This document shows, one piece after another, positions 1 to 64,000 of a DNA stretch of 64,000 nucleotides. The notes below the pieces were generated by a model. The model saw only the letters and a list, made by a program, of their open reading frames with translations. It ran no database searches and had not been told where the DNA came from. The stretch comes from an uncultured Candidatus Saccharibacteria bacterium (GTDB lineage: Bacteria > Patescibacteriota > Minisyncoccia > Phycocordibacterales > UBA1006). The stretch is from contig CAYGJA010000001.1 in the NCBI GenBank assembly GCA_964350165.1, forward strand, positions 4,947-68,946. Reading direction: 5' to 3'. Positions within the stretch are counted from its first letter, which is position 1, and every line of letters starts with the position of its first letter. The translations under genes and the position numbers were made by a program.

Positions 1-627
1 CAACAAAAAAGGAGTTTTTTGATTTGTTTTGGCAAAATCTCCAGAAAGCACAAAATAGGCTTCGGGGTTAAAGGCGCGAATTTCTCGCTCGCGTTCCATT
101 AGAATGCGCAGAGCGGGTGACTGAACCCGTCCCGCCGAAAGACCGTAACGAACTTTTTTCCAAATCAATCCAGACAAATCATAACCAACCAATCGGTCAA
201 GAACACGCCTGGCTTCTTGGGCTTTTCGTAGATTGGTATCGACCTTGCGTGGATGTTTTAAGGCCTCCTGCACTGCAGATTCTGTAATTTCATTAAAAGT
301 AATTCTTTTGATGGGAGCTTTTACTTTGCTCGTCTTGAGCAATTCTTCTAGATGCCAAGCAATCGCTTCTCCTTCGCGGTCAGGGTCGGGAGCAAGTAGG
401 ATTTCATCAGCTTTTTGGGCCGCTTCTTGCAGTTCGGTAACAATTTTTTTCTTGCCGGCACTGATTTCATAATTAGGTACATAGCCCTTTTCGATATCAA
501 TAGCATTCTTGCTTGATTTTGGTAAATCACGAATATGCCCCACGCTCGCCTTTACGACATAGCCGGCTCCTAAATACTTTTTAATTGTTTTCGCTTTTGA
601 AGGCGACTCGACAATGACTAGTTTCAT
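1..627 (-). CDS. topA: DNA topoisomerase I, N-terminal (Toprim) part; the gene runs off the window start
   Basis: Reverse-strand translation from the ATG at 627 reads MKLVIVESPSKAKTIKKYLG...GHIRDLP...LAPDPDREGEAIAWHL, the canonical TopA Toprim N-terminus. The frame is open to position 1. The gene is missing from the ORF track because it is truncated. Confidence 0.85.
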   Translation of the reverse strand, partial: MKLVIVESPSKAKTIKKYLGAGYVVKASVGHIRDLPKSSKNAIDIEKGYVPNYEISAGKKKIVTELQEAAQKADEILLAPDPDREGEAIAWHLEELLKTSKVKAPIKRITFNEITESAVQEALKHPRKVDTNLRKAQEARRVLDRLVGYDLSGLIWKKVRYGLSAGRVQSPALRILMEREREIRAFNPEAYFVLSGDFAKTNQKTPFLL

Positions 628-693
628 ACAGCAAACGTTCTCATGACTACCCGATAATGTCAAAAAAAGCAAATGAAAACTTTTCCAAACCAA

Positions 694-1557
694 TTAACGA
701 AGGCGCCTAATCAGTCCCATCGACTCTTGAACTAAGCCTTTTATTTCCAAAAGAGAAATAGCGATATTTATTTCGGAAATAGAATTTGGCAACTGAGCCA
801 AGAGCTCTTGTTTGCCAGTTGGTTCTCGCAATAAATTCCAAATAGCTTGTTCTGTTTCTGATAAATCAAGTATCTCCTCGGTAACATCACCATCGCTTTC
901 GAGGATCTCCAATCCAAAATGCTCCACGATGTCTTTGGCGCTAGTTACCGGATATGCCCCTAATTTCATCAGCATGTGGGGGCCGGCGGCTTGTTCTCGA
1001 AAAATAGAACCAGGAACAGCAAAAACGTCTCGATTGTATTCAGTTGCCAGTCGAGAAGTTATCAATGTTCCTGATTTTTCTCCAGCCTCAATTACCAGTA
1101 CCGCATCAGATACTCCAGCCATTAGACGATTACGCTTGGGAAAAGTCCAAGGAGCGGCTTTTTGATTTTCTTCGAATTCACTACACAAAGCACCCCCGGT
1201 CGCCAAAATATCCATAGCCAAGCCATAATTTGTGGCCGGAGCTATTACTTTGTCATTCAATCCAGAACCAGGAAAAGCAATCGTAAGCAATCCCGCTCGC
1301 AAAGCAGCGCGATGAGCTATTTGGTCAATTCCTAGGGCTAACCCCGAAACAATCATAATTGGATATCCGGCCAAGTCAGCAATCAGCTGTTCGCAGACTG
1401 TTTTGCCATACTGACTATATCGTCTGCTTCCAACCACAGTTAAGATTTTGTATTTGTCCCAATCCGGAACAGTACCACGATAATATAATCGCTTGGGAGG
1501 GTCCGGAATCTGTTGCAATAAAAAGGGAAGTGGGCTTAGTTCTTTGGCTTCACTCAT
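694..1557 (-). CDS. dprA: DNA processing protein DprA/Smf
   Basis: 287 aa with a Rossmann-like DprA core (LTVVGSRRYSQYG...IVSGLALGIDQIAHRAAL...VIEAGEKSGTL). It keeps the conserved dprA-topA arrangement. Confidence 0.85.
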   Translation of the reverse strand: MSEAKELSPLPFLLQQIPDPPKRLYYRGTVPDWDKYKILTVVGSRRYSQYGKTVCEQLIADLAGYPIMIVSGLALGIDQIAHRAALRAGLLTIAFPGSGLNDKVIAPATNYGLAMDILATGGALCSEFEENQKAAPWTFPKRNRLMAGVSDAVLVIEAGEKSGTLITSRLATEYNRDVFAVPGSIFREQAAGPHMLMKLGAYPVTSAKDIVEHFGLEILESDGDVTEEILDLSETEQAIWNLLREPTGKQELLAQLPNSISEINIAISLLEIKGLVQESMGLIRRLR

Positions 1558-1613
1558 TGTTTGTAGTTTATCATTTGTGCTAGGATTACAGTGTTTAGTT
1601 CACATCTATCACT

Positions 1614-2882
1614 ATGCTTGACATCAAATTCATCCGTAGCAATCTCGACATCGTCAAAGCTGGCGCTGTTAAGAAAAATATAAATCTCGATTTTGACAAA
1701 CTTATCGAGCTAGATGATCAGCGCCTGACTTTGCTCCAGAGCACCGAAGAGCTTCGTTCTCAACAAAATACCGCTAGCAAAGAAATTGCTTCCACTACTG
1801 AACCAGCCGTTCGACAAAGCAAGATTGCCGCCATGCAGGAACTAAAAGAAGCGCTCAAAATCCAAGAACACAACCTAAAAGAAATCGAGAGCGCCTGGAA
1901 CGATCTCATGCTCCAGGTTCCCAACGTGCCTGACATGACGGTTCCTGACGGTAGCGACGACCAAGACAACGTAGAGATAAAAACCTGGGGAGATAAGCCT
2001 GTTTTTGATTTTGAAGCAAAAGACCATGTTGAGCTTATGCTGGACCTAGATATGGTTGATTTTGAACGAGGAGCAAAGGTGCACGGATTTCGTGGCTATT
2101 TCCTCAAGAATATGGGAGCCCGACTATCTTTGGCTATCTGGCAATACGCTATGGATTTTTTCCAGAAGAAAGATTTTCAGCCTTTTATTGCACCTATCAT
2201 TGTCCGCAATGAATACTTTTATGGTACGGGGCACCTGCCAGGCGATGCTAATGATCTGTATGCTACTCAAGACGGCGATAATCTGGCCGGCACGGCAGAA
2301 GTGCCAATGATGGCTTATCACAGTGACGAGATTCTCGAGCACACACAATTTCCAATCAAATACCTAGCTTTTTCACCCTGCTATCGCCGAGAAGCTGGTA
2401 GCTATAGCAAAGACACCAAAGGACTCATTCGTGTTCATGAGTTCTACAAAGTAGAGCAAGTCGTTCTTTGCGAAGCCAGTCATACCGAATCAGTAAAATG
2501 GCACGAAGAAATCAATCGTAACACCGAAGAATTCATCGAATCACTAGGCATTCCATACCACACCGTTCTTAACTGTGGCGGTGATCTTGGGCTTGGACAA
2601 GTAAAAAAGTACGATGTCGAACTCTGGGTTCCTGGTGAGCAAAAATATCGAGAAATCAGCTCTGCTTCTTATTTTCATGATTTCCAAACCAGAAGATTTA
2701 ATATCCGCTATCGTGATGCCGACGGTAAAATGCGCTATGCACACTCGCTTAACTGTACCGCCATCCCAACCCCTCGCATTCTTGTTTCACTGGTAGAGAA
2801 TTTCCAGAATGAAGATGGCTCTGTTTCTGTTCCCGAAGTGCTAGCTCCTTATCTAGGGGGAATAACTCGTATCACAAAATAA
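1614..2882 (+). CDS. serS: Seryl-tRNA synthetase
   Basis: 422 aa with an N-terminal coiled-coil arm and class II core motifs (FSPCYRREAGSYSKDTKGLIRVHEF..., GLGQVKKYDVELWVPGE). Divergent from dprA. Confidence 0.9.
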   Translation: MLDIKFIRSNLDIVKAGAVKKNINLDFDKLIELDDQRLTLLQSTEELRSQQNTASKEIASTTEPAVRQSKIAAMQELKEALKIQEHNLKEIESAWNDLMLQVPNVPDMTVPDGSDDQDNVEIKTWGDKPVFDFEAKDHVELMLDLDMVDFERGAKVHGFRGYFLKNMGARLSLAIWQYAMDFFQKKDFQPFIAPIIVRNEYFYGTGHLPGDANDLYATQDGDNLAGTAEVPMMAYHSDEILEHTQFPIKYLAFSPCYRREAGSYSKDTKGLIRVHEFYKVEQVVLCEASHTESVKWHEEINRNTEEFIESLGIPYHTVLNCGGDLGLGQVKKYDVELWVPGEQKYREISSASYFHDFQTRRFNIRYRDADGKMRYAHSLNCTAIPTPRILVSLVENFQNEDGSVSVPEVLAPYLGGITRITK

Positions 2883-2885
2883 ACA

Positions 2886-3722
2886 ATGAAGAAAAAACGT
2901 CGACCAACCCAACGACGAAATTTTCCGCTGAAGCTCGTTGTTTTGGGTCTCTTGCTGTTAGTTGGTTTGGGGTCTTGGCTCTATTGGCTCGCCCAAGACA
3001 GTCAATACGTAACAGAATTCAAAATCATAACCCCGGAACCAGAAAATACTGATCTAGTAGAACGCTATGTCGAACAATACCTGGACACTCCACTATGGTT
3101 TGGATTAACCAAGCGAAGACATCGGTCGTTGATTCGCATCGAAAAACTTGAGAAGGAGTTATTGAATCTTTTTCCGCTTTTTTATCAAGCAGACCTCATT
3201 GTTTTTGACCAACAACTTGTTGTAGAACTCCAAACCCGCAAAGCGTACGCGCTCTGGTGCCAAACAATGCCCCAGAACGAAGAACAATGCTGGTTCATTG
3301 ACGAAAATCGCATCATGTACCGCAAGGCGCCACGTTTTTCGGATGGAGTATACGTAAAATACAGCAGTGCTATTCACCAGACTCCCTCTATCGGCGAACA
3401 AATTCTAGACGAAACAGCCAGAGCCTATAGTCGCGACGTGCTTGATGTTTTTGTTAACCAAAACCTCGAACCAACGAGAATTATCTACGAAAGCAAAGAC
3501 CGCGTAGCCATATCGATAGACAAACTTTATGGTTTCAAGGTCCCCGGAGATGCAAAGATTTATGTAAGTACCGAACAATCACTCCAGACCATCGACGAAC
3601 GATTGCAGATACTCATGGCCACCCCGGAATTCAAGGCAGAGGTTACTGCTTCGCCTGGGTTATTTGAATATGCGGACTTGCGCTTCCGGGGGCGTCTGGT
3701 ATACAAACTAAATGATGCTTAA
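2886..3722 (+). CDS. Hypothetical membrane-anchored protein (N-terminal TM, extracytoplasmic domain)
   Basis: 278 aa with a basic N-terminus followed by one hydrophobic helix (LKLVVLGLLLLVGLGSWLYWL). No family recognised. Its 3' end overlaps the dus start by 11 nt. Confidence 0.5.
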   Translation: MKKKRRPTQRRNFPLKLVVLGLLLLVGLGSWLYWLAQDSQYVTEFKIITPEPENTDLVERYVEQYLDTPLWFGLTKRRHRSLIRIEKLEKELLNLFPLFYQADLIVFDQQLVVELQTRKAYALWCQTMPQNEEQCWFIDENRIMYRKAPRFSDGVYVKYSSAIHQTPSIGEQILDETARAYSRDVLDVFVNQNLEPTRIIYESKDRVAISIDKLYGFKVPGDAKIYVSTEQSLQTIDERLQILMATPEFKAEVTASPGLFEYADLRFRGRLVYKLNDA

Positions 3723-4836
3723 GACATTTTCTGAACCAAATCTGGGATTTTGGCGGGATCTTCCTCGTCCTTTTTTTGCATTGGCCCCAATGGCTGATGT
3801 TACCGACGTAGCCTTTCGAAGTATCGTGGCCAAATACAGCCGACACGGACAACCCGGCGGAGGACCGGATGTGTTTTGGACCGAATTCGTATCAGTCAAC
3901 GGATTACTTTCTTCGGCAAAAGATGTGCTCATCAGAGACCTAGAATACCGAACCAGCGAACAGCCTATTGTTGCTCAGATTTTTGGTGACCATCCAGAAA
4001 AATTTGCAAAAATTGCTGCTTATTGTGAGGAGATTGGTTTTGCCGGAATCGATATTAACGCCGGCTGTCCCGATCGCTCCATCTGCAAACAGGGGGCTGG
4101 TTCTGGGATGATGCACGATCTAGCAAACACGCAACAAATCATCGAAGCCTGCAAGCAAGCCGCTCCCAACACCCCTTTGTCCATCAAAACTCGCCTAGGT
4201 TGGAGCAAAGACGAAACCGATACTTGGATTACTGGTCTTTTGGAGGCAAAACCAGCCGTACTAACTGTACATGTTCGATCCAAAGCAGATATGTCCAAAA
4301 CCTGCCCAGAGTGGGGGAGACTTAAAAAAATAGTATCACTTCGCAATCAGATCTCTCCAACAACCCTCATTATGGCTAATGGCGGTATTCGAACCAAGAA
4401 TGCAGGCAGGAAAATAGCTTCATTTACAGGTTGTGACGGAATCATGATGGGCAAAGCTATTTTTGGTAATCCCTGGCTTTTTGACGATACCGTCAATCAT
4501 CGCAAAATCACCATTGCTCAAAAAATAAACGTCATGCTAGAACATGCCACCATTTTTCTACAAGAAATGGGTGATATTGGACCAGAAGCAAATAAAAAAA
4601 ATATAACTTTTGGCGCAAAAAAATATCCAATTTCTGTTTCGGTACATGGCAAAAATTTTGCCCTCATGAAAAAACACTTCAAAGCATATATCCATGGTTT
4701 TCCTGGAGCCAAAGAATTGCGCACCGCCCTAATGGAAGCTGATACTTATCAAGAAATCGCAACCATTGCCGATAGATTGCTCATCAGCAACCCTGAGCTT
4801 GCCCAAACAGCACCAAGCGAAGAATACGTTGCCTAA
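3712..4836 (+). CDS. tRNA-dihydrouridine synthase (Dus family)
   Basis: 374 aa TIM-barrel flavoprotein with the Dus signature FALAPMADVTDVAFR and the catalytic motif IDINAGCP. Confidence 0.8.
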   Translation: MMLKTFSEPNLGFWRDLPRPFFALAPMADVTDVAFRSIVAKYSRHGQPGGGPDVFWTEFVSVNGLLSSAKDVLIRDLEYRTSEQPIVAQIFGDHPEKFAKIAAYCEEIGFAGIDINAGCPDRSICKQGAGSGMMHDLANTQQIIEACKQAAPNTPLSIKTRLGWSKDETDTWITGLLEAKPAVLTVHVRSKADMSKTCPEWGRLKKIVSLRNQISPTTLIMANGGIRTKNAGRKIASFTGCDGIMMGKAIFGNPWLFDDTVNHRKITIAQKINVMLEHATIFLQEMGDIGPEANKKNITFGAKKYPISVSVHGKNFALMKKHFKAYIHGFPGAKELRTALMEADTYQEIATIADRLLISNPELAQTAPSEEYVA

Positions 4837-4859
4837 ATCAAATAAGGTATAATCCCTCC

Positions 4860-5909
4860 ATGAACTCGACCCAAACCAGTCTTTATCGCAAATATCGACC
4901 CGCTACTTTTGCCGATGTAATTGGCCAAGAGCACGTTGTTTCGGCTCTTGAGAGTGCCATCAAAAAAGAACAGCTAGGGCATGCTTACCTGCTTTACGGC
5001 ACCCGAGGAATCGGAAAAACAACCTTGGCTAGAATTTTTGCAAACGAGATTGGCACCAAACCAGAAGATCTGTATGAAATCGACGCTGCCTCGTATACTG
5101 GAGTAGACAATATTCGAGAATTGAATGCTTCGGTCAAGGCCTTGCCCTATCAATCAAAATACAAAGTCTATATCATCGACGAGGTGCACATGCTTTCTAA
5201 GAGCGCCTTTAACGCACTTCTCAAAACCATCGAGGAACCACCAAGTCACGTTATTTTTATTTTAGCCACCACAGAACTAGAGAAAGTAATTGATACGATT
5301 ATTTCTCGTTGCCAGGTTTTTACCTTGCGCACCCCAACTATAGAAACCTTGCGTACACTCATCGATCACGTAAGCACCGCCGAAGGTGTCACCCTTTCTC
5401 CAGAATCCAAAAACACCATTGCTTTGCTTGGAGATGGGTCTTTTCGTGACACGCTGGGAATTCTCCAAAAAATAATCACCGTCTCGGACGACAAAAAACT
5501 CAGTGATGATGAGGTTCAAAAAATAACCGGTGCTCCAACCGGACAATTATTGCGGAACATTATTAAATCCCTAGGGACAGGAGACACTAATGCCGCCCTT
5601 ACTGCAATCAACCAAGCCAGCACGCAGGGCGTTGAAGCCCGCACATTATCGCTACAAATTGTGCATTACCTACGCTCGCTACTCCTTATTCGTTTTGCTC
5701 CAGACTTGCACCAGAGCCTTACGGATGACCTCGGCAAAGACATGTTTGATTTTTTATATGGACTCCGAGGAAAAGAAGGCCTGCATGCTAATGCAAAATT
5801 CCTGGCCGAAATGCTTGAAGCAACATATGCCACCCAGCGTTCACATACGCCATATCTACCGCTAGAGCTTGCCGTTGTGGCCCACGGCGAATCTATTCAC
5901 AGCCAGTAG
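4860..5909 (+). CDS. dnaX: DNA polymerase III subunit gamma/tau (short form)
   Basis: 349 aa. Starts YRKYRPATFADVIGQEHV and carries Walker A GTRGIGKTT and the clamp-loader box. TATAAT lies 6 nt upstream of the ATG. Confidence 0.85.
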   Translation: MNSTQTSLYRKYRPATFADVIGQEHVVSALESAIKKEQLGHAYLLYGTRGIGKTTLARIFANEIGTKPEDLYEIDAASYTGVDNIRELNASVKALPYQSKYKVYIIDEVHMLSKSAFNALLKTIEEPPSHVIFILATTELEKVIDTIISRCQVFTLRTPTIETLRTLIDHVSTAEGVTLSPESKNTIALLGDGSFRDTLGILQKIITVSDDKKLSDDEVQKITGAPTGQLLRNIIKSLGTGDTNAALTAINQASTQGVEARTLSLQIVHYLRSLLLIRFAPDLHQSLTDDLGKDMFDFLYGLRGKEGLHANAKFLAEMLEATYATQRSHTPYLPLELAVVAHGESIHSQ

Positions 5910-5944
5910 GCTGTTTTGTGTTCCTTGGTTGGTATAATGAAAGC

Positions 5945-6265
5945 ATGAGTTCTTTTCTTCAAGCTGACATTTTCTTTTTTATTACTACGATAGCGGTTAT
6001 TATTTTTGGAGTTATTCTTGGATTTAGTGGATACTATCTCATCAAGATCCTCAAGAACCTACGAGAAATGACCGATACCGTACACGAGGAAGTTCGGCTA
6101 ATAAAACAAGACATCGATGATTTGCGTTCGGGAGTACGCGATCGATTGGAAGTTGCAGAACGATCACCCCTGACCAGTATCATTGGTTCGGTGATATCAC
6201 ATGTTCGAGGCAACAAGCCCAAGCGAAAGACCACCCGCAAACGCACAACATCCAAGAAAAAATAA
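5945..6265 (+). CDS. Small membrane protein with a coiled-coil segment and a Lys/Arg-rich C-terminus (DUF948-like)
   Basis: The track ORF 5918..6265 begins at a non-ATG codon. The first ATG is at 5945 (MSSFLQADIFFF...), 6 nt after a TATAAT. The protein has one TM helix, an amphipathic helix, and a basic tail. Confidence 0.45.
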   Translation: MSSFLQADIFFFITTIAVIIFGVILGFSGYYLIKILKNLREMTDTVHEEVRLIKQDIDDLRSGVRDRLEVAERSPLTSIIGSVISHVRGNKPKRKTTRKRTTSKKK

Positions 6266-6290
6266 GTTAACAGTTATCTTTTTACATATC

Positions 6291-6683
6291 ATGCCCGCAA
6301 AGAAACAAACAACCAAAAAATCAGTAGGAGCAACCGAGGGAATCCTCATTGGCGCTGGCGTAGCCGCGGCCGCTGCAGCTGGCTACTTCCTGTTCGGTCC
6401 CAAAGGAAAACAAAACCGCAAAAAAATTAGCGCCTGGACGATCAAAGCCAAAGGAGAAGTGCTCGAAAAAATAGAAGGCCTTGAGAGTCTTGCCGAGGAC
6501 AAATACCACGCTATCGTAGACCAGGTCACCGCCAAATATATGAAGAGCGCAGACATTGCCAACGAGGACGTCGAAAAGTTCACCAAAGAATTGAAAAAAT
6601 ACTGGAAACATATCGAAACAGACCTGGCTCCGAAAAAGAAAAAAGCTCCAGCCAAGAAAAAACCAGCCACAAAAAAGAAATAA
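6291..6683 (+). CDS. YtxH-like glycine-zipper membrane protein with a histone-H1-like lysine-rich tail
   Basis: Starts MPAKKQTTKK, followed by the glycine zipper GILIGAGVAAAAAAGYFLFGPKG and a C-terminal KKKKAPAKKKPATKKK. The track start at 6201 would overlap the upstream ORF, so the ATG at 6291 is preferred. Confidence 0.5.
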   Translation: MPAKKQTTKKSVGATEGILIGAGVAAAAAAGYFLFGPKGKQNRKKISAWTIKAKGEVLEKIEGLESLAEDKYHAIVDQVTAKYMKSADIANEDVEKFTKELKKYWKHIETDLAPKKKKAPAKKKPATKKK

Positions 6684-6693
6684 TTCAAAATAA

Positions 6694-6730
6694 CAACAAC
6701 AAACCCCTCTGCTCGAGGGGTTTGTTGTTG
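6694..6730 (+). terminator. Perfect 16-bp-stem hairpin just after the 6291..6683 stop; probable transcription terminator
   Basis: CAACAACAAACCCCTC tgctc GAGGGGTTTGTTGTTG. The arms are exact reverse complements and a T-rich tract follows. Confidence 0.55.
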
Positions 6731-6816
6731 TCACAATCTTTTCCTTTGTTTTTGTTGCATTGGGGCGGTGATTTGGCTATCATGCAAGGGCGGTTGATTG
6801 TTCCAATCAACTTTTC

Positions 6817-6887
6817 TGCCGGATCGTCTAATGGTAGGACGCCTGGTTTTGGTCCAGGTAATCTAGGTTCGAGCCCTAGTCCGGCAA
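6817..6887 (+). tRNA. tRNA-Gln (anticodon UUG)
   Basis: Hand-folded cloverleaf with acceptor UGCCGGA/UCCGGCA, including the U1-A72 pair typical of tRNA-Gln. Anticodon stem CCUGG/CCAGG with loop UUUUGGU. T-arm CUAGG-UUCGAGC-CCUAG. No encoded CCA. Confidence 0.85.
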
Positions 6888-6890
6888 CAA

Positions 6891-7385
6891 ATGAAATGGA
6901 TTGTAGTTATCTTTCTTATCATAATAATTCTCTTCTTTTTATATACCCAGAAAAAGAAAACTCTAATAGAACCTGAAGAAAAATTTCCCTACAAACTTCA
7001 TCTCAGATTTTTCACCAAAAGTGAGTACGCTTTCTACAAAGAGTTACAAAAACAGGTGGGTGATAAGTACGCTATTTTTTCAAAGGTTCGTCTAGCTGAC
7101 TTCATCGACGTAGATATTGATAAATATAAAAACAGGAGCGAATGGCAAATCTACTGGAACAAGATAAAGTCGAAGCATGTTGATTTTTTGCTTTGTGATC
7201 CGGAGACACTAAAGCCGATGGTTGCTGTTGAATTGAATGGGAAGAGTCATCAGACTGAGAAAGTGAAGGAGCGTGATGAGTTTGTTTCAAGAATGTACGA
7301 GAGCGTCAATCTAAGGTTCGTTACGAATCACGTGGGGGAAGATTTTACAACTACTATTGAGAAAATAATACCGCCTATATCATAG
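6891..7385 (+). CDS. DUF2726-family protein (restriction-endonuclease-like fold) with an N-terminal TM anchor
   Basis: 164 aa with a hydrophobic N-terminus. The core FSKVRLADFIDVD...HVDFLLCDPETLKPMVAVELNGKSH is paralogous to 55711..56217. It starts 4 nt after tRNA-Gln in a very AT-rich segment. Confidence 0.6.
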   Translation: MKWIVVIFLIIIILFFLYTQKKKTLIEPEEKFPYKLHLRFFTKSEYAFYKELQKQVGDKYAIFSKVRLADFIDVDIDKYKNRSEWQIYWNKIKSKHVDFLLCDPETLKPMVAVELNGKSHQTEKVKERDEFVSRMYESVNLRFVTNHVGEDFTTTIEKIIPPIS

Positions 7386-7404
7386 ATATCTAAAAATAAA
7401 ACAA

Positions 7405-7818
7405 GTGCTTGTGGATAAGTTTACAAGTATTTTTGCTAGAATTGTAGGCATGGGTAATATTAAAATTAAATTCTTAACCTTCAAAGATCTAAAAAAACTC
7501 ACTCGATATTTTATCAAATCAACAGAAGCAATAGTGCTCGTATCTGCTTTTCGAGTGATTAACATTTTTATTAAAAGAGGAAATTATGCCAACACAATAG
7601 AAACAGTTAGATTTGATGCGATCTTTTTAAATGTCTTTGTAGACATGGCACTATTAGTGGCCCTTATCTACATCTCTCTCGAGGGATACGAATTTGCCAC
7701 GACATTTACAAGTAAAAAATGGGCAGTACTCTTATTTTGTTTGCTGAGTTTACTATTTTTTGTAGCACTCTATATGTCTCTGACATATCTTGGCTTTATT
7801 GCCGAAATTTTTAAATGA
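7405..7818 (+). CDS. Hypothetical membrane protein
   Basis: 137 aa with two C-terminal hydrophobic helices. AT-rich island gene with no recognisable family. Confidence 0.35.
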   Translation: MLVDKFTSIFARIVGMGNIKIKFLTFKDLKKLTRYFIKSTEAIVLVSAFRVINIFIKRGNYANTIETVRFDAIFLNVFVDMALLVALIYISLEGYEFATTFTSKKWAVLLFCLLSLLFFVALYMSLTYLGFIAEIFK

Positions 7819-8665
7819 AAAATCACAACTTCACCCCAGAGAGCAAGGGCAAAATTTTATAGAAATGGAAGAAGATAAAATAAAAATTAAAGAGGAGAAA
7901 TTTTTAAGAGAGTTAAACTTTTTTAGAAATGAGACGGAAAGCCTGATTAGATATGTTTACAGTAGTGGTGCATTGAATGATGTGATTATAAATAATAAAT
8001 CAGTAAAAAAAGCTGTAAATAAGAATCCTGCATTTTGGAATTCTGTTTTATTTTCATTTACTGATTCAATGTTTATTGTTTTGGGAAGAATATTCGATAT
8101 AGATAATTCTAAGGGAGTAAAAAATACAATACATACACTTTTTAGACAAATAGATGAAAGTAAAGAAATTTTTTCCAAAGTATCATTTTCTAATAGATGG
8201 GCAGCCTCTCATACTCAGATGCTTGATTATAAGGATAAATACATGGAAGGTTTTTATGAAATGAGTAAGGAAGATTGGAAAAAATTTAAAAAAATAAAGT
8301 CTTCCTTAGCTAGGCAATATCAAGAATTTTACAGGCCAATAAGAGATCTTATAGCCCACAGGGTTTTAACTGATAATGGGCAAATTAAAATTGTCATGAA
8401 CAAGGTTCCCGTTAGAGACATGGAGAAATTTTGTACCAAATTAAGAAATCTACATGAAGGACTGTGGCAACTTTATCACAACGGGAGAGGTCCCATTGCT
8501 CCATTAGAAACAGGCAAATATTCAAGTAAAAGCTTCGTAAATACAAAGTACAAACCATATCATCCAGGATCAATTGCATATCAGTATTCACAAGACGCAA
8601 AGAATGCTTTGATTTTATTAGCCAAAGGAAATATGTCTGAAATTCAAAAACATTCAAAATATTAA
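7790..8665 (+). CDS. Hypothetical island protein with a possible HEPN-like Rx4H motif (RDLIAHR); alternative start at 7866
   Basis: 291 aa, low complexity and AT-rich. The only recognisable element is the RDLIAH motif in a predicted helical region. Overlaps the upstream ORF by 29 nt. Confidence 0.4.
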   Translation: MALLPKFLNEKSQLHPREQGQNFIEMEEDKIKIKEEKFLRELNFFRNETESLIRYVYSSGALNDVIINNKSVKKAVNKNPAFWNSVLFSFTDSMFIVLGRIFDIDNSKGVKNTIHTLFRQIDESKEIFSKVSFSNRWAASHTQMLDYKDKYMEGFYEMSKEDWKKFKKIKSSLARQYQEFYRPIRDLIAHRVLTDNGQIKIVMNKVPVRDMEKFCTKLRNLHEGLWQLYHNGRGPIAPLETGKYSSKSFVNTKYKPYHPGSIAYQYSQDAKNALILLAKGNMSEIQKHSKY

Positions 8666-8740
8666 GATGCAAGTATTGAGAATAACCTTGCTGAGTTTGA
8701 TAAAACACGACAATGACGCAAGTTTACCAACTTCACATCC

Positions 8741-8786
8741 TCAAAAAAGTTCCAACTTCGCCCCAGACGGCCAACAAATGCTTTTT
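8741..8786 (+). repeat. Cassette-boundary repeat copy 1 (34-bp core AAAAAGTTCCAACTTCGCCCCAGACGGCCAACAA plus ATGCTTTTT)
   Basis: Core identical to the copies at 9258 and 10241. The 3' extension CAACAAATGCTTTTT is shared with the degenerate copy at 11411 and resembles the tRNA-Gln 3' end and flank (GGCAACAAATG). Confidence 0.8.
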
Positions 8787-8816
8787 CTATTATGAAAAAT
8801 AAAAAAGTCTGTTTTT

Positions 8817-8825
8817 TGCTACAAT
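8817..8825 (+). promoter_or_regulatory. Extended -10 (TGcTACAAT) 7 nt upstream of the NUDIX ATG; leaderless start
   Basis: TGCTACAAT-agccctc-ATG(8833). Confidence 0.45.
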
Positions 8826-8832
8826 AGCCCTC

Positions 8833-9261
8833 ATGAACAAATCAGAACATTTCCCAGAAGCTTTTTATAGAGTAAGTGTGCGTGGCATCATGCGTGACGG
8901 TGACAAATTCCTACTCGGACGCCACGGCAACACCTGGGAGACTTTCGGGGGAGGGTTAGATTTTGGAGAAAATTTACATGAAGCCTTGCGAAGAGAAATT
9001 CTAGAAGAAACAGGCTGTCACCTGACATACATATCAGAACAACCGATACTTGCCCTACCACATATTGTTCATGGAAAAAGAGAAATGGACTGGTTTTATA
9101 ACTTCCCAATCTATTACGAAGTTAAATTTGATATTTCTGAATTTGACCTATCTTTACAATATTCAGAATATAGATGGTTCACGGTCAAAGAAATTCAAAA
9201 TCTAAACGTCTTCGAGGGAGAGGAGGGAATAAAAGATGGTTTTGAGTCTCTTTTAAATTAA
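8833..9261 (+). CDS. NUDIX hydrolase
   Basis: 142 aa with the Nudix box GGGLDFGENLHEALRREILEETG. Cassette 1 of the tRNA-Gln island. Confidence 0.75.
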   Translation: MNKSEHFPEAFYRVSVRGIMRDGDKFLLGRHGNTWETFGGGLDFGENLHEALRREILEETGCHLTYISEQPILALPHIVHGKREMDWFYNFPIYYEVKFDISEFDLSLQYSEYRWFTVKEIQNLNVFEGEEGIKDGFESLLN

Positions 9262-9293
9262 AAAGTTCCAACTTCGCCCCAGACGGCCAACAA
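9258..9293 (+). repeat. Cassette-boundary repeat copy 2 (34-bp core)
   Basis: Perfect copy of the core. It overlaps the NUDIX stop codon. Confidence 0.8.
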
Positions 9294-9358
9294 CACAAAA
9301 ATAACCCCTCAAACAGGGTGTTTTTCAGCAAAATCACGTTGTAAACAAACAACTTTTT

Positions 9359-9378
9359 TAGGTTCGAACCCGAGTAGC
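9359..9378 (+). repeat. Remnant of the tRNA-Gln T-arm and acceptor
   Basis: TAGGTTCGAACCCGAGTAGC matches tRNA-Gln 6864..6880 (TAGGTTCGAGCCCTAGT) at 15 of 17 positions. It is not a foldable tRNA. Confidence 0.5.
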
Positions 9379-9585
9379 TTTTGAGGCTTAGGGTTTGTGG
9401 TTTTTTTAGTGTTAAAAGTAGAAATCAGGTTGAATAATATGGGTGCTTTTTAGTTTCGATCCTTCAGCCGGCCTAAAGCCTGGTCATGACCTAAAAACAA
9501 AATGTTTTAGTAGGATAAGCACAAGAAAAAAAAGAGACATCCCATACCCGCAAAATACTAGTAGAGAAGTTTTGAGAAAATTTTG

Positions 9586-9611
9586 CAAAAAAAGAACCCC
9601 TACTGAGGGGT
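9586..9611 (-). terminator. Intrinsic terminator for the macro-domain gene (minus strand)
   Basis: Minus-strand hairpin ACCCCT/AGGGGT followed by a U-run (an A7 tract on the plus strand), just downstream of the 9647 stop. Confidence 0.5.
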
Positions 9612-9646
9612 CCAACATAATTGGGGAGAAATAAAGAGTCCTAACC

Positions 9647-10156
9647 TTAAGCCAGCTGGGTGTTAAGCATTCGCTGAAACTCGGCCACCATCGATGGGTC
9701 ATTGTAGACCACAAAGGTGATACTCTCTAAGCTGCTATGTCGCGATAGATGATCCTTAACTCCTTGGACTATCTCACGGAGAGCCTCCTCTCTTGTTTCT
9801 TCAACTGCGCCCAGCATTACACCAGTGCGAATCATGGGAAGGGAAACTGTTCCGGCACCTGCGGTGTTTGCCTGATCGAGGCCAGCCCTTATGACTGTTC
9901 TCAGAGGAGCTTCGAGATCGTCTACCACAAAAATCACATCCTCAAATCCACCATTGTGTGGAGCCGTTTGAGGAGCATACACTGTGGTGCCTTGGGATAA
10001 AGACTTCCCTCTGGCTTGATCATGGAACATAGATCCTGCATTTTGCTGGATAACACGGTCGATGCCTCCAAACCACATACCACTAGAATTGATAGCTGTG
10101 ATCAAGGCGTCGGATTGAATGCGACTAATGTCGCCAGGAATAACGCGTACGTTCAT
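9647..10156 (-). CDS. Macro-domain protein (ADP-ribose / O-acetyl-ADP-ribose processing)
   Basis: 169 aa with the motifs GDISRIQSDALITAINSSG and GGIDRVI. Cassette 2. Confidence 0.75.
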   Translation of the reverse strand: MNVRVIPGDISRIQSDALITAINSSGMWFGGIDRVIQQNAGSMFHDQARGKSLSQGTTVYAPQTAPHNGGFEDVIFVVDDLEAPLRTVIRAGLDQANTAGAGTVSLPMIRTGVMLGAVEETREEALREIVQGVKDHLSRHSSLESITFVVYNDPSMVAEFQRMLNTQLA

Positions 10157-10189
10157 TTGATTGTGGGATTAAAAAGTTCATATTAATTT

Positions 10190-10220
10190 TATTATACCAC
10201 TTCAAGGAACCTCTTGTCAA
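10190..10220 (-). promoter_or_regulatory. Sigma70-like promoter for the macro gene (TTGACA-N18-TATAAT on the minus strand)
   Basis: The reverse complement reads cattgacaagaggttccttgaagtggtataat, about 35 nt upstream of the 10156 start. Confidence 0.5.
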
Positions 10221-10240
10221 TGCTTTGCCCACTTAATTTA

Positions 10241-10279
10241 TCTCAAAAAAGTTCCAACTTCGCCCCAGACGGCCAACAA
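10241..10279 (+). repeat. Cassette-boundary repeat copy 3 (34-bp core)
   Basis: Perfect copy of the core. Confidence 0.8.
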
Positions 10280-10319
10280 GTAAGAACCCCTGGTCCATTA
10301 CTTATGATATGCTCCAAGC

Positions 10320-11378
10320 ATGATTCAAATTAGCTTTAATAAGGTTACCTGGTATTCAAAACTGCTAGCTATCGTTTTATTTGTGGGAACTTTCTTGCTA
10401 GCCTTTTATCTTGGAAACGAAACCGGAAAACTTAGCAACACTACTAACGATCGCGCATCTGAAGGGGTCAACTCAACTAACCCAACGCAAGAAATTTCTG
10501 TCTCAAAATCCTTGGGCACTCAAACCCAACACGAGCCGATTCCTGGCACAGATAAAAAGATTGCCACAGACATACTCACCAGGGAGGTGTACAATTATCT
10601 TTTTTCTCAGAAATGCTATCTCGAAGATTGTAGTCTGTTTTATTCCGCCATGAGTGATATCACAGAGACAGCAGTTAGCACTATAGACAAAGCACATCTT
10701 GTTGTGGGTGGTAAAAACTATGGATTACTTGTAGCTCCTCCGAATAAAAATGAGTACGAAGAGGACTCCACCAGCCCGGGTCCAGTCGGGCCAGTCAGAT
10801 TAACCTTCGTTGATTACACCAACTCGTCAGAACCTTTTGTGGCTCAAACTTTATACCTTGAAGGGCTTATGGCTTGGGCTAGAAATGATTATGAATATTA
10901 TGCGAGTATTTCTATAGACGGAAAATATCCAAACAACGGATTTCTTTCGGGAGATGCATTTTATTTTGGCAACGCTCCATATAATTGCGTCACGCTTTGT
11001 GGCAACAGAATGGATATCTGGTATAGAGTTCTTTTTGACAAGGGCCTACAAAAGTTTATTGCCCAAAAACCGAATTACACACAGCTTGAGTCTATTTTGA
11101 ATAAAAAAAACATCACCATTGATTGGAAAAAAGAACATGGTATATATCTGGGTGGTTTTGAAATCTTTACAACCACAGACCCTCTCACTTTTCTTGCCAT
11201 AAAATATGACGAAGAGACTTTAACCCCAGAATACATTGTTTCTTTCGAAATACTTGAGAAGAATGAATCAGATTATCGATATGAGTGGAACGGTTTAGAT
11301 TCTGATTTCATCCAAAATATCAAATTAATCTACAACATAGATTCAAGCTTAACGCTAGAGGATGTTGTCGGAAACTAA
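10320..11378 (+). CDS. Hypothetical secreted or membrane-anchored protein
   Basis: 352 aa with an N-terminal signal anchor (LLAIVLFVGTFLLAFYLG), an S/T-rich linker, and an aromatic-rich domain. Cassette 3. Confidence 0.5.
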   Translation: MIQISFNKVTWYSKLLAIVLFVGTFLLAFYLGNETGKLSNTTNDRASEGVNSTNPTQEISVSKSLGTQTQHEPIPGTDKKIATDILTREVYNYLFSQKCYLEDCSLFYSAMSDITETAVSTIDKAHLVVGGKNYGLLVAPPNKNEYEEDSTSPGPVGPVRLTFVDYTNSSEPFVAQTLYLEGLMAWARNDYEYYASISIDGKYPNNGFLSGDAFYFGNAPYNCVTLCGNRMDIWYRVLFDKGLQKFIAQKPNYTQLESILNKKNITIDWKKEHGIYLGGFEIFTTTDPLTFLAIKYDEETLTPEYIVSFEILEKNESDYRYEWNGLDSDFIQNIKLIYNIDSSLTLEDVVGN

Positions 11379-11410
11379 GCTAGAAATTTGATACATCCAA
11401 ATGCATCGAG

Positions 11411-11450
11411 AAAGTCCCAACATCGTCATGGGCGGCCAACAAATGCTTTT
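11411..11450 (+). repeat. Degenerate fourth copy of the cassette-boundary repeat
   Basis: GAAAGTCCCAACATCGTCATGGGCGGCCAACAAATGCTTTTT shares AAAGT.CCAAC and GGCCAACAAATGCTTTTT with copy 1. Confidence 0.6.
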
Positions 11451-11478
11451 TTGGTAGGTGTTTTTTGTAAAAGAAAAG

Positions 11479-11673
11479 CCCTCCACTAAAAAGAGAGGGC
11501 TTAAAAAAATGGGGCCCCATAGCAAGGCGTAACCCCATAAAACGTATAATTCTGCTTCCCATATCTAGCAGAATTTATTTTATGGGGGAGGGTGCGACCT
11601 AAAGTCGCACCACAGGCCTTTTCTGCGATCGCTGGCGATCGCAGAAGCTTTCGGCGCGTTACGTGCCGAAAGG
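11479..11673. other. Cluster of five consecutive stem-loops between convergent genes; structured RNA or stacked terminators
   Basis: Hairpins at 11479-11503 (GCCCTC/GAGGGC), 11534-11588 (a bipartite stem of about 19 bp, CCCCATAAAA...TTTTATGGGG), 11592-11612 (GGTGCGAC/GTCGCACC), 11623-11646 (TCTGCGATCGC/GCGATCGCAGA, holding two GCGATCGC octamers), and 11649-11673 (CTTTCGGC/GCCGAAAG). Confidence 0.4.
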
Positions 11674-11805
11674 CCACGGGGGGGCAGAAGCGAAAAAGAT
11701 ACTTCTTATGTTAAGTATAGCATATTTAGCATATTTGTCAAGTACTTCCATCAAAAAAGCGAAAGATTTCAAGGGTCTGAAATTTGCCAGAAAGGACAAG
11801 GCGTA

Positions 11806-12255
11806 TCAAGTCGTTGGAAGACCAGGAGATTCGTCCTTATATCTAAAAATTTGATATAAAGCCTTAAGAATAAGGCCTTCGATCTCGTCGTTGTCCAAAG
11901 TTCGGCCTTTTTCCTTCTCTTCTTCTTCTTTTTTCTCGAAAATCTTTTTGCGAAGATCTTTGATTTGTTCGTCAGTAAGAGGATTGCCTTGGTCTTCAAA
12001 TTTTTTCAACATCATCTGAAAATGATATTCAAGTAGTTCCTGTGTGTATTTTTCTAGTTCTTGGGGATTTATGGTGTTATCTTTTCCGGGTTTGGGTTGT
12101 GTGGGTGGAACCAGATCCTGAGCAGTGCTTTCTCCGCCGTACGTTGCCGCAGATATAAAAAAGGCTAAAGCAAGAGCTTTTCCCATTCTTAATATTCTTG
12201 TTTTAAAAGTATTCGGTTGCGGAAATTTTTCAAAGCTATTTTTCATAGTAGGCAA
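11806..12255 (-). CDS. Hypothetical secreted Lys/Glu-rich protein
   Basis: 149 aa with a signal peptide (ALALAFFISAATYGG) and a charged helical remainder. Confidence 0.45.
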   Translation of the reverse strand: MPTMKNSFEKFPQPNTFKTRILRMGKALALAFFISAATYGGESTAQDLVPPTQPKPGKDNTINPQELEKYTQELLEYHFQMMLKKFEDQGNPLTDEQIKDLRKKIFEKKEEEEKEKGRTLDNDEIEGLILKALYQIFRYKDESPGLPTT

Positions 12256-12408
12256 ACAAATGAAATGATTATTGTCTTTTTTATTATACCATTTCAGAAA
12301 ACCAAAATATCTCGGAGAAGAAATACCCCTAACCGGAAACGGGGGGGGAGACAGGCCCTGATTTTTGAGTGGCCTAAATTTGACAAGATAAATATTTTAT
12401 TGTTTTTG

Positions 12409-12417
12409 TGCTATACT
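12409..12417 (+). promoter_or_regulatory. Extended -10 (TGcTATACT) 6 nt upstream of a GTG start
   Basis: TGCTATACT-accatt-GTG(12424). Confidence 0.35.
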
Positions 12418-12423
12418 ACCATT

Positions 12424-13353
12424 GTGAATACAACAAAATCTTCTCTTGTCTTTTTTTTCTCTATCACTATCGTCCTGTCGCTTGGAACCTATTTTGTTTA
12501 TACAAAAAACAACACTGACCCGCTAATCAATAATTCAGCACCTCTCGAAGAAACTGTGGTTGAATACAAAAATACTGATTATGGTTTTACTTTTTCTTTG
12601 CCTGACAATTGGCTGGGATACTCTGTGGAGACCGATACCTGGACAGGGAATCCTCTGGGAAGTAGCGCCACATCAGAAATGGGACCGAAATTTTTAATAC
12701 GTAACCCAAAGTGGACCCACGACACTCCCTACCAAGACATACCAATTCTTGTTTTTACTTTGACCCAATGGGGCGCCTATCAGAATGAAAATTTTGCTGT
12801 GTCTGCAGCCCCTATCCCTGCCACCGAACTAGCTCGGAACAATGTGTACGTTTTTGCTTTGCCACCAAGATGGGATTTTGATTACAAACAGGATTACAAA
12901 GAAGCTCAGGATATTGTTCGAAGCAACCCACTACAAGCATTCGAAATCTCGAGCGCAATGATCCTAGAAGAAGGGCAGTATTGCTATGTTTATCATCACG
13001 AAGGAACCAAAGAAGAACCCTACACCGTAGACGAGCTGGTTGGTATTTATGTGCAAGGAGGAATCGTCGACGGAATGAAAACAGGAACCCAAAGTGGTCC
13101 AGACATGACGAACGGCTACTCGGGAACACTGGCGGGAACTATCCAAAAAAACATGATTGATGTTGTCTTTGCATACACCATCGAAGGTTCTAGCAGTAAA
13201 GAAAAAGAGATATATCGAGTAAAGGACGATCTCAGTGGAATTGAAAAATTACGTTACCCACTAGAAGAAAAAAACGGAGTGCTCGTGCCCGACAGAACCA
13301 AAGAATTTGAAGCTCTTTTTTATGCTCAAATTAGTTGCGAAACTTCAGACTAA
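12424..13353 (+). CDS. Hypothetical secreted protein (probable GTG start)
   Basis: The track ORF 12217..13353 has no ATG before its hydrophobic segment. The in-frame GTG at 12424 gives a signal anchor (SLVFFFSITIVLSLGTYFVY). No recognisable family. Confidence 0.45.
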   Translation: MNTTKSSLVFFFSITIVLSLGTYFVYTKNNTDPLINNSAPLEETVVEYKNTDYGFTFSLPDNWLGYSVETDTWTGNPLGSSATSEMGPKFLIRNPKWTHDTPYQDIPILVFTLTQWGAYQNENFAVSAAPIPATELARNNVYVFALPPRWDFDYKQDYKEAQDIVRSNPLQAFEISSAMILEEGQYCYVYHHEGTKEEPYTVDELVGIYVQGGIVDGMKTGTQSGPDMTNGYSGTLAGTIQKNMIDVVFAYTIEGSSSKEKEIYRVKDDLSGIEKLRYPLEEKNGVLVPDRTKEFEALFYAQISCETSD

Positions 13354-13429
13354 TCAATAAAAAAGAGAGTGGAAGGTATTTACACCAGTTACACCTTGTA
13401 TTTTTGACATTAGAAAAAAGGGGTGTAAA

Positions 13430-14113
13430 ATGACTTTCATGAATACCGTATTAACACCCAAACAAAAAGAAGTTCTCGACCTGATTGTTAATTTTTCTAG
13501 AAAAAATAATGCGACTACGCCTACTTTGGATTGGTTACGTCAAGAAATTGGTTGCAAATCAATCAACAGCGTTGTTAAACATCTAAAAGCCCTGGAAACA
13601 AAAGGCGTCATTGCTCGTCGCAAACACGCCAAAGAAAACAACATTGTCATCTTGGAACAAAAAAGCATAAGGGGCCCTCAGATGATATCGGTGCCAGTTA
13701 TTGCTTCGGTTGGTTGTGATAATATGAGCGTCTTTGCCCAAGAAAACACTGACGAATATCTAACAGTAGACGCTAGCCTGATCGGCAAAAAACGCCTCGT
13801 GGCCATTCGAGCCGAGGGCGACAGCATGAATGATGCTGGCGTAGAAAACGGAGATTATGCCCTGGTAGAGATTCTCGAGAATGGCGAACCAATCAAAAAT
13901 GGCGAAATCGTAACGGCCATCATTGACGGTATGGCAGTACTCAAAAGATACGAAAAAAAAGACGGTGTAGTTATCTTGTACCCACAATCCCGAAACCCTC
14001 AACACAAACCTATCGTTGTTAATCAATCCTTCCGAATTATAGGTCGACTATGGCAAATGATCCCAGGGTTTGCCGAGGATGATTTTACCTTTGTCCCCGA
14101 GCCTAGTTTTTAA
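13430..14113 (+). CDS. lexA: LexA repressor (wHTH + S24 peptidase)
   Basis: 227 aa. The N-terminal wHTH is TPKQKEVLDLI...LKALETKGVIAR. The C-terminus has a Ser-Lys dyad (AEGDSMNDAG; MAVLKRYEKKDG). Confidence 0.85.
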   Translation: MTFMNTVLTPKQKEVLDLIVNFSRKNNATTPTLDWLRQEIGCKSINSVVKHLKALETKGVIARRKHAKENNIVILEQKSIRGPQMISVPVIASVGCDNMSVFAQENTDEYLTVDASLIGKKRLVAIRAEGDSMNDAGVENGDYALVEILENGEPIKNGEIVTAIIDGMAVLKRYEKKDGVVILYPQSRNPQHKPIVVNQSFRIIGRLWQMIPGFAEDDFTFVPEPSF

Positions 14114-14124
14114 GAAAAATTCAA

Positions 14125-14457
14125 ATGAGCATCTCGAATGAATTTATTGATTATGTTACAGAACTCCTAGAACCGGTCGGCCCAGTATCTGTTTCCCGAA
14201 TGTTCGGCGGTGCCTTGATCAAAGTAAGAAATATTCAGCTTGGTATCATTATTGATGACCGTCTTTTTTTCAAAATTACCGACAAATTAATCCAGGGAAA
14301 ATACCAAACCCAGGGCTCAGAGCAGTTCTCTTATCTAAGAAAAGACAAAAAAGAACCAATTATTATCAAAAATTGGTGGTCCGTACCCACAGCTGCGCTT
14401 GATGACAGTGACCTATTGGTAGAACTAGCCGAAGAAGCACTCAACCAAGAGAGCTAA
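14125..14457 (+). CDS. TfoX/Sxy N-terminal-domain protein
   Basis: 110 aa carrying VSRMFGGALIKVRNIQLGIIIDDRLFFK, which is TfoX_N-like. Sits 12 nt downstream of lexA. Confidence 0.55.
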   Translation: MSISNEFIDYVTELLEPVGPVSVSRMFGGALIKVRNIQLGIIIDDRLFFKITDKLIQGKYQTQGSEQFSYLRKDKKEPIIIKNWWSVPTAALDDSDLLVELAEEALNQES

Positions 14458-14504
14458 TCTTTGCTTTACATTGACCGGTGGCGCCCATACAATAAATATA
14501 TTAT

Positions 14505-15053
14505 TTGGTAGCAAAGTTATTTTCTATGATGAATTCTTCAAAAACACTACTTATTATTTTGGCAGTTATTATTCTCGGCGTTGGAATTTGGTTTGGCATC
14601 AGCAAACAAGAATCGCCAATGGGAGAAATAATGTCTGATGAAGAAATCACAACCGGAGAGATGGAGATGCCCACCCAAGATGCCGACCCTGCAATAAAAG
14701 AAACCGAAGTAATAATGGAGGATTCGGGCCAAATGATGGAAACAGCCGGAACCTACGAAGAATATTCTGCCGAAAAAATAGCCCTGGCGGGCGAAGGTAA
14801 AGTGGTTATTTTCTTTCACGCAACCTGGTGCCCAACTTGCCGAGCGGCAGACAAGAACATCACAGAAAACATTACATCAATCCCGGCCGGAGTTCATATC
14901 CTCAAAGCAAACTACGATAACGAAACTGCTCTCAGACAAAAATATGGCGTAACCACTCAACACACCTTTGTCCAAGTGGACGCAGATGGGGAAATGATTA
15001 CCAAATTCAGCGGGCAACGAAAATTGAGCGACATTCTAAGTAGCGTGCAATAA
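14505..15053 (+). CDS. Membrane-anchored thioredoxin-like thiol:disulfide oxidoreductase
   Basis: 182 aa with an N-terminal TM helix and a WCPTC active site. Confidence 0.7.
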   Translation: MVAKLFSMMNSSKTLLIILAVIILGVGIWFGISKQESPMGEIMSDEEITTGEMEMPTQDADPAIKETEVIMEDSGQMMETAGTYEEYSAEKIALAGEGKVVIFFHATWCPTCRAADKNITENITSIPAGVHILKANYDNETALRQKYGVTTQHTFVQVDADGEMITKFSGQRKLSDILSSVQ

Positions 15054-15058
15054 GCCCT

Positions 15059-15787
15059 ATGACACTTTTCATTATCTCTTTCTTGGCGGGGGTGCTGACT
15101 GTGCTTGCCCCGTGCATATTGCCCTTGTTGCCAGTCGTGGTGGGCTCCACCGCAGCCAAACGGCACAAATCGACCCCCTATGTGGTCGTGGGATCACTGG
15201 GTCTCTCTATCATTCTCTTTACCTATCTCCTCAAGGCCTCGACGGCTTTTATCACGATTCCGCCAGAGATTTGGACCTATTTGTCAGGAGGAATCCTTGT
15301 CTTCTTTGGTCTGACTCTGGTCTTTCCTGGTCTTTGGGAAAAAATCCCTGGCTTGGCAAAACTTTCGACCAAGTCAAACAAGCTCGTGGGTACGGGTTAT
15401 CAGAAAAAAAATTTTTGGGGTGACGTATTGATCGGGGCAGCCCTTGGGCCAGTATTCTCGACCTGTTCACCAACTTATTTTGTCATCCTGGCTTCGGTAT
15501 TACCGGTATCGTTTGCGCTGGGTACCATCTATTTGCTGGCTTATGTGGCTGGACTTTCATTGGTTCTCTTGCTCATTGCTATTCTGGGGCAACGCTTTGC
15601 CGATCGTTTGTCCAAATTTGCAGCTTCTCGAGGAAAAACAAAGCGAATTATTGGCGTCGTTTTTGTACTGCTTGGAATACTCATTGCCACGGGGTATATC
15701 AAACAAATCGAAACCTCAATCCTTGATAGCGGTTACTTTGATATCACGAAAGTAGAGCAAAAACTTCTTGAGCGAGTCGATTTCTAA
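15059..15787 (+). CDS. ccdA: CcdA/DsbD-family thiol-disulfide transporter (6 TM)
   Basis: 242 aa with LAGVLTVLAPCILPLLPVVVG and a second Cys-containing helix. Operonic with the thioredoxin gene. Confidence 0.7.
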   Translation: MTLFIISFLAGVLTVLAPCILPLLPVVVGSTAAKRHKSTPYVVVGSLGLSIILFTYLLKASTAFITIPPEIWTYLSGGILVFFGLTLVFPGLWEKIPGLAKLSTKSNKLVGTGYQKKNFWGDVLIGAALGPVFSTCSPTYFVILASVLPVSFALGTIYLLAYVAGLSLVLLLIAILGQRFADRLSKFAASRGKTKRIIGVVFVLLGILIATGYIKQIETSILDSGYFDITKVEQKLLERVDF

Positions 15788-15807
15788 TTCTACAAATTAA
15801 ATAACAT

Positions 15808-15816
15808 TGCTATTAT
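15808..15816 (+). promoter_or_regulatory. Extended -10 (TGcTATTAT) 6 nt upstream of the GIY-YIG ATG
   Basis: TGCTATTAT-cacagg-ATG(15823). Confidence 0.45.
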
Positions 15817-15822
15817 CACAGG

Positions 15823-16092
15823 ATGAGCAATGACAGCACCGAAACCAAATACAGTGTGTATATCTTACGTTGCGCAGACGGCACCCTCTATACCGGTTCG
15901 ACTAACGACCTGACCAAGCGCCTCCACGCACACAATCACACTAAACAAGGAGCAAAATACACCCGAGGCAGAAGGCCGGTCCAATTGCTCTATTCTAAAT
16001 CTTTCTCAGACATTGGGTTAGCTCTAAGAAGAGAGGCGGAAATCAAAAAAATGAGCCGGAAAGAAAAACTCAATCTCATTAATTCACGATAA
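15823..16092 (+). CDS. GIY-YIG domain protein (UPF0213/YhbQ-like)
   Basis: 89 aa starting YSVYILRCADGTLYTGSTNDLTKRLHAHN. Confidence 0.7.
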   Translation: MSNDSTETKYSVYILRCADGTLYTGSTNDLTKRLHAHNHTKQGAKYTRGRRPVQLLYSKSFSDIGLALRREAEIKKMSRKEKLNLINSR

Positions 16093-16162
16093 TTAGTTGT
16101 GTATTAGGCTCTTTTCCAGTATCTTGGGCCCAGCGGGTGTCCGTTTGCCCCAAACCTATTTC

Positions 16163-17641
16163 ATGTCGCAAAAAGATAAAGTAGTAATCCGTTTTGACGA
16201 AGTGTTCTTTGAGCACAGCACCAACGCACCAGTTCTAAATGAGGCGAGTTTTACTGTGAGAGAAGGATCAAAAATAACTCTCATGGGGCAAAACGGGGCG
16301 GGTAAAAGTACTTTGTTTGGACTTATTACCGGCAAACTCAAGCCAGAGCTCGGAGAAATTCATGTCGACCAAGGGCTCTCGATTGCAATATCAAAGCAAG
16401 TCATTCCTCGCGATCAACTAGAGCTTTCCGTTCGGGAATTTTTCGAAAAAAGCTTTACCGAAAAAGTATACGCCATTGATCCAAAAATCGACGAAGTACT
16501 CGAAGCCGTTAACCTCAAAGCTGACAAAGAAAAACAAATCAAAGATTTTTCTGGTGGTCAGCAGGCAAGACTACTCCTTGCTTCGGCTCTGATTCAAAAA
16601 CCAGACATCCTGCTCCTGGATGAACCCACCAACAATCTAGACAAGGCAGGCATTGATCATCTCAAAAAATTTCTTCAAGATTTCAAAAACACAGTAATTG
16701 TTATTTCCCATGATGCAGATTTTCTAAACTCATTCACCGAAGGTGTTTTGTATCTGAATGTCTACACAAAAAAAATCGAACAATATGTAGGCAACTACAT
16801 CAAGGTAGTCCGAGATATCACTGCTCAAATAGAAAAAGAAAAGCGAAAAAATGCCCAGTATGAAAAGCATATTCAAGAAAAGAAAGACAAGGCTAATTTT
16901 TTCGCCAACAAGGGTGGTCGCATGCGTGTCCTGGCCCGTCGTATGCGCGAAAGTGCCGAAGAGGCCGAAGAAGCAAAGGTTGACGTTCGCCGCGATGACA
17001 AAACCATCCGTGAATTCGAAATAGGAATAAAAGAAAATCACATTGGCGACATACTCCGCATCGAATCGCTTTCTATTATGGGCAAAAATGGCCCCGTAGA
17101 TAGAATGGCGAATGTTTCTCTTCGCAAAGATCAACACTTGCTTCTCACTGGGCCCAACGGTATTGGCAAAAGCACCCTTCTAGAGAGCCTAGCTCAGGGG
17201 ACCAACCCCGGTGCGATTATTAGCCCTGGTGTTCGAGTTGGTTATTACCGTCAGGATTTTTCTACACTCAATTTTGAATCAACGGTTTACCAAACCCTTC
17301 GCGAAGCCCTTAACAAAGACGACGAGCATGTTTTGCGTAGCGTAGCGGCAGGATTCCTTCTTACCAAAGAAGTCATTGGTTCAAAAATCGGCACCTTGTC
17401 TGAAGGACAAAAAGGTCTGGTGGCTTTTGCCCAGCTGACCCTATTACAACCAACCCTGCTCATTCTTGACGAACCCACCAACCACATTAATTTTCGTCAT
17501 CTACCAGTCATTGCCAAAGCGCTAGATAATTACAAGGGAGCCATGGTTCTGGTTTCTCACGTACCAGAATTTGTAAGCCAAATCAGAATAGACGAAACCC
17601 TAGACCTAGAAAAACTAAAGCCAGTTCCCAAAAACAAGTAG
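16163..17641 (+). CDS. ABC-F family ATPase (tandem ABC domains, no TM)
   Basis: Two Walker A motifs (GQNGAGKST and GPNGIGKST), two signature motifs (LSGGQQAR and LSEGQKG), and an interdomain linker. The start is reset to the ATG at 16163 (MSQKDK). Confidence 0.85.
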   Translation: MSQKDKVVIRFDEVFFEHSTNAPVLNEASFTVREGSKITLMGQNGAGKSTLFGLITGKLKPELGEIHVDQGLSIAISKQVIPRDQLELSVREFFEKSFTEKVYAIDPKIDEVLEAVNLKADKEKQIKDFSGGQQARLLLASALIQKPDILLLDEPTNNLDKAGIDHLKKFLQDFKNTVIVISHDADFLNSFTEGVLYLNVYTKKIEQYVGNYIKVVRDITAQIEKEKRKNAQYEKHIQEKKDKANFFANKGGRMRVLARRMRESAEEAEEAKVDVRRDDKTIREFEIGIKENHIGDILRIESLSIMGKNGPVDRMANVSLRKDQHLLLTGPNGIGKSTLLESLAQGTNPGAIISPGVRVGYYRQDFSTLNFESTVYQTLREALNKDDEHVLRSVAAGFLLTKEVIGSKIGTLSEGQKGLVAFAQLTLLQPTLLILDEPTNHINFRHLPVIAKALDNYKGAMVLVSHVPEFVSQIRIDETLDLEKLKPVPKNK

Positions 17642-17707
17642 CCTGGTTGCTATTTGACAAATAAAGAACTATATTGTGAATCTTAATTAACTACACAAGT
17701 ATTATAT

Positions 17708-18232
17708 ATGGGCGATTTTAAACGAGGCGGTTTTGGAGGAGGAAATGGTGGTGGACGAAGACCCCAAGGAGGGGGTGGCTACCGAGGTGGTGGAGATAGG
17801 GGAGGCAACCGAGGGGGCGGAAGCTTTGGTGGTGGTAGGAGCGGAGGTGGAGACCGAGAAATGCACAAAGCCACTTGTTCTGGCTGTGGAGATTCTTGTG
17901 AGGTTCCATTCCGACCCAATGGCAAGAAGCCGATTTTTTGTAATAACTGCTTTGGAGATCAGAAAAACGACGGACCACGACGACCAGAACGACGTGATTT
18001 CGACTCAAAACCATCCTACGGTCGCAGAGACGACCGACCAGCACCCAAAACACCTGGTAGCAACGAGCTACTGGATATCAAGCGCAAGATGGACAGCATT
18101 GGCAAAAAGCTAGACACCATGGTGGACTTGCTTGGCAAAATTGCCCAAACCCAAGGACTCAAGATTCAAAAACACGAATTATCTGAGACAGTCAAAAAAC
18201 TATATCCCGAAGGAGCTATCCACGAAGAATAG
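17708..18232 (+). CDS. RGG/Gly-Arg-rich protein with a CxxC...CxxC zinc ribbon
   Basis: 174 aa. The N-terminal 45 residues are GG/RGG repeats, followed by CSGCGDSC-x14-CNNC and a basic region. Confidence 0.5.
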   Translation: MGDFKRGGFGGGNGGGRRPQGGGGYRGGGDRGGNRGGGSFGGGRSGGGDREMHKATCSGCGDSCEVPFRPNGKKPIFCNNCFGDQKNDGPRRPERRDFDSKPSYGRRDDRPAPKTPGSNELLDIKRKMDSIGKKLDTMVDLLGKIAQTQGLKIQKHELSETVKKLYPEGAIHEE

Positions 18233-18240
18233 CCCTGTAA

Positions 18241-18266
18241 GAACCACTTTTAAAAAAGTGGTTCTT
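18241..18266 (+). terminator. Palindromic hairpin after the 17708..18232 gene
   Basis: GAACCACTTTT-aaaa-AAGTGGTTC. The T-run after it is weak. Confidence 0.4.
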
Positions 18267-18304
18267 ACATTGCACGAGGAACCTTCTGGTATACTGCCAG
18301 GACC

Positions 18305-19978
18305 ATGACACAAGCAGAAGCCCTCCAAATCCTGAAAATGGGCCACAACGTATTCCTGACCGGACAACCGGGAGCAGGAAAAACCTATCTCCTCAATCAA
18401 TACATCGATATTCTCAAAAAACACAAAATCGAAGTAGCCGTGACCGCTTCGACTGGTATTGCCGCTACCCACATCGGTGGTACCACTATCCACTCCTGGT
18501 CTGGAATCGGCATCAAACAAAACCTGAATGCCAGACAGCTCGATGATTTGCTGGATCGGGAATATCTAGTTAAAAGAATCAGCAAAACCGAAGTGCTCAT
18601 CATCGATGAGGTTTCCATGCTGGATGCTGTCATGCTCGACGACATTAACAGCATTTGCAAAATCATGCGTCGAAGTGAAGAACCCTTTGGCGGACTTCAG
18701 GTGGTACTGGTTGGAGATTTTTTTCAGTTGCCACCCGTAAACAGAACCGGGGAGCCGATACCACCAGCCTATGCCTCGAGGGCTTGGCAAGAAGCACGTA
18801 TGGCTATTTGTTATCTATCAGAACAGTATCGACAAAAAGACGGGGTGCTCAATACCATCCTCAAGCAAATCCGTGAAAACAATGTCGAACAAGATATGTA
18901 TGACGAATTACTACGGACCACCAGTCGCACTTTTGATGATGGAATCGAGCCAGTACGGCTGTTCACCCATAATGCCGACGTAGACCAACTGAACAATAGC
19001 CGGCTAGCCGAACTCGATACCGAAATCAAGACTTTTGGTATGAGTAGCAAAGGAAAAGATAATCATGTGGAACGACTTATCAAATCCTGCCTGTCGCCAG
19101 AACATCTCCAACTAAGAGAAGGTGCCGTTGTAATGTGCACCAAAAATAACTTTGAACTGGGCTACGTCAATGGAACCATGGGCAAAATAATCGCCTTTGA
19201 TTCCAAAACAAAATTCCCAATTATCGAAACCACCGAAGAAAAAAGATTCACCATTACACCCGCCGAATGGGCAATAGAAGACAACGGCAAATTAATTGCT
19301 TCGATTGAGCAAATCCCGCTTCGTCTCGCCTGGGCAATTACCGTCCACAAAAGCCAGGGCATGAGCATCGACCGCGCCGAAATAGACTTGTCTCAAACTT
19401 TTGAATACGGCCAGGGGTATGTAGCCCTATCTCGACTGCGCGACATCAACGGGTTACGTCTTTTGGGGCTCAACGACGTAGCACTCCAGGTCAACCCCGA
19501 AATCATGGCCGCCGACAAAAAATTCTTGAAATTATCAGACGCGGCCAGGAGTAGGCTGAGTGAATTTAGCGATCAAGACCTCGAAACCAAGCACCATAGT
19601 AATATCATCGAACGTGGCGGGGTAATCAAGCCAAGCAAAAAAGAAGCAGTAGGGGAGCAGAAACCAAAAAAAACAGCGTCTCGAGAAAAAACCATGAACT
19701 TTATTTTGCAAACAAAAACTATTCCTCAGATTGCAAAAGAGAGGAGTCTAACCGAAGCAACAGTGATGAGCCATATCGAGGATCTCCTCTTAGACAACCG
19801 ACTGACCCAAAATGACATCGCATATCTGCAACCAAAGAACAAACAATTTACCAAAGGGCTTGAAAAAGTTCGCCAAGCTTTTGAGCAGACAGATAGCAAA
19901 AACCTAGGACCGGTAAAGGCTATCCTAGGTGATGCGTATGATTTCGATGAAATCAGGTTTTTTCGATTGTTTCTCTAA
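18305..19978 (+). CDS. PIF1/RecD-like ATP-dependent DNA helicase with a C-terminal HTH
   Basis: 557 aa with Walker A GQPGAGKTYLL, the PIF1-type motifs (VTASTGIAATHIGGTTIHSW; IDEVSML; VLVGDFFQLPPV), and a C-terminal helix-turn-helix. Confidence 0.75.
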   Translation: MTQAEALQILKMGHNVFLTGQPGAGKTYLLNQYIDILKKHKIEVAVTASTGIAATHIGGTTIHSWSGIGIKQNLNARQLDDLLDREYLVKRISKTEVLIIDEVSMLDAVMLDDINSICKIMRRSEEPFGGLQVVLVGDFFQLPPVNRTGEPIPPAYASRAWQEARMAICYLSEQYRQKDGVLNTILKQIRENNVEQDMYDELLRTTSRTFDDGIEPVRLFTHNADVDQLNNSRLAELDTEIKTFGMSSKGKDNHVERLIKSCLSPEHLQLREGAVVMCTKNNFELGYVNGTMGKIIAFDSKTKFPIIETTEEKRFTITPAEWAIEDNGKLIASIEQIPLRLAWAITVHKSQGMSIDRAEIDLSQTFEYGQGYVALSRLRDINGLRLLGLNDVALQVNPEIMAADKKFLKLSDAARSRLSEFSDQDLETKHHSNIIERGGVIKPSKKEAVGEQKPKKTASREKTMNFILQTKTIPQIAKERSLTEATVMSHIEDLLLDNRLTQNDIAYLQPKNKQFTKGLEKVRQAFEQTDSKNLGPVKAILGDAYDFDEIRFFRLFL

Positions 19979-19981
19979 AGA

Positions 19982-21295
19982 TTATCGGCCAGCGATAAAA
20001 GTCAGAGCCTTACCGCGCTTGTCGCTACGACCCGTACGACCAATTCGGTGTACGTAATCTTCAAAGGTGTTCGGTAGATCGTAGTTGATTACATGAGAGA
20101 CATCGTCGACATGAATACCGCGAGCAGCAACGTCGGTTGCAACCAACACACGTGCTTGTCCAGATTTGAACGAACGCAAGGCACGTTGTCGTTGTGGGTG
20201 ACTCTTGTTTCCATGAATAGATTCTGATGGAATACCAGACCGAGACAATTCATTAGAAAGTTTTTCAACGCTGTGTTTCATTGAACCAAAGATAATAACT
20301 CGAGCAAAATCTTTGTCTTGCAAAAGTTCGTTCAGAGTTTCAAATTTGTCATGATGTCCATGAACAACAACATCCTGTTCGATGCTGTTGGTAACATCTT
20401 TTTTCTTGACGGAAACCATAACCGGATTTTTCAAGAATTCATCAGCCATTTTTTTAGCTGCTGGGGTCATGGTCGCAGAGAAGAATAGAGTCTCTCGAGA
20501 ATTTGGGGTCTCAAGAATAATCTTGCGCATATCATGAATGAATCCCATGTCGAGCATGCGGTCAGCTTCGTCTAATACAACGGTGGTGATATTTTTAGGC
20601 TTAAAGTAGCCTCGATCCTGAAGGTCCATAACGCGACCCGGAGTACCAATAACAAAATGATTAGTACGTTGCAGATTTTTAATCTGTGGATGGATATTCA
20701 TACCACCAACACAAACCGTAGAAAAAATTTGCATACCAATGGTCAACTTGCGCAATTCATCGTTAATCTGAATAGCTAGTTCGCGGGTTGGAGCCAGGAT
20801 AAGCGTCTGCCGCTTGCGATCGGCTAGGGTTTTTTCGATAACTGGAATCAAAAAAGCAGCTGTTTTACCAGTACCAGTCTGAGCTAGACCAATAACGTCT
20901 TTTCCGGCATTAATTTCCGGAATGATTTGGTCCTGAATAGGACTAGGCACCGTAAAGCCCATCTGATGAATTCGGTCTACGAGCTCCTGAGAAAGATCAA
21001 AAGTTTCAAAAGTGTTTTCTGCTTCGTATACTTCTTCTTTTAGTTCAACTGGATTTTTGTTTATAAATTGGGATGGATCAAAGGTGCTTCGCTTGGCACC
21101 GCCGCGACTACGGCCACGACTGTTGCCGCCATAGCTTCCGCCACGACGATTACCGCCAGAACTGCTTCGTGAACCGCCATAGCCACCACCCGATGAAGGG
21201 CGACGAGAACGGAACGAACTGCCGTTTGACGAAGGCGAATAAGACCGCTGACGCGTAGTAGTACTACGCCCACGGTTAGTGGATGGTGATTGCAT
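19982..21295 (-). CDS. DEAD-box ATP-dependent RNA helicase with an N-terminal RGG/RS-rich extension
   Basis: 437 aa with the Q-motif, AQTGTGKTAAF, DEAD (VLDEADRMLDMGF), SAT, and HRIGRTGR. The first 70 residues are an RGG/SR repeat region. Confidence 0.85.
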   Translation of the reverse strand: MQSPSTNRGRSTTTRQRSYSPSSNGSSFRSRRPSSGGGYGGSRSSSGGNRRGGSYGGNSRGRSRGGAKRSTFDPSQFINKNPVELKEEVYEAENTFETFDLSQELVDRIHQMGFTVPSPIQDQIIPEINAGKDVIGLAQTGTGKTAAFLIPVIEKTLADRKRQTLILAPTRELAIQINDELRKLTIGMQIFSTVCVGGMNIHPQIKNLQRTNHFVIGTPGRVMDLQDRGYFKPKNITTVVLDEADRMLDMGFIHDMRKIILETPNSRETLFFSATMTPAAKKMADEFLKNPVMVSVKKKDVTNSIEQDVVVHGHHDKFETLNELLQDKDFARVIIFGSMKHSVEKLSNELSRSGIPSESIHGNKSHPQRQRALRSFKSGQARVLVATDVAARGIHVDDVSHVINYDLPNTFEDYVHRIGRTGRSDKRGKALTFIAGR

Positions 21296-21480
21296 ATAAA
21301 TATGTATTTTGTAGTTAGAAACGGATACCGTTTCGGGCTGTGCAGGTAGTAGTAATAGCAGACAAAGGTTTGAAATAATTGACTGCAGCTCAAGAGCCCT
21401 ACACGAGTATCAAAAGCTTCTTATATAATAACATAATTGTCTTTTCAAGTCAATGTAACTCGGAAAGGCCAGAAAAAGCA

Positions 21481-21489
21481 TGCTAAAAT
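21481..21489 (+). promoter_or_regulatory. Extended -10 (TGcTAAAAT) 7 nt upstream of the ATG at 21497
   Basis: TGCTAAAAT-agccacc-ATG. Confidence 0.45.
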
Positions 21490-21496
21490 AGCCACC

Positions 21497-22135
21497 ATGA
21501 AAATCCTAGCTATTTCTGGGTCTCCCTCAGCGGGGCGCAATTCCGACAGCATGTTGACGCACTTTCTTGCTGGGGCAGGATCTGTACCCGGCATCGAAAC
21601 AGAACGTGTTTTTTTGCGTGATATTCATATTGATCATTTCCATTTTGATAACCGCTTAGGCCCAATGCCCCATGAGGGAGACTTTGCTAGGCTTTGCCAA
21701 ATTATTGAAAAAGAAGCCACGGGTATTGTGATTGCTACGCCTACGTATAATTTTGGAGTACCTGCCCATCTCAAAAATTTTATTGATCGCATGCGTTTTT
21801 TTGGTCTTGATTTCAGCAAACAAAACAAAATCGGCCAGCCAGTAGGGAAATTACAACACCTCAAGGCATATTTTCTAGTATCTGGTGGCACACCCAACTG
21901 GGCTCAAAAAATACTCTTCTTTGCTTTTCCTCCTTTTTGGCTACGGGGAATTTTCCTGTACCACGGGGCCCACGTAATGGGTGCTTATTACAGCGGCGAT
22001 TTACACACCATGGAAAACAAAAAAGTATTGGCGAAATGCCATAAAGAAGGAGTCACCTATGCCAAAAAGCTCCTGGCCGGCAAACGCCATGGAATCCTGG
22101 AGCGAATCTTTTGGAGACCACCACAATCGCAATAA
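21497..22135 (+). CDS. NADPH-dependent FMN reductase-like flavoprotein
   Basis: Starts MKILAISGSPSAGRNSDSM with a flavodoxin-like fold. The start is reset from the track's 21437. Confidence 0.55.
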   Translation: MKILAISGSPSAGRNSDSMLTHFLAGAGSVPGIETERVFLRDIHIDHFHFDNRLGPMPHEGDFARLCQIIEKEATGIVIATPTYNFGVPAHLKNFIDRMRFFGLDFSKQNKIGQPVGKLQHLKAYFLVSGGTPNWAQKILFFAFPPFWLRGIFLYHGAHVMGAYYSGDLHTMENKKVLAKCHKEGVTYAKKLLAGKRHGILERIFWRPPQSQ

Positions 22136-22192
22136 AATCAGTTGTGAACAGACGGTGACTGTTTGCCCTTGTTTTTGTGGCACCATGTAGAC

Positions 22193-23467
22193 ATGAGACT
22201 ACATCGAGCTTTTATATTTTTTATGGCTGGTTTTTTGGGAGGGATTATTGTTCTGGCTGGTTTTTTGCTTGCCATCCAAATGCAGAAAAAATACTCGGCC
22301 ATTGACGCCATCCAGGAACTGGCTTCTTCGGTTACTCAAGATTTTGTAATTAATCCTTATTCTGGATTGTTTAGTCAAAATTTCGAAACCATGACCTACG
22401 AAGACACTCCTTTTGCCGGCGGGTATCTGTCACTGTCACCAAGTGGTCGCTTTATTATTTTCAACACCAGTAATCTATCTGAACCGGGAACGTTCCTGGA
22501 GCGTTTCTACTTGGCTGATCTCATGACCGGAGAGCGTAAAGAAATATCAGGCACACCATTGCGTGACTGGGATGACGACAATGTCATTCTAACGACACTG
22601 GGTAACGAATTGCAGTTATTCGACACTATAAGCCCCGACAGCCCCCTCGAAAGCTGGCAATTCAGTAGCCCTATTTATTCTGCCAAACCTTCTCCCAAAG
22701 GCGATACACTGATAGTAAATACCCAGGACGGTGTCTATACCGCTGACCGTGCCAGTGGCACCAAAAGAAAAATAATAGACGGCGGACAACATGGTGCTTA
22801 CGCTTGGCTCCAAGACAACACTCGCCTGGTTGGCTTCCGGCAAATCCCAAACACACCGGGGAACAACATTCCTATTCACGAGCCAGTTATCTGGAATAGC
22901 CAGAACGGGGAATATGATATCTTGGTTGAAAACTTTCCAACTACCACCATCAACTACGTCGAATGGATTGTGCCTGATCAAATTGCACGCATAAACACTG
23001 GTTGGGATGATGGTTCTCGTGACTATGTCGTCAACGTGCAGTCACAAAGCTATCGCTATCTCGGAGAAACATCTGGTGATGGCAGCCTTAATCATCAAAA
23101 AAATATCAAGCGACTTGGCCTTAATGTTATCGAGGGCAATTTTGGTGATTTTTCCCAGGTAATCAAAAACACAACCTATTGGGGTAATGTGGAAAAGAAA
23201 GTAGCTTTTAGTGATTCATACCGAAGGTATCAATCCCAATTGCTCGACATGGATACCGCCATCTATTTACGTCAACAGATGACAAGTAGCTATGCCGAAA
23301 CAGAAGTAGTCAAGTTAGACCTGAATACTGGCAAAGAAACCGTACTCTACAAAGTAGATGGCTGGGTGCAAAACCTAGCGGTCAGCACTGACGGCCAGGA
23401 TACTTATTGGATTATCCCTGCTGGTGACAAATTAATCATTCGCTCGATCGAATCGGTTGATTTGTAG
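22193..23467 (+). CDS. Hypothetical membrane-anchored protein, probably beta-propeller (TolB-like)
   Basis: The track start at 22163 is TTG. The ATG at 22193 gives MRLHRAFIFFMAGFLGGIIVLAGF. The rest is rich in D/G/T/Y beta-strand repeats. The last 27 nt form a direct repeat with 26688..26714. Confidence 0.45.
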   Translation: MRLHRAFIFFMAGFLGGIIVLAGFLLAIQMQKKYSAIDAIQELASSVTQDFVINPYSGLFSQNFETMTYEDTPFAGGYLSLSPSGRFIIFNTSNLSEPGTFLERFYLADLMTGERKEISGTPLRDWDDDNVILTTLGNELQLFDTISPDSPLESWQFSSPIYSAKPSPKGDTLIVNTQDGVYTADRASGTKRKIIDGGQHGAYAWLQDNTRLVGFRQIPNTPGNNIPIHEPVIWNSQNGEYDILVENFPTTTINYVEWIVPDQIARINTGWDDGSRDYVVNVQSQSYRYLGETSGDGSLNHQKNIKRLGLNVIEGNFGDFSQVIKNTTYWGNVEKKVAFSDSYRRYQSQLLDMDTAIYLRQQMTSSYAETEVVKLDLNTGKETVLYKVDGWVQNLAVSTDGQDTYWIIPAGDKLIIRSIESVDL

Positions 23468-23471
23468 AAAG
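23445..23471 (+). repeat. 27-bp direct repeat, left copy (CTCGATCGAATCGGTTGATTTGTAGAA)
   Basis: Identical to 26688..26714. It contains the palindrome TCGATCGA and forms the 3' end of the 22193..23467 gene. Confidence 0.8.
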
Positions 23472-23547
23472 AGTGCCTATTTTTTTTGAGAGATACCCAA
23501 AAGTATTGACATACGTTAATTTTATATGTATTCATTTAAAAGACATA

Positions 23548-23570
23548 AAGGGGGAGAACCCCTTTTTTTA
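23548..23570 (+). terminator. Intrinsic terminator after the 22193..23467 gene
   Basis: AGGGG-gagaa-CCCCT followed by T7. Confidence 0.55.
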
Positions 23571-23609
23571 GTTCGTTCTTTCTAAAAAAATAAAAAAAAC
23601 CGAGGCGGC

Positions 23610-26585
23610 ATGCTTGTCGTCTCACAATCGCATTTTCAAATGAAAAAAAGTATTTTTTTTCTTATGGCCACGTTCTTCCTGCAGCAACTGGCTGTGGGTC
23701 AAGGCATCGGCGACAACACTTTTTTACCGACTGCTGGCGGCCCAGAGAGAATCCAGGTGATCTCTCTAGAAGATAACCCCTTCCTGGCAGAGCACCTGAC
23801 AGCAGGGGAGCAAATATCTTATGTGGCCCTAATTAGTCCCATGAGCATTGTTTACGGGCTAGGGGCCGTAAAAGATAGGCTCTGGGTACTCCAAGGACAT
23901 CAGCAGGAAATCGCAAACCTTCTCTCTACAGAAAATGATTTCAAAAGGAGAAAAGGAGTAGAAATCCTGCTGGAAGCCATCGCAAACCCCAACGCCGATC
24001 ACGGGGTAGAGCTGGTCTTTCACTGGAAAGACACTCTTCACCAGAGATTGGGTATACAGGGAAAGGTGTATAAAGCCGCGACCTGGGAAGAGAGTGCTGT
24101 TCCAGATCGATATTTTTTTGTGCCAGGAGAAGGGCACAGCATGCCGGCCGTGCCTTACCTAGCAGAAGAAAGGGACTCCCTAATGATGGGGGCAATTGCC
24201 ACCATTGAAAGAACCCTCGAAACGGAACAAATTTTCGTTCTGTTCGAGCAAGCTGCTGACATCAGCAGTATGGTACGCCAGAAGTTCACCACGCTGAACC
24301 TGGCGGACAACCAAGGGATTCTTTTGGCAGGTGACCCGAGAGTGGCTGCCATAATGGTAACTGAGGAAATTAGCAAAATGGCATTCCTCAGCCTGACAGC
24401 AACATACCTAAGCTGGCAGGCGCAACAGCAACAAAACCTGCTGTTTCGAGGTGGTCCGGGCCGAGAAATAGTGCTTCCAAAGCTAAAGTTTCCGCAACAA
24501 CCGGCAAAAACGCCGAGGATTCCAACTCCGGAACCCCCCAAGCCACCCTCACCCTCCCCAGAACAGGCTAAAAAACTGCAGGAATGGCTCCAAAGAGCTG
24601 CTAGTGCCATCAAGACCATAGCAAAAGTCTGGGGAGATTCGGTTGCCACAGCCTACGAAATTAGGCTAGAGAAAAAAGGTCCCGACGATGACGTTTTGGT
24701 CATATCGAGCCCTACCAACCCAAAAAACTATGTCCTGGTATACCCAAGCCCAGATCAAGAGGGCATACTCAGAATTGCGAACGGTAACATGCACGGTGAT
24801 TCTGTTCGTACCAGAACAGAGCACCGACCGATTGCATACTGGGATCTGGAAGGCGATGCTCCGAGCTTGCTTCCAAACAAGGTGCTTTTACCTATGGCAC
24901 CATACCTGGCACCAACAGACAAGGAGGCGCTGGTGGAATGGCTCATGCTTCCATTTACAGAACAATTTGGGTGGAGTCAAATCTGGTACTTGGTGCGAGT
25001 AGCAGAGGAAGGAACGACGTCTCCTCAATCGGCAAAAAAAGCCTACCCTGGATACAAGGTGGTACGCTACATATTACCAGCCTCTAACCAGGTTGACCCT
25101 CTCAACGAAGAAGAGAGTGGGCATATGAAGGTTTTTAGGACGAGAATCGGCTACCAAGCCGGGCTTTTGGAACAAGGGCTAAGGCTAGCCTTGGCTAAAG
25201 CTGAAGAAGGCGATACGGAAGCCGTAGCAACCTTCCTCGCAAGTGCGAGAGAATCAGCTCCAGGCGAGGTCTTGGATCTGCTCAGTAGATACAGTCCCGA
25301 CAGCAAAGAGAGAAGGTCTCTGCGTTATGCAGCCAAGAGACTAATCCTCATGAGGGAAGGGCTGGAGAAAATAACAATTTTTCTGGAGGGGGAGGGCTCG
25401 GATATACGAGTACTCTATGAAGAGCTCCAAAGACAAAGAGAAATCCTCTACAAAGAGGAACTCCGAACGCTAAAAGAAGAGCTGGATCAACTTAAGAACA
25501 GATCGCAAAAACTCCTGGATGGAATCCGCAGAATTCAGGAAAAGGCGAAGAGAGGCAGGGCTTCTCACGAAGACATCACCGAGGCTTATCGCAAGATGGA
25601 AAGGATACTAGCGATTAGCGAAGGCCTGGAAGATGCCAGAACTGCTTTGGTCGGATTTCAGATCTGGGCAGAGGACATGCGGGGAAAGATCTACTCGGAC
25701 GACGCCGACGATGGACACATCGCGAATGAAAAAAACGAGGTGTCGAGACTTGTCCAGAAAGACCTCCAGATTGCTTGGCTACTATTGGCAAAAGCTCCAG
25801 ATGGAGAGATTGCCAACAAGGTACAAATGGCGGAGGGGTATTTTCAAAACATGCTCCAGTTCTATCATCCCAGGGAAACGATAAGCCCCGAAACACAAAA
25901 AGAACTCCGACGGTCTGCTAGCGCCATAGCAACCCTTCACAGGGAGGTAGGAAAGATGGAAACGTACCTGAACAAGGTACAAGACAGGTACTATCGTCTT
26001 CGTGGAAAGAAGTGGCAAAGCATGGTGACTGCCTTTGTCGGGAGCTATCGGCTGCTCCGAAAGTTTTCAAGTGCTTATCGAGAAATCGAAAGAATAGAAA
26101 CGCTGATTACCGGCGACCTCACTGATGAACAACAAGGCCATTGGGTGCAGATTCTGCAAGAAATACGAACGCAGCGAATCCAGCTGCTGGTCGATGAAGA
26201 AATCTTCCGGATTTCTTCAGAAATGACAGACAGGGTCCCGGAAGTCTACAGAGGAGAGCTTAAAAAATCTATAGCTCAACTACTGCTAAAAGTTTCCAAG
26301 GGAGAAATAGAATCTCCTAATGGTTACGGAAAATCCCCTTTTCACTTTGTAGAAAGGGGTACAGTAGAGGAGTTATTAACAAAGCTTCCTCATTTGCGGA
26401 CGGAAGGCGCTACGCCTGATGCCTATAAGAGATTTACAGGACAGCTTCTTGCCTTGTTGGGCAAGCAGCACAGCCTGGACGGTCTGGATCAGGCTCACCT
26501 GATTGGGCTTTCCGTCGAAATATCGACAAGATTCGATATCCATGAAGGCGTGGCAGCCATAGCCAATCCGGCGGAAAAAAAATAG
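23610..26585 (+). CDS. Large secreted protein (991 aa): signal peptide, Pro-rich linker, C-terminal coiled-coil region
   Basis: The ATG at 23610 or the ATG at 23640 (MKKSIFFLMATFFLQQLAVGQG) gives a signal peptide. There is a PTPEPPKPPSPSPEQ linker and long heptad-like stretches (ELQRQREILYKEELRTLKEELDQLKNRSQKLL). No recognisable family. Confidence 0.55.
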   Translation: MLVVSQSHFQMKKSIFFLMATFFLQQLAVGQGIGDNTFLPTAGGPERIQVISLEDNPFLAEHLTAGEQISYVALISPMSIVYGLGAVKDRLWVLQGHQQEIANLLSTENDFKRRKGVEILLEAIANPNADHGVELVFHWKDTLHQRLGIQGKVYKAATWEESAVPDRYFFVPGEGHSMPAVPYLAEERDSLMMGAIATIERTLETEQIFVLFEQAADISSMVRQKFTTLNLADNQGILLAGDPRVAAIMVTEEISKMAFLSLTATYLSWQAQQQQNLLFRGGPGREIVLPKLKFPQQPAKTPRIPTPEPPKPPSPSPEQAKKLQEWLQRAASAIKTIAKVWGDSVATAYEIRLEKKGPDDDVLVISSPTNPKNYVLVYPSPDQEGILRIANGNMHGDSVRTRTEHRPIAYWDLEGDAPSLLPNKVLLPMAPYLAPTDKEALVEWLMLPFTEQFGWSQIWYLVRVAEEGTTSPQSAKKAYPGYKVVRYILPASNQVDPLNEEESGHMKVFRTRIGYQAGLLEQGLRLALAKAEEGDTEAVATFLASARESAPGEVLDLLSRYSPDSKERRSLRYAAKRLILMREGLEKITIFLEGEGSDIRVLYEELQRQREILYKEELRTLKEELDQLKNRSQKLLDGIRRIQEKAKRGRASHEDITEAYRKMERILAISEGLEDARTALVGFQIWAEDMRGKIYSDDADDGHIANEKNEVSRLVQKDLQIAWLLLAKAPDGEIANKVQMAEGYFQNMLQFYHPRETISPETQKELRRSASAIATLHREVGKMETYLNKVQDRYYRLRGKKWQSMVTAFVGSYRLLRKFSSAYREIERIETLITGDLTDEQQGHWVQILQEIRTQRIQLLVDEEIFRISSEMTDRVPEVYRGELKKSIAQLLLKVSKGEIESPNGYGKSPFHFVERGTVEELLTKLPHLRTEGATPDAYKRFTGQLLALLGKQHSLDGLDQAHLIGLSVEISTRFDIHEGVAAIANPAEKK

Positions 26586-26605
26586 CGGTTATCTTAGCCG
26601 CACAA

Positions 26606-26640
26606 GCCTCGCAATTAATTTTGCGAGGCTACTTTTTTTT
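26606..26640 (+). terminator. Intrinsic terminator after the 991-aa gene
   Basis: GCCTCGCAA-ttaatt-TTGCGAGGC followed by T8. The paralogous hairpin at 27838 differs by compensatory changes. Confidence 0.65.
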
Positions 26641-26657
26641 GGGATACAATTACCAGT

Positions 26658-26711
26658 ATGTTTTTCTGGAAACGAGCCAAGCATTTACTCGATCGAATCG
26701 GTTGATTTGTA
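26658..26711 (+). pseudogene. Duplicated 5' fragment of the DUF45 gene (MFFWKRAK...), fused to the 27-bp repeat
   Basis: 26596..26676 duplicates 27826..27907 (terminator plus the first 7 codons of the 27890 gene). The frame then runs into the 27-bp repeat and stops. Confidence 0.55.
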
Positions 26712-26714
26712 GAA
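26688..26714 (+). repeat. 27-bp direct repeat, right copy
   Basis: Identical to 23445..23471. Confidence 0.8.
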
Positions 26715-26718
26715 CTTC

Positions 26719-27279
26719 TTATTCAAAGATTGCAGACCAATAGTCAATCAATATTTGCCGTGCGCCTTGATTTTTTAATTCTGTTTTGCCAAGCCAGGCA
26801 ACACCTTTCTCGACATCGTATTCGTCTGGATCTAAATTGCGACTAATCAATTTTGCCTCTTCGGTAGAGGGTTCTACCACAAATACATAATGTAGATCAT
26901 GCCGACCATGATCATGTGGTGCCTCTGCGCGGTACGACCAGATAACCTCGCTGAGAGTCAGAAAAGCAAAGCGCTCTAGGGGAAACTCTAGGCTGGTTTC
27001 TCGATGAAAAGAGCGCTGAGCAGCCGTGACAGCTGGTTCTCCGGCTCGTCTTCGACCGCCAATCACCCACAAACCTTCGGCTGGTTTCCGTGTGCGCATA
27101 ACCAGGCCGATTTTCTTGCTCTCTCTATCAACCAGCACCACGTCGCTATTGACCACCACCAAAGCTGAAATAGCTGCCGCGTATTCTTCATCAGTAATAC
27201 GCACGGCAGGAATATGATGATTGTCTGGGTTGTAGAACGGTGGCAAGACTGGTTCATTCATGGCTACAAAATACCGCAA
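26719..27279 (-). CDS. NUDIX hydrolase
   Basis: 186 aa with the Nudix box GGRRRAGEPAVTAAQRSFHRETSLEF. Confidence 0.7.
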   Translation of the reverse strand: MRYFVAMNEPVLPPFYNPDNHHIPAVRITDEEYAAAISALVVVNSDVVLVDRESKKIGLVMRTRKPAEGLWVIGGRRRAGEPAVTAAQRSFHRETSLEFPLERFAFLTLSEVIWSYRAEAPHDHGRHDLHYVFVVEPSTEEAKLISRNLDPDEYDVEKGVAWLGKTELKNQGARQILIDYWSAIFE

Positions 27280-27345
27280 AACATAGTAGGGAAGTATTGA
27301 CTTAATAAATTTAATGTTGCATTTTGTAGTAAATCAACAATTACC

Positions 27346-27816
27346 ATGTATGATCAGTATGTATTAATTCTGGCGCACGACAGACTGCCTGGAATGAAAT
27401 CCAGAATTCTAAAAACTGTCGAGATTTTTGCGCTACCAGGTGCAAAAACGATGTTCTACTATTGCGGGGGAGGCAAATATGCCTCAAAAGATTACCTCGA
27501 TCTTGTCAGAGAAAATGTGGAGAACCATATTCTCAACACAGGGAAAGACACCTCTACCCAGATTGAATTATTTAGATTCGCAGAGGGCCACCCGGAAGGA
27601 TTTGTCTGTTCCCATAGAAAACATGCGCCTCAAATAGAGGCGATCTTGTCTCAACATCCAGAACTAAGCAAGCTTAAGCCTGTCTATGTTCAACACGATG
27701 ACTGGAAATTAATAGATACGGCTATCGCTTTTATGGCAAACATCTTAGTAAGAAGTGGTGCTGGGAAGGCAATCTCGCTTTTAAATAAATTTCGAGCACC
27801 AGAAACTACAGTATAA
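27346..27816 (+). CDS. Hypothetical protein
   Basis: 156 aa with no recognisable motif. Confidence 0.35.
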   Translation: MYDQYVLILAHDRLPGMKSRILKTVEIFALPGAKTMFYYCGGGKYASKDYLDLVRENVENHILNTGKDTSTQIELFRFAEGHPEGFVCSHRKHAPQIEAILSQHPELSKLKPVYVQHDDWKLIDTAIAFMANILVRSGAGKAISLLNKFRAPETTV

Positions 27817-27837
27817 GCCGACCGGTCAGAGGGCCAA

Positions 27838-27872
27838 GCCTTGCAATTAATTTTGCAAGGCCTCTTTTTTTT
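27838..27872 (+). terminator. Intrinsic terminator (paralogue of 26606)
   Basis: GCCTTGCAA-ttaatt-TTGCAAGGC followed by T9. Confidence 0.65.
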
Positions 27873-27889
27873 ACTATACAATTACTCAT

Positions 27890-28288
27890 ATGTTTTTCTG
27901 GAAGCGAGCGAAACCAAAACCCAAAAGGAAACCACCACGGATGACAAAAGCGCGGCGGCACTATCTGGCACACCGGGAAACAGCCCGCACTCTGATCCAT
28001 TCCAAAGTAGAACATTGGAACCAGTTTTATCATTACCCAATCGGTCAAATCCGAACCAAAGACGTCAAAACCAGATGGGGGAGCTGTTCTTCGCTCGGGA
28101 ATCTGAACTTTAATTACAAAATCCTCTTTCTACCCGAACATTTGCAGGACTATATTGTGGTCCACGAATTATGCCATTTGCGTCAGATGAACCACGGACC
28201 CAATTTCTGGAACCTTGTAGCGGAAACAATTCCTGAATATAAAAAATGCATTGCCGAGCTTGGACGCATGCATATAAAAATCACGTAA
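27890..28288 (+). CDS. DUF45/YgjP-like zinc metallohydrolase (HExxH)
   Basis: 132 aa with TRWGSCSS...YIVVHELCHLRQMNHGPNFW. Confidence 0.65.
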   Translation: MFFWKRAKPKPKRKPPRMTKARRHYLAHRETARTLIHSKVEHWNQFYHYPIGQIRTKDVKTRWGSCSSLGNLNFNYKILFLPEHLQDYIVVHELCHLRQMNHGPNFWNLVAETIPEYKKCIAELGRMHIKIT

Positions 28289-28338
28289 AAAATGTATCAA
28301 AAAATAAAATAAAGCGACTCTTGTGGTATTATTTTTAT

Positions 28339-29100
28339 ATGAATATGCAAAAGCTCATTATCCCAGCTTTACTCATCCTGGCGCTGACCGGTATTGTCTA
28401 TCGTGCAACCAGGCCCCATCTGGAACCAGAAAAATACGTAAAACAGGAAAAAGAAGAAGCTCCCAAGGAAACCATCAGCGGCATGTTGACTTATGGGGCC
28501 GAAGTGCGCAGTTTTGTGCCTTGTGGAGTTGCCGAAAGAGACGCTGGTTGGATGACCTTTGGTGACCCCAATGTTGCCAGTGATCTGCGGCAAGTATACG
28601 AAGAAGCCACTGCCGGCAGGCTACCGTACACACCTGTTTTTGCTACCATAGTAGCCGACATTGCTGATACTCCGGCCGAAGGCTTTGGCGCAGATTATGC
28701 CACCACCTACATCGTCGAAAAAATCCAAGAAATTGACGCCAATCGCACCTGCCAAAGCAATGATATCACTCTACACACGCCACTATCGGGAAGCTCGATT
28801 CAATCGCCCCTGATTATCACCGGGGAAGCTCGTGGAACCTGGTTCTTCGAAGGAAGCATGAGCGTCGTTCTGACTAATTGGGATGGGGAAATCATTGCCG
28901 AAGGAGTCCTCCAAGCTGACGGCGAATGGATGACCGAATCATTGGTGGCCTTTTATGGTGAATTAGAATACGAAACGCCAGCCTATGGTGAACGAGGACA
29001 CTTGATTATCCAAGCCGCCAATCCGTCTGGCTTGCCAGAGCATGACAAAGCCCTCGAAATCATTGTGCAATTTTCGGAACAACAAAATGAAAATGAGTAA
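28339..29100 (+). CDS. Hypothetical secreted protein, possibly with a Gmad2-like Ig domain
   Basis: The ATG at 28339 (MNMQKLIIPALLILALTG) gives a signal peptide. The C-terminal beta-rich domain reads LIITGEARGTWFFEGSMSVVL. The track start at 28246 overlaps the upstream gene. Confidence 0.4.
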   Translation: MNMQKLIIPALLILALTGIVYRATRPHLEPEKYVKQEKEEAPKETISGMLTYGAEVRSFVPCGVAERDAGWMTFGDPNVASDLRQVYEEATAGRLPYTPVFATIVADIADTPAEGFGADYATTYIVEKIQEIDANRTCQSNDITLHTPLSGSSIQSPLIITGEARGTWFFEGSMSVVLTNWDGEIIAEGVLQADGEWMTESLVAFYGELEYETPAYGERGHLIIQAANPSGLPEHDKALEIIVQFSEQQNENE

Positions 29101-29205
29101 AACCAATTACAAAAATTGTTGTCTCAACCATCGACTCTGCTGTCTGGGCTGTTAGTTTTTTAGTAATTTTACTCTCACTAATCACCCCCGACAGGGGTTT
29201 TTATT

Positions 29206-29952
29206 ATGGACATACAACCAGACATACTTGCCCAGCGATTTCTCTTTGTTTTTGCACACCCTGACGACGAATCCTTTTATTCCGGAGGGTTGATATCAAA
29301 AATAATTCAAAGTGGCGGTCAGGCAAAAATCATAGCACTGACTAATGGCAATCAAGGAACGATCCACGGAGTCACTAACCGGAAATATTCTATCGGGGAG
29401 ACCCGGATAAATGAATTTAAAAAAGCAACCGCAATTTTAGGAACAAAAGACATATTGGTTGGACCATTTCCTGATGGGCAAGTTGATCAAATCGACAAGG
29501 CAGAGCTACTCGATTTTATTCTTCATCAAAGCCTTCTTTTTCAGCCAGATATTATTGTAACTTTTGGAGATGAGCCTTTTTACAATCACCGAGATCATAT
29601 TGAAACTGAACAGATAGTTACCGAGGCCACGATAATAATGAATCTGCATCAAAAAAATAAAACTATTTTGTGGAAAAGAGGCTACGCGCCGAATCAATTA
29701 CCCTCACATTATTCTCTAAGAAATCTACACAGAAAACGTACCCCAACCTCAAGAAAAAAATATCACGAACTAGCAACCCACCAAAAAGGAACTTTCCAGG
29801 TCACCCTAGACCCTTTGCTTATCAAAAAAAGAAAACTCGCAATTCTATGTCATCAAACCCAAAAACCAGAAATATTCGCCCTTCATCTAGGTCTTCCAGA
29901 AAACACAATTGAATACTATCAACAAATTCAAGTAAATCAGGACACATTTTGA
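29206..29952 (+). CDS. PIG-L/LmbE-family N-acetylglucosaminyl deacetylase
   Basis: 248 aa with FLFVFAHPDDESFYSGG, NHRDH, and the C-terminal LAILCHQTQ. Confidence 0.7.
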   Translation: MDIQPDILAQRFLFVFAHPDDESFYSGGLISKIIQSGGQAKIIALTNGNQGTIHGVTNRKYSIGETRINEFKKATAILGTKDILVGPFPDGQVDQIDKAELLDFILHQSLLFQPDIIVTFGDEPFYNHRDHIETEQIVTEATIIMNLHQKNKTILWKRGYAPNQLPSHYSLRNLHRKRTPTSRKKYHELATHQKGTFQVTLDPLLIKKRKLAILCHQTQKPEIFALHLGLPENTIEYYQQIQVNQDTF

Positions 29953-30020
29953 GAATTGAGGCAAACAAAGGAGATAGGGTATAGTGAGAGAACTTACAGT
30001 AACAAACCACACACATTCAT

Positions 30021-30986
30021 ATGGTCAAATCTAACACCTTTATCACAATTATTCTCGTCGCTCTGATTGCTCTTGCTGCCGGCTGGTACATAGGACAAGA
30101 AGATCTGGTAAATCTAAACAAAACAAGCGAGGAAGCTATTGAAACAGAAGAAACTCCAATTATTGTAGAAATACCAGAAAAACCAGAAATCGTACTCCCT
30201 GAATTAAATGGTCTAGAAATTAATGTCCCAGATGAAGAGGTGACGGTACAAATTAATCAAGAGGCGACCGAATCCGGCAGTACTACTTCTCTTTTTATTG
30301 GAACAACAACAGATAATGAAAACCAGACTACAAACACCGTTACCTTGGTAGACAATCAACTCACGGCAATTAATGCAGACCATTTTGTTGTGCCTTTTTT
30401 GCTAAATACTGGCGGTACTGGAACTTTTTTATATCTTGGTCTTCTGGAAAACATAAACGGAATCGTCAACCACACTCAATCGGTGTTTTTGGGTGATCGC
30501 ATTGGGTTTGAATCTGTCTTGGTGAATAACGGAGTGATTAGCGTAAAAACACTAGAACGTTATGAGGGTCAGCCCTTTAGCGCTGAGCCAGAAATCTCGA
30601 TAGCACACAATTTTGTCTTGGAAAATAATGAACTAGTGTTAATGGAAAAGTATACAAACATAGAACCTTCTGAAGTATTCTTATCAGTATCTCTTACCAC
30701 CGAAACGCTATTTCCAATCGAATTAACCGGCTCGCTTCCTCAAAACTGGTTCTTTGAAGGAGATTTTCCAATCACAATTCTTGTAGATGGGGAAAAAGCT
30801 TTTTCAACTTTTGGAGTTCGCGACGAAACCAGCACCGAAAACGCGCAACAATCTTTTACGGCCACTCTATCTCCAGAAGAGTCTCTAGACTGGACAAACA
30901 AAGAAGTCACTCTGGTGCTCGAAAAAGACAATGTTTCCGAGAACCGCTCTCTTGATGCTAGTTACAGTAGAATAATTGCGCGCTAA
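30021..30986 (+). CDS. Hypothetical membrane-anchored extracellular protein
   Basis: 321 aa with an N-terminal TM helix, an acidic linker, and a T/N-rich beta domain. Confidence 0.4.
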   Translation: MVKSNTFITIILVALIALAAGWYIGQEDLVNLNKTSEEAIETEETPIIVEIPEKPEIVLPELNGLEINVPDEEVTVQINQEATESGSTTSLFIGTTTDNENQTTNTVTLVDNQLTAINADHFVVPFLLNTGGTGTFLYLGLLENINGIVNHTQSVFLGDRIGFESVLVNNGVISVKTLERYEGQPFSAEPEISIAHNFVLENNELVLMEKYTNIEPSEVFLSVSLTTETLFPIELTGSLPQNWFFEGDFPITILVDGEKAFSTFGVRDETSTENAQQSFTATLSPEESLDWTNKEVTLVLEKDNVSENRSLDASYSRIIAR

Positions 30987-31037
30987 ACAAAACACACCCA
31001 ACAAAAAAGAAATAACGCTGCGTGCTACCATATCAGT

Positions 31038-31829
31038 ATGGAACCACCTTTCTCATCTGGATTTTTAAGACTGACTGGATTAATTCTAGCTTCTGTTGCA
31101 GTCCTCATCGCTATTTTCTTTTTCACCAACATTGGCTCGTATTCACTAAGCGGAGAAGCAAAAACCGAAACCACCTCATTAGAAAATTTTGACCTTTTGT
31201 CTTTCTCTGGCTCTGGCACCATTGAACTAAAAACAGGACCCAACAGACAAATCGCCGTAACAACAGACGCTAGCCTTATCGACAAAGTACAGATAGATCA
31301 AAAAGACAAGGAAGTTGCGATTAGTCTAGAGACACTCGACTATATCCGCTCCCTAAAATTAGAGCCAGATTCAATTCGCTATGTCGTAACGTCACCCGAA
31401 TACACCCACATAAAAACGTCTGGCTCTTTTGCTCTTGTCAATAATCAAGAAATCAGCGGCGGAGAAATCAGCATAGAAACGAAAGGCAAAACAAACATCA
31501 ATCTTGATGTCTTGGCGAACAGTCTTGATCTTCGGTTTACTGGTCAAACGAGTGGTTCTTTTTCTGGTAATTCTTTTGGTACCAGCACCATTGTTGCTAA
31601 CGGAGACAGCGAACTAGATTTTGAATCTTTTCTGGGAAACCATATTCACTACACAGGAAATGGAAACCATCAAAGTAATTTTGGGAAACCTGCGGCACTC
31701 CAAGCAGAGCTAAATGGCGTTGGGATTTTAGAGTATCTAGAAACACCCAAAGAGCTTTCCATAAAAATCCAAGGAAGAGGAGTCGTTCAATCAAAAAAAC
31801 TTTCCGTAGAAACAGAACAAAGCAAGTAA
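31038..31829 (+). CDS. Hypothetical membrane-anchored protein with repetitive beta-strand units (DUF2807/GIN-like?)
   Basis: 263 aa with an N-terminal TM helix and repeated SGSG/TGQTSGSFSGNSFG motifs. Confidence 0.35.
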   Translation: MEPPFSSGFLRLTGLILASVAVLIAIFFFTNIGSYSLSGEAKTETTSLENFDLLSFSGSGTIELKTGPNRQIAVTTDASLIDKVQIDQKDKEVAISLETLDYIRSLKLEPDSIRYVVTSPEYTHIKTSGSFALVNNQEISGGEISIETKGKTNINLDVLANSLDLRFTGQTSGSFSGNSFGTSTIVANGDSELDFESFLGNHIHYTGNGNHQSNFGKPAALQAELNGVGILEYLETPKELSIKIQGRGVVQSKKLSVETEQSK

Positions 31830-31834
31830 TAACT

Positions 31835-33100
31835 ATGGCAAAAATAAAAAACCGTTCAGAAATAGCCACCACTAGAACACGCGAAGATTTGCTTGATTTT
31901 GTGGAAGCTGGTCTATCAGCAATAGATACCGAGGCCTGCATCAAAGAGTCCGTGTCCGTCAAAGACAATGTGCTCCACATCAAGGAGCACTCTTTTTCTT
32001 TGGCCGACAAAGACAGAGTTTTCATTATTGGCTTTGGCAAAGTCTCCTGCCAAGCAACCGAAACCCTGGAAAAGATCCTCAAAGAAAAACTTACCGGAGG
32101 AATAGCCCTCAGTAACGTTGCTAGCACTTGTGAAATAGTGACGACATACCAAGGAGAACATCCACGTGCCACACAAAAAAATGTACAGGCTTCTGGAAAA
32201 TTAGTGGAACTTGCTCAGCAGGTTGATTCTAGGGACTTGGTCATTGTCGTTGTGTCTGGAGGCGGTTCTGCGCTTTTGTGTTGGCCCGCAAGTGAATGTG
32301 ACCAGGGAAACAAGCTGTATGATAGTTTTCTAGCTGCTGGAGGAACTATTCAAGAGCTTAATACTGTACGCAAACACATTAGCAACTTAAAGGGGGGCGG
32401 ATTAGCAAAAATCCTTTACCCCGCCGAAGTCGTAAGCCTGGTATTTTCTGACATTCCAGGAGGCCAATACGAGAACATCGCCTCGGGTCCAACTTTTTTG
32501 GATCAGACAACAATATCGGATGCTCAAACAATCATTGACCAATATGGGCTCGGGACTTACGACTTAGTCGAAACCCCAAAAGACAACAAATGGTTCGAAC
32601 GTGTGACCAACATACCGATGCTTTCAAACACACACGCACTTGCGGCCATAAGCAAAAGAATCACAGAAAAAGGCTATGAGCCAATCCTCCTCGAAGACGA
32701 TCTTTTCTTGGAGCCAAAAGACCTCATTCCAAAACTCATCGCCAGAGCCAGACCTAATTCGGTTGTTATTGCTGCTGGAGAAACACGAATGCTCATTCCC
32801 AAAAATATCTCACCCGGAACAGGTGGCCGAAATACTCATACCGCTTTGGTAGCAATGGGATATGTGGCCCAAAATCAATGTTTCACCTCCATAGCCTCAG
32901 ATGGTATTGATAATTCACGGGCAGCTGGAGCAATTGCGGATAGCGAAACCAAACAACGCGGACTAGAAAACAAGATAGATATGCAAACAGCAACGAATCG
33001 TTTCGATAGTTATGAGTTTTTTAAAGAAACGGGGGATTTGATTCAAACAGGCCCAACAGAATCTAATGTTTCTGATTTTTATATTCTCATCACGAAATAA
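31835..33100 (+). CDS. Glycerate kinase (MOFRL family, glycerate 2-kinase type)
   Basis: 421 aa with an N-terminal DUF4147-like region, VVSGGGSALLCWPA, and a C-terminal MOFRL domain (GGLAKILYPAEVVSLVFSDIPGG). Confidence 0.7.
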   Translation: MAKIKNRSEIATTRTREDLLDFVEAGLSAIDTEACIKESVSVKDNVLHIKEHSFSLADKDRVFIIGFGKVSCQATETLEKILKEKLTGGIALSNVASTCEIVTTYQGEHPRATQKNVQASGKLVELAQQVDSRDLVIVVVSGGGSALLCWPASECDQGNKLYDSFLAAGGTIQELNTVRKHISNLKGGGLAKILYPAEVVSLVFSDIPGGQYENIASGPTFLDQTTISDAQTIIDQYGLGTYDLVETPKDNKWFERVTNIPMLSNTHALAAISKRITEKGYEPILLEDDLFLEPKDLIPKLIARARPNSVVIAAGETRMLIPKNISPGTGGRNTHTALVAMGYVAQNQCFTSIASDGIDNSRAAGAIADSETKQRGLENKIDMQTATNRFDSYEFFKETGDLIQTGPTESNVSDFYILITK

Positions 33101-33124
33101 GGTTTAAATTACACAAAACTAATT

Positions 33125-33133
33125 TGTTACAAT
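33125..33133 (+). promoter_or_regulatory. Extended -10 (TGtTACAAT) 6 nt upstream of the eno ATG
   Basis: TGTTACAAT-agatcc-ATG(33140). Confidence 0.45.
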
Positions 33134-33139
33134 AGATCC

Positions 33140-34387
33140 ATGCCCAATACCCTTAAAAAAATCAAAGCACGCGAGATACTTGATTCTCGAGGCAACCCAA
33201 CAGTAGAAGTCACCCTGGCAACGGATGAATATTCTGCAACCTGTTCTGTTCCTTCTGGAGCAAGCACAGGAAGCTACGAAGCCATTGAAATTCGAGATCA
33301 AGACCCGTACCGATACCATGGACTTGGTGTACAAAAAGCAATTGAGAATATACTTACCCTCATCAAGCCAGCCATTATGGGCGCAACCATTGGCGACCAG
33401 CAAGCCTTTGACCAAGTCCTGTGCGATCTTGATGGCACCAAAAACAAATCGCAATTAGGGGCAAATGCGATTTTGGCAGTAAGTATCGCGCATGCAAAAC
33501 TAGTCGCTGCAACAAAGAAAATACAACTACATGAATTTATTAGTGAGCGTTGCCACTGTGCCAGCCCGCACGATCCCAAAAACATAAGAATTTTTGCGAA
33601 CGTACTTAACGGAGGGGCTCATGTTACGGGCGGAGCCAGTGTTCAGGAATTTCAAATCATTCCCATGGAAGATAATTTGAAACAAAATCTTGAACTGATA
33701 CACGAATTTCAGTACCGACTCCAGAAACAACTTTCAGCCAATACCAGCTGTGCAATTGGTGTTGGCGATGAGGGCGGCTATGCGGCATCAAACCTAAGCA
33801 CCACGCAAATACTTGACCTGCTCCACAACATAAAAGCATCGATGCAGGTGGGAGGGAAGATAAGCTTTGGCTTAGATGTGGCCGCCAATGAACTATACGG
33901 AGATGCTCACTACAATTTGGACGGTCAAAAACTAAAACCGCACATTTACGCAGACATGTTGACAGATATGCTTGTTAACTACCAAATTTTTGCTATTGAA
34001 GATCCGTTTGCCGAATTTGAATTTGAAGCTTTTAAAAATCTTCGCAACAAACAACCGGGCACGATGATTATTGGCGACGATATTACCGTTACCAATCCTG
34101 AACGCTTACAAAAAGCATTACAGATGAAGAGCATTGACGGAATAATCATAAAACCAAACCAAATCGGCACCTTATCAGAAACCTTAGAAGTAATCTCTCT
34201 TGCTCACAAAAACAATATTCATTGCATCGCCAGTCATCGTAGTGGGGAAACTTGTGATGATTTTATCGTTGACATTGCTTGGGGCACACAATGTTTTGGA
34301 ATTAAACTAGGAGCAATGCAACGAGGAGAGCGCACCGCAAAATACAATCGATTACTCGCTCTAAACGACAAGTATGATGCAGATTAA
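33140..34387 (+). CDS. eno: Enolase
   Basis: 415 aa starting IKAREILDSRGNPTVEV, with SGASTGSYEA and the Mg ligands. Confidence 0.9.
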   Translation: MPNTLKKIKAREILDSRGNPTVEVTLATDEYSATCSVPSGASTGSYEAIEIRDQDPYRYHGLGVQKAIENILTLIKPAIMGATIGDQQAFDQVLCDLDGTKNKSQLGANAILAVSIAHAKLVAATKKIQLHEFISERCHCASPHDPKNIRIFANVLNGGAHVTGGASVQEFQIIPMEDNLKQNLELIHEFQYRLQKQLSANTSCAIGVGDEGGYAASNLSTTQILDLLHNIKASMQVGGKISFGLDVAANELYGDAHYNLDGQKLKPHIYADMLTDMLVNYQIFAIEDPFAEFEFEAFKNLRNKQPGTMIIGDDITVTNPERLQKALQMKSIDGIIIKPNQIGTLSETLEVISLAHKNNIHCIASHRSGETCDDFIVDIAWGTQCFGIKLGAMQRGERTAKYNRLLALNDKYDAD

Positions 34388-35171
34388 CAAAGGAGAAATT
34401 ATCGCCACCATCGGCCCAGCAAGCAAAGATACCGCTGTCATTGCTGACATCATCAAAGCTGGGACCACCATGCTAAGACTCAATATGTCACACGGCACTC
34501 ATCAGGAACACGGTGAGTTTATTGAAAAAATAAGAAAGATTGATGCTCAAACAAAAATTCTTATTGATTTGTCTGGTCCAAGAAAAAACAGTACAAACGG
34601 TCATGAGCACGACACCTCACAAAAAAATCTAACTCCAAAAGACCTTCATGATTTGGCATTTGCAGCCAAATACAAAGTTTCCCACGTAGCTCTTTCTTAT
34701 GTTCAGTCCGCAGAAAATATCATGGATCTAAAACAAGAACTTCGTCGACTCAATCTAACGGCAAAAATAATTGCAAAAATAGAGCACCAGACAGCTCTCG
34801 ACGCCATAGACGAAATCATTGCAGGAACTGACATCATAATGGTTGGAAGAGGCGATCTAGGCCTAGCTATTGGCGAAGAAAGAGTTCCTTTGGCGACCAT
34901 GCAAACAATTCTAAATTGCAGAAAAAAACAGACTCCTTGTTATGTGGCCACGCAAATACTAACCTCCATGAATACCGCGGCCAGCCCAACCAGAGCCGAA
35001 GCGACCGATGCCTGGCTTATTGGTTACAGTCAAGCATCTGGAGCAATGCTTTCGGATGAAACAGCCCTTGGTAAAAATCCCGCCCTAGCAGTACAATGGC
35101 TAAGCAAGCTTTATCATCAAGGCAAAAAAGACAGCCGAGAGTATCCTTTTGTTATTTCCCCCTCAATCTAA
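34374..35171 (+). CDS. pyk: Minimal pyruvate kinase (A-domain TIM barrel only; B lid and C-terminal regulatory domains absent)
   Basis: 265 aa with IATIGPAS, LRLNMSHGTH, KIEHQTA, MVGRGDLG, and SDETALG. It runs straight from the GP motif to the domain after the lid and ends right after the barrel. Overlaps the eno stop by 14 nt. Confidence 0.65.
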   Translation: MMQINKGEIIATIGPASKDTAVIADIIKAGTTMLRLNMSHGTHQEHGEFIEKIRKIDAQTKILIDLSGPRKNSTNGHEHDTSQKNLTPKDLHDLAFAAKYKVSHVALSYVQSAENIMDLKQELRRLNLTAKIIAKIEHQTALDAIDEIIAGTDIIMVGRGDLGLAIGEERVPLATMQTILNCRKKQTPCYVATQILTSMNTAASPTRAEATDAWLIGYSQASGAMLSDETALGKNPALAVQWLSKLYHQGKKDSREYPFVISPSI

Positions 35172-35176
35172 ACGTC

Positions 35177-35548
35177 ATGAAAAAAATCCTTATTATTGAA
35201 GACGAAGATCTTTTGGCCACCATCTTGACCAACAAACTCAGTGCACTTGGCTATCAGGTCGCACGAGCCAAAGATGGGGCTGAGGGCAAAGACATAGCCC
35301 TGAGCATCGAACCAGATTTAATTGTTACCGATATTCTTCTTCCTGTTTTGGATGGTGTGTCTATGGTTAGAGAAATACGAAAAGTTCTCATAGAAACCCC
35401 GATCATCATGCTCACTAATCTAGAAAAAATAGAAGAGACTAGTGATATCATGTTTTCTCCGCGCGACCTTATTCTCAAAAAAACCTACTACACCTTAGAA
35501 AAACTCATCACAATTATTTCCGATAAATTACCAATCACCAATCAGTAG
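35177..35548 (+). CDS. Response-regulator receiver domain protein (stand-alone, CheY-like)
   Basis: Starts MKKILIIEDEDLLATIL, then ...LIVTDILLPVLDG. No output domain. Confidence 0.65.
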   Translation: MKKILIIEDEDLLATILTNKLSALGYQVARAKDGAEGKDIALSIEPDLIVTDILLPVLDGVSMVREIRKVLIETPIIMLTNLEKIEETSDIMFSPRDLILKKTYYTLEKLITIISDKLPITNQ

Positions 35549-35549
35549 A

Positions 35550-35900
35550 ATGTTCATTTTTAAAATTTTTAAAATTAAAAACCACATAGAAACATTCAAT
35601 CAAGCAGCTGACAATCCGGAGTATTTTGCCAAAACAACCATTAAAAGCATGCTTACGGGCTACCTGGTCTCGTTCTTGCTAACAGTGTCTATTGTTTTGA
35701 TTGGTCTAGGTATTCTTGGCTACAGTTCTTTGGGGCAGGGCCCTTATGTTTTTGCTAGAATTTTATTCTGGATTTTCCTGATACCGACAACACTACTGCT
35801 GTTTGCAGCTTTTTCGTTTTATTCAATGATCAAAAAAAATCTACAAAAAACAAAACCTCGGACAAAACGAGATACGATTATTGATATAGACCCTGAATAA
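35550..35900 (+). CDS. Small membrane protein (2-3 TM)
   Basis: 116 aa with hydrophobic helices. Unknown family. Confidence 0.35.
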   Translation: MFIFKIFKIKNHIETFNQAADNPEYFAKTTIKSMLTGYLVSFLLTVSIVLIGLGILGYSSLGQGPYVFARILFWIFLIPTTLLLFAAFSFYSMIKKNLQKTKPRTKRDTIIDIDPE

Positions 35901-35929
35901 GCAATAAATAGAACGAATTCTTACAAAAA

Positions 35930-36472
35930 CTAATCGTTTTTTGTGTAGTTAAGATACAGACTACTGATCACAATAAGAAAAAAGAACATACATGCGGCCA
36001 TCAGAGGAATAGTCACAAAACCAAAAACCTCAATGTATGCCTCTGTACAAGAAGGACCAGAGGACGCACATTGTAGTGGAACACCTCCTCTTTGCTGGAA
36101 AGCAGGAACCATTTGAGCAAGATAATGATAGGTCGCCATAATTAAACCGGCAACGGAAAGAAAAAGTGTGTAGGGAATAATTTTCTTTGGCTCTTTTCGA
36201 TAAAGCGCTAACGCCAACAGCAGGGGGATGGGGTACATGACGATTCGCTGATACCAACAAAAACGACAAGGCTCCAGGAAGAGAATATCTGAGTACACCA
36301 ATGACCCCATTACCGCCAAAAAAGAAACCATTAGAAGAACGTGTGGTGTATTTTTGATAACAAAATTCCTAACAATTTCTTTTTTTCTGAAAACAAACAA
36401 AACCAACCCCAATAAAAATAATAGTAATCCGCCAATCCCTGCAAATGATGAGAAGTGTTCTAAAAAATCCAT
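35930..36472 (-). CDS. DsbB/BdbC-family disulfide bond formation protein
   Basis: 180 aa and 4 TM. EPCRFCWYQRIVMYP matches the BdbC-type CxxC loop. A second Cys pair is QCASSGPSC. Confidence 0.7.
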   Translation of the reverse strand: MDFLEHFSSFAGIGGLLLFLLGLVLFVFRKKEIVRNFVIKNTPHVLLMVSFLAVMGSLVYSDILFLEPCRFCWYQRIVMYPIPLLLALALYRKEPKKIIPYTLFLSVAGLIMATYHYLAQMVPAFQQRGGVPLQCASSGPSCTEAYIEVFGFVTIPLMAACMFFFLIVISSLYLNYTKND

Positions 36473-36551
36473 ATCCAGAATAATACCATTATCTTGAGTT
36501 TTCTATCCACCACAAAAAAAGAAAAGTAAGCACTCATGCTATTATTTTAGA

Positions 36552-37553
36552 ATGGAGATTCTCTATTTATATCGTGGCGAAGACGATTCCCACCTTTTTA
36601 AAAAAACTTTTGGCAACAAACATGCGATTCGTGCCATAGAAGGACCGTTACATAAAAAAATAAACACTCTGACCAACACAGAAAATATAAAAATACTTGT
36701 TGTTTTTGTTGATTCTTTGGTGACTAGAGAAATTTTAGAGAAATTTCCTAAACTTAAATTCATCGCTACTCGCTCCACGGGGATTGACCACATAGACGTT
36801 CAAGCCTGCACCGAAAAAGGAATCAAAATCGCCAATGTCCCTGGATACGGGAGTAGCAGTGTAGGGGAACTTGCAATCACTCTCTTGCTTGGGCTAGCCC
36901 GAGGAATAAAACAATCAATACTGCAAACCCATAAAGGCAATTTTGATTACCATCAAAATTTTGGTTTTGAATTGCGAGGCAAGACAATTGGAATCATGGG
37001 GACAGGTGTGATTGGTTCTTATGTGGCTGAATTGGCTCACGCCCTTCAAATGAAAGTAAAGCTTTTTGATCTGCACCCAGACCAACGATTGGCCAAGAGA
37101 GTAGACGGTGAGTACATGGACACCCTAGAAAAAATGCTCCCAGCCGTAGATGTTCTCTCTATTCACGTACCAATGAATCCTCACACCCGGCACCTCATCT
37201 CCTATGAAGAACTCGTGGCCATGAAGCGCGACTCCGTTATTATCAACACCTCGCGAGGAGGGGTTATCTACGCTCCAGCACTATTGGAAGCCATAGAAAA
37301 TGGCCATATTTTTGGAGCCGGTCTTGACGTTCTCGAGCTCGAACAATATTTATTTTCAACAAACGCTCGGCCCAAAACACCCGAACATCAATCCATCATC
37401 GTAGCAAACAGAAAACTCATGCATCATCCAAAAGTACTCCACACACTCCACCTAGGAGCCGAAACCATAGAGGCCCACACAAAAATTTACAACGAAACCC
37501 TTCAAAACATCACTTTTTTCCTTGATAAAGAGCCCCATAACCTCGTAAACTAA
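36552..37553 (+). CDS. D-isomer-specific 2-hydroxyacid dehydrogenase (NAD-dependent)
   Basis: 333 aa with GKTIGIMGTGVIGSYVA and a catalytic R/E/H pattern. TGcTATTAT lies 6 nt upstream of the ATG. Confidence 0.75.
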   Translation: MEILYLYRGEDDSHLFKKTFGNKHAIRAIEGPLHKKINTLTNTENIKILVVFVDSLVTREILEKFPKLKFIATRSTGIDHIDVQACTEKGIKIANVPGYGSSSVGELAITLLLGLARGIKQSILQTHKGNFDYHQNFGFELRGKTIGIMGTGVIGSYVAELAHALQMKVKLFDLHPDQRLAKRVDGEYMDTLEKMLPAVDVLSIHVPMNPHTRHLISYEELVAMKRDSVIINTSRGGVIYAPALLEAIENGHIFGAGLDVLELEQYLFSTNARPKTPEHQSIIVANRKLMHHPKVLHTLHLGAETIEAHTKIYNETLQNITFFLDKEPHNLVN

Positions 37554-37555
37554 TC

Positions 37556-39115
37556 ATGAACACCAAGCCAAATTTAAAAAAAATGCGACCCATTCTGTTT
37601 GGTATTAGCATCGTGGGAATAGCGGTGTTAATTTTTTCTATTTCATTCCATAAACGAACAAATGATTTTGTAGAAAAATATAATCCGGAACGTCAAGACC
37701 TAGTGGAGACATTGATTTTGACGGGACGTCTTTTGCCGCGAAATTCGCTAGAACTTAAATTTAATGAAGCTGGGGAAATAGAAAATATTTATAGAGAAGA
37801 GGGTCAAACCATACAAAAAGGACAGCTTTTTGCCGAGCTTTCGCACAAACTCTTAGACGCCGAACTAAACGAAACAAATGCCCAGATAGCAACCAGACAG
37901 GCGTCTTTGGAAATTCTTTTGTCAGGTTCAAGAGACGAAGACATTAGCGAACAAATCGCCGCCACCGAATTGGCTGAACTACAACGAGACCACGCTATCA
38001 CAAACCTCGAATCCACAGCTCGAGACGCAAAAAATCAAGCAGATAATGCAATCAGAAATGCCGTTGATGATTTTTTTGTCAATCCTCGCTCAAGCAATCC
38101 TCAACTAAGCTTTGCTCTTTCCAAAAACCAGAGTCTTCAGCTTGATCTCGAATTCAGAAGAAGAGGGATTGAAAAACTTCTAGACGAATGGCAATTAGAT
38201 TTTGCTTCAGCCATGACACTCGAAAACTACAAAGAAAGAACTGAACAAGTGCTCTCTAGGCTCGATATTGTTCGAGAGTTTTTGCGCATTGCAGCCTTGG
38301 CTGTAAACGGGGCAGAACCGACCTCAGATCTTACGGACACCACGATTCGAGCCTGGAAGACAAATCTAGCCAGTCAGCGCACTGTTATTGATGGTGCTAT
38401 CCAAGCAATACAGTCAGGACAGCAATCTATATCTGAAAAAACACTTACTTTGGCTCGTGCCAACTCTGTCTTGAGTCGCCTCCAAAACGGAAGCACTCCA
38501 CAGGAACTCTCTGCCAAAGAAGCAGAAATACAAGAAGTTGTTGCTCGCAAAAACACAATCTTTACCAAAATACAAAACAGAAAAATATACGCCCCGATAA
38601 GTGGCATCATAGCTGAAGTAAAAAAATCAAAAGGAGAAAATGTAACCACCCAAGACGTTATAGGTGTACTTATTTCTGAGAATAATTTTGAAGTAGAACT
38701 GGAAGTACCAGAACTAAATATCACTGCAATAGAAAAAGACGATGTCGTTCAAATATCTTTCGCGGCTCTTCCTGGCAAGGTATTTCGCGGAAAGATAAAT
38801 GAAATAGCCGAGACAGCTGAAACCGGAGCCAACCTTGTACCTTATTATAAAGTCACGGTTCTTCTAGAAGACCCCGATCCCACTCTTCGCTCTGGCCTTA
38901 TTGCTGATGTAATAGTAACAACTAACACCTATGAAAATGTGCTAGCTGTGCCGGCTCGCTTTATTCAAACAAACAAAGACGGTGAATATCTCTCTATTCT
39001 AGGAAATGATGAAAAAATAACCACACAAAAAATAACCACCGGACCAAAGAGTGGAGGTATGGTTATCATAGAGAGTCCAATTGAAACAGGTATAACCATC
39101 GTAATTGAAAAATAA
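37556..39115 (+). CDS. HlyD/MacA-like periplasmic adaptor (membrane fusion protein)
   Basis: 519 aa with an N-terminal TM, a long coiled-coil hairpin, and a beta-barrel domain (IYAPISGIIAEV...). Confidence 0.7.
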   Translation: MNTKPNLKKMRPILFGISIVGIAVLIFSISFHKRTNDFVEKYNPERQDLVETLILTGRLLPRNSLELKFNEAGEIENIYREEGQTIQKGQLFAELSHKLLDAELNETNAQIATRQASLEILLSGSRDEDISEQIAATELAELQRDHAITNLESTARDAKNQADNAIRNAVDDFFVNPRSSNPQLSFALSKNQSLQLDLEFRRRGIEKLLDEWQLDFASAMTLENYKERTEQVLSRLDIVREFLRIAALAVNGAEPTSDLTDTTIRAWKTNLASQRTVIDGAIQAIQSGQQSISEKTLTLARANSVLSRLQNGSTPQELSAKEAEIQEVVARKNTIFTKIQNRKIYAPISGIIAEVKKSKGENVTTQDVIGVLISENNFEVELEVPELNITAIEKDDVVQISFAALPGKVFRGKINEIAETAETGANLVPYYKVTVLLEDPDPTLRSGLIADVIVTTNTYENVLAVPARFIQTNKDGEYLSILGNDEKITTQKITTGPKSGGMVIIESPIETGITIVIEK

Positions 39116-39118
39116 ACC

Positions 39119-40369
39119 ATGCTAGCTAATCTTCGTGTCGCCTGGCTGTTGGCAAAAAGACAAATTCAAAACACAAGCCACTGGACAACGGCCTTGGTTA
39201 TTTTCATAATGACACTTACTTTTCTTAATCTTGTGGTTGTCAGCGGTATCTTGGTGGGCCTTATTGAGGGTGCGGTTCAAGCTAGCCGCGCCAAGAGCAC
39301 TGGTGATATTTTTATAACCACCCCCGAAGGAAAAAATGATCTTGCTTTTACTCACGACATCATCAAACAAATAGAATCACTCCCCAACATAAAAGGCTAT
39401 TCGGCTCGAATGCTGAGTGGGTCTACAATCGAAGCAAATTATCGCAAACAGCGCAGTGTCGATGAATTGCCAGACACCGTGGGCACCAACCTAACCGGCA
39501 TTGATCCGCAAGCAGAAGACTTTCTCACTAATCTCAGCGAAAGTATTGTTGAGGGTTCTTTTCTGGACGCAAACGAAACAGGACAAATCGTCTTGGGTGT
39601 TAATCTGCTAGAAAGCTATCTTGAGAATTTTGGAAATAGTGATTTCCAAGGAATAAAAGACATATCTGTTGGTGAAAAAGTAATTGTTACGGTGAACGGA
39701 AAAAGTCATGAATTCACAGTAAAGGGCCTTATCGATGACAAAGCCGGAGACATCGCCTTGCGCGCCTATGTGACAACAAGAGATTTCATTCAAATAACAG
39801 AACGTACAACCAGAAATGCAAATGAGATTATTATTTTTCTTACAACCAATAATGCCAATGAGGCAAAAAGACAACTACTCCAAGCAGGAATTAATACTGA
39901 CTACGCCGTAGTAGAAACCTGGGAAGAAGCTCAAGGTAAATTCTTGAACGATATCAAGGATACTTTTGGTCTTTTGGGAACAGTTATTGGGGGGGTTGCG
40001 CTTGTGGTGGCGTCTATCACCATCTTTATCATTATCTTTATTAACGCCATTAGTCGTAGAAAATTTATTGGTATTCTGAAGGGAATAGGTATCCAAGGGG
40101 CTGCAATTTCATATGCCTACGTCATTCAGTCGCTTTTTTATGCAATAACGGGTTCGCTACTTGGTCTCGTCATTACTTACGGTTTTCTTATTCCTTATTT
40201 TGCAAAGAATCCAATTGATTTTCCTTTTAGCGATGGGATTCTGGTTGCCCCCATAGGAGAAACGACGATCAGATTAGGAGTGCTGCTCTTTTTCACCATT
40301 CTGGCTGGCTTTATTCCAGCCAGAATTATTATCAAGAAAAACACTCTGGATTCTATTCTGGGCAGATAA
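39119..40369 (+). CDS. ABC transporter permease, FtsX/MacB-like
   Basis: 416 aa with a large periplasmic loop between TM1 and TM2, and an FtsX-type C-terminal 3-TM bundle. Confidence 0.7.
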   Translation: MLANLRVAWLLAKRQIQNTSHWTTALVIFIMTLTFLNLVVVSGILVGLIEGAVQASRAKSTGDIFITTPEGKNDLAFTHDIIKQIESLPNIKGYSARMLSGSTIEANYRKQRSVDELPDTVGTNLTGIDPQAEDFLTNLSESIVEGSFLDANETGQIVLGVNLLESYLENFGNSDFQGIKDISVGEKVIVTVNGKSHEFTVKGLIDDKAGDIALRAYVTTRDFIQITERTTRNANEIIIFLTTNNANEAKRQLLQAGINTDYAVVETWEEAQGKFLNDIKDTFGLLGTVIGGVALVVASITIFIIIFINAISRRKFIGILKGIGIQGAAISYAYVIQSLFYAITGSLLGLVITYGFLIPYFAKNPIDFPFSDGILVAPIGETTIRLGVLLFFTILAGFIPARIIIKKNTLDSILGR

Positions 40370-40376
40370 TAGTTCT

Positions 40377-41072
40377 ATGAAAAAAACCACAGAAAATAAA
40401 AATGTTATTGAAATAAAAAACCTCGTTCGCACTTTTACCAATGGAAAAGTTGTAAGCAAGGTACTAAGAGGGATTTCTTTGACCATAAAAGAAGGGGAGT
40501 TCGTATCGATCATGGGAAAATCAGGAGCAGGCAAGAGCACCCTCATGTACCAAATGAGCGCCCTCGATCATCCAACTTCAGGAAACCTAAGAGTGGCCGG
40601 AGCAAATCTAGAAACCTTATCCTCAAAAGAGCGCACTATTTTTCGACTTTACAACCTGGGGTATGTTTTTCAGGATTATGCACTTCTGCCAGAACTAAGT
40701 GCGGAAGAAAACATATCCCTGCCACTAATTATGCAAGGTAAAAGCAGAGAAGAAGCGAGCAAAATATCAATAGAAGCCCTGGAATCTGTCGGGCTTGGTG
40801 ACCGAGCAAAAAACAAACCTAGCCAACTTTCAGGAGGAGAGCAACAAAGAGTCAGTATTGCTCGCGCCATTGCCCACAAACCAAAAGTCCTTTTTGCAGA
40901 CGAACCAACCGCGAACCTAGACACCGCTTCCAGCAAACAAGTGCTCCGTGTTTTTCAAAAACTACACCAGGAAGGCCTAACCATCGTGATGGTTACTCAT
41001 GAAAAAGACTATGCCGATTATGCCGAGAGAATTATCTTTGTAAAAGACGGAGAAATTGTAAGTGCGCTATAA
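40377..41072 (+). CDS. ABC transporter ATP-binding protein (MacB/LolD-type)
   Basis: Has GKSGAGKST, LSGGEQQRVSIARA, and the D-loop. Confidence 0.85.
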   Translation: MKKTTENKNVIEIKNLVRTFTNGKVVSKVLRGISLTIKEGEFVSIMGKSGAGKSTLMYQMSALDHPTSGNLRVAGANLETLSSKERTIFRLYNLGYVFQDYALLPELSAEENISLPLIMQGKSREEASKISIEALESVGLGDRAKNKPSQLSGGEQQRVSIARAIAHKPKVLFADEPTANLDTASSKQVLRVFQKLHQEGLTIVMVTHEKDYADYAERIIFVKDGEIVSAL

Positions 41073-41081
41073 TATACAGTA

Positions 41082-41462
41082 ATGAATTGGCCGATTGCAT
41101 ACATCCGCTGGCACTATAGTACTGCCTATCGAGACATCACTCGTATTTGGTTCAATTACCTGTGGTTTTTGTTTCATTTTTTTTCAATAGCGCTTCTGCT
41201 CAAGACCTTTTTCCAGCCATTCCGAAGAATTCAGGAAGAAAAAACAAAGACTTTCAATCTCCAGGAAATTGGAGAAAATCTGGCCATAAACCTTATGATG
41301 CGCCTGGTTGGCATGCTTCTTCGCCTAGTGATTTTGTCTCTTGGGCTAGTCATTATATTTTTATTCTTTTTAGGAGGTCTTATTTTTTATGTTTTTTGGA
41401 CAGCTTTTCCCGTGGCTGCTTTGATACTGATATTGCTGAGCCTTAATGTACTAACGATATGA
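41082..41462 (+). CDS. Small membrane protein
   Basis: 126 aa and 3 TM. Overlaps the next gene by 4 nt. Confidence 0.35.
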   Translation: MNWPIAYIRWHYSTAYRDITRIWFNYLWFLFHFFSIALLLKTFFQPFRRIQEEKTKTFNLQEIGENLAINLMMRLVGMLLRLVILSLGLVIIFLFFLGGLIFYVFWTAFPVAALILILLSLNVLTI

Positions 41463-43927
41463 ATTACGACACACTAATTTCTCTTGCCAAATACTACTGG
41501 CCGGCCATCTCTTTGGAAGAGACTTTTTCTGAAAATAAAAGAAGTGTCATTAAAATTATCGGTGCTCTTTTTTTGGTGATTGGGTTAGCCGGAATAGGTC
41601 TAATATATCTACCTCTCCCAAATGCAGTTCTGGCAGAGCTTTCTTTAATTCAATCAACACTGGCTCGATACCAAACCATCATGCAGTTTATGTCAATGAT
41701 TGGTTTTTTGGGCTGGTTTAGCATGTTTCTGCTTGACAGCTTTTATCATTCATTTCTTTTTTCTGGAATGATTAGCGCACTTCCAGAACACAAGCAAGGA
41801 CCAGTAAAGCTCTATTTCGAAATTGCAGAAATATTAAAAAGTGACCCAGGCAATCCCACGAGAGCTCTCGCCGTTTCAACCGTTGGAAGAGAAATTCTCA
41901 TAAGAGCAGGTCTTGAGCCACGATTATTTGCAGAACTTCAGTCTTCTCTTGATCCGAACAGTTTTGTTTGGCCAGTGGATCAAACCTACACAATAGAACG
42001 CTTTGTCAGAATACTCATTGAACACGACGAAGCTTTTATGCGGTCTTTGTTTAAACAAGGAATCAGCAAAGATGACCTTATCGGTTCAGCAGAATGGGTG
42101 GCCACCAGAATCAATAATTACAAATTACACAAAAGAAAGTGGGGAAAGGAAAGCCTGGGGCGCATTCCGGGTCTTGCCAAAGACTGGTCCTATGGCTATG
42201 TCTACTATCTAGAAAAATATGCTCTTCCTATTGATAGTACCTCCGCCTATCAAGAAGTGTCCCTAGACACTCACCATCACGAAAAAGAAGCCCGCGAAAT
42301 CGAAGGTATTCTGGCCAGAGGACGTGAAGCCAATGTCTTGTTGGTAGGAAAAGAGGGCGTGGGAAAGCTAGAGATAATGGCCCGAGTAGCCAAAGAAATC
42401 AGTCGCGGAAACATTTTTCCCCAACTAGAGCACAAAAAAATCTACGTAGTAGATGGTCAAGCGATTATTTCATCAAATTCGGGAAAGAATACTTTCGAAG
42501 AAACACTTCGTTTGGTTTTTACCGAAGCGGCAAAAGCCGGCAATATCATTCTCGTTATTACTGACCTGCACGCGGTCATACAATCAGCCCAAGCAGTTGG
42601 GTCTGATCTAATTTCACTTCTGGACCCCTATCTAACATCCAACTCTCTTCAAATTGTAGGCATCACAAACGAACAAGCTTATTTTGGTCTCCTTGAACGG
42701 ATTCCAAAAATTATTCAGCGCTTTGACAAGGTCGATGTTGCCGAAGCAGACAGAAGCAACTCTCTTAGGGTGGTACTAGAAAAAGCAACAATGCTGGAAT
42801 ATCGATATCATTTCATTGCGACCTATCCAGCCATGGCCAAATTAGTAGATAATGCGAATCGATACATCACTTCCGGCGTCATGCCAGATAAAGCGTTAGA
42901 TATTTTGCTAGAATTTTCGACCCTGGCACAGCAGAACCATCAAAGCATCATCACCAAAAAAGCAATCGACGAGTTCTTTACCCAAAAAACAAACATTCCA
43001 GTTGGAGAAATAAAACAAGAAGAACGAGAAACTCTCATGCAATTAGAATCTCGACTTCACGCACGAGTAATTGGCCAAGAAGAAGCAGTCAAGGCGGTTG
43101 CCACGACCATGAGACGTTCTCGCGCTGGTGTACAAAACCCTGATCGCCCAATTGGTTCCTTCCTTTTCTTGGGCCCAACCGGTGTCGGAAAGACCGAAGT
43201 ATCCAAAGCACTGGCTCAGGCTTTTTTTGGCAGCGAAGAATCCATGATGCGTTTTGATATGTCAGAATACAAAACATACGATGCGCTAGACAAACTCATC
43301 GGATCTTTTCAGTCAGGACAATCGGGAACACTGGTTAAGGCTCTCAAGCAAAAGCCCTATGGACTTTTACTTCTTGATGAGTTTGAAAAAAGCACAGACC
43401 AAGTAAAAGACCTTTTCCTTCAGATATTAGATGAAGGTAAGTTTTCAGATATGAACGGAAACATGGTGAATGCTCAGAACACTATCATTATAGCCACATC
43501 AAACGCTGGTGCCGATACTATCTGGCAATTGTTTAAACAAGGAAAAAATCCAGCTAATTTTAAACAAGACCTCATAAATAAAATTATTAGTGAGGGCGTA
43601 TACAAACCAGAACTTCTCAACCGATTTGACGGAATTGTGGTTTTTCATCCTTTGGGAGAACCAGCGCTTCTTCAAATCGCAAACCTAATGCTTGCAAAAT
43701 TAAAAAAACGAATACTAAGCAACAAAGGCATCGAGGTCGATTTTGCACAAGAAGTTGTCGCTATTATTGCCACCAAGGGCTCAAACCCGCAATTTGGCGC
43801 TCGACCAATGAATAGATACATTCAGGAACACATCGAACAAATCATCGCCGACAAAATAATCACGGAAGGGGTTGGGGCCGGTTCACAATTGATCATTACC
43901 GGCCAAGATTTGTCGAGCTTTACCTAA
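41459..43927 (+). CDS. Clp/Hsp100-family AAA+ ATPase with an N-terminal membrane domain and a degenerate first Walker A
   Basis: 822 aa with about 3 N-terminal TM helices. The D1-like region is LLVGKEGVGKLE (GxxGxGK with L in place of T/S). D2 is canonical (LFLGPTGVGKTEVSKALA...LLLDEFEKS...ATSNAG). Confidence 0.6.
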   Translation: MNYDTLISLAKYYWPAISLEETFSENKRSVIKIIGALFLVIGLAGIGLIYLPLPNAVLAELSLIQSTLARYQTIMQFMSMIGFLGWFSMFLLDSFYHSFLFSGMISALPEHKQGPVKLYFEIAEILKSDPGNPTRALAVSTVGREILIRAGLEPRLFAELQSSLDPNSFVWPVDQTYTIERFVRILIEHDEAFMRSLFKQGISKDDLIGSAEWVATRINNYKLHKRKWGKESLGRIPGLAKDWSYGYVYYLEKYALPIDSTSAYQEVSLDTHHHEKEAREIEGILARGREANVLLVGKEGVGKLEIMARVAKEISRGNIFPQLEHKKIYVVDGQAIISSNSGKNTFEETLRLVFTEAAKAGNIILVITDLHAVIQSAQAVGSDLISLLDPYLTSNSLQIVGITNEQAYFGLLERIPKIIQRFDKVDVAEADRSNSLRVVLEKATMLEYRYHFIATYPAMAKLVDNANRYITSGVMPDKALDILLEFSTLAQQNHQSIITKKAIDEFFTQKTNIPVGEIKQEERETLMQLESRLHARVIGQEEAVKAVATTMRRSRAGVQNPDRPIGSFLFLGPTGVGKTEVSKALAQAFFGSEESMMRFDMSEYKTYDALDKLIGSFQSGQSGTLVKALKQKPYGLLLLDEFEKSTDQVKDLFLQILDEGKFSDMNGNMVNAQNTIIIATSNAGADTIWQLFKQGKNPANFKQDLINKIISEGVYKPELLNRFDGIVVFHPLGEPALLQIANLMLAKLKKRILSNKGIEVDFAQEVVAIIATKGSNPQFGARPMNRYIQEHIEQIIADKIITEGVGAGSQLIITGQDLSSFT

Positions 43928-43983
43928 CAGCAACATTCAAGCTATAATCGTCTGTATTGTTATCTAATTAACCCATTCTAACC

Positions 43984-44736
43984 ATGCCAAACACACACAA
44001 ATCTGGAAATGTCGCCCTTTGGGGAATTTTTCTCGTTATTGTTATCGGGGTACTTGTTGCCGCCGTGATGTACGGAAACAGCCAAGAGGCTCCAGGACAA
44101 ACCGACATAGCCATTGCTGATGAGCAAAAAAATGACATTCTCGCGGTGAGAGAGGACGACAACATCAAGGGTTCCGCTTCTGCACCAGTTGTCATCGTGG
44201 AATACAGCGACTTTCAATGTCCAGCCTGCAAAAATTTTGCCCCAGTTATCGAATCAGTCTTAGAAAATAACCCCGAAGGAGTTGCTTTTGTTTATCGCCA
44301 CTTACCACTTCGACAAATCCACCCAAATGCGGACCTTGCCGCTCGAGCTTCTCAAGCAGCCGCAAATCAAGGTAAATTCTTTGAAATGCACGACCTTCTT
44401 TTTGCCGAACAAGAAAACTGGTCAGCCGAACGGAACCCACGAAATCTATTTGTAGAATACGCAGATTCTCTTGAGCTAGACCTGGATCTGTTTGCAACAG
44501 ACTTGAACAGTCCTGAAATAGGAAACCGTGTCAACAGCGACTACCAAGACGCAGAACTTCTTCTTGGTGGACAAAGAGGGCTTTCGACTCCAACCATCTT
44601 TGTAAACGGTGAACAAATCCAAGGACAATCTTTGTCTCAACTAAACGCAATCGTTACGGCCCTAATAGAAGCAACCGAATCAGAAGCCAGCACAACCACA
44701 AGTGAACTGAACGAATTGCCAACGGTCACCAACTAG
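43984..44736 (+). CDS. DsbA/BdbD-like thiol:disulfide oxidoreductase, membrane-anchored
   Basis: 250 aa with an N-terminal TM and the active site FQCPACKNF. Confidence 0.7.
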   Translation: MPNTHKSGNVALWGIFLVIVIGVLVAAVMYGNSQEAPGQTDIAIADEQKNDILAVREDDNIKGSASAPVVIVEYSDFQCPACKNFAPVIESVLENNPEGVAFVYRHLPLRQIHPNADLAARASQAAANQGKFFEMHDLLFAEQENWSAERNPRNLFVEYADSLELDLDLFATDLNSPEIGNRVNSDYQDAELLLGGQRGLSTPTIFVNGEQIQGQSLSQLNAIVTALIEATESEASTTTSELNELPTVTN

Positions 44737-44741
44737 CAAGA

Positions 44742-45023
44742 ATGAACAACAAAAGAATCTGGATAAATGCGGCTGTAATTATTGCCTTTGTTTTATTCCC
44801 CTGGTACGTGGTCATCACCATGCTTGCACTAGGCAATGTTTTTGTCAGAAACTATTGGGAGTCTTTGCTGATTGCTGTTGGTATTGATTTTATGTTGACC
44901 GGAGGATTTACCGTCGGGTGGATAAGTATCCTAGGGAAAAGGGCTCCTATTATCTTACTAGGTATTTTACTCGTCTTCATTATCCGAAACACTATATTTA
45001 GGGAAAAACACTGGGACCAATAA
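44742..45023 (+). CDS. Small membrane protein
   Basis: 93 aa and 3 TM. Confidence 0.3.
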   Translation: MNNKRIWINAAVIIAFVLFPWYVVITMLALGNVFVRNYWESLLIAVGIDFMLTGGFTVGWISILGKRAPIILLGILLVFIIRNTIFREKHWDQ

Positions 45024-45038
45024 GCTATACTAAAAGAC

Positions 45039-46763
45039 ATGAGAGGAAAGAAACATCGTCATGCGGAAATCCTTCCAGATGAAATACTGCTTGATGGACA
45101 AAACAAGCCAGGATTTAACACTCACCAAATGGAGGGTGTTATTGAGATGCCTTTTTTGAGCACCACCCACTTAGTGGTAAAAATTATTTTCTTGGCTATC
45201 TTTTTAATTATTGCTGGAAAATTATTTTCTCTTCAGGTTGTGTCAGGGCAAGAAATGCTTGCCGTGAGCGAACGAAACCGTCTTCGCCAAGTACCCATCT
45301 TTAGTGAAAGGGGAATCATCTATGACCGGAACAATATTGAACTGGCCTGGAATAGTCGCACAAACGAAGATGTTCCTTTTTCTTTAAGAGAATACATAGA
45401 TCAGGGGGGATTTAGTCACGTTTTGGGTTATGTCGGTTATCCAACCAAAGACGACGCTGGTTTTTATTGGCGAAATGAAATTGTTGGAAGAGAGGGGGTT
45501 GAAGCTATTCTCGACAGCACTCTCAGTGGACAAAATGGTCAACAATTAGTAGAAACAGACGCACTGCTAAACATTACCGAATCAAACACTGTTCGACCAG
45601 CCGAAAACGGAAGCAATGCCCATCTCACCATAGACGCAAGACTCCAGGGGGCGATTTACCAATCCATTCGAGAGCATGCCGAAGAGTATGGCTACCAGGG
45701 AGGTGTCGGCGTTGTGCTGGATGTTGATTCTGGAGAAGTGCTCACCCTGACCAATTATCCAGAATATAGTTCATCTGTTATGTCAGATGGATCTGACAGA
45801 GAAACCATCGCTAGTTATTTTTCTTCTTCACAAAAACCTTTTCTTAACCGAGCTCTGGGGGGGCTGTATACACCAGGGTCAACCATAAAGCCCTTTATCG
45901 CTGCCGGAGCACTACACGAAGGAATTGTCACAGCAAAAACACAAATAAACAGCGTTGGTCAAATTGAAGTCCCTAACCGTTACAACCCAGATGATCCCGC
46001 CATCTTTAGAGATTGGAAAACAGGTGGGCACGGACTCACCGATGTCAAAAAAGCAATAGCAGATTCGGTGAATACTTTCTTCTATGCAGTTACCGGAGGC
46101 TACAAAAACATCCAAGGCATGGGAATCACTGGCATAGAAAAATATGTCCGTGCATTTGGATTGGGGAGTGAAACAGGTATTGATCTAGGCAAAGAAGCCA
46201 CCGGGATTGTTCCGACACCAGAATGGAAAAAAAGGGTTTTTAACGGAGACGATTGGCGACTAGGAGACACTTATATTACATCCATTGGGCAATTTGGTTT
46301 CCAGGTAACCCCATTGCAGATGGCGCGAGGTATTGCCGCTGTAGCAAACTCTGGAAAATTAGTAACCCCTCAAGTAATAGCAAAAACCCCAGAAGTATCC
46401 TACATCGAAGAACCCATTTCCACCCAACACTATCAGATTGTTCGAGATGGCATGCGCCAAACCGTCACCGAAGGAACTGCTCTGAGCTCATTGAATGTGC
46501 CCTATATTGAAATAGCAGCCAAAACAGGTACCGCCCAAGTTGGTGCTGACAATGAATTCATTAACTCTTGGGTGGTTGGTTTTTTTCCATATCAAGACCC
46601 TCGATATGCTTTTGCAATTGTTATGGAAAGAGGTCCAAACGAAGAAAGAACAAGGGGCGCTGCCTGGGTTTTCAGAAACACCATGAACAAACTCCAAGAA
46701 TCTGATCCGGAATTTTTTGATCAATTTGCGTCTCCAGAAGAATTTTTCGTTGACCAGCCATGA
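45039..46763 (+). CDS. Penicillin-binding protein 2 (class B transpeptidase)
   Basis: 574 aa with STIKPF (SxxK), SVNTFF (SxN), and KTGTAQ (KTG). Confidence 0.8.
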   Translation: MRGKKHRHAEILPDEILLDGQNKPGFNTHQMEGVIEMPFLSTTHLVVKIIFLAIFLIIAGKLFSLQVVSGQEMLAVSERNRLRQVPIFSERGIIYDRNNIELAWNSRTNEDVPFSLREYIDQGGFSHVLGYVGYPTKDDAGFYWRNEIVGREGVEAILDSTLSGQNGQQLVETDALLNITESNTVRPAENGSNAHLTIDARLQGAIYQSIREHAEEYGYQGGVGVVLDVDSGEVLTLTNYPEYSSSVMSDGSDRETIASYFSSSQKPFLNRALGGLYTPGSTIKPFIAAGALHEGIVTAKTQINSVGQIEVPNRYNPDDPAIFRDWKTGGHGLTDVKKAIADSVNTFFYAVTGGYKNIQGMGITGIEKYVRAFGLGSETGIDLGKEATGIVPTPEWKKRVFNGDDWRLGDTYITSIGQFGFQVTPLQMARGIAAVANSGKLVTPQVIAKTPEVSYIEEPISTQHYQIVRDGMRQTVTEGTALSSLNVPYIEIAAKTGTAQVGADNEFINSWVVGFFPYQDPRYAFAIVMERGPNEERTRGAAWVFRNTMNKLQESDPEFFDQFASPEEFFVDQP

Positions 46764-46772
46764 TTTAGCCGT

Positions 46773-46778
46773 TAGAAT
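46773..46778 (+). promoter_or_regulatory. -10-like TAGAAT 6 nt upstream of the greA ATG
   Basis: TAGAAT-tcaccc-ATG(46785). Confidence 0.35.
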
Positions 46779-46784
46779 TCACCC

Positions 46785-47258
46785 ATGTCTACAGAAGAAT
46801 CAATTTACATATCTCCAGAAAAAAAAACCGAACTTCAATTGGAACTAAAGGATCGAAAAGAAACCATCCGACCAGAAATTCTCCACAAGCTTCAATTTGC
46901 AAAATCTTTGGGTGATTTATCTGAAAATGCCGAATATCATGACGCCAGAGAAAGACAAGGTAAGAACGAATCAAGAATTCAGCAAATAGAACACATTCTA
47001 AAAAATGCAGTTTTGGTAGAAAAACAAACTGATGGAATCGTTGGCTTAGGGTCTGAAGTAATCATCAACAAAATCGAATCCCCCGAAGAAGAAAAAAAAT
47101 ACACCATCGTGGGTCCTGCTGAAGCAGATATGGCTATCGGTAAATTATCTAGCGAGTCACCACTAGGACAGGCTCTTTTGGGTGGCAAAGAAGGGGAGAC
47201 GGTGGCCTTTGAATCTCCAAGAGGAACCACCCATTACAACATAATCAAAGTTTCTTAG
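46785..47258 (+). CDS. greA: Transcription elongation factor GreA
   Basis: 157 aa with an N-terminal coiled coil carrying the acidic tip (DLSENAEYH), and a C-terminal FKBP-like domain. Confidence 0.85.
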   Translation: MSTEESIYISPEKKTELQLELKDRKETIRPEILHKLQFAKSLGDLSENAEYHDARERQGKNESRIQQIEHILKNAVLVEKQTDGIVGLGSEVIINKIESPEEEKKYTIVGPAEADMAIGKLSSESPLGQALLGGKEGETVAFESPRGTTHYNIIKVS

Positions 47259-47261
47259 AAC

Positions 47262-48743
47262 ATGGCATCACTAGAAGAAATTCGAGCCGCTCGGCTGGAA
47301 AAAATAAAAATCCTAGAAACAGCGGGAATGAACCCCTATGCATCAGAAGTACCGAGAACCATAACTCTAAGAGACCTGAAGCAAAACTATGAAAGGCTGG
47401 CTACAGAAGAAAAGCAACATTCAATCACAGGCAGAATAATGGCCATTAGAGGGCAAGGTGCTATCCAGTTTATTTTATTAAAAGAGGGCAATGAAGAATT
47501 TCAGGCAGTTATTAAAAAAGATGAAATTTCAGAAAAAATTTTTTCACTCTTCCAAGAAACCGTTGATATTGGCGATTTTATCAGCGTAACCGGATCTCTT
47601 TTTTCTACAAAACGAGGAGAGAACAGTCTTCTGGTAACCGATTGGATCATGGCCAGCAAAAGCCTCCGTCCTTTACCAGAAAAATGGCACGGCCTTACTG
47701 ACCAAGACACTCGTTATCGCCAGCGATATCTGGAAACAACAACCGACACATCTGTTTTTGAGCGTTTTGTCTTGCGGTCAAAAATAATCAGAGCTATCCG
47801 GTCGTACATGGAAGATCTTCAATTCATCGAAATAGAAACCCCTATTCTTCAGAATCAAACTGGTGGGGCCATGGCTGAAGTATTCCACACCCATCACAAT
47901 GCTCTTGATCAAGACATGGTGCTTCGAATTGCTTTAGAAATAGATCACAAACTTGTGGTTGCAGGAGGATATGAGCGAATCTTTGAAATTGGCAAGATTT
48001 TTAGAAACGAAGGAATGGATCCAACGCATCTCCAAGAATTCACCATGATCGAATGGTACGCAGCCTGGGCCACCCTCGAAGACAATCTTCGCTGGACAGA
48101 AGACATGATAAAACACATTGCTCACGAAATCATTGGCAAAGATATCTATACCGTTTGGGATAAAAATGGCAAAGAACATCAGATTGATCTAACCAAGCCC
48201 TGGGAAAAAGTAGCCTTCAGTGATTTGCTTATTCAAAATGCCAATCTTCATATGAATACCGCCTCTGACGAAGACGTGCGGTCAAAAGCCAAAGAATGGG
48301 GGCTAGACGAACAAGAATCCAAAACAATGGGGAGGGCAAATTTGCTAGACTTTATTTACAAAAAATCATCTCGAGCTAATATTATTGCTCCAACTTTTGT
48401 AACTGGCTATCCTTCCAGTTTGAAACCTCTAGCCCGGCCGAATACTGACGGTACAGCGGATGTAGCTCAGCTTGTAATTGCTGGCGCCGAAATCACAAAC
48501 CAATACGGTGAATTGGTAAACCCCTTGGCACAAAGACGCCTCCTAGAAGAGCAGGCTAATGCAAAAGCGGCTGGAGACAAAGAAGCAATGGATGTTGACG
48601 AGAGATTTCTGGTTGCAATGGAGCACGGTATGCCACCCATGACTGGTTTTGGTATGGGTATCGATAGACTAACCGCAATTCTCACCGAACAAAAAAACCT
48701 ACGTGATACTATTTTTTTTCCAATAGTAAAACCAATCGACTAG
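47262..48743 (+). CDS. lysS: Lysyl-tRNA synthetase (class II)
   Basis: 493 aa with an OB-fold N-terminus and class II motifs 1-3 (FRNEGMDPTHLQEFTMIE; GFGMGIDRL). Confidence 0.9.
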   Translation: MASLEEIRAARLEKIKILETAGMNPYASEVPRTITLRDLKQNYERLATEEKQHSITGRIMAIRGQGAIQFILLKEGNEEFQAVIKKDEISEKIFSLFQETVDIGDFISVTGSLFSTKRGENSLLVTDWIMASKSLRPLPEKWHGLTDQDTRYRQRYLETTTDTSVFERFVLRSKIIRAIRSYMEDLQFIEIETPILQNQTGGAMAEVFHTHHNALDQDMVLRIALEIDHKLVVAGGYERIFEIGKIFRNEGMDPTHLQEFTMIEWYAAWATLEDNLRWTEDMIKHIAHEIIGKDIYTVWDKNGKEHQIDLTKPWEKVAFSDLLIQNANLHMNTASDEDVRSKAKEWGLDEQESKTMGRANLLDFIYKKSSRANIIAPTFVTGYPSSLKPLARPNTDGTADVAQLVIAGAEITNQYGELVNPLAQRRLLEEQANAKAAGDKEAMDVDERFLVAMEHGMPPMTGFGMGIDRLTAILTEQKNLRDTIFFPIVKPID

Positions 48744-48766
48744 ATTAAACATCAAAAAAACCCTCT

Positions 48767-48797
48767 GAAACCAGCCCTTCAGGCTGGTTTTTTTGTC
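48767..48797 (+). terminator. Intrinsic terminator after lysS
   Basis: AAACCAGCC-cttc-AGGCTGGTTT followed by T7. Confidence 0.7.
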
Positions 48798-48882
48798 CAC
48801 ACGGTTGGCATTGTGGGAAGTGGTGGGATGACATACAATAGAAGTGGGATGATGTGGGAAATAACAGATAGATACAAGAATC

Positions 48883-49317
48883 ATGCTCGTCGGACAACAC
48901 AAGCACAAACTCGATAGCAAAAGCAGGCTGAGCTTGCCTGCCAAACTACGAAAAGAGCTTGGAGGCACAGTTATTGTGACGCACGGGCTAGATCAGTGTC
49001 TTTTTGTATATCCCGTCAAAGAATGGAAGAACTTTTCACACCAAATATCAGAGCTATCTATGGGACAAGCAGACACTCGAGCCTTTGCTCGTTTTATGCT
49101 GAGTAGTGCCGTAGAAGTCGATGTAGACAAAAGCGGTCGAATCCTGATTCCTGATCACCTACAAAGCTACGCAAAACTAGACGAGCAAGTGGTCATTGCG
49201 GGAGTTCATAATCGCTTAGAACTGTGGGGAGAAACAGCCTGGGAACAGTACATGAAAAATGTTACTTCTCGAGCAGATGTATTAGCAGAACGCCTTGGTG
49301 AGATAGGCATGCTGTAA
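48883..49317 (+). CDS. mraZ: Transcriptional regulator MraZ
   Basis: 144 aa with a duplicated SpoVT/AbrB-like fold (LDSKSRLSLPAKLRKEL). Confidence 0.85.
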   Translation: MLVGQHKHKLDSKSRLSLPAKLRKELGGTVIVTHGLDQCLFVYPVKEWKNFSHQISELSMGQADTRAFARFMLSSAVEVDVDKSGRILIPDHLQSYAKLDEQVVIAGVHNRLELWGETAWEQYMKNVTSRADVLAERLGEIGML

Positions 49318-49321
49318 TTAT

Positions 49322-50230
49322 ATGGAAACTCAACACATACCAGTACTACTCGAAGAAATCATGACAGGTCTTCAGCCCGAGTCAGATGACGTCGTTCTGG
49401 ATGGAACCCTGGGAGGAGGGGGGCACGCTCGGGCATTGTTAGAAAAACTGGGATCAAAAGGTGTCCTGATTGGTCTAGATCAAGACCAAGAGGCGCTACA
49501 TCGAAACCAGGACATGTTGCAGAATTACGAGGCTCAAGTCACACTAATCCACGAAAATTTTGCTCATGTGCTAGATGTATGGATGGCAAACCATCTTCCA
49601 TCTCCGAACAAAATTCTCCTGGATCTCGGTTGGAGCAGTGACCAATTCGCCGACGAAAGCAGGGGGTTTTCTTTTCGTCTCAATGGGCCTCTGGATATGA
49701 GGCTTGATGCCAGCAAAGAAGGGAAACTTACGGCTTCTGACCTGGTCAACTCACTAGACGTTCAACAGCTACACGACATCATCAAAAATTACGGCGAAGA
49801 GCGTTATGCCTATCGAATTGCCAGGGAAATCGTTTACCAAAGAACTGAACACGGCCCCATAGAAACAACCAGCCGTCTTGCCGAAATCATCCAGGAGGCC
49901 ACACCTGCTTCCTATGCAAAAACAAAAATCCACCCAGCAACTCGAACTTTCCAGGCCCTACGTATTGCAGTAAATGACGAGCTAGGCGTGCTGGAACGAG
50001 GACTGGAGGGCATGCTTTCGGTTCTCGCACCAGGAGGAACCATGGCAGTCATCAGCTTTCACAGCCTCGAAGACCGAATCGTAAAAAATTGCTTCCGAGA
50101 TTGGCACCAACAAAACCTCGGGAAAAACGTCACAAAAAAACCAATAACGGCCTCTGATAAAGAAATAAAAACAAACCCTCGGTCACGAAGCGCAAAATTA
50201 AGAATTTTTATTAAAGATACAACATCATGA
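49322..50230 (+). CDS. rsmH: 16S rRNA (cytosine1402-N4)-methyltransferase RsmH/MraW
   Basis: Starts HIPVLLEEI, then DGTLGGGGHARALL and DLGWSSDQ. Confidence 0.9.
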   Translation: METQHIPVLLEEIMTGLQPESDDVVLDGTLGGGGHARALLEKLGSKGVLIGLDQDQEALHRNQDMLQNYEAQVTLIHENFAHVLDVWMANHLPSPNKILLDLGWSSDQFADESRGFSFRLNGPLDMRLDASKEGKLTASDLVNSLDVQQLHDIIKNYGEERYAYRIAREIVYQRTEHGPIETTSRLAEIIQEATPASYAKTKIHPATRTFQALRIAVNDELGVLERGLEGMLSVLAPGGTMAVISFHSLEDRIVKNCFRDWHQQNLGKNVTKKPITASDKEIKTNPRSRSAKLRIFIKDTTS

Positions 50231-50565
50231 CAAGCAAAGAATTTTATACAAAAACGACCAGCACCCTAAGTCAAATTTCATATACTCAGGTTCGCTCTAG
50301 TTTGTTATTTTTATGTGGTGCTAGTTTTGTGCTTTACGTAATGCTGGTTATTTTTTCTACAGCAACTATTAGCCACTCAAAGGTTCTTGTTTCAGAAATC
50401 AGAGACCATCAAGGAGCTATTACCGAGCTCAATGGAGCTCTGGCAATTAAAAACCAAGACCTTGCCGTAACTCTCCAAGAAAACAACGAGTACGTTACCC
50501 CAAAAAGCATTGCTTACATAAACAAAGCAGATGTAATCAACCAACCTTTGGCCCTGGAGCGATAA
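50227..50565 (+). CDS. FtsL-like cell-division protein
   Basis: 112 aa with a single TM plus coiled coil, placed between rsmH and ftsI. ATGA overlap with rsmH. Confidence 0.55.
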   Translation: MTSKEFYTKTTSTLSQISYTQVRSSLLFLCGASFVLYVMLVIFSTATISHSKVLVSEIRDHQGAITELNGALAIKNQDLAVTLQENNEYVTPKSIAYINKADVINQPLALER

Positions 50566-50598
50566 TATTATTCACTAGCAGCACATTCGCCTAACACC

Positions 50599-52320
50599 AT
50601 GCGCAGCCCTCTTTATCTTTTTACAAAGCGCATACAATTAATTTTTGGCTTTTGCGTACTAGTTGGTTTTATTTTTGTATTACGACTCTATCAGCTCCAA
50701 ATAATACACGGCGAGAAATATCGAGACCAAGCAGACCGTCAATTTGTTGCCAGTTCAGGGAATAGTTTTGAACGAGGCTCTATTCTTTTTACCACCAGAG
50801 AGCTCTATCAGGTGCCCGCCGCCAGCACCAAGCACGGTGTAAAAGTTGCCATTACTCCAAACTCAATCACGGATAAAGAAAAACTTTACGAATCAATCAA
50901 TAGCGTTGTCCCTCTAGACAAAGAATCATTTTTAGCAAAAGCGAGCAAGTCAGACGACCCCTACGAAGAAATACTTTTTCAGCTTGACGAGGATCAAGCC
51001 AAAAATCTTCGATCGTTAGATCTGGACGACATACGCCTTCATCAAGAAAGCTGGCGTGTATATCCTCAAGAATTCATGACAGCAAAAACCATTGGCTTTG
51101 TCTCTTATGACGAAGACGAATTACGAGGCCAGTACGGATTAGAACGCACCTACGAAGACGTGCTCAAGCGAACAAACTCAGAACGAGGCAATCTCTTTGT
51201 AGACATTTTAACCAGCCTTTCTCGAACCCTCTCACCAAGCTGGTTTACCGAGGGCGATCTCGTCACCACCCTAGACTTATCGGCACAACGAGAATTATTC
51301 CGAACAGTATCCGATATCAATGACACCTGGAACTCAGAAATGACCGGTGGCATTATCATCAAGCCGAGCACGGGTGCCATTATCTCCCTAGAAAGTGTTC
51401 CTAGCTTTAATCCCAACGACAGATCGCAAGCTGATTCAAAATACTTTAGAAACCCTCTGGTCGAAGACGTGTACGAAATGGGATCAATCATGAAACCACT
51501 CATTGTTGCAGCCGGGCTTGATAGTCAATCAATCACTCCAGAGTTTAGCTACAACGACACCGGATCGGTAGTTGTTCGCAATCGAACAATTTATAATTAC
51601 GACAAAAGAGGTCGAGGACCAGACACCCAACTAAAAACCGTTCTCAGCGATTCGCTCAACACCGGAATGGTTCTTATAGAAAAAACAATGGGACACGAGA
51701 CAAGCAAGTCCTACCTGGAAAAATTAGGTCTCCGAGAGAAAACAAACATAGACCTCCCCAACGAGGCCACCGGACTCACAAACAATATGGACACGCTTAG
51801 CGATGTTGAATATGCAAACATCTCTTTTGGACAGGGAATTGCCGTTTCTCCTATTGCCATGACGCGAGCACTGGCGACACTGGCAAATAACGGGAAACTT
51901 CCGACTCCTTATATTGGTGACTTTGTTGCCTATCCAGAAGGCAGCCGCAAAGACCTGGCTCCAAATCCAGAGACAAACACTCGAGTGTTTCAACCACAAG
52001 CCGTACGCCAAGTATCAGACATTCTTGTCTATTCGGTGGATAACGTACTAGGGGATGGAAAATACAAAAATGACCATTACTCCATTGCCGCCAAGACCGG
52101 TACTGCTCAAATCCCTAACCCTCAGGCCGGCGGCTATTATGAAGACCGAAATCTTCATACTTTTTTTGGCTATTTCCCGGCTAGCAATCCTGAATTTCTG
52201 GTTTTCCTATATACACTACACCCCAAAGGTGTTCGTTTTTCTTCCCAGACTCTGGCCGCTCCGTTCTTCAAACTCACTGATTTTCTCATCAATTATTATC
52301 ACGTTCCGCCAGATCGATAA
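50599..52320 (+). CDS. ftsI: Peptidoglycan D,D-transpeptidase FtsI (PBP3-like)
   Basis: 573 aa with SIMKPL (SxxK), SLNTG (SxN), and KTGTAQ. Confidence 0.8.
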   Translation: MRSPLYLFTKRIQLIFGFCVLVGFIFVLRLYQLQIIHGEKYRDQADRQFVASSGNSFERGSILFTTRELYQVPAASTKHGVKVAITPNSITDKEKLYESINSVVPLDKESFLAKASKSDDPYEEILFQLDEDQAKNLRSLDLDDIRLHQESWRVYPQEFMTAKTIGFVSYDEDELRGQYGLERTYEDVLKRTNSERGNLFVDILTSLSRTLSPSWFTEGDLVTTLDLSAQRELFRTVSDINDTWNSEMTGGIIIKPSTGAIISLESVPSFNPNDRSQADSKYFRNPLVEDVYEMGSIMKPLIVAAGLDSQSITPEFSYNDTGSVVVRNRTIYNYDKRGRGPDTQLKTVLSDSLNTGMVLIEKTMGHETSKSYLEKLGLREKTNIDLPNEATGLTNNMDTLSDVEYANISFGQGIAVSPIAMTRALATLANNGKLPTPYIGDFVAYPEGSRKDLAPNPETNTRVFQPQAVRQVSDILVYSVDNVLGDGKYKNDHYSIAAKTGTAQIPNPQAGGYYEDRNLHTFFGYFPASNPEFLVFLYTLHPKGVRFSSQTLAAPFFKLTDFLINYYHVPPDR

Positions 52321-52351
52321 TATATAGTCAATAATTGGGAGTGGTACACTA

Positions 52352-53671
52352 ATGAACTCAAAAAACATGAAAAGCATCATAAAAAACATAATCGTATACA
52401 TCATCACCTGGCAAGCAAAAATGATTGTCAAAAAATACCATCCCCAAATCATTGCTATTGGCGGAGACGTGGGCAAAACCACGACCAAAGACGCTATTTA
52501 CGAAGTAGTCAAGCAGAAATTCACAACCAGAAAAAGCCAGAAGAGCTTTAATAGCGAGACCGGCTTGCCCCTCTCAATCATTGGTGCGGACAGTGGCTGG
52601 AACAGTCCACGTAAATGGCTGGGGGTTATTATGCGTGGTTTCGAGCTTTTGATAAAAAAACAAAAATACCCCGACTATCTTGTGCTCGAACTTGGAGACA
52701 GAAAGCCGGGCGACAGCAAGACCCTCACCGAATGGCTACAGCCAGACATTCTCGTGCTTACCAAAATAGACGAAATACCAACCCATGTGGAATTTTTTGA
52801 ATCAATCAAAGCTTCTCGATCAGAAAAAACAGATCTCGTGCGTGCCGTCAAAAAAGAAGGCATTGTCATTATTAATCACGATGACCCCCTGGCTCTCGAG
52901 GTAATAGAGAATTCTCGTCGGCAAGATATTAACGTTCTCCAATTTTCTGAAACAGAAAAAAATACTGATTTGTTTATCAAACAAATATCTATTATCAAAA
53001 AAGAAGATCTTCTCGGAACTCGTATTTCTTTGGTGCACCAAGACCAAGACGCTGTAATTTTTGTCGCTGGCCAACTGGGTGACGGTCTAGCCAAATCAGT
53101 GGCCACCGCCGCCTTGGTTGGGCTGGCTCTCGATATTTCATTAGAAACGTCCGCGTATGCTTTTGCAGAGGAGACAGATCTGGCCCGAGGTAGATTGCGA
53201 GCCATACCAGGAGTAAAAAGAACCGTCCTAATTGACGACACCTACAATGCAGGTTTTGCTTCTACAAAACTCGCCCTAGAGACACTATCTCAGACACCCA
53301 AGGCAAATCGGCGCATAGCCCTCTTGGCAGATATGCTAGAACTAGGAAAGCACAGCCAAGAAGCCCACGAAGCCATTGGCGCCCTCGCTCCCGAGCATTG
53401 CGACATCCTTATCACCGTCGGAGCACATTCTCGATCAATCGCCACAGCCGCAAAAAATGCCGGCATGAAAACAAAAGAAGTTTTCACTTTTTCAAATGCT
53501 GGCGAAGCAGGAAAATTTGCCGAGCAAATGATTTCTCCTGGTGACGTAGTCCTCATAAAAGGCTCCCAGGGCTTGCGTATGGAACGCGCTGTCCAAGAAA
53601 TGATGCTCCACCCCGAAGAAAGAGACAAGCTGCTTGTTCGCCAAGAAAGAGAATGGTTGTCAAAAAAATAG
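52352..53671 (+). CDS. murF: Mur ligase, most likely UDP-MurNAc-tripeptide D-Ala-D-Ala ligase
   Basis: 439 aa with GGDVGKTTTKDAI (the Mur ligase P-loop) and IDDTYNAGF (compare the MurF motif DDSYNANP). Its dcw position follows ftsI. MurE cannot be excluded. Confidence 0.55.
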   Translation: MNSKNMKSIIKNIIVYIITWQAKMIVKKYHPQIIAIGGDVGKTTTKDAIYEVVKQKFTTRKSQKSFNSETGLPLSIIGADSGWNSPRKWLGVIMRGFELLIKKQKYPDYLVLELGDRKPGDSKTLTEWLQPDILVLTKIDEIPTHVEFFESIKASRSEKTDLVRAVKKEGIVIINHDDPLALEVIENSRRQDINVLQFSETEKNTDLFIKQISIIKKEDLLGTRISLVHQDQDAVIFVAGQLGDGLAKSVATAALVGLALDISLETSAYAFAEETDLARGRLRAIPGVKRTVLIDDTYNAGFASTKLALETLSQTPKANRRIALLADMLELGKHSQEAHEAIGALAPEHCDILITVGAHSRSIATAAKNAGMKTKEVFTFSNAGEAGKFAEQMISPGDVVLIKGSQGLRMERAVQEMMLHPEERDKLLVRQEREWLSKK

Positions 53672-53743
53672 TACAATAGTTCTGTATTTCAGAGATTCTA
53701 AAACAAGCAATCAAAGATTTTTTAATCCATAATTTTAATAACA

Positions 53744-54337
53744 ATGTACGAAGGCGACTTTTTCAAAAAACCAAACAGCAAACCCAAACTCAAACAAATT
53801 GTAGAAAGAATACAATCCTTTGCTTCTCCCAAACTTTTTCTGACCCTTCTTACAATCGCAATGCTTAATTCCGAACTTCCAGCACAAGCAACCGGAATGT
53901 CTACGTCCATAGCAGACATAGGACTCACTAGCGGCCCCCCAATGATCGATATTCCCAACCCCACAGGAAAAGAGGGGACAGAATACACCGAAGCGAACGG
54001 GCCGCCGCCGATAGTGGATATCTTTACAGTATCTTCAGAAACAACTAATCAGCCACAAACAATTAACCAGCCTCCGGAAATGGTTACTATCGTCTCAGGG
54101 GATGACCGATTCCGAGGAACAGACAGAAAAATTGCTCAACGATTCTTCCAATTACACCCTAGTTTTGACATGGAAAACATATATGGTGTCTATGAAACAG
54201 AGTACCAAAGAGACAATGCCCTAGAGGCCGCAAAAAAATTCGATGATTCTTCACAATGGGACATCGAAACAATATCTGGAACTACAGACGGTGATCCCGG
54301 TGATGAAAAAAAATTCTTTATTGTATTCAAAAAATAA
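53744..54337 (+). CDS. Hypothetical secreted protein
   Basis: 197 aa with a signal peptide and a Pro/Thr-rich region. Confidence 0.4.
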   Translation: MYEGDFFKKPNSKPKLKQIVERIQSFASPKLFLTLLTIAMLNSELPAQATGMSTSIADIGLTSGPPMIDIPNPTGKEGTEYTEANGPPPIVDIFTVSSETTNQPQTINQPPEMVTIVSGDDRFRGTDRKIAQRFFQLHPSFDMENIYGVYETEYQRDNALEAAKKFDDSSQWDIETISGTTDGDPGDEKKFFIVFKK

Positions 54338-54398
54338 GTAGCAATATCAATACTAATTTGACTCAAGTCCTTGCTTTAGATATCCTGAGCAAACACAA

Positions 54399-54470
54399 GG
54401 CCCTATCGTCTAACGGTTAGGACGCCAGGTTCTCATCCTGGAAATCGGAGTTCGATTCTCCGTAGGGTCA
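54399..54470 (+). tRNA. tRNA-Glu (anticodon CUC)
   Basis: Acceptor GGCCCUA/UAGGGUC. Anticodon stem CCAGG/CCUGG with loop UUCUCAU. T-arm CGGAG-UUCGAUU-CUCCG. No encoded CCA. Confidence 0.85.
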
Positions 54471-54550
54471 CATCATCTAAAAGCCTTCTGCAACAACACT
54501 CTTTGAAGTGGGATTGTGGGGTATTCAGAACTGAATACTTGACATTTAAT
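54460..54550 (+). repeat. attB-like site: tRNA-Glu 3' end (CCGTAGGGTCAC) plus a downstream flank duplicated at 58314
   Basis: The 26 nt CCGTAGGGTCACATCATCTAAAAGCC are identical at 58314..58339. The next roughly 65 nt are about 75% identical. Confidence 0.75.
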
Positions 54551-54637
54551 CTAAAAAATGGTATTATACTTTTGATTAATTCTTTTTAAATTCACCCGTA
54601 CGAAAACGAAATCCCTGGTACGGGCAGGGTAAAAAAC

Positions 54638-55411
54638 ATGAAAATTACTAATCACAGCGGCGCATGGGCCGCAGAGATTGAGATTTTGGAAGGGCCCATG
54701 TCGGCCCTGTGTCTGGAGATTGGCATTTTTTGCCGCAACCGCCAGCGCGCACGTCGGACCTTCACCATCGGCCAAGCCTTGGCCTCTGGCAAGTACCCAG
54801 AAGGACTTGCCGAGGTTGAGACCTGGCTCGAGAAGACGGCCGGCTCAGCCGAGCTCAAGCACAAGGTGCTTGCAGCGGTCGCAGTGGCCATCTTGCGGAC
54901 GGAGGTATCCACCTATGACTGGTTCCTAATGGCAGAAATTGTTGGCCAAGAGAAACCTTTTGGAAAAGAGTTCGAGGAAGGATACCGAGTCGAGGTGCCA
55001 CAGCGTCTCCTCCCCTCAAGCTGGACTGGCGAAGCCAAGTTTGGCAATTTGGAGGCTGCCGTGGCCTACGCCAATGACCAGGCGGACAATTTGGAGGCCT
55101 TGGAAATTGTCCACGAGGACAAATGGGGGAACCGCACCCCGATCGCCCTTGTGAAGCCTGCAAGCATACTGTGCTTGCATGGCGAAGTTCACTACCTGGC
55201 CAAACGTCTGTCTTTCGATCTCGAAACGATCGAAAGGTGGGTGGTACGCCATTGGGGATTAAAAGAGGGGTTCGAAACCCACCTTGAGGACTTGGAAGAC
55301 CTAAAAGCTGAGATTTGGAGCTACTCCAGACTCACAGCCCATTGGGGCATGAGAGTGTGCCCAGCCCTAGGCTGGGATACAGACTGGCAACCGCAAGAAG
55401 AGGAGCTTTAG
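54638..55411 (+). CDS. Hypothetical protein encoded by a conspicuously GC-rich ORF
   Basis: 257 aa. Its codon usage is rich in GCC/CGC/GGC, unlike the neighbouring genes. No recognisable domain. It is the first cassette after tRNA-Glu. Confidence 0.5.
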   Translation: MKITNHSGAWAAEIEILEGPMSALCLEIGIFCRNRQRARRTFTIGQALASGKYPEGLAEVETWLEKTAGSAELKHKVLAAVAVAILRTEVSTYDWFLMAEIVGQEKPFGKEFEEGYRVEVPQRLLPSSWTGEAKFGNLEAAVAYANDQADNLEALEIVHEDKWGNRTPIALVKPASILCLHGEVHYLAKRLSFDLETIERWVVRHWGLKEGFETHLEDLEDLKAEIWSYSRLTAHWGMRVCPALGWDTDWQPQEEEL

Positions 55412-55528
55412 GCTCACTATCTAATAAGAAAAAGGGTCGGATGACATCAGTTGTCCGACCGCTTTTTATTTGGGGAATTTAGATGCTCGCCGCCAAATTT
55501 CTGGTGGCTTTTTTAATCTCACTCCGCA

Positions 55529-55690
55529 CCCCCAAAAGTTCTGAAAACCAAGCCGTAGGGTCACTAGAATTTAAAGTGTTGTAAATAAAGGGTTTTAGAG
55601 GGTGTCCTAGGGGGTGTTCCGAATTCTTGGTGAACATGTTTTCAAAAGATAGTTTTTGGTGGGTTATAATTGTTTTATACAAATTCACGT
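55529..55690 (+). repeat. Island repeat copy A (full): tRNA-like arm, core CCGTAGGGTCAC, and a roughly 130-bp conserved arm ending in TTATAATTGTTTTATACAAATTCACG
   Basis: About 95% identical to copy D (58908..59068). Core at 55553..55564. The arm ends about 20 nt before the DUF2726 ATG. Confidence 0.8.
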
Positions 55691-55710
55691 TATTTTTAAA
55701 GATTCTCTCA

Positions 55711-56217
55711 ATGACAAATCTCACCATTCTCATCATCGTCGGCGTTGGATTTGCCGCTATTGTTTACTTCTTTGGCAAGAAAGAACCCTCTGAGGGAAAA
55801 ACCAAGGAAGAATATCACTACCAACCAAAGAAGTTCTTTATGACGCGCGCCGAGCATGAATGCTTTGATGCTTTGGTCGAGGCAGTGGGGGATCAGTATC
55901 ATGTTCTAGCCCAAGTACATCTGAATTCAATTGTGGACCACAAAGTGACGGGTCAAAACTGGAAAGCAGCATTTCGGCACATCAGCCAAAAATCTGTCGA
56001 CTTTGTGCTCTGTGACAAGGATTACCTATCTCCAAAACTAGCGATAGAGCTTGATGACAAAACACACGAAAGACCTGATCGGATGTTGCGTGATGCTGAG
56101 GTGGAGAGAATCCTAAAAGATGCCAAGGTTCCTTTGCTCAGATTGGAAAACCATGGGAGCTTTGATGTGGGAGAGATAAAGGAAAAGATTCAAGGTTCTC
56201 TCGTAGTAATAGGGTAA
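55711..56217 (+). CDS. DUF2726-family protein with an N-terminal TM anchor (paralogue of 6891..7385)
   Basis: The ATG at 55711 gives MTNLTILIIVGVGFAAIVYFF. The core is SVDFVLCDKDYLSPKLAIELDDKTH. The track ORF 55627 starts inside the repeat. Confidence 0.6.
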   Translation: MTNLTILIIVGVGFAAIVYFFGKKEPSEGKTKEEYHYQPKKFFMTRAEHECFDALVEAVGDQYHVLAQVHLNSIVDHKVTGQNWKAAFRHISQKSVDFVLCDKDYLSPKLAIELDDKTHERPDRMLRDAEVERILKDAKVPLLRLENHGSFDVGEIKEKIQGSLVVIG

Positions 56218-56290
56218 TTATGGCTTTACTAAGCCCTTTTGGGGTGGTATTTTCTCAATGAGAAATAGAATACTTAACTTCTAATTACTA

Positions 56291-57190
56291 ATGAAACGTT
56301 GGAAAACAATTCCAAAAAATCGAAAGCTGGCTCTACTGGCTGTAGGGTTGCTTGTACTTGCCATGGTTGGTTGTGTTTCAAAGAGATCGATCAGCTCTAT
56401 TGCCACGAACAACACTGATGCGATGCCTGAAAACCCTCTTACCGGGTTGGATTATGTACCACCGTCTATTGATGGAGTTTCCTATGGCGACTATCTTGAT
56501 TCGATTCCTGATGGTTCCATGTATATTGGCTCAAGCCGGGGTCCGATTGGCATAGACGCTAGTTTTGTGGGTGGTGATACTGAAATTTTTCAACGAGATC
56601 GATTTTTGGCTCAAAACGAGACATATAATTATTATTCTCCTTATAATATTGGCACATCGTATCAAGGTGTGACTGGCCAGGGAGAATACACCGCCCATAC
56701 CGCTAAGATTAGATTGGAGTATAACGGAGTGGAGGTTTGGTCGGGAGAACGGTACAAGCTTTACGAATTATTCACAGATTCACCTAAAAAGGGGTTCTTG
56801 GTATCACTAGGATGGATATCTGAGTCCGAGATTCTCTTCAATGTAAAAAGTGATGGCTGGGGTCAGAGTTTAGAAATGTGGATACTTGATGTCTCTAACA
56901 TGGCTACTCGTAAGCTGAATTTGCCCGAAAACTATGTTTCGGTGCCATATTTGTCGCCTAATGGTAAATATGTAATGTTCGGCATCAAGACTTCACCTGA
57001 AGGTGATGCAGATTGGGTTGATGAATGGTTCTTGTATGAAATACAAACCAACAAGATTACTCCGTTACCACCAGGCTCATATGGGGCCTGGTATCTTCCT
57101 GTCGATACGTACAACAAAATCGAAGAAGCATTGCAAGCCTCGATGGGATCAGGGTTTTTACACCCAAAAGTTCGGAAAACCAAGCCGTAG
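56291..57190 (+). CDS. Hypothetical lipoprotein, beta-propeller-like
   Basis: 299 aa with a lipobox (LLVLAMVGC) and a Y/G/D-rich beta-rich domain. The last 9 codons and the stop are encoded by repeat copy B. Confidence 0.5.
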   Translation: MKRWKTIPKNRKLALLAVGLLVLAMVGCVSKRSISSIATNNTDAMPENPLTGLDYVPPSIDGVSYGDYLDSIPDGSMYIGSSRGPIGIDASFVGGDTEIFQRDRFLAQNETYNYYSPYNIGTSYQGVTGQGEYTAHTAKIRLEYNGVEVWSGERYKLYELFTDSPKKGFLVSLGWISESEILFNVKSDGWGQSLEMWILDVSNMATRKLNLPENYVSVPYLSPNGKYVMFGIKTSPEGDADWVDEWFLYEIQTNKITPLPPGSYGAWYLPVDTYNKIEEALQASMGSGFLHPKVRKTKP

Positions 57191-57270
57191 GGTCACTAGA
57201 ATTTAAAGTGTTGTAAATAAAGGGGTTTTTGGGGGTGTCCTAGGGGGTGTTCCGAATTATTTGTGAACGT
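57163..57270 (+). repeat. Island repeat copy B (arm truncated)
   Basis: Core at 57185..57196, followed by TAGAATTTAAAGTGTTGTAAATAAAGGGG...GTGTTCCGAATT, after which the similarity is lost. Confidence 0.75.
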
Positions 57271-57322
57271 GTGAAGATTGTGGAAGATATGTAAAACAGC
57301 CAGCAAACAAAGAGTCAGATTC

Positions 57323-58312
57323 TCAAATCTCTTTATTTCGCATTCTCACTAATTCAGTCTCTTGTATAGAATCGCCTTGGTCACCAAAAAATAAACTTTC
57401 AAGCACGGACCAGAGATAGAGCGAGGATGAGATAACAATTATCCAATGGGCTTGTAATATATAAGTTTCTACAGCAAAAACCCCAACTCCCACTAAGAGC
57501 GCAAGAAGAAGGTGAATAGTTTTTGCATCCTCTCTCACATACTCGATCCCTTTGCGTCCACGATTCTCGGTGTGAAGAAATGCCAAAGCCAAAATCTGCA
57601 AGGAAGATATGACAACGGGAACAATATAGGCACCCTCTCTTGTTTCATAAGCAATAACACCCGTACCAATAGCCGATGCGACGAGCGACAGATACACAAA
57701 CATTTTTATTGCGCTGAATTGGAAGGGGGTTGGTTTTTTTGAGGTAAAAGCAAAGAAAAGCCCGCACGCTAATCCAAAAAATACGAACGGGGGTAAGAGA
57801 TTAAAAAGTCCACCATCATTCCATATTTCTAAAATAAGACTCAAAACCTCTCCCCGTAAAGGTGTTAGCCCCAACAAGAGTATCCATATTAGTGAGAGTA
57901 AAAAAACGGTCGATTCAGTGATTTTGGGCAAAAATCCTAATTTCTTTGCAAGCCCTTGCATGTAAAAGTGACTGTTGTCCCCAATACGACGTGTTTTATT
58001 GGGATAGTAATGCATCCAAGGCGCAACGATTCCTAAAAGCAACCCACCAAAATAAACAGCAAAACGTACTCCAAGTCCAACCCCTAGCTCTTGCAATTGA
58101 GTTGCCATGTAATACATACCGAAACTCAAGGTAACCAAGATGGCCACACCAATACCGCGCTTAATACGCAACCCTTTCTGACGGTCTTTTCTCATGAATC
58201 TAGTATATCGCAACCAGTGAGACTCAAGAATACTTAAATGATGAACTCTTATTTTACCCAATTTTCTAACGTAACAATAAGGCTTTTGATACCCAAAAGT
58301 TCGGAAAACCAA
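57323..58312 (-). CDS. Hypothetical polytopic membrane protein (about 8 TM); true start probably internal
   Basis: 329 aa. The N-terminal 15 residues (MVFRTFG...) are just the reverse complement of repeat copy C with a TTG start. The likely real start is a downstream ATG. Confidence 0.45.
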   Translation of the reverse strand: MVFRTFGYQKPYCYVRKLGKIRVHHLSILESHWLRYTRFMRKDRQKGLRIKRGIGVAILVTLSFGMYYMATQLQELGVGLGVRFAVYFGGLLLGIVAPWMHYYPNKTRRIGDNSHFYMQGLAKKLGFLPKITESTVFLLSLIWILLLGLTPLRGEVLSLILEIWNDGGLFNLLPPFVFFGLACGLFFAFTSKKPTPFQFSAIKMFVYLSLVASAIGTGVIAYETREGAYIVPVVISSLQILALAFLHTENRGRKGIEYVREDAKTIHLLLALLVGVGVFAVETYILQAHWIIVISSSLYLWSVLESLFFGDQGDSIQETELVRMRNKEI

Positions 58313-58400
58313 GCCGTAGGGTCACATCATCTAAAAGCCCTGTATAGCAACACCTTGTGAAGTGGAGTTATGGGGTTTTCAGAACTACTTATATTGACTT
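58256..58400 (+). repeat. Island repeat copy C (hybrid): repeat-type left arm, core, then tRNA-Glu-type right flank
   Basis: ACCCAATTTTCTAACGTAACAATAAG...CCCAAAAGTTCGGAAAACCAAG + CCGTAGGGTCAC (58314..58325) + ATCATCTAAAAGCC... This is a P-O-B'-like junction. Confidence 0.75.
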
Positions 58401-58810
58401 ATCTTCTTATGTATGGTTTGTTATTGATGAATCCAAGAACCTTTACCATGAAAGTAAAAAGACGCAGCATAGCCGTGGCAAGCTTGCTGTTTATCCTCGC
58501 CATGGCAGCCCAGATTCTGGGCCACCATGATTTAGCCACCTTCGTTTTTGTTCTACTGCTGGCCCCAGTGGTGGTCGAGGTCACTCAAAAACACCCGCAA
58601 CACCGCTGGTGGATTGGGTACATCTTTGCCGCGATCATCATGTGGGTCGACCCAGGGGTCGTACCCACTTTCTGCGGCACGAATGAACTGCCCGATACCG
58701 GGTGGTGGCCATACCTTGCCCGGCCGCTCGAGTATTTCGTCTCACTACTGCTCGCCATCATTGCGCTGATGACGGTAGAGCCGGAGCTGCGAATCAAAAA
58801 TGAAGACTAG
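58370..58810 (+). CDS. Hypothetical membrane protein (4 TM)
   Basis: 146 aa. The 5' end lies within the duplicated tRNA-flank sequence. Confidence 0.4.
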   Translation: MGFSELLILTYLLMYGLLLMNPRTFTMKVKRRSIAVASLLFILAMAAQILGHHDLATFVFVLLLAPVVVEVTQKHPQHRWWIGYIFAAIIMWVDPGVVPTFCGTNELPDTGWWPYLARPLEYFVSLLLAIIALMTVEPELRIKNED

Positions 58811-58907
58811 ACTGACTGTCAAAGCCGCCCTTTAGGAAGGCGGCTTCTTTTTGCATACTTTCTCTAAAACACCAGATCGGATACTGCTTTTCTAATGTCA
58901 CCCCTCA

Positions 58908-59068
58908 ACCCCAAAAGTTCCGAAATTCAAGCTATTGGCTCACTAGAATTTAAAGTGTTGTAAATAAAGGGTTTTAGAGGGTGCCCTAGGGGGTGTTCCG
59001 AATTCTTAGCGAAGATGTTTTCAAAAGATAGTTTTTGGTGAGTTATAATTGTTTTATACAAATTCACG
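58908..59068 (+). repeat. Island repeat copy D (full arm, degenerate core CTATTGGCTCAC)
   Basis: The arm is about 95% identical to copy A. It ends 10 nt before the ATG at 59078. Confidence 0.75.
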
Positions 59069-59077
59069 TAAAATCTT

Positions 59078-59416
59078 ATGGAATCACTACCAAGCACAGA
59101 TAACAGCTATAAGGGACACATAGAAAGACTAAAAGCCGAATTGGCTCTTGCCACAAATCCAACAGATGTACTACGGATTATTGCAGAGGGTATCAGCATG
59201 GTTGATAAGATCGAAGACCTTTTGCTTTCTGTTGAATTACAAAAAGTTAAACCCGCGTACGAAACAGAAAACCTAACGACTCTAGACAAAGCTAGAACCA
59301 TGGCCATGTCTTTAGATTTGTTTCCAAAGATAGCGGGAGCAATGGCGCGCGTGATAATCTCTGACTTGAAAAAAAGATTTATTGGAGATATTCCGGAAGA
59401 AACTCTAGAAAAGTAA
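59078..59416 (+). CDS. Hypothetical helical protein
   Basis: 112 aa with no recognisable motif. It lies directly downstream of repeat arm D. Confidence 0.4.
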   Translation: MESLPSTDNSYKGHIERLKAELALATNPTDVLRIIAEGISMVDKIEDLLLSVELQKVKPAYETENLTTLDKARTMAMSLDLFPKIAGAMARVIISDLKKRFIGDIPEETLEK

Positions 59417-59478
59417 CTCGTCTTTATTCTGACTATCTACCAGAGAAATGAAATCTTTTCCTGTTATATTTTCATTCA

Positions 59479-59570
59479 ACCCAATTTTCTAACGTAACAA
59501 TAAGAATTTTGGTCCCGAAAAGTTCGGAAAACCTAGCCGTAGGGTCACTAGAATTTAAAGTGTTGTAAAA
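59479..59570 (+). repeat. Island repeat copy E (left arm plus core, right arm truncated)
   Basis: CCCAATTTTCTAACGTAACAATAAG...AAAAGTTCGGAAAACCTAG + CCGTAGGGTCAC (59536..59547) + TAGAATTTAAAGTGTTGTAAAAAACCC. Confidence 0.7.
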
Positions 59571-59628
59571 AACCCTCACTTGTTGACAAAACAAGACAGG
59601 CTCAGCTAAGGTGTCTTTAGAGTTTTCA

Positions 59629-59650
59629 AAAGCCCGTTCGGGCTTTTTGT
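59629..59650 (+). terminator. Hairpin plus T-run
   Basis: AGCCC-gttc-GGGCT followed by TTTTTG. Confidence 0.45.
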
Positions 59651-59696
59651 TTGCCGTTTTTTCACAATATTTTCACAATAAAATACAACAAGAATA

Positions 59697-60962
59697 ATGA
59701 AAAGACCAATCACGAGAAAAAAGGCGGCGATCACAATCATCGCCATCCTATTCCTTGCACTCGGCGCCAGGGGACAGGTTGCCATCGACACGGCGAAAAT
59801 AATAAAAATTATTAGAGTGTCGGACAGTCTCAACCGGGCCGACATGGTCGCGGTCGAACAATATCGCCTAAACCCTACCGCTGTTACGCGCCCAACAGAA
59901 GCATACCAGCGACTCGACCCCAAGACGGGGGGAGCATTAAGAAAAAAATGGTTTCTAGGGAGATACGGGGAAAACCTGAGCTGGGAACAGCTTCAAGGTT
60001 TTTTGCGAGAAAAAGCCCTGTTCTTTGGTTGCTCTAACATCATCAGTCTGGAGCATCATCCAAATCTTTTGATGTTTGATTTTTATCTTTTTGAAATCAA
60101 GCAAGAACAGGAGGTAAACCTTAATCGGTATCTACTGCCTGGTATGAAAAAATTTCCGGCCAAAAATAGAAAAGGCATCTTGTACGTGGTGCGGCCGATA
60201 CTACTGCCGTACCAAGTTAGGAAATTTGAATTAGGCGGGATAGCAATGGAAGGTCTATTGGGCCGAACAAGTGCTTTTGTTCTTGATGGGTCCACGCAAG
60301 CGGAGAACTCGACCTGTTCTTTTTTCTTTTTCCGATACCTCATCCAGAAAGGGTACAGGAAAACCAATTCATTTTTCCATGACTACGAACGTCTTCCAAA
60401 AAAAGACGGCTCTCTGTATTGGCTGGCGGATAGCCTGGGCCTAAAAAAAGAATGGGAAAGAATCAGAAAAATGGTTGCCAAGGGGAAGCTTGGAACCTAT
60501 ACCGCTAACGAGTTAGGGCATGTTATCGCTAGCAAAACACACCAAAATTCTAGCGAGCCTTCCCCCGAAAGGAGTCAGGCTGGCGAGGCTTTTTCTGATG
60601 GCACGAGCCTTACTTGGCTTCTCAAAAATAAGAACATCCCTGTTTTTGTGCTGGTATTGAACTCCTACATTAACAGGGTTCAGCAATCTGGAGCTCCAGA
60701 TTATGCGGAAACAGAGCGCATAACCAATCTCGTGATAAAAAAAATGGAGATCTCCATTCCCGCCCAATTGCGAGAAAAAAAGCGCTACGGCGACGCAAGA
60801 TTGATTGAATCACTCTTTGCTGATTCGCCCCCAAAAACAGCTCTGTTAAAAATATATATTTTGTTTTCAAGCAGAGATTATAAGCGATTAGTAATGAAGC
60901 CCTTTGTGAGAGGCTTCACTGAGGAGCTAAGAAGGGGAGACATTTTGGGGATATTTGAATAG
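59697..60962 (+). CDS. Hypothetical protein (421 aa)
   Basis: N-terminal hydrophobic segment. No recognisable catalytic motifs. It is not a tyrosine or serine recombinase by motif. Confidence 0.4.
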   Translation: MKRPITRKKAAITIIAILFLALGARGQVAIDTAKIIKIIRVSDSLNRADMVAVEQYRLNPTAVTRPTEAYQRLDPKTGGALRKKWFLGRYGENLSWEQLQGFLREKALFFGCSNIISLEHHPNLLMFDFYLFEIKQEQEVNLNRYLLPGMKKFPAKNRKGILYVVRPILLPYQVRKFELGGIAMEGLLGRTSAFVLDGSTQAENSTCSFFFFRYLIQKGYRKTNSFFHDYERLPKKDGSLYWLADSLGLKKEWERIRKMVAKGKLGTYTANELGHVIASKTHQNSSEPSPERSQAGEAFSDGTSLTWLLKNKNIPVFVLVLNSYINRVQQSGAPDYAETERITNLVIKKMEISIPAQLREKKRYGDARLIESLFADSPPKTALLKIYILFSSRDYKRLVMKPFVRGFTEELRRGDILGIFE

Positions 60963-61129
60963 CCCAGGACACCTATATAATAAATACCTCGATTTTAGAT
61001 AACTTAATCGAGGTATTTGTGTTTTAATTAACTACCGAAACAAAAAAACTGAACATCCGGAAGATAAAATATTCTAGTTCTGTTATGATAATCAAACATC
61101 ATTAATTATATTCTTAATTCAATTTTTCC

Positions 61130-61831
61130 ATGTCAGAACACCATCACCACGAAAACAATCATTCTTCAAAAGAAGAGCACAGGCATACTAGCAAAAAAAA
61201 TGCCGCCGCTTTTGATTTTTCAAAAATAATGCAACCCAAAATTCTTGCGCCCATAATTACCGCAACTGTTGTGGTGATTGTTTTTCTGTTGCTCCTTTCC
61301 AACGGCTGGATTGTGGCAGCAACCGTAAACGGTTCGGCCATTAGCCGACACGAAGTACGAAATTTAGTAGAAAAAGATTCTGGCGCAGATGCTTTGCGTG
61401 GACTCATCTCCCAAAAACTACTAGACCAAGAAATCAAAGACAAAAAAATATCAGTTACTGAGGCTCAGATTGATGAAGAAATAGCAACCATTAGTGACCT
61501 CTTGGAAAAACAAGGACTTACTTTTGCCGAAGCTATCGAAGGGCAGGGCCTAACCATGAATGAGGCCAGAAAGCAGGTCAAACGACAACTCGAACTAGAA
61601 GGATTATTTGCGGATAGCGTCATTGTGAGCGAAGAAGAAATCAATGCTTTTATCGAAAGCAACCAGGTGCCCCTACCAGAAGACGAGGGCGAAAAAGCAG
61701 AACTATTGTCCAGCGTGCGTGAGCAAATGGAACAAGAAAAACTCTACAATGAATATATTGCCAAAGAAGCCGAACTACGAGAACAAGCAAGCATCAAGTT
61801 TTTTGTAGACTACCTAGACAGCAAAGAATAG
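61130..61831 (+). CDS. Hypothetical membrane-anchored protein with a SurA-N-like helical domain
   Basis: 233 aa with a His-rich N-terminus, one TM, then LISQKLLDQEIKDKKISVTEAQIDEEI, which is chaperone-like. Confidence 0.35.
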   Translation: MSEHHHHENNHSSKEEHRHTSKKNAAAFDFSKIMQPKILAPIITATVVVIVFLLLLSNGWIVAATVNGSAISRHEVRNLVEKDSGADALRGLISQKLLDQEIKDKKISVTEAQIDEEIATISDLLEKQGLTFAEAIEGQGLTMNEARKQVKRQLELEGLFADSVIVSEEEINAFIESNQVPLPEDEGEKAELLSSVREQMEQEKLYNEYIAKEAELREQASIKFFVDYLDSKE

Positions 61832-61901
61832 CTCTTGAAAAAAGATACAAAGAAAACACACACCTCTCGTGTGTGTTTTCTTTTTTATAAATTTTGCCCT
61901 C

Positions 61902-61910
61902 TGCTATACT
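61902..61910 (+). promoter_or_regulatory. Extended -10 (TGcTATACT) 6 nt upstream of the ATG at 61917
   Basis: TGCTATACT-ttgacc-ATG. Confidence 0.45.
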
Positions 61911-61916
61911 TTGACC

Positions 61917-62291
61917 ATGGAAAAATCTCCAAAAAAAATATTGGTAATCGAAGCTGAGCGCCCTCTGGCCAGAGCCTTCGAACTTAAACTTGAGCACAAT
62001 GGCTACGAAGTAACCATGGTTAACACGGGAAAAGAAGGCATTAGAAAATTAGGAAGCGAGAATTACCAAATCGTCATCACAGATCTAGCCATGCCAGAAA
62101 TGAATGGATTCGAAATTATCGAACATATCAGGAAACACAACCAAGATCTCCCGATTATCGTACTTGCCAATAGTAACCAAAAAATAGAAATTCAAAAAAT
62201 TCACAATCTTGGCATAGAGGACTGCTTTATAAAATCAAGCGCCCCCATCGCCAACATCATAAAACACATTGATAATCAACTCAAAAAATAA
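61917..62291 (+). CDS. Response-regulator receiver domain protein (stand-alone)
   Basis: Starts KKILVIEAERPLA, then ...IVITDLAMPEMNGFEII...KIHNLG. No output domain. Confidence 0.65.
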   Translation: MEKSPKKILVIEAERPLARAFELKLEHNGYEVTMVNTGKEGIRKLGSENYQIVITDLAMPEMNGFEIIEHIRKHNQDLPIIVLANSNQKIEIQKIHNLGIEDCFIKSSAPIANIIKHIDNQLKK

Positions 62292-62460
62292 AGTCACAGC
62301 AAGATTTTTTTTGAATAAAAAGATTTGTCACCCAATTAGTAACGAAAAGATGCTCTTTGTTTGCAATATTGGTATCATACACAAGTGGGTTACCTCTTGT
62401 TAGCAAACCAAGCCCATCTTAATTCTCAACAAACATCTAGCCTAGGAATTTTAAATTTTT

Positions 62461-62937
62461 ATGAAATCAAACAACACAAAAGGTTTTACTTTATTAGAAA
62501 TAATTCTGGTTGTTGCTGCACTCGCTATCCTGGCCGGAATTGTTATCGTTGCCATCAATCCGTCAAAAGAACTGGCAGACACAAGAAACTCTCAGCGCCG
62601 TTCTGATGTTACCAGCCTTCTCAACGGAATCTGGCAATATTCAATTGATAATGACGGTGCTTTTCCTTTGGCAATAGACAGCACAACCTCTACCTCTCAA
62701 GTTCTAGGCACAGCAACCAGTGGTTGCGATTCTTCTTGTGGCGCAGTTGCAACAGAAGCTGCCTGTGCAGATGTCTCGGTAGACCTAGTGCCTGATTTCT
62801 TGGCAGAGCTTCCAGCCGATCCTCAAACCGGAACAGCTAGTAATACGGACTACTATGTAAACGTAGACGAAAACGGCGCTCTTGTTGTCGGGTCTTGTGA
62901 CATGGAACAATCAGACAACTTCTCTGTATCTAGATAA
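62461..62937 (+). CDS. Type IV pilin / pseudopilin
   Basis: Starts MKSNNTKG|FTLLEIILVVAALAILAGIVIVAI, which is a class III signal with the conserved E5. Confidence 0.8.
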   Translation: MKSNNTKGFTLLEIILVVAALAILAGIVIVAINPSKELADTRNSQRRSDVTSLLNGIWQYSIDNDGAFPLAIDSTTSTSQVLGTATSGCDSSCGAVATEAACADVSVDLVPDFLAELPADPQTGTASNTDYYVNVDENGALVVGSCDMEQSDNFSVSR

Positions 62938-62970
62938 TATAAAATAAATTCATTTCTGCTGCTGGCATTC

Positions 62971-64000
62971 ATGAGCAACAACACATTGCACCAAACTGGC
63001 ATCCTATTCGGTGGTCGCGCCATGCTTGCTCTCAGCACACTGCTTATTGATTTTTTTGGTGTGGTGTATTTTTTCCAAGCCTTTCATCAAAACATTTTTC
63101 TAGCAGTACTTCCTTTTTTAATTACCTACGCACTTTATGCCTTCGGTGTTTTTGCCGTCGCTCGAAGATTTTATGTAAAAGGAAGAGACAAGCGAAGGTT
63201 GTTCTTATTTGGCGTAATACTCCTGATTCTTTCTTATCTTGTGCTGGGTATCGTCGGAGTATCAGTTGCCTCCATAATTATTTTTGGGCTACTCCAGGCG
63301 GGGTTCCGATCGTTCTTTTGGCTTCCGTATCAAGTAAACGTGGCCAAAGCCATGCCAGATGGTCACCGAGGACAAATCAGCGGACGTTGGTCTTCGTTGC
63401 GAATAATTACCACGACCCTAGCGCCAGTAATATCAGCGGTCATTATCGAAGAATTTGGTTTTTCGGCACTCTACTTAGCCGCCGCCATTACTGCTGGTTT
63501 TGCGGTACTGCTCTTTTATCAAGCAGAAAATTCCAGCAAGGGATCCTTTGTTCTACCTACCCAAAAAATATTTAGCACCTTTCGCAAGAACCTCGATCTA
63601 TTGTGGGCCCACTTTTCCCTTGGAATGGAACATGGTGCTCATTTGCTGTTCTGGCCCTTGGCTCTCTGGTTTGTTACCGATGGAGAAATAGTAACGATGG
63701 GTATTATCACGACACTAGCCATGGTCATAGCCCTCTTGTTGGGGTTGGCAGTGGGTGAGCTGCTCGACCGGGAGCGATACGCCCAGAGAATAACCCCAAT
63801 CATACTTTCTCTACAATCCGTAGCCTGGCTGGGGCGATTTATTGCTAGTACCAGCGGTCAGGCTTTTGTGGCTGACGCTTTTTTCCGACCAGTTACACAA
63901 ATGAAAGACTCCGTATTTGAAAAACACGTATATGACCATACCGATAACAGTGTCGACCTAGCTGATGAATACATTGTCCTAAAAACAATCAGCCTGAATA
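62971..64000 (+). CDS. Polytopic membrane transporter-like protein (MFS-like), truncated at the window end
   Basis: An open frame of at least 343 codons from the ATG at 62971 to the window end, with about 9 hydrophobic helices. It is absent from the ORF track because it has no stop. Confidence 0.5.
   Translation, partial: MSNNTLHQTGILFGGRAMLALSTLLIDFFGVVYFFQAFHQNIFLAVLPFLITYALYAFGVFAVARRFYVKGRDKRRLFLFGVILLILSYLVLGIVGVSVASIIIFGLLQAGFRSFFWLPYQVNVAKAMPDGHRGQISGRWSSLRIITTTLAPVISAVIIEEFGFSALYLAAAITAGFAVLLFYQAENSSKGSFVLPTQKIFSTFRKNLDLLWAHFSLGMEHGAHLLFWPLALWFVTDGEIVTMGIITTLAMVIALLLGLAVGELLDRERYAQRITPIILSLQSVAWLGRFIASTSGQAFVADAFFRPVTQMKDSVFEKHVYDHTDNSVDLADEYIVLKTISLN

Follow-up and report, generated by a model that had tools for sequence, protein, structure and literature searches.

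Leaderless initiation is known from Actinobacteria, Deinococcus and archaea, and the extended -10 promoters of E. coli and Gram-positive bacteria carry a TG one base upstream of the hexamer, which is contacted by region 3.0 of sigma-70, their -35 element being dispensable. In the TA-led genes of Actinobacteria and Deinococcus-Thermus, and in GeneMarkS-2 group C, the first T of a TANNNT hexamer lies about 12 nt before the start codon, with a spacer of 6-8 nt (PMC3160421, PMC6028130). Patescibacteria do not appear in the available portions of the surveys of TA-led genes (Zheng et al. 2011, PMC3160421; Lomsadze et al. 2018, PMC6028130). Members of this group, also called the candidate phyla radiation (CPR), have reduced ribosomes, and their translation start has been little studied; loss of the anti-Shine-Dalgarno (anti-SD) sequence has been reported in part of the Parcubacteria, in a paper that does not mention leaderless mRNAs (Tsurumaki et al. 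2022, PMC9297842). We found no description of leaderless mRNAs in CPR/Patescibacteria among the papers searched.

Here we describe a 64-kb stretch of DNA (the window) from a deep Patescibacteria lineage, in which many genes share the layout of TA-led and group C genes. As in those systems, TANNNT precedes the start codon by about 12 nt, at -12 in 14 genes and at -13 in seven; the motif stands at the first genes of operons and is absent before internal ones, it covers 20-50% of genes or operons, no SD is found at motif genes, and the geometry serves to correct start calls. The main difference is that the remaining genes of group C organisms carry an SD (a dual model), whereas here no gene class does. 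Furthermore, the high-GC TA-led phyla show a bare TAnnnT, while this mid- to low-GC genome has a fully informative TAtaaT with a near-obligatory TG. Extended -10 elements of model organisms normally drive leadered mRNAs; most of those found here stand in exact leaderless register. The window also resembles the SD-poor Bacteroidetes and Cyanobacteria (group B/atypical), in which SD-like cores occur at random frequency for all genes and start regions are A-rich and weakly structured, although a -10 box at -12 is not a characteristic of those groups.

An earlier note on this DNA had listed ten genes with such a hexamer just before the start codon. All ten pairs were recovered at their positions, the motif placed at about 36538 being TGCTATTAT at 36537-36545, and the gene identities were borne out by Pfam (DnaX-like, NUDIX, GIY-YIG, FMN reductase, 2-Hacid_dh, GreA, Response_reg), with enolase confirmed too. 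The claim of at least ten genes was real but understated the scale, both in the window, where a -10-like hexamer (TANNNT) stands in leaderless register before 21-23 genes, about one-third of the total and about twice the earlier count, and beyond it, since the pattern looks phylum-wide. The additional instances have their starts at 1557(-), 7450, 10320, 13439, 27261(-), 27890, 28339, 31038, 36472(-), 41082 and 45039, and the genes at 18305 and 58261(-) are borderline extras. The weak members of the set are TATTTT at 27273, TATGCT at 10308 and the TTG start at 58261. All sites are given in the following table.

Table. Hexamers in or near leaderless register in the window. Spacers are the nucleotides between hexamer and start codon; where a -35 element is given, the spacer between it and the hexamer comes first.
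Positions (strand)	Motif, spacer, start codon	Gene	Remarks
4848..4862 (+)	TATAAT 4848-4853, 6 nt, ATG 4860	DnaX-like gene, 4860-5909	Pfam; identical 349-aa start in public gene calls
5930..5947 (+)	TGGTATAAT, 6 nt, ATG 5945	106-aa protein, 5945-6265	terminator-like hairpin 5899-5914 just 5'
7434..7452 (+)	TGCTAGAAT, 7 nt, ATG 7450	122 aa, 7450-7818	
8817..8835 (+)	TGCTACAAT, 7 nt, ATG 8833	NUDIX hydrolase, 8833-9261	Pfam
10305..10322 (+)	TGATATGCT, 6 nt, ATG 10320	352 aa	weaker hexamer
12409..12426 (+)	TGCTATACT, 6 nt, GTG 12424	309 aa, 12424-13353	
13404..13441 (+)	TTGACA 13404, 16 nt, TAAAAT 13426-13431, 7 nt, ATG 13439	LexA, 13439-14113	
15808..15825 (+)	TGCTATTAT, 6 nt, ATG 15823	GIY-YIG protein, 15823-16092	Pfam
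18287..18307 (+)	TGGTATACT, 9 nt, ATG 18305	PIF1-like helicase	borderline; hexamer at -15, implied leader about 3 nt
21481..21499 (+)	TGCTAAAAT, 7 nt, ATG 21497	FMN reductase, 21497-22135	Pfam FMN_red from residue 1
27877..27892 (+)	TACAAT, 7 nt, ATG 27890	YgjP-like protein	terminator hairpin 27838-27861 and T-run directly 5'
28324..28341 (+)	TGGTATTAT, 6 nt, ATG 28339	Gmad2-domain protein	
31023..31040 (+)	TGCTACCAT, 6 nt, ATG 31038	DUF2807 protein	
33125..33142 (+)	TGTTACAAT, 6 nt, ATG 33140	enolase	identity confirmed
36537..36554 (+)	TGCTATTAT 36537-36545, 6 nt, ATG 36552	2-hydroxyacid dehydrogenase	Pfam 2-Hacid_dh
41068..41084 (+)	TATAAT 41068 / TAATAT 41070, ATG 41082	126 aa	gap to upstream gene only 9 nt
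45026..45041 (+)	TATACT, 7 nt, ATG 45039	PBP2-type transpeptidase	
46750..46787 (+)	TTGACC, 17 nt, TAGAAT 46773, 6 nt, ATG 46785	GreA	Pfam
61902..61919 (+)	TGCTATACT, 6 nt, ATG 61917	receiver-domain protein	Pfam Response_reg; hairpin and T-run 5' (about 61858-61887, identified by eye)
1555..1573 (-)	TGATAAACT, 7 nt, ATG 1557	DprA	
27259..27273 (-)	TATTTT, 6 nt, ATG 27261	second NUDIX protein	weak hexamer, without TG
36470..36488 (-)	TGGTATTAT, 7 nt, ATG 36472	DsbB	divergent from the 36552 promoter
58259..58276 (-)	TGTTACGTT, 6 nt, TTG 58261		doubtful; TTG start, within a 94-nt repeat family

For the enrichment at gene starts, starts were assigned blindly: each of 69 long ORFs was taken to begin at its first ATG, and offsets -70 to -20 served as background. 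With these starts, TANNNT was present at -12/-13 in 18/69 genes against 3.7 expected (Poisson 8e-8), and its TG-extended form TGNTANNNT (TGnTANNNT) in 11/69 against 0.24 (2e-15). Only 16 of 833 internal ATGs have TANNNT in register (Fisher 7e-13 versus gene starts). Within the window, TGNTANNNT-N6-ATG occurs eight times (2.0 expected) and TGNTANNNT-N7-ATG six times (2.1 expected), and 13 of these 14 sites are gene starts. The enrichment over controls that the earlier note called for was thus found at gene starts, but not for the bare pattern across the window, where TANNNT-N6/7-ATG is at the expectation from dinucleotide shuffles (33 versus 32.4 and 34 versus 33.2), so that the loose hexamer by itself proves nothing. 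The density of TGNTANNNT is 4.6 times higher in intergenic DNA (8.3% of the window), and 25 intergenic copies have a downstream gene no more than 150 nt away, 15 of them at a distance of 12-13. In the 21 curated genes, selected by TANNNT only with the TG bases disregarded, hexamer and start codon are separated by 6 nt in 14 cases and by 7 nt in the other seven. Their start codons are 19 ATG, one GTG and one doubtful TTG, a usage that does not discriminate because 64/68 of all genes start with ATG.

The absence of SD sequences from these genes, also claimed earlier, held when SD-like cores (GGAG/GAGG/AGGA at -18 to -5) were counted: none was present in the 21 motif genes, and they occurred in 3/68 genes overall (random expectation 5.3), but in 24/42 when an E. 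coli control was counted in the same way. No SD-type ribosome-binding site stood above random at the remaining genes, leadered or internal, and the dual model of group C does not describe the window. Since its genes have no SD, there would be none to serve a leadered mRNA.

Across 49 bacteria, the modal transcription start site (TSS) lies 7 bp downstream of the -10 element (PMC12641261). With the first T of the hexamer at -12, the A of the ATG is 7 bp past the -10 element and so coincides with this modal position, and the -12 peak fits the proposal of the earlier note that, at a normal -10-to-TSS distance, transcripts would begin at or near the start codon. Together, the register, the TG, the gene spacing, the terminators, the conservation and the absence of SD support its leaderless reading of this geometry, and we consider it likely that these sites are sigma-70-type extended -10 promoters (TGnTAnnnT, mostly without a recognisable -35) driving leaderless mRNAs. 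In this mechanism, the -10 hexamer would occupy positions -12 to -7 or -13 to -8 relative to the A of the start codon, and RNA polymerase is predicted from the geometry to start at the A of the AUG or 1 nt before it. The resulting mRNA would have neither a 5' UTR nor a ribosome-binding site, and the ribosome and initiator tRNA would bind the 5'-terminal AUG directly. About 40% of the genes without tight coupling to the gene before them would use this layout, while the remaining genes (leadered first genes and operon-internal ones), having no SD, must rely on A-rich, weakly structured starts or on coupling. Counting against this reading, the -10-to-TSS distance of N. lyticus, a CPR organism with mapped TSSs (PMID 35975994), is unusually variable as reported in PMC12641261.

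Upstream gaps of only 9-39 nt at several motif sites (dnaX, 41082, 45039, greA, eno and GIY-YIG) suggest another arrangement, in which read-through polycistronic transcripts would be the main form and the internal promoters, although real, secondary; expression would then come mainly from messages started upstream, with SD-independent internal initiation, and leaderless mRNAs would be minor or conditional. No terminator-like hairpin was found before most of these close-gap genes. Low 5' structure does not separate motif genes from others, both classes being equally unstructured, and internal SD-less initiation must exist anyway since all genes of the window are without SD. Nevertheless, we regard this arrangement as unlikely. 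Selection would not keep so sharp a -12 register for unimportant transcripts, given that a leadered promoter could sit anywhere, and terminator-like hairpins do precede several sites (Table). Moreover, the register is kept in orthologues while the surrounding sequence drifts. In a relative of about 85% identity, the hexamer is within 1 nt of its position in 12/12 orthologue pairs, with flanks only about 53% identical and differing spacers, and in relatives of 50-56% identity the -10 box is still there for most motif genes, often at -14 to -16. In relative L092, the DnaX-like orthologue has TATAAT at -12 with a different spacer, the 5945-gene orthologue TGGTATACT at -12, DprA TGATAGACT at -13, and LexA the same promoter, with the first T of the hexamer 13 nt before the ATG. 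In L002, motif and spacing of FMN reductase are identical, as is the site of the DUF2807 gene, for which L005 and L006 have the hexamer at -15; enolase has TGGTACAAT at -13, in overlap with the end of the preceding gene, and DsbB has TGGTAATAT at -12. The dehydrogenase of L002 has TGGTATTAT at -12 of a conserved MEIL start (-14 in L005 and L006), and the Gmad2-protein hexamer is at -12 in both L002 (TGGTATCAT) and L006 (GGTATTCT). Orthologues of the 12424 gene in other CPR lineages carry TATAAT or CATAAT at -12.

A signal for translation rather than transcription would be an AU-rich hexamer acting on a leadered mRNA, either as a ribosome-binding site other than an SD or as an S1 standby site, like those of the group B genomes of Bacteroidetes. 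An organism without SD could have another upstream signal, and the upstream regions are A/T-rich. Such a signal should precede operon-internal genes too, yet the hexamer is absent from all 15 genes whose upstream gap is below 9 nt and present in 21/50 (42%) of those with a gap of at least 9 nt (Fisher 0.0014); absence before operon-internal genes is the GeneMarkS-2 criterion that separates a promoter from a ribosome-binding site (PMC6028130). The G two positions before the hexamer is conserved in 19/21 curated genes (p = 2e-11) and the T of the TG in 15/21. At sites selected by TANNNT, this G indicates extended -10 promoters and not mere AT-richness; it is a hallmark of sigma-70 region 3, not of an AU-rich enhancer. 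In addition, the same TGnTAnnnT consensus pairs at proper spacing with a perfect TTGACA -35 at leadered promoters elsewhere in the window (10220-10191(-), 11741-11714(-) and 54539-54567(+)). A translational role for the hexamer therefore appears very improbable. At the motif sites themselves, -35 elements are not enriched (mean best match 2.9/6 versus 2.7/6 at random TANNNT control sites), which agrees with the extended -10 class but also counts against the promoter reading; the strength of these putative promoters would then come from the TG and the -10 box alone. The greA gene, one of six members without the TG, has a good -35 (TTGACC, 17-nt spacer), as promoter-element compensation predicts.

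We then considered 59 other CPR loci, where the first base of TGNTANNNT falls most often at -12 (60 genes), then at -13 (20) and -14 (13), over a background of 0-7. No such -12 peak was seen in five archaeal/Bacilli loci or in the E. coli control. SD-like cores were present at 8% in these CPR loci, about the random rate measured in the window. A chance origin, with common AT-rich hexamers, upstream in-frame TAA/TAG supplying a "TA" every 3 nt and starts picked to fit, could account for the shuffle-level bare pattern and for the 3-nt periodic TANNNT background visible upstream of ORFs in the survey, but it was rejected as extremely unlikely on the blind starts, on frame-matched controls in which the enrichment persists (103 versus 24 and 54 versus 3), on the outside groups without a peak, and on the hexamers themselves, only 4/21 of which begin with TAA or TAG. 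The layout and mechanism of leaderless genes are already known; what is new is the host, a deep Patescibacteria lineage, and the survey of 59 CPR loci. On these sequence comparisons, the pattern looks widespread in the phylum and not local. With somewhat less assurance than for the window itself, we lean towards the view that much of Patescibacteria may start its first cistrons by default through TGn-extended -10 leaderless initiation, with SD pairing completely disused.

The geometry also helps in choosing start codons, as the earlier note had anticipated, and provides a practical rule by which three calls were corrected. Eight homologues (295-308 aa) begin exactly at GTG 12424, which makes the public 362-aa call from ATG 12265 too long. 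The start of LexA was corrected to ATG 13439, the Pfam LexA_DNA_bind domain beginning at residue 4 of the resulting protein, and the third correction concerns the L002 dehydrogenase. More generally, the Pfam profiles match the proposed proteins from residues 1-12 onwards, and public gene calls include proteins with identical starts. With intergenic DNA making up only 8% of this genome, the motif is also a marker of transcription-unit boundaries. If the pattern holds across the phylum, Patescibacteria would be a third major bacterial lineage of leaderless users, one that is huge and ribosome-reduced and, unlike Actinobacteria and Deinococcus, has no SD to fall back on, and N-termini would be systematically mis-called in thousands of CPR metagenome-assembled genomes annotated with SD-based start models. 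A dominant leaderless and SD-less regime would give a concrete, testable answer to how translation starts in the CPR and would bear on arguments that leaderless initiation is ancestral. It would also affect how genes are called in metagenome bins of the CPR, as well as heterologous expression and the genetic tools for cultivated Saccharibacteria.

The earlier note listed ten genes with a TANNNT (-10-like) hexamer, often TG-extended, at -12 or -13 of the start codon (first T of the hexamer), and read them as leaderless. All ten hexamers and start codons were found exactly where they had been placed, and the gene names agreed with Pfam. Every entry was thus right, although the list was only about half complete: with curated starts, 21 genes carry the hexamer at -12/-13, a further gene has it at -15, and a TTG case is doubtful. 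The bare pattern, compared with dinucleotide shuffles, showed no excess (TANNNT-N6-ATG, 33 in the window versus 32.4; TANNNT-N7-ATG, 34 versus 33.2). The claim holds only when conditioned on gene starts, and starts were set by a blind rule that took the first ATG in every long, non-overlapping ORF (n = 69). With these starts, 11 genes have TANNNT at -12 and 7 have it at -13; offsets from -70 to -20 average 1.8 genes each, which gives 18 observed versus 3.7 expected (Poisson 8e-8). The TG-extended form is found at these offsets in 11 genes versus 0.24 expected (2e-15). Among 833 internal ATGs, the hexamer precedes just 16 at -12/-13. For TGNTANNNT, both spacings exceeded all or nearly all shuffles (N6-ATG, 8 versus 2.0 expected; N7-ATG, 6 versus 2.1), and gene starts account for 13 of the 14 sites.

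Five lines of evidence favour promoters over mere AT-richness as the source of the hexamers. Although TANNNT was the sole criterion for the 21 sites, G stands two positions before the hexamer in 19 (p = 2e-11) and T occupies the position before that in 15, together forming the TG of an extended -10 element. Three promoters of the window that are clearly leadered combine the same TGnTAnnnT with a perfect TTGACA at 16-18 nt, and TGnTAnnnT is therefore the promoter consensus of this organism. We had expected -35 boxes before the leaderless-type -10 elements, but no enrichment was observed and most such sites lack one; extended -10 promoters may do without a -35 box. Among the six members that lack TG, greA carries TTGACC at a spacing of 17 nt. 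The motif is associated with the starts of transcription units, as it was absent from all 15 tightly coupled genes (gap <9 nt or overlap with the upstream neighbour) and present in 21 of the 50 others (Fisher 0.0014). This categorical contrast alone separates the two, since the upstream gap taken as a continuous variable does not distinguish motif genes from others (Mann-Whitney p = 0.13). Terminator-like hairpins with T-runs lie directly upstream of motif sites at 5899-5914 and 27838-27861, and a hairpin with a T-run was identified by eye before 61902. The density of TGNTANNNT is 4.6-fold higher in the intergenic DNA of the window; 25 intergenic copies have a downstream gene within 150 nt, 15 of them at a distance of 12-13 and one at 15. 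The register also fits exactly: a hexamer at -12 to -7 puts the A of the ATG 7 bp past the -10 element, the modal transcription start site (TSS) position across 49 bacteria (PMC12641261).

In order to assess conservation, we compared the window with an ~85%-identical relative, represented by two fragments of 21 kb (L002, L092), and with two syntenic loci that are more distant (L005, L006). The hexamer is kept in 12 of 12 orthologue pairs with the ~85% relative, at an equal offset or shifted by 1 nt. Its three non-anchored positions are identical in 9-11 of the 12 pairs and the G of the TG in 10, while positions further upstream are ~53% identical and spacers diverge freely. In the 50-56% relatives the -10 box is mostly present, but frequently at -14 to -16 and at times at -21; over longer distances the predicted leader thus varies from none to a few nucleotides.

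The note had also held that this geometry helps in choosing the correct start, which was borne out by the gene with a GTG start at 12424. The public call gives 362 aa from ATG 12265, whereas eight homologues (295-308 aa) align their Met exactly to GTG 12424 and support a protein of 309 aa. In most members no other start codon separates the ATG from the preceding in-frame stop, and Pfam profiles begin at residue 1 (FMN_red), 4 (LexA), 7 (GreA), 8 (Response_reg), 9 (GIY-YIG) or 12 (NUDIX). Public gene calls have identical protein starts for eno, greA, dnaX and the dehydrogenase. The LexA start was moved to 13439; an ATG at 13430 shares bases with the -10 box and is missing from L092. In L002 the dehydrogenase call, over-extended in the region 13377-13409, was trimmed by 15 codons, from 348 aa to the conserved 333-aa start. 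Such N-terminal over-extension of public calls at leaderless starts suggests systematic start errors in the annotation of candidate phyla radiation (CPR) MAGs.

We then considered how translation might be initiated. The absence of Shine-Dalgarno (SD) sequences reported for the motif genes extends to the whole window: SD-like cores at -18 to -5 occur in 3 of 68 genes versus 5.3 expected at random, whereas E. coli, scored by the same method as a control, gave 24 of 42; in every gene class of the window they are at or below random frequency. G is depleted before starts and nearly barred from -1 (2 of 68 genes), and the sequence ahead of operon-internal genes is rich in A (39%). Over their first 40 nt, all genes are less folded than in their interiors (-2.6 and -3.0 versus -5.0 kcal/mol), with no difference in 5' mRNA structure between leaderless-type genes and the other genes. 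Given the random level of SD-like cores and the weakly structured starts, the organism appears to run wholly on SD-independent initiation: many first genes would be served by leaderless mRNAs, and the remaining genes by unstructured A-rich starts or coupling. Two canonical strong promoters in the window have predicted leaders (Table), and the organism would therefore make leadered mRNAs too. A DUF2726 ORF begins 2-3 nt beyond the tRNA-Gln 3' end. Were both transcribed together, 3' maturation of the tRNA would yield an mRNA with almost no leader, a second route to such messages.

The window (43% GC) has tightly packed genes, for the most part on the + strand, with just 8.3% intergenic DNA. For enolase and a ClpB/ClpC-like ATPase, the named relatives among the matches listed were all 'Patescibacteria group', Paceibacterota, Nomurabacteria or similar MAGs at ≤45% identity, and the nearest enolases were on a few metagenome contigs (85%, 56% and 52% identity); confinement of these relatives to Patescibacteria-type MAGs therefore places the window, as judged from its proteins, in a deep branch of the CPR. 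An enolase-based scan returned at least 80 loci from other genomes, those listed being of ≤45% identity (L007-L086; L089-L091 were also examined), and the blind pipeline was applied to 59 loci with CPR titles (839 ORFs). The TG-extended hexamer began at -12 in 60 ORFs, with 20 more at -13 and 13 at -14, whereas the background at any one offset was 0-7. For TANNNT the count at -12 was 128, versus ~50 at in-frame offsets and ~28 out of frame, the in-frame excess reflecting stop-codon periodicity. Frame-matched controls preserved the enrichment in each CPR group of reasonable sample size (Paceibacteria-type names: TANNNT, 103 versus 24; extended form, 54 versus 3); chance and stop-codon periodicity are rejected as sources of the motif, because the enrichment persists with both blind starts and frame-matched controls. 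Paceibacteria-type genomes have the most pronounced -12 peak of TGnTAnnnT (28% of ORFs); the peak is weaker or missing in a few CPR loci (some Falkowbacteria, unspecified loci), and five archaeal or Bacilli loci from the same scan show no enrichment. SD-like cores reach 8% overall across the CPR loci, and the leaderless and SD-like fractions show no significant correlation (Spearman -0.19, p = 0.18), SD being rare throughout this sample. Three orthologues of the 12424 gene that come from other CPR lineages have the same layout, as do most of the genes next to them.

Several other features of the window were recorded. A gap without a credible ORF holds a promoter, two terminator-like hairpins and a candidate unannotated structured ncRNA (11707-11470, - strand); the predicted RNA of ~200-240 nt folds at -108 kcal/mol (z = -8.2 versus shuffles), and nhmmer found no homologue in any fetched locus and Rfam gave noise alone (E about 0.1). 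A 78-nt direct repeat is a duplicated terminator-promoter-start module, containing a terminator hairpin, a T-run, TACAAT, ATG and the first 8 codons of a YgjP-like gene; its upstream copy opens merely a 15-codon ORF, and the pair is probably the scar of a 1.2-kb insertion with a NUDIX gene (- strand) and a 156-aa gene. Downstream of tRNA-Glu, three interleaved repeat families between genes without Pfam match and one DUF2726 gene resemble a variable or mobile region in which intergenic modules have been reused. A segment adjoining tRNA-Gln, missing from L092, encodes DUF2726, an AbiU2-type HEPN protein, NUDIX, a Macro-domain protein and the candidate ncRNA, and is probably a genomic island at a tRNA gene, perhaps of defence type.

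Table. Coordinates of additional features in the window
Feature	Strand	Position	Details
Canonical strong promoter		54539-54637	~65-nt leader; 257-aa gene at 54638 (no Pfam match)
Canonical strong promoter	-	10220-10157	~35-nt leader; Macro-domain gene
tRNA-Gln		6817-6893 (region)	3' end 6887/6888; DUF2726 ORF from 6891
Gap without credible ORF	-	11379-11805	427 nt; chiefly 11470-11741
Sigma-70 promoter in gap	-	11741..11714	11/12 match with TG; TTGACA-16-TGcTATACT
78-nt direct repeat		26603-26680, 27835-27912	85% identity
Repeat-rich region		55400-59600	
184-nt repeat		55507, 58886	2 copies
94-nt repeat		57122, 58251, 59474	3 copies
53-nt repeat		55587, 57220, 58966	3 copies
Probable island		~6890-13370	~6.5 kb
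42-46-nt repeats		8745-8786, 10237-10282	both match one L092 site

Leaderless architecture has been firmly established with dRNA-seq in Mycobacterium, Corynebacterium, Streptomyces and Deinococcus. In their account of TA-like signals, Zheng et al. (2011) assign those ~12 bp upstream of the translation start, with consensus TANNNT, to leaderless genes (PMC3160421), and the GeneMarkS-2 description of its group C genomes places a Pribnow box 6-8 nt away from the first-gene start in 25-50% of operons (PMC6028130). The window has the same architecture, but differs from known leaderless systems in its host phylum (Patescibacteria), in a near-obligatory TG and an informative TAtaaT hexamer in a mid-GC genome, and in having no SD model for its non-leaderless genes. 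In the literature searched, we found no report linking leaderless mRNAs to CPR/Patescibacteria; some CPR genomes may already be classed as group C, and the nearest related paper reports that part of Parcubacteria is devoid of the anti-SD (PMC9297842). Altogether, the motif observation is confirmed and extended, and every in silico test run (register, TG, unit starts, conservation, no SD) favours the leaderless-promoter interpretation, so that leaderless expression of the motif genes is supported, if unproven. A phylum-wide SD-free picture, if true and unreported, would somewhat raise the interest of the finding.

Follow-up and report, generated by a model that had tools for sequence, protein, structure and literature searches.

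Positions 6889–11440 of the 64-kb window (the whole stretch of DNA analysed) probably constitute a tandem array of mobile, recombinase-less cassettes that are moved by a trans-acting recombinase. The array begins immediately 3′ of the terminal ...CAAC of an intact tRNA-Gln gene (61 bits) and comprises five units of 516–1163 bp, each of which contains one or two genes and ends in a short motif that imitates the 3′ end of this tRNA. One unit is found unchanged at a second locus, and in two related loci tRNA-Gln is followed directly by the sequence that lies beyond the array in the window.

The CPR/Patescibacteria have very small genomes and few characterized mobile elements. If this reading is correct, single accessory genes (nuclease-like, Abi-like, NUDIX, macro, and secreted) are shuttled via tRNA-adjacent slots, which would explain strain-level gene turnover. 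The tRNA and cassette sites would likewise represent a natural short (~32 bp) recombination site pair that follows one clear, testable rule, in which the cassette site has the boxes of the tRNA site set 5 bp further apart; genome engineering could gain a new compact recombinase from it. The finding can be tested directly, since each component is now defined: the sites, the nucleotide at the boundary, a cassette that can serve as donor, and a site of the empty type.

Architecture of the tRNA-Gln array

The 34-mer AAAAAGTTCCAACTTCGCCCCAGACGGCCAACAA is present at 8744–8777, 9260–9293, and 10246–10279, in all three cases on the + strand, between genes, and with 0 mismatches, as described in an earlier, sequence-only reading of this DNA; 0 perfect copies are expected from 100 shuffles. 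The degenerate fourth copy reported in that reading is recovered by a semi-global scan (end at ~11440–11442, edit distance 8), which also identifies a second degenerate copy that had been overlooked (end at ~7844–7846, edit distance 9). Shuffled windows give a background of 0.35 matches at a distance of ≤10, and no motif-like sequence was found outside 7.8–11.5 kb in the scan of the whole 64-kb window. The repeat proper is 32 nt, AAAAAGTTCCAACTTCGCCCCAGACGGCCAAC, with the end ...GGCCAAC, rather than the 34 bp first proposed: the trailing AA of the 34-mer is assigned to the junction because the related locus L001 carries TT at that place. The Gln boundaries read ...GGCCAAC/AA (the slash marks the boundary), and the right junction of L001 reads CAAC/TT instead of CAAC/AA. 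The exact core common to the tRNA end and the repeat is just CAAC(AA), extending up to CAACAAATGCTTTTT (15 nt) for the tRNA flank and some cassettes. On the right-hand side of the junctions, conservation covers only 2–11 nt and lacks dyad symmetry. This right-side pattern is unusual for tyrosine as well as serine recombinases.

Table 1. Features of the tRNA-Gln array, its flanks, and the sister array at tRNA-Glu (window positions)
Feature	Position	Strand	Basis or remark
tRNA-Gln(TTG)	6817..6888 (end 6887/8)	+	ARAGORN and Rfam
tRNA-Gln last 27 nt, TCTAGGTTCGAGCCCTAGTCCGGCAAC	6862-6888	+	proposed chromosomal (attB/attI-like) site; junction table
Cassette A, 956 bp, GC 34%	6889..7844	+	degenerate motif copy ~7813-7844 at end
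DUF2726 nuclease-like gene, membrane-anchored (cassette A)	6891-7385	+	Pfam DUF2726 E=3.8e-30
137-aa membrane protein (cassette A)	7405-7818	+	
Cassette B, 931 bp, GC 31%	7845..8775	+	perfect motif copy 1 at 8744-8775 (34-mer to 8777)
HEPN_AbiU2 gene (cassette B)	7865-8665	+	Pfam E=8.9e-13
Cassette C, 516 bp	8776..9291	+	perfect motif copy 2 at 9260-9291
NUDIX gene (cassette C)	8833-9261	+	Pfam NUDIX
Cassette D, 986 bp, GC 43%	9292..10277	.	perfect motif copy 3 at 10246-10277; T-arm remnant 9359-9375 inside
Macro-domain gene (cassette D)	9647-10156	-	profile match Macro
Cassette E, 1163 bp	10278..11440	+	degenerate motif copy 4 at 11410-11440 closes unit
352-aa secreted or membrane-anchored protein (cassette E)	10320-11378	+	no family match
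Ancestral right flank of tRNA (B′), AAATGCTTTTTTGGTAGGTG... + terminator hairpin	11441..11500	+	junction table; blastn 82.6% over 46 nt vs L007
tRNA-Glu(CTC) array	54399..59548 (tRNA 54399-54471)	+	five cassettes, 605-1632 bp
Second DUF2726 gene (tRNA-Glu array)	55711-56217		

The gene content given earlier for cassettes C–E, a NUDIX gene, a macro-domain gene with its own promoter and terminator, and a gene for a 352-aa protein, was confirmed by profile searches and a promoter/terminator check. The macro gene has a perfect TTGACA-18-TATAAT promoter at 10220–10191 and a terminator at 9613–9594, and the leader of cassette C contains a −10-like box, TGCTACAAT. Several cassettes have promoters of their own. 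In cassette A, the ATG of the DUF2726 gene lies 3 nt past tRNA-Gln. Cassette GC content spans 31% to 51% compared with 43% overall, a spread that fits mixed origins; the AT-rich segment at 6.9–8.7 kb remarked on in the sequence-only reading corresponds to a dip to 31–36% at 7.0–8.5 kb. The tRNA T-arm remnant TAGGTTCGAACCCGAGT is likewise present where that reading had placed it, and a half-copy scar of the motif is located at 8720–8742, within cassette B. With decay seen at two of the five sites, the array may be partly fixed. No recombinase domain was found with Pfam in any sizeable ORF of the 64-kb window, nor in the variable regions of relatives, and no integrase fragments were detected in either.

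The motif stands 40–55 nt ahead of the NUDIX and 352-aa genes, and copy 2 lies 3′ of one gene and faces a convergent gene. An intergenic location and the spacing ahead of those two genes would suit a dispersed REP/MITE-like repeat or a cis-regulatory element (terminator, operator, or RNA-processing signal), an explanation that is barely credible given the other properties of the motif. The placement of copy 2 is no promoter position, and the ends of a transferred segment fall precisely at the motif. Across the window and ~90 kb of related loci, the motif is seen solely downstream of tRNA-Gln and in a single orientation, with no sign of the dispersal that the sequence-only reading had considered. 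None of three large collections (GTDB representative genomes, JGI metagenomes, and IMG/VR) contains the motif. It has no Rfam match, no inverted repeat or palindrome is reported for it, and it has no hairpin potential (z of +0.2 to −1.6 versus shuffles for 71-nt contexts of three Gln copies and one Glu-type copy, both strands).

A shared cassette and an empty-type site in related loci

The 516-bp NUDIX cassette, at 8776–9291 in the window, is 100% identical to positions 1176–1691 of another contig, L001, and the identity ends exactly at the CAAC boundaries. The order in L001 is tRNA-Gln, CAAC/AAATGCTTTTTC..., NUDIX, the 32-mer, and unrelated DNA. The tRNA-Gln that the cassette directly adjoins in L001 is a different gene, 92% identical to that of the window, and the flanks differ (typA vs ytxH). 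This cassette is the sole one documented in two contexts, and L001 may belong either to another genome or to the same MAG. Logan contigs break at the 34-bp repeat (k=31). A NUDIX homolog (80% identity) in more distant genomes belongs to an ordinary operon, with neither motif nor tRNA nearby.

In L007, from a related species, and in L008, both with ~80% nucleotide identity to the window in core genes, tRNA-Gln is directly followed by AAATGCTTTTTTTGTAGGTG and a terminator. This sequence matches positions 11441–11485 of the window, i.e. what comes after copy 4. Because tRNA-Gln of L007 adjoins sequence found after the last motif copy of the window, positions 6889–11440 represent an inserted block. 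The designation of ATGCTTTTT as flank-like holds insofar as L007, and L007 only, presents it as a native flank; it does not hold for the flank of the window's own tRNA-Gln, which is AAATGAAATGG. When the variable regions from the window, L007, L009, and L001 were compared all against all by blastn and blastp, only the motif was shared apart from the NUDIX cassette. The cassettes show no relationship to one another, and the motif recurs in otherwise unrelated variable regions of three lineages. Repeated integration at the 3′ end of tRNA-Gln, as previously proposed, is therefore supported by the cassette in L001, the flank in L007 and L008, and the motif in three lineages, together with the covariation and cognate specificity described below.

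A distinctly unlikely alternative is classical tandem accretion leaving CIMEs: phage-like or ICE-like elements, each equipped with its own integrase, would have entered at tRNA-Gln one after another and would since have been reduced to one or two genes each, so that the single cassettes would now be immobile. Tandem decayed elements are common at tRNA genes (PMC5704250; bioRxiv 10.1101/2020.12.28.424599), and such a history would account for the two degenerate motif copies, the half-copy scar, and the tRNA 3′-end fragments with normal tRNA spacing that are found inside variable regions (window 9359–9375, L001 ~1751–1775, and L009 ~13866 and 13933). It does not account for three sites that are identical over 34 nt despite unrelated cassettes of differing GC content, nor for a one-gene, 516-bp unit that is 100% identical at two loci with identity stopping exactly at the site boundaries. 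The lack of detectable integrase fragments across the window and the variable regions of relatives also argues against it, and large elements are unlikely to have shrunk independently, at two tRNAs, to such evenly gene-sized units whose sites are intact.

Mimicry of the cognate tRNA

The Gln motif is an imitation of the 3′ 27 nt of tRNA-Gln that has diverged and contains a 5-nt insertion; it is a mimic and no exact copy. The 17 of 21 identities previously counted between the 3′ half of the repeat and the tRNA end are reproduced, and the indel then introduced is unnecessary. By itself this resemblance is modest (z=2.6; 43/2000 shuffles score equally well). Motif–tRNA alignments are, however, significant for the motif's own tRNA only (z=2.6, 3.5, and 5.1 vs ≤1.1 for cross-pairs), such that the resemblance exceeds that to other tRNAs, a point on which the sequence-only reading had made its proposal depend. 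The best end-anchored alignments (3/3) have a gap of exactly 5 nt and 18/27 identities each, and the distance from GTTC to the boundary is 18 nt in both tRNAs versus 23 nt in both motif families and the L009 variant. The tRNA of L009 and L010 ends in ...GTCCCTGTCCGGCAGC, and their motif reads AAAAAGTTCTAACGTCGTCCCAGACGGGCAGC. Of the three changes in the last 16 nt of this motif, two (CAAC to CAGC and GCCC to GTCC) are found in the tRNA as well, with the same bases exchanged at matching positions, a tRNA–motif covariation in the most distant lineage (p ~0.02–0.03, our hypergeometric estimate).

Each cassette of the sister array at tRNA-Glu finishes with a 31-nt motif, AAAAGTTCNGAAA...GGGTCAC (ends at 55564, 57196, 58325, 58943, and 59548), and the Glu boundaries read ...GGGTCAC/TA or ...GGGTCAC/AT. 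The sequence AAAAGTTC is common to the Gln and Glu motifs at an identical offset of 23 nt from the boundary. The two repeats share one design, AAAAGTTC plus 23 nt, which corresponds to the tRNA 3′ end with a 5-nt insertion. The architectural likeness of the two islands is thus stronger than had been claimed, and the description of their repeats as different and unrelated does not stand. One "general capture mechanism", as that reading suggested, may be active in this genome.

These observations also bear on whether a dedicated recombinase is needed. The repeats might be duplicated intergenic repeats, the layouts of the window, L001, and L007 having arisen by homologous or microhomology recombination between 32–34-bp repeats; identical 34-bp repeats could allow rare RecA-dependent exchange, and the 15-nt junction core is common to the tRNA flank and some cassettes. 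The L001 junction is nevertheless precise although the contiguous identity of the tRNA end and the motif is only 4–9 nt there, and the cassettes are mutually unrelated. Duplication fails to predict the same +5 cognate mimicry in two independent families or the covariation in L009, and this explanation is very improbable.

Proposed mechanism

In the model of mobile cassettes and a trans-acting recombinase, each cassette would have a 32-nt site at its tRNA-distal end that consists of the T-loop GTTC box and the acceptor 3′ strand with 5 extra nt between them. Strand exchange would occur within or beside the CAAC(AA) common to both site ends; the tRNA would therefore be kept intact, and each junction would have the form (site of cassette i)-CAAC-(start of cassette i+1). 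Entry of a circular cassette would be possible at the tRNA end as well as at internal sites, and recombination of two flanking sites would release a cassette. The logic would be integron-like, with the tRNA end as attI and the 32-mer as attC, but the sites would be ordinary duplex with no hairpins. The hypothetical enzyme would be encoded elsewhere, and the tRNA-Glu array would be served by the same enzyme or a related one. The circular intermediate, insertion direction, enzyme class, and current activity are what we infer from this layout.

More speculatively, Patescibacteria may own a compact cassette system that is integron-like in working and unrelated to integrons, in which a trans-encoded recombinase family captures, stacks, and releases mostly single-gene cassettes at several tRNA 3′ ends, with short duplex T-loop/acceptor mimic sites and a half-turn (+5 bp) offset that marks cassette versus tRNA sites. 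To date, large serine integrases alone are known to use the +5 bp geometry, and here the site would be one-sided.

Comparison with known systems

Among known systems, the array appears closest to a CIME or tycheposon as an island, resembling an integron in its working. CIMEs lack an integrase but retain att sites, and a recombinase from elsewhere mobilizes them (PMC5704250); the ICESt1/ICESt3-related islands of Streptococcus are an example. Similar to CIMEs, the Gln array is a tandem stack of integrase-less units at a target-gene 3′ end; the tRNA is intact, an unoccupied-type site is seen in L007 and L008, and the units contain no integration genes. CIMEs are decayed ICEs or IMEs of several kb, usually one or two per site, with an att that is an exact copy of the target end, whereas the Gln and Glu arrays contain gene-sized units of 0.5–1.6 kb, five per tRNA, with a diverged mimic site and an exact core of 4–15 nt. 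Prochlorococcus tycheposon islands lie beside particular tRNA genes, where successive integrations push older elements inward and partial tRNA copies separate the elements (bioRxiv 10.1101/2020.12.28.424599). A streamlined genome, a tRNA-adjacent location, scattered remnants, and accessory or defence cargo are common to these islands and the Gln array. Tycheposons measure several kb or more and encode a tyrosine or large serine recombinase of their own along with replication modules; the Gln cassettes, in contrast, lack any mobility gene, and their repeat differs from a plain partial tRNA.

As in integrons and CALINs, the cassettes of the Gln and Glu arrays are mostly single-gene and mostly co-oriented, with the site at the end distal to the fixed chromosomal site. 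As in integrons, the crossover in the Gln array is at the far edge of the site, with conserved sequence nearly all on one side, and as in sedentary chromosomal integrons the sites are near-identical within one host. The Gln array differs from integrons in having a tRNA gene end as the fixed site and own promoters on several cassettes. No intI-type recombinase gene is located by the insertion site, a feature not required for a CALIN. The attC hairpin is lacking, as the motif folds no better than shuffles, and neither the Gln nor the Glu boundaries contain a GTTRRRY/RYYYAAC core.

In the LI/A118 integrase system, the ZD motif of attB lies 5 bp nearer the centre than that of attP (PMC3783163). 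Large serine integrases and the Gln and Glu arrays both have short sites, and in both the outer recognition motif is set back from the crossover by exactly 5 bp more in the site of the mobile element than in the chromosomal site. Serine integrase sites are imperfect dyads about a central dinucleotide, whereas in the Gln array the left half alone is conserved and would be ~31 bp long versus ~25 bp. No second inverted half-site was found: the right flanks of the junctions are unrelated beyond 2–11 nt, with no inverted GAAC/T-run at the expected distance. Serine integrases need a directionality factor for attP × attP or attP × attL recombination, and the 64-kb window yielded no such gene. A large serine recombinase is rather unlikely to be the enzyme, and less likely than a tyrosine integrase.

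Tentatively, a tyrosine integrase is the likeliest candidate, from the class acting at an asymmetric tRNA-gene 3′ end. P4-type tyrosine integrases reportedly use such an end. They share with the Gln array a crossover at the extreme tRNA 3′ end, no flanking symmetry, and preservation of the tRNA. P4-type attP sites span ~200–400 bp, with arm-type sites and an adjoining int gene; the NUDIX cassette, unlike these, has ≤~90 bp of non-coding DNA in total.

Organization of the tRNA-Gln Array

The array 3′ of tRNA-Gln comprises five cassettes (window 6889–11440), each closed by a 32-nt site that, with a trailing AA, makes up a 34-mer and sets a boundary at ...CAAC. Three perfect copies of the 34-mer (8744–8777, 9260–9293, and 10246–10279), where chance predicts none, lie on the + strand; the sequence-only reading had already described three perfect copies between genes. 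A semi-global scan of both strands finds only two further motif-like sites in the window, against 0.35 such degenerate matches in shuffled windows: the degenerate fourth copy of that reading, with its boundary at 11440 (edit distance 8), and a fifth copy that it had missed, with its boundary at 7844 (edit distance 9). Both of these are intergenic as well. The gene content also agrees with what was read earlier, namely a NUDIX gene, a macro-domain gene with its own promoter (a perfect TTGACA-18-TATAAT) and terminator, and a gene for a 352-aa protein, to which further genes are now added (table). The GC content drops to 31–36% immediately 3′ of tRNA-Gln. Part of the array is ageing, as is evident from the two decayed sites and a motif half-copy scar at 8720–8742.

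Genes of the tRNA-Gln array in the window
Feature	Position	Strand	Description
tRNA-Gln(TTG)	6817–6887/8		
DUF2726 gene	6891–7385		membrane-anchored, PD-(D/E)xK-like
137-aa membrane protein gene	7405–7818		
HEPN_AbiU2 gene	7865–8665		
NUDIX gene	8833–9261		
Macro gene	9647–10156	−	
352-aa protein gene	10320–11378		without family

The DUF2726 gene begins 3 nt past tRNA-Gln, such that 3′ processing of the tRNA would leave an almost leaderless mRNA. For ten cassette proteins, the PADLOC defense-system models return only a weak match, that of the NUDIX protein to the candidate PDC-S07, and Rfam returns nothing credible for the motif itself, for non-coding cassette sequence, or for the structured regions.

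Across the window and related loci, the motif keeps to one locus and one orientation, which rules out a dispersed repeat there. With two degenerate patterns each, the motif is absent from the GTDB representative genomes and the JGI metagenomes, and it is absent from IMG/VR with the first and the consensus pattern; the Glu-type motif has 0 matches in IMG/VR. Copies scattered outside an island context, which would have spoken for a dispersed element, are seen in neither the window, the related loci, nor the three collections.

An Identical NUDIX Cassette at a Second tRNA-Gln

Starting from the NUDIX product, an exact-protein look-up leads to a 3.9-kb NCBI contig, L001 (GCA_964352805.1), in which tRNA-Gln(TTG) ends in ...TCCGGCAAC and is followed directly by AAATGCTTTTTCTATTATG..., the NUDIX gene, the motif (32/34), and unrelated DNA. 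The window (8776–9291) and L001 (1176–1691) are 100% identical over 516 bp, and on both sides the identity ends at ...CAAC. Between the two loci, the tRNA-Gln genes share only 92% identity and have different upstream neighbors (typA versus ytxH). Thus, a one-gene unit is present at two distinct tRNA-Gln-anchored positions, bounded on the left by a tRNA end or a motif end and on the right by its own motif. L001 is a distinct locus whether it derives from another genome or from the same MAG. NUDIX homologs in distant genomes (73–80% identity) are ordinary operon genes that lack the motif; the homolog at 80% identity, which has no tRNA nearby either, is consistent with a cassette having captured a normal gene.

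For the NUDIX cassette protein, the only records are from NCBI contigs, and the neighboring cassettes are found at 100% identity in Logan assemblies (ERR3534981, ERR3534985, and ERR3535002). This distribution suggests, though weakly, that some populations lack the NUDIX cassette, and could equally be an effect of short-contig indexing. The Logan contigs break at each repeat because their k of 31 is smaller than 34, and are therefore uninformative on cassette order. In L001, an identical 25-nt palindrome, AATAATGGGGTCAGGACCCATTATT, is located between the genes 3′ of the NUDIX cassette at 3278–3302 and 3629–3653, with a similar imperfect copy near 2040. This hairpin-type intergenic repeat is different from the motif and absent from the window.

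The tRNA-Gln Locus in Relatives

Syntenic loci were reached via homologs of the gene upstream of tRNA-Gln. Two of these loci from relatives, L007 and L008, share ~80% nucleotide identity with the window over topA-dprA-serS-dus-dnaX-ytxH and lexA-tfoX. In both, the CAAC of tRNA-Gln is followed directly by AAATGCTTTTTTTGTAGGTG... and a terminator, and the same sequence is found in the window at 11441–11485, after the degenerate fourth copy. Window 6889–11440 is therefore a block inserted between tRNA-Gln and its ancestral flank. In L007, one near-perfect motif lies ~430 nt further on, followed again by AAATACTTTTTGGGG.

The segments from tRNA-Gln to the conserved right flank of the window, L007, L009 (from a more distant lineage), and L001 were compared all against all by blastn and blastp. 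These variable regions share the motif only, plus the NUDIX cassette in the case of L001. The cargo of the window, that of L007 (FUR and a glucose/sorbosone-dehydrogenase-like gene), and that of L009 (two kinase-like genes and a peptidase) are entirely different.

The GSDH-FUR gene pair that fills the tRNA-Gln(TTG) variable region of L007 also adjoins a tRNA-Gln(CTG) (12489–12562, − strand) in L020, a more distant relative with a DEAD-box helicase gene after ytxH and no tRNA-Gln(TTG) there. In addition, tRNA T-arm/acceptor fragments with normal tRNA spacing are observed within the variable regions of the window (9359–9375), L001 (~1751–1775), and L009 (~13866–13880 and 13933–13960), at least one of which is not derived from tRNA-Gln. 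These plain tRNA 3′ fragments resemble old att scars left by conventional elements that target tRNAs, which would thus also have used this spot.

Resemblance of the Motif to tRNA 3′ Ends

The proposed likeness of the motif to the tRNA-Gln 3′ end is modest when the window motif is compared with the window tRNA-Gln alone (z = 2.6; 43/2000 shuffles score equally), but it is specific to cognate pairs. The window motif matches the window tRNA-Gln only, the L009 variant matches the L009 tRNA-Gln only (z = 3.5), and the Glu-array motif matches tRNA-Glu only (z = 5.1); all non-cognate pairs have z ≤ 1.1. In L009, the tRNA ends in ...GTCCCTGTCCGGCAGC and the motif is AAAAAGTTCTAACGTCGTCCCAGACGGGCAGC. 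Of three changes in the last 16 nt of this motif, two (GCCC to GTCC and CAAC to CAGC) mirror changes in the tRNA at the same positions, a coincidence roughly estimated, from two motif types, at p ~0.02–0.03. The covariation test rests on these two types because tRNA-Gln(TTG) is found at this position in neither L020 nor L013, a further relative.

In 3/3 cases, the best end-anchored alignment contains exactly one 5-nt gap and 18/27 identities. The motif thus corresponds to the tRNA GTTC box and the acceptor 3′ strand, with a spacing of 23 nt as compared with 18 nt in the tRNA. The conserved site is one-sided and mimics the end of its cognate tRNA with a +5 offset.

The tRNA-Glu Array

The sister array at tRNA-Glu(CTC) (window 54399–59548) has the same architecture, as the sequence-only reading had held. 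Five 31-nt units, AAAAGTTCNGAAA...GGGTCAC, end at 55564, 57196, 58325, 58943, and 59548, all on the + strand and 3′ of tRNA-Glu, each closing a unit of 1–2 genes. Both motif families begin with AAAAGTTC, at a distance of exactly 23 nt from the boundary. Each array also carries a membrane-anchored DUF2726 gene (at 55711–56217 in the Glu array), the proteins being 27% identical; the two genes are read as recurrent cargo. The Glu units have longer right-hand leaders in common, of two kinds: their right flanks are ATCATCTAAAAGCC... or TAGAATTTAAAGTGTTG..., the latter type carrying a ~125-nt leader common to several Glu cassettes. Glu cassette 1 (54472–55564) is GC-rich (51% versus 43% overall). 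The gene upstream of tRNA-Glu is an orphan and so provides no anchor to the corresponding locus in relatives, and exact look-ups of two Glu cassettes yielded one repeat-broken contig or nothing.

Proposed Mechanism and Comparison with Known Systems

The units have precise CAAC boundaries, the same unit is visualized both beside a tRNA and within an array, and the empty-type flank is present in relatives. One cassette at two loci, together with the comparative structure, suggests that the cassettes are mobile. A trans-encoded site-specific recombinase would catalyze strand exchange in or next to CAAC(AA): recombination of a tRNA end with a cassette site would result in insertion next to the tRNA, and recombination between two cassette sites in excision or internal insertion. 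For the NUDIX cassette, the expected circle junction would read NUDIX 3′ end, 32-mer, AAATGCTTTTTCTATTATG, and the expected deletion junction AbiU2 3′ end, 32-mer, AACACAAAAATAACCCC.

In four junctions the core extends over 15 nt (CAACAAATGCTTTTT), and in the others over 6 nt (CAACAA), which would suit a tyrosine recombinase with a 6–8-bp overlap region at an asymmetric tRNA 3′ end. In large serine integrases, the ZD motif is moved 5 bp toward the center in attB (PMC3783163). This displacement resembles the 5-bp offset of the array sites, but the dyad symmetry required by these enzymes is missing from them. Of the two candidates, a tyrosine recombinase ranks above a serine recombinase. Among essentially all ORFs of the 64-kb window and the cargo of L001, L007, L009, and L013, Pfam detects no recombinase domain. 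Searches of viral contigs with the cassette cargo give only a distant NUDIX match, and the Gln array has only trivial tRNA-Gln matches in phage genomes.

An integron attC site and an HUH-type hairpin site were also considered. In eight 71-nt contexts, the motif shows no tendency to fold (z between +0.2 and −1.6) and is therefore neither. The array logic is similar to that of integrons; however, the hairpins that define integron chemistry are missing here, and the arrays do not qualify as integrons. The two closest architectures are tandem accretion with cis-mobilizable elements (CIMEs; PMC5704250) and the tycheposon-built islands beside tRNA genes (bioRxiv 10.1101/2020.12.28.424599). Unlike these, the present arrays consist of gene-sized units devoid of mobility genes, with five units at each of the two tRNAs, and their sites are diverged mimics of the tRNA that have a fixed extra spacing. 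A full-text literature search found no paper describing integron-like arrays in CPR bacteria.

Additional Features of the Window

A likely unclassified small RNA gene, without an Rfam match, is located at 11505–11706 on the − strand, with a strong sigma-70-type promoter (TTGACA-16-TATACT, 11741–11714), terminators at 11528–11514 and 11497–11479, and a very stable predicted fold (−93.7 kcal/mol, z = −7.1). Perfect TTGACA-16-TATAAT promoters occupy the same position in L007 (11279–11252) and L009 (11407–11380), where they drive structured non-coding stretches convergent with tRNA-Gln. No sequence similarity is detectable among these stretches.

Around a 991-aa ORF and a second NUDIX gene (26719–27279, − strand), a terminator-promoter-gene-start segment is duplicated at 23421–23469, 26603–26714, and 27835–27912 (78 nt, 85%; 49 nt, 82%). 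This region may be a further hotspot of small rearrangements or insertions, one that is not tRNA-anchored.

Follow-up and report, generated by a model that had tools for sequence, protein, structure and literature searches.

Within one 64,000-nucleotide stretch of DNA from an uncultured Candidatus Saccharibacteria bacterium (hereafter the window), two genes for DUF2726 proteins lie in two gene islands, each anchored at a tRNA gene, and one of the two starts directly behind the tRNA. This arrangement raises the question of whether the DUF2726 proteins operate the arrays in which they are found or are merely carried by them. The original prediction had described the two genes as paralogues that lead both islands and had suggested a role tied to the array, either in defence or abortive infection or in the processing of cassettes. 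Here we analyse the proteins, the two islands and the loci of their relatives. All coordinates refer to the window, and features lie on the forward strand unless stated otherwise.

Protein 1 (6891..7385, 164 aa) consists of an N-terminal membrane helix followed by a Vsr-like nuclease domain, and protein 2 (55711..56217, 168 aa) belongs to a very conserved subfamily (subfamily 2) of candidate-phyla-radiation (CPR) bacteria, the group that includes the source of the window. Both are matched by Pfam DUF2726/PF10881 (E-values of 3.8e-30 and 1.5e-29; 104.7 and 102.7 bits, respectively, against a gathering cut-off of 24.7), with weak secondary matches to DUF559 and the MTES_1575 REase family. The N-terminus of both proteins is hydrophobic and free of charge and then turns Lys-rich, and residues 2–22 form a helix in the predicted structure, in agreement with the membrane helix and positively charged stretch that had been proposed. 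A similar hydrophobic-then-Lys N-terminus is present in 25 of 33 and 23 of 28 relatives under a strict criterion. By the positive-inside rule, the predicted topology probably places the nuclease domain in the cytoplasm.

The restriction-endonuclease-like fold that had been claimed for DUF2726 is borne out by a confident structure model (pLDDT 92.8), which shows a PD-(D/E)xK fold of the Vsr/DUF559/I-Bth0305I type; the best structural match is a homing endonuclease, with many other PD-(D/E)xK enzymes below it. In the alignment, E45, D98, F99 and E114 (protein 1 numbering) are invariant, and conservation is 90% or higher at K65, V66, R67, D70, K95, H96, H120, D129 and F131. The core motifs expected in both proteins are thus present, and acidic and histidine residues suited to a nuclease active site are conserved in the pattern D...E-x-D/N-x3-H...D, in which protein 1 carries N in place of D (ELNGKSH). 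The positions of D98, E114, H120 and D129 are also invariant in subfamily 2, where 55 columns are invariant across 28 sequences. In the literature, DUF2726 is assigned to the Vsr-like REase folds, associated with mobile elements and found fused to Abi N-terminal domains (PMC3424549, PMC3710099). Both proteins are ordinary members of PF10881, in the Vsr/DUF559 group of the PD-(D/E)xK superfamily, without substantive difference from it, and the two genes are additional members of a known, uncharacterised family. Neither protein is matched by any PADLOC-DB 2.0 model (E up to 0.01) or by NCBIfam, a PDB sequence search with the family profile returned no relevant match, and the only PHROGs match is to the unannotated family phrog_14167. 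In the searchable literature we found no functional study of, or experiment on, any DUF2726 protein; the other mentions of the family concern mcr-gene epidemiology, to judge by their titles.

Island 1 extends from the 3' end of tRNA-Gln(ttg) (6817..6888; ARAGORN; Rfam, 61.1 bits), which forms its left, attL-like boundary, to position 11442, and contains four tRNA-Gln-like repeats. The tRNA-Gln gene encodes no CCA, and a TTGCAT-17-TATCAT element, recognized by eye, lies upstream of it at 6753–6781. The ATG of DUF2726-1 (6891) is located 2–3 nt beyond the end of the tRNA, confirming the reported adjacency. Since so short a spacing cannot accommodate a promoter or a Shine-Dalgarno sequence, the gene is probably transcribed together with tRNA-Gln. 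DUF2726-1 shares a low-GC first unit with two further genes, tightly spaced and with an overlap: a 137-aa hydrophobic ORF (7405..7818; a 135-aa gene on the public contig), which has no match in Pfam, PADLOC, PHROG or NCBIfam, and, as the last gene of the unit, an AbiU2-type HEPN protein of 291 aa (7790..8665; Pfam HEPN_AbiU2, E 1.2e-12). The first copy of the cassette repeat, AGTTCCAACTTCGCCCCAGACGGCCAACAA, follows at 8740..8777, and further units are formed by a NUDIX gene (8833..9261; Pfam E 1.6e-12, with a weak match to PADLOC PDC-S07), the second repeat copy (9256..9293), a Macro-domain gene on the reverse strand and thus inverted relative to the repeats (9647..10156; Pfam Macro, E 4.5e-5), the third copy (10242..10279), a 352-aa ORF (10320..11378) and a degenerate, attR-like terminal repeat (11405..11442). 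The repeat resembles the 3' end of tRNA-Gln, and its motif is matched three times in the window against an expectation of zero. All junctions of the island-1 type have GGC(C)AACAA in common, with ATG next in 4 of 7, and the start codon of DUF2726-1 stands at the edge of this recombination core, GGC(C)AACAA(ATG). On one flank of the island lie the genes for DprA, SerRS, Dus and DnaX, and on the opposite flank that for LexA.

Island 2 is anchored at tRNA-Glu(ctc) (54399..54471), between MurF and genes for a SurA-like protein, a response regulator and a pilin-like protein. The island-2 repeats have as their core the final 12 nt of this tRNA, CCGTAGGGTCAC, which occur five times (at 54460, 55553, 57185, 58314 and 59537). 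The cores sit within repeats of 90–180 nt that share one left arm and have two kinds of right arm, at 55507..55690 (core 55553–55564), 57122..57272 (core 57185–57196), 58251..58386 (core 58314–58325; right arm resembling the sequence that follows the tRNA) and 59474..59567 (core 59537–59548; the last copy detected). An additional copy with a degenerate core, at 58886..59069, is 91% identical to 55507–55690. The true first gene of this island is a 257-aa ORF (54638..55411) in a unit with a GC content of 0.51, and DUF2726-2 is second; the claim that a DUF2726 gene is the first cargo of both islands therefore holds for the tRNA-Gln island and fails for the tRNA-Glu island. DUF2726-2 shares its unit with a 299-aa ORF (56291..57190), which has a lipoprotein-like N-terminus by eye and no family match in Pfam, PADLOC, PHROG or NCBIfam. 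A promoter-like TTCAAA-18-TATAAT site (55641–55670) within the repeat directly upstream of DUF2726-2 is predicted to serve its expression, and the same site recurs in the repeat at 58886..59069 (59020–59049), ahead of an ORF at 59078.

Both islands are thus arrays of 0.5–1.9 kb units parted by direct repeats that mimic a tRNA 3' end, and the repeat arrays that had been described at the two tRNAs are real. In both, direct tRNA 3'-end repeats bound the units and an intact tRNA lies on one side, the hallmark of a tRNA-site island. Like integron arrays, they consist of short, mostly single-gene units with a recurring site between them and an anchoring site whose upstream promoter could serve the first unit. 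They differ from integrons in that the anchor is a tRNA gene, the islands and flanks lack IntI, and attC-like hairpins are missing; the repeat folds no better than shuffled sequences (z-scores of –1.6 to +1.0). By comparison, tycheposons are tandem integrative elements at tRNA sites that reportedly also combine cargo beside a tRNA gene, partial tRNA 3'-end repeats between units and strain-variable occupancy. The window arrays stand apart from them in their mostly single-gene units of 0.5–1.9 kb, in that no integrase was found in or near them and in an approximately 30-nt repeat motif conserved across CPR genomes at different tRNAs. A Pfam scan of 30 ORFs from the islands and their flanks detected no Phage_integrase or Resolvase domain, and the rest of the genome may hold an integrase. 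The repeat motif, AGTTCCAACNTCGNCCCANANNGCC, recurs in different CPR genomes beside different tRNAs. Its 18 single matches in viral contigs are roughly what chance would give for 16 specified bases (a rough estimate), and this lead was dropped. An automated search for flanking direct repeats returned 8 of 176 loci, a figure that overlooks degenerate repeats and is therefore unusable as evidence of absence.

Comparison with sister genomes retrieved through DnaX, independently of DUF2726, reveals how island 1 is built; these loci (L197 and L200–L204) represent only two independent lineages. In L197, whose DnaX is 92% identical and whose DNA is 80% identical over 6.7 kb of common synteny, tRNA-Gln is followed directly by AACAAATGCTTTTTTTGTAGGTGTT, the same sequence that follows the terminal repeat in the window after 11442. 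An exact copy of the cassette repeat lies about 400 nt farther on, followed by the region leading to LexA, and DUF2726 is absent. By this comparison, island 1 is an insert of 4.55 kb that varies between strains and is bounded by the tRNA and the attR-like site, and the DUF2726 gene belongs to what varies. The contig of the window was encountered in ERR3534981 and the island-poor sister L197 in ERR3534989. In L200–L204 (DnaX 75% identical), tRNA-Gln is followed by a 389-aa ORF, an APH-type kinase gene and a repeat with two mismatches, again with no DUF2726 gene.

The two DUF2726 proteins are not recent paralogues, contrary to what had been suggested; the genes are separately acquired members of different subfamilies. 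The proteins share only 30% identity over 158 aligned residues, and both have closer relatives in other genomes, at 53–63% identity for protein 1, with 61% among the values, and, for protein 2, many at 55–72% and one at 94%. Two further observations speak for separate acquisition: the first unit of island 1 has a GC content of 0.323 against 0.43 for the whole window, and the DUF2726 protein of locus L109 is 72% identical to protein 2 while the adjoining MurF is just 36% identical. The latter contrast reflects either recent horizontal spread of subfamily 2 or strong constraint. The family is very large, with more than 1,124 close relatives of uniform length for subfamily 2 and at least 588 matches around protein 1, and it is rare in viral contigs (20 weak matches).

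Is the place beside a tRNA a property of the family? We surveyed a genome set of 80 species-representative loci with relatives of protein 1, drawn from at least 588 matches and covering Planctomycetota, Chloroflexota, Patescibacteria, Proteobacteria and others, and a metagenome set of 80 subfamily-2 loci; both sets were collected through DUF2726 itself, and loci are counted where their upstream sequence was long enough. Within 500 nt of the gene, a tRNA lay upstream on the same strand at 3 of 74 loci of the genome set and 1 of 63 of the metagenome set. Of the 137 loci with at least 500 nt of upstream sequence, 4 thus have such a tRNA and the other 133 (~97%) have none; within 2 kb, the counts were 2 of 64 and 4 of 46. 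A CPR genome has an estimated one tRNA gene per 20–30 kb or so. Given this estimated density, the 2-kb frequencies are near chance, and the 500-nt figures show no more than a few-fold enrichment, as any island cargo would.

The loci with a nearby tRNA are mostly from CPR genomes, and their layouts vary. In the syntenic locus L007, DnaX and tRNA-Gln are followed by a pseudo-3' end, and the DUF2726 ATG begins 2 nt on. In L006, tRNA-Trp is followed by DUF2726 and then by single-gene units parted by tRNA-like repeats, and in L135, tRNA-Ser lies 47 nt upstream. In L196, a DUF817 unit stands between tRNA-Gln and DUF2726. In other arrays, DUF2726 lies 7.8 kb from tRNA-Gln(ctg) behind Gabija (L090–L093) or occurs twice inside units (L001). 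Two loci, L109 and L150, repeat the layout of window island 2, with tRNA-Glu(ctc), one variable gene and DUF2726. Neither of them contains a sequence matching the island-2 repeat or a duplicated tRNA core; the tRNA-Glu layout common to the three genomes thus cannot be attributed to the same repeats. Among arrays, DUF2726 is first in window island 1, L006 and L007, and internal or distal in L001 (twice), L090, L196 and window island 2. A first place in about 3 of 8 arrays of 4–8 genes each is not compelling.

The neighbourhoods of DUF2726 genes elsewhere follow the pattern of a mobile, defence-island-associated gene. One relative directly precedes a type I RM system that encloses a Shedu-like gene (SduA_C), in an element that also has a serine recombinase and Rep; another has an Eco57I-type methylase with an SNF2-PLD protein on one side and an IS3 transposase on the other. 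In the L090 group, DUF2726 comes after GajA and GajB of Gabija, with AbiJ_NTD4 in the context. PIN_8 genes lie downstream in L086 and L088, and loci of the PIN_8 type adjoin tRNA-Ala and tRNA-Pro or an inserted element with a serine recombinase and Rep. In L085, DUF2726 is located between a divergent XRE-type HTH gene (recognized by eye) and a DUF4145 (HEPN) gene, and in L195 a divergent XRE-type HTH gene (by Pfam) lies directly upstream. A census of 124 immediate neighbours in subfamily 2 revealed no constant partner or dominant family; the recurrent families were TspO (7), Phage_integrase (4), ResIII (4), AAA_21 (4), SNase (3), SMC_N (3), DpnI (2) and AAA_15 (2). A conserved pairing of DUF2726 with AbiU2 was considered and ruled out by this census and by L007, whose downstream gene is unrelated to AbiU2.

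These data bear on whether DUF2726 is the enzyme of the arrays, a homing-type or site-specific endonuclease that nicks or cuts at tRNA 3' ends or repeats and drives the capture or excision of cassettes, possibly in trans. Several features make the idea attractive: each window array carries a DUF2726 copy, and no integrase gene was detected within or next to the islands; no other gene separates DUF2726 from the tRNA or pseudo-tRNA end in window island 1, L006 and L007; its start codon borders the recombination core; a homing endonuclease heads the structural matches; and the CPR loci of the protein-1 subfamily (subfamily 1) co-occur with the conserved repeat motif. This last association is confounded, however, as the loci were fetched through DUF2726. 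Moreover, the sister arrays have the same tRNA and repeat without a DUF2726 gene, same-strand tRNAs are missing upstream of nearly all surveyed loci, rank within arrays varies, with two copies behaving as ordinary units in L001, and a membrane anchor would be odd for a chromosomal recombinase. We regard an array-enzyme role as highly improbable, and its boldest form, in which DUF2726 would supply the missing catalysis for a new system by which CPR bacteria capture cassettes at tRNAs without an integrase and would cut the core bordering its own start codon, as equally far-fetched. Were it true, DUF2726 would be a leading cassette expressed from the tRNA promoter, and action in trans would explain the sister arrays that have no local copy. 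The rarity of upstream tRNAs, the variable rank and the DnaX-retrieved arrays without DUF2726 leave the originally predicted part in the array or in the processing of cassettes unsupported and remove the tempting link between DUF2726 and the array mechanism. Of the two grounds on which the original prediction was open to refutation, the lack of a positional association is borne out, and the lack of conserved catalytic residues is not, as these residues are conserved. The sister arrays without DUF2726, its variable rank and its rare adjacency to tRNAs instead argue that it is cargo and not machinery, and closeness to a tRNA follows from how the islands are constructed rather than from nuclease activity.

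Alternatively, DUF2726 might not be a stand-alone nuclease but one component of a multi-gene abortive-infection or toxin–antitoxin-like module, in which its partners in the window would be the 137-aa membrane ORF and the HEPN protein of the AbiU2 type. Their tight spacing and overlap in a single low-GC unit would fit, as would the RNase-type genes downstream in relatives (DUF4145 in L085, PIN_8 in L086 and L088) and the divergent XRE-type HTH genes of L085 and L195. The partner is, however, different in every lineage: in L007 the next gene is not of the AbiU2 type, DUF2726-2 is accompanied by a lipoprotein-like ORF, and no family dominates the neighbour census. A fixed module is accordingly an unlikely reading. 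Somewhat more doubtful still is a cellular function, in which DUF2726 would be a DNA-handling enzyme of CPR bacteria, for the processing of competence DNA or Vsr-like repair, that occurs in variable regions by chance. The high conservation of subfamily 2 keeps this explanation alive, as the proteins are strongly conserved across lineages in which MurF is only 36% identical; their large number and uniform length and the scarcity of the family in viral contigs are in line with it, and genes for DprA and a pilin-like protein lie in the window. Against a cellular role stand the absence of DUF2726 at the syntenic locus of close relatives, its variable neighbourhoods rich in mobile genes, the foreign GC content of unit 1 and the presence of two divergent copies in one genome.

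We therefore favour, at a probability of roughly 0.55, the reading that the DUF2726 genes are separately acquired mobile cargo likely encoding a defence-type membrane-tethered nuclease, a function that is predicted. In this model, a protein of approximately 165 aa, with one N-terminal membrane helix and a cytoplasmic Vsr-like PD-(D/E)xK endonuclease domain, would be encoded on small mobile units that site-specific recombination has gathered at the tRNA-Gln and tRNA-Glu 3' ends. The nuclease would cut foreign DNA on entry or act as an effector together with variable neighbours, and the membrane tether would keep it off the chromosome. Its catalytic activity is predicted from the conserved residues and the fold. 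Of the roles first proposed, defence or abortive infection is the most plausible function, an assignment drawn solely from gene neighbourhood (RM, Shedu, Gabija, PIN_8 and HEPN genes); the lack of any PADLOC or NCBIfam match and of a constant partner gene counts against it. The conservation of subfamily 2 is unusual for a defence gene and fits a housekeeping or DNA-uptake role too.

A parallel to this model is offered by SNIPE, whose GIY-YIG nuclease is anchored in the membrane by a single pass, cleaves phage DNA at injection and is toxic if untethered (PMC13190303). The predicted topology of the DUF2726 proteins, with a short N-terminus outside, one membrane helix and a cytoplasmic nuclease, resembles that of SNIPE, and the notion that the tether shields the host chromosome would apply to them as well. 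By contrast, the DUF2726 proteins are Vsr-like instead of GIY-YIG, lack the DUF4041 domain that binds DNA and tape-measure protein, and are about one-third of the size, such that the likeness is one of analogy. Apart from DUF2726 and the weak DUF559 or MTES_1575 matches, Pfam detected no domain in either protein, neither DUF4041 nor GIY-YIG, leaving the membrane helix as the sole common feature. By this analogy, the DUF2726 proteins probably act against incoming DNA. Homing endonucleases of the I-Bth0305I type share the Vsr-like fold of the model, and the likeness is one of fold only, as the DUF2726 genes lie outside any intron or intein and their products carry a membrane anchor.

Taken together, the membrane helix common among the sampled relatives, the conserved active-site pattern and the location in defence and mobile islands yield a testable hypothesis for DUF2726, namely that it may be a minimal membrane-tethered nuclease guarding DNA entry in a SNIPE-like manner. 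The arrays themselves are the more unusual feature and a more interesting lead on gene flow in CPR bacteria than the DUF2726 genes. What sets them apart is the combination of mostly single-gene units at tRNAs, in and beside which no integrase was found, with strain-variable occupancy and a repeat motif that extends across CPR genomes.

Island 1, the cassette array that extends from the 3' end of tRNA-Gln(ttg) to position 11442 of the window, carries the conserved cassette-boundary motif AGTTCCAACNTCGNCCCANANNGCC in three copies (8740–8777, 9256–9293 and 10242–10279) and a degenerate terminal copy (11405–11442). With up to three mismatches allowed in a match, the AGTTCCAACNTCGNCCCANANNGCC motif recurs in loci of different genomes of candidate-phyla-radiation (CPR) bacteria (L001, L006, L007, L082, L085, L090–L093, L196, L197, L200 and L202) and was not found in the 166 other loci fetched. 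The adjoining tRNAs differ, being Gln-ttg, Gln-ctg or Trp, and in every case the orientation of the motif is that of the tRNA. The AGTTCCAACNTCGNCCCANANNGCC motif looks like a site of recombination for an undescribed cassette system, integron-like but devoid of an integrase and anchored at tRNA genes.

The two closest relatives of DUF2726-1 (6891–7385) outside the source genome, encoded in L085 and L195 with 59%–61% identity, have an HTH gene in place of the tRNA upstream of DUF2726. This XRE-type gene (1–225 in L085 and 640–846 in L195) is divergently transcribed, starts ~20–40 nt upstream of DUF2726 and is reminiscent of the controller genes found in restriction or toxin modules.

In the second array, island 2 at tRNA-Glu(ctc), the subfamily-2 protein DUF2726-2 (55711–56217) is 72% identical to its counterpart in L109 (3124–3690), whereas the adjacent MurF proteins (52352–53671 in the window and 297–1607 in L109) share only 36% identity. 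In both loci MurF is followed by tRNA-Glu(ctc), a single variable gene and DUF2726. The disparity means that DUF2726 has either recently spread horizontally to this shared tRNA site or been under unusually strong constraint. The commonest immediate neighbour of subfamily-2 DUF2726 is a gene for a TspO/MBR membrane protein (7 of 124 neighbour ORFs), found in L096 (7551–8051), L086 (10670–11140) and five further subfamily-2 loci. Within the island-2 repeats, a promoter-like TTCAAA-18-TATAAT occurs twice (55641–55670 and 59020–59049), and a near-consensus extended –10 promoter, TTGACA-17-TATTAT, follows tRNA-Glu (54539–54567). The repeats are therefore a possible promoter source and may provide promoters to the cassette genes downstream.

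Large serine recombinase genes lie near DUF2726 in three CPR-type loci, L082 (1–2163), L088 (4709–7269) and L094 (1–12), and in L082 and L088 they have a Rep-like partner gene (REP_ORF2-G2P or Viral_Rep); such loci may represent small integrative replicons at the same hotspots. In L086, DUF2726 and PIN_8 open a 6-kb segment bracketed by a perfect 180-nt direct repeat (7813–7992 and 13990–14169), upstream of which lie tRNA-Ala, tRNA-Pro and a pseudo-tRNA 3' end (7018–7043). A lone DUF2726 gene is found between 48-nt direct repeats in L152 (5917–5964 and 6595–6642) and between direct repeats of a 26-nt palindromic hairpin in L048 (5932–5957 and 6564–6589), which suggests that, outside the lineage of the window, the gene forms a mobile unit of its own or has REP-like flanks. 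Elsewhere in the window, two direct-repeat pairs, one of 78 nt at 85% identity (26603–26680 and 27835–27912) and one of 49 nt at 82% (23421–23469 and 26666–26714), are both composed of a terminator-like hairpin and downstream sequence. They flank a minus-strand NUDIX gene and small ORFs, and may mark another small duplicated or mobile unit.

Set against the sister genome L197, island 1 is an insertion of 4.55 kb. The sequence GGC(C)AACAA(ATG) is common to all junctions compared (6884–6893 and 11434–11460 in the window; 11316–11345 and 11727–11765 in L197), which places the start codon of DUF2726-1 on the margin of the crossover core. The run accessions of the two strains, ERR3534981 for the window and ERR3534989 for L197, are neighbouring and possibly come from one project, a hint of population-level variation.
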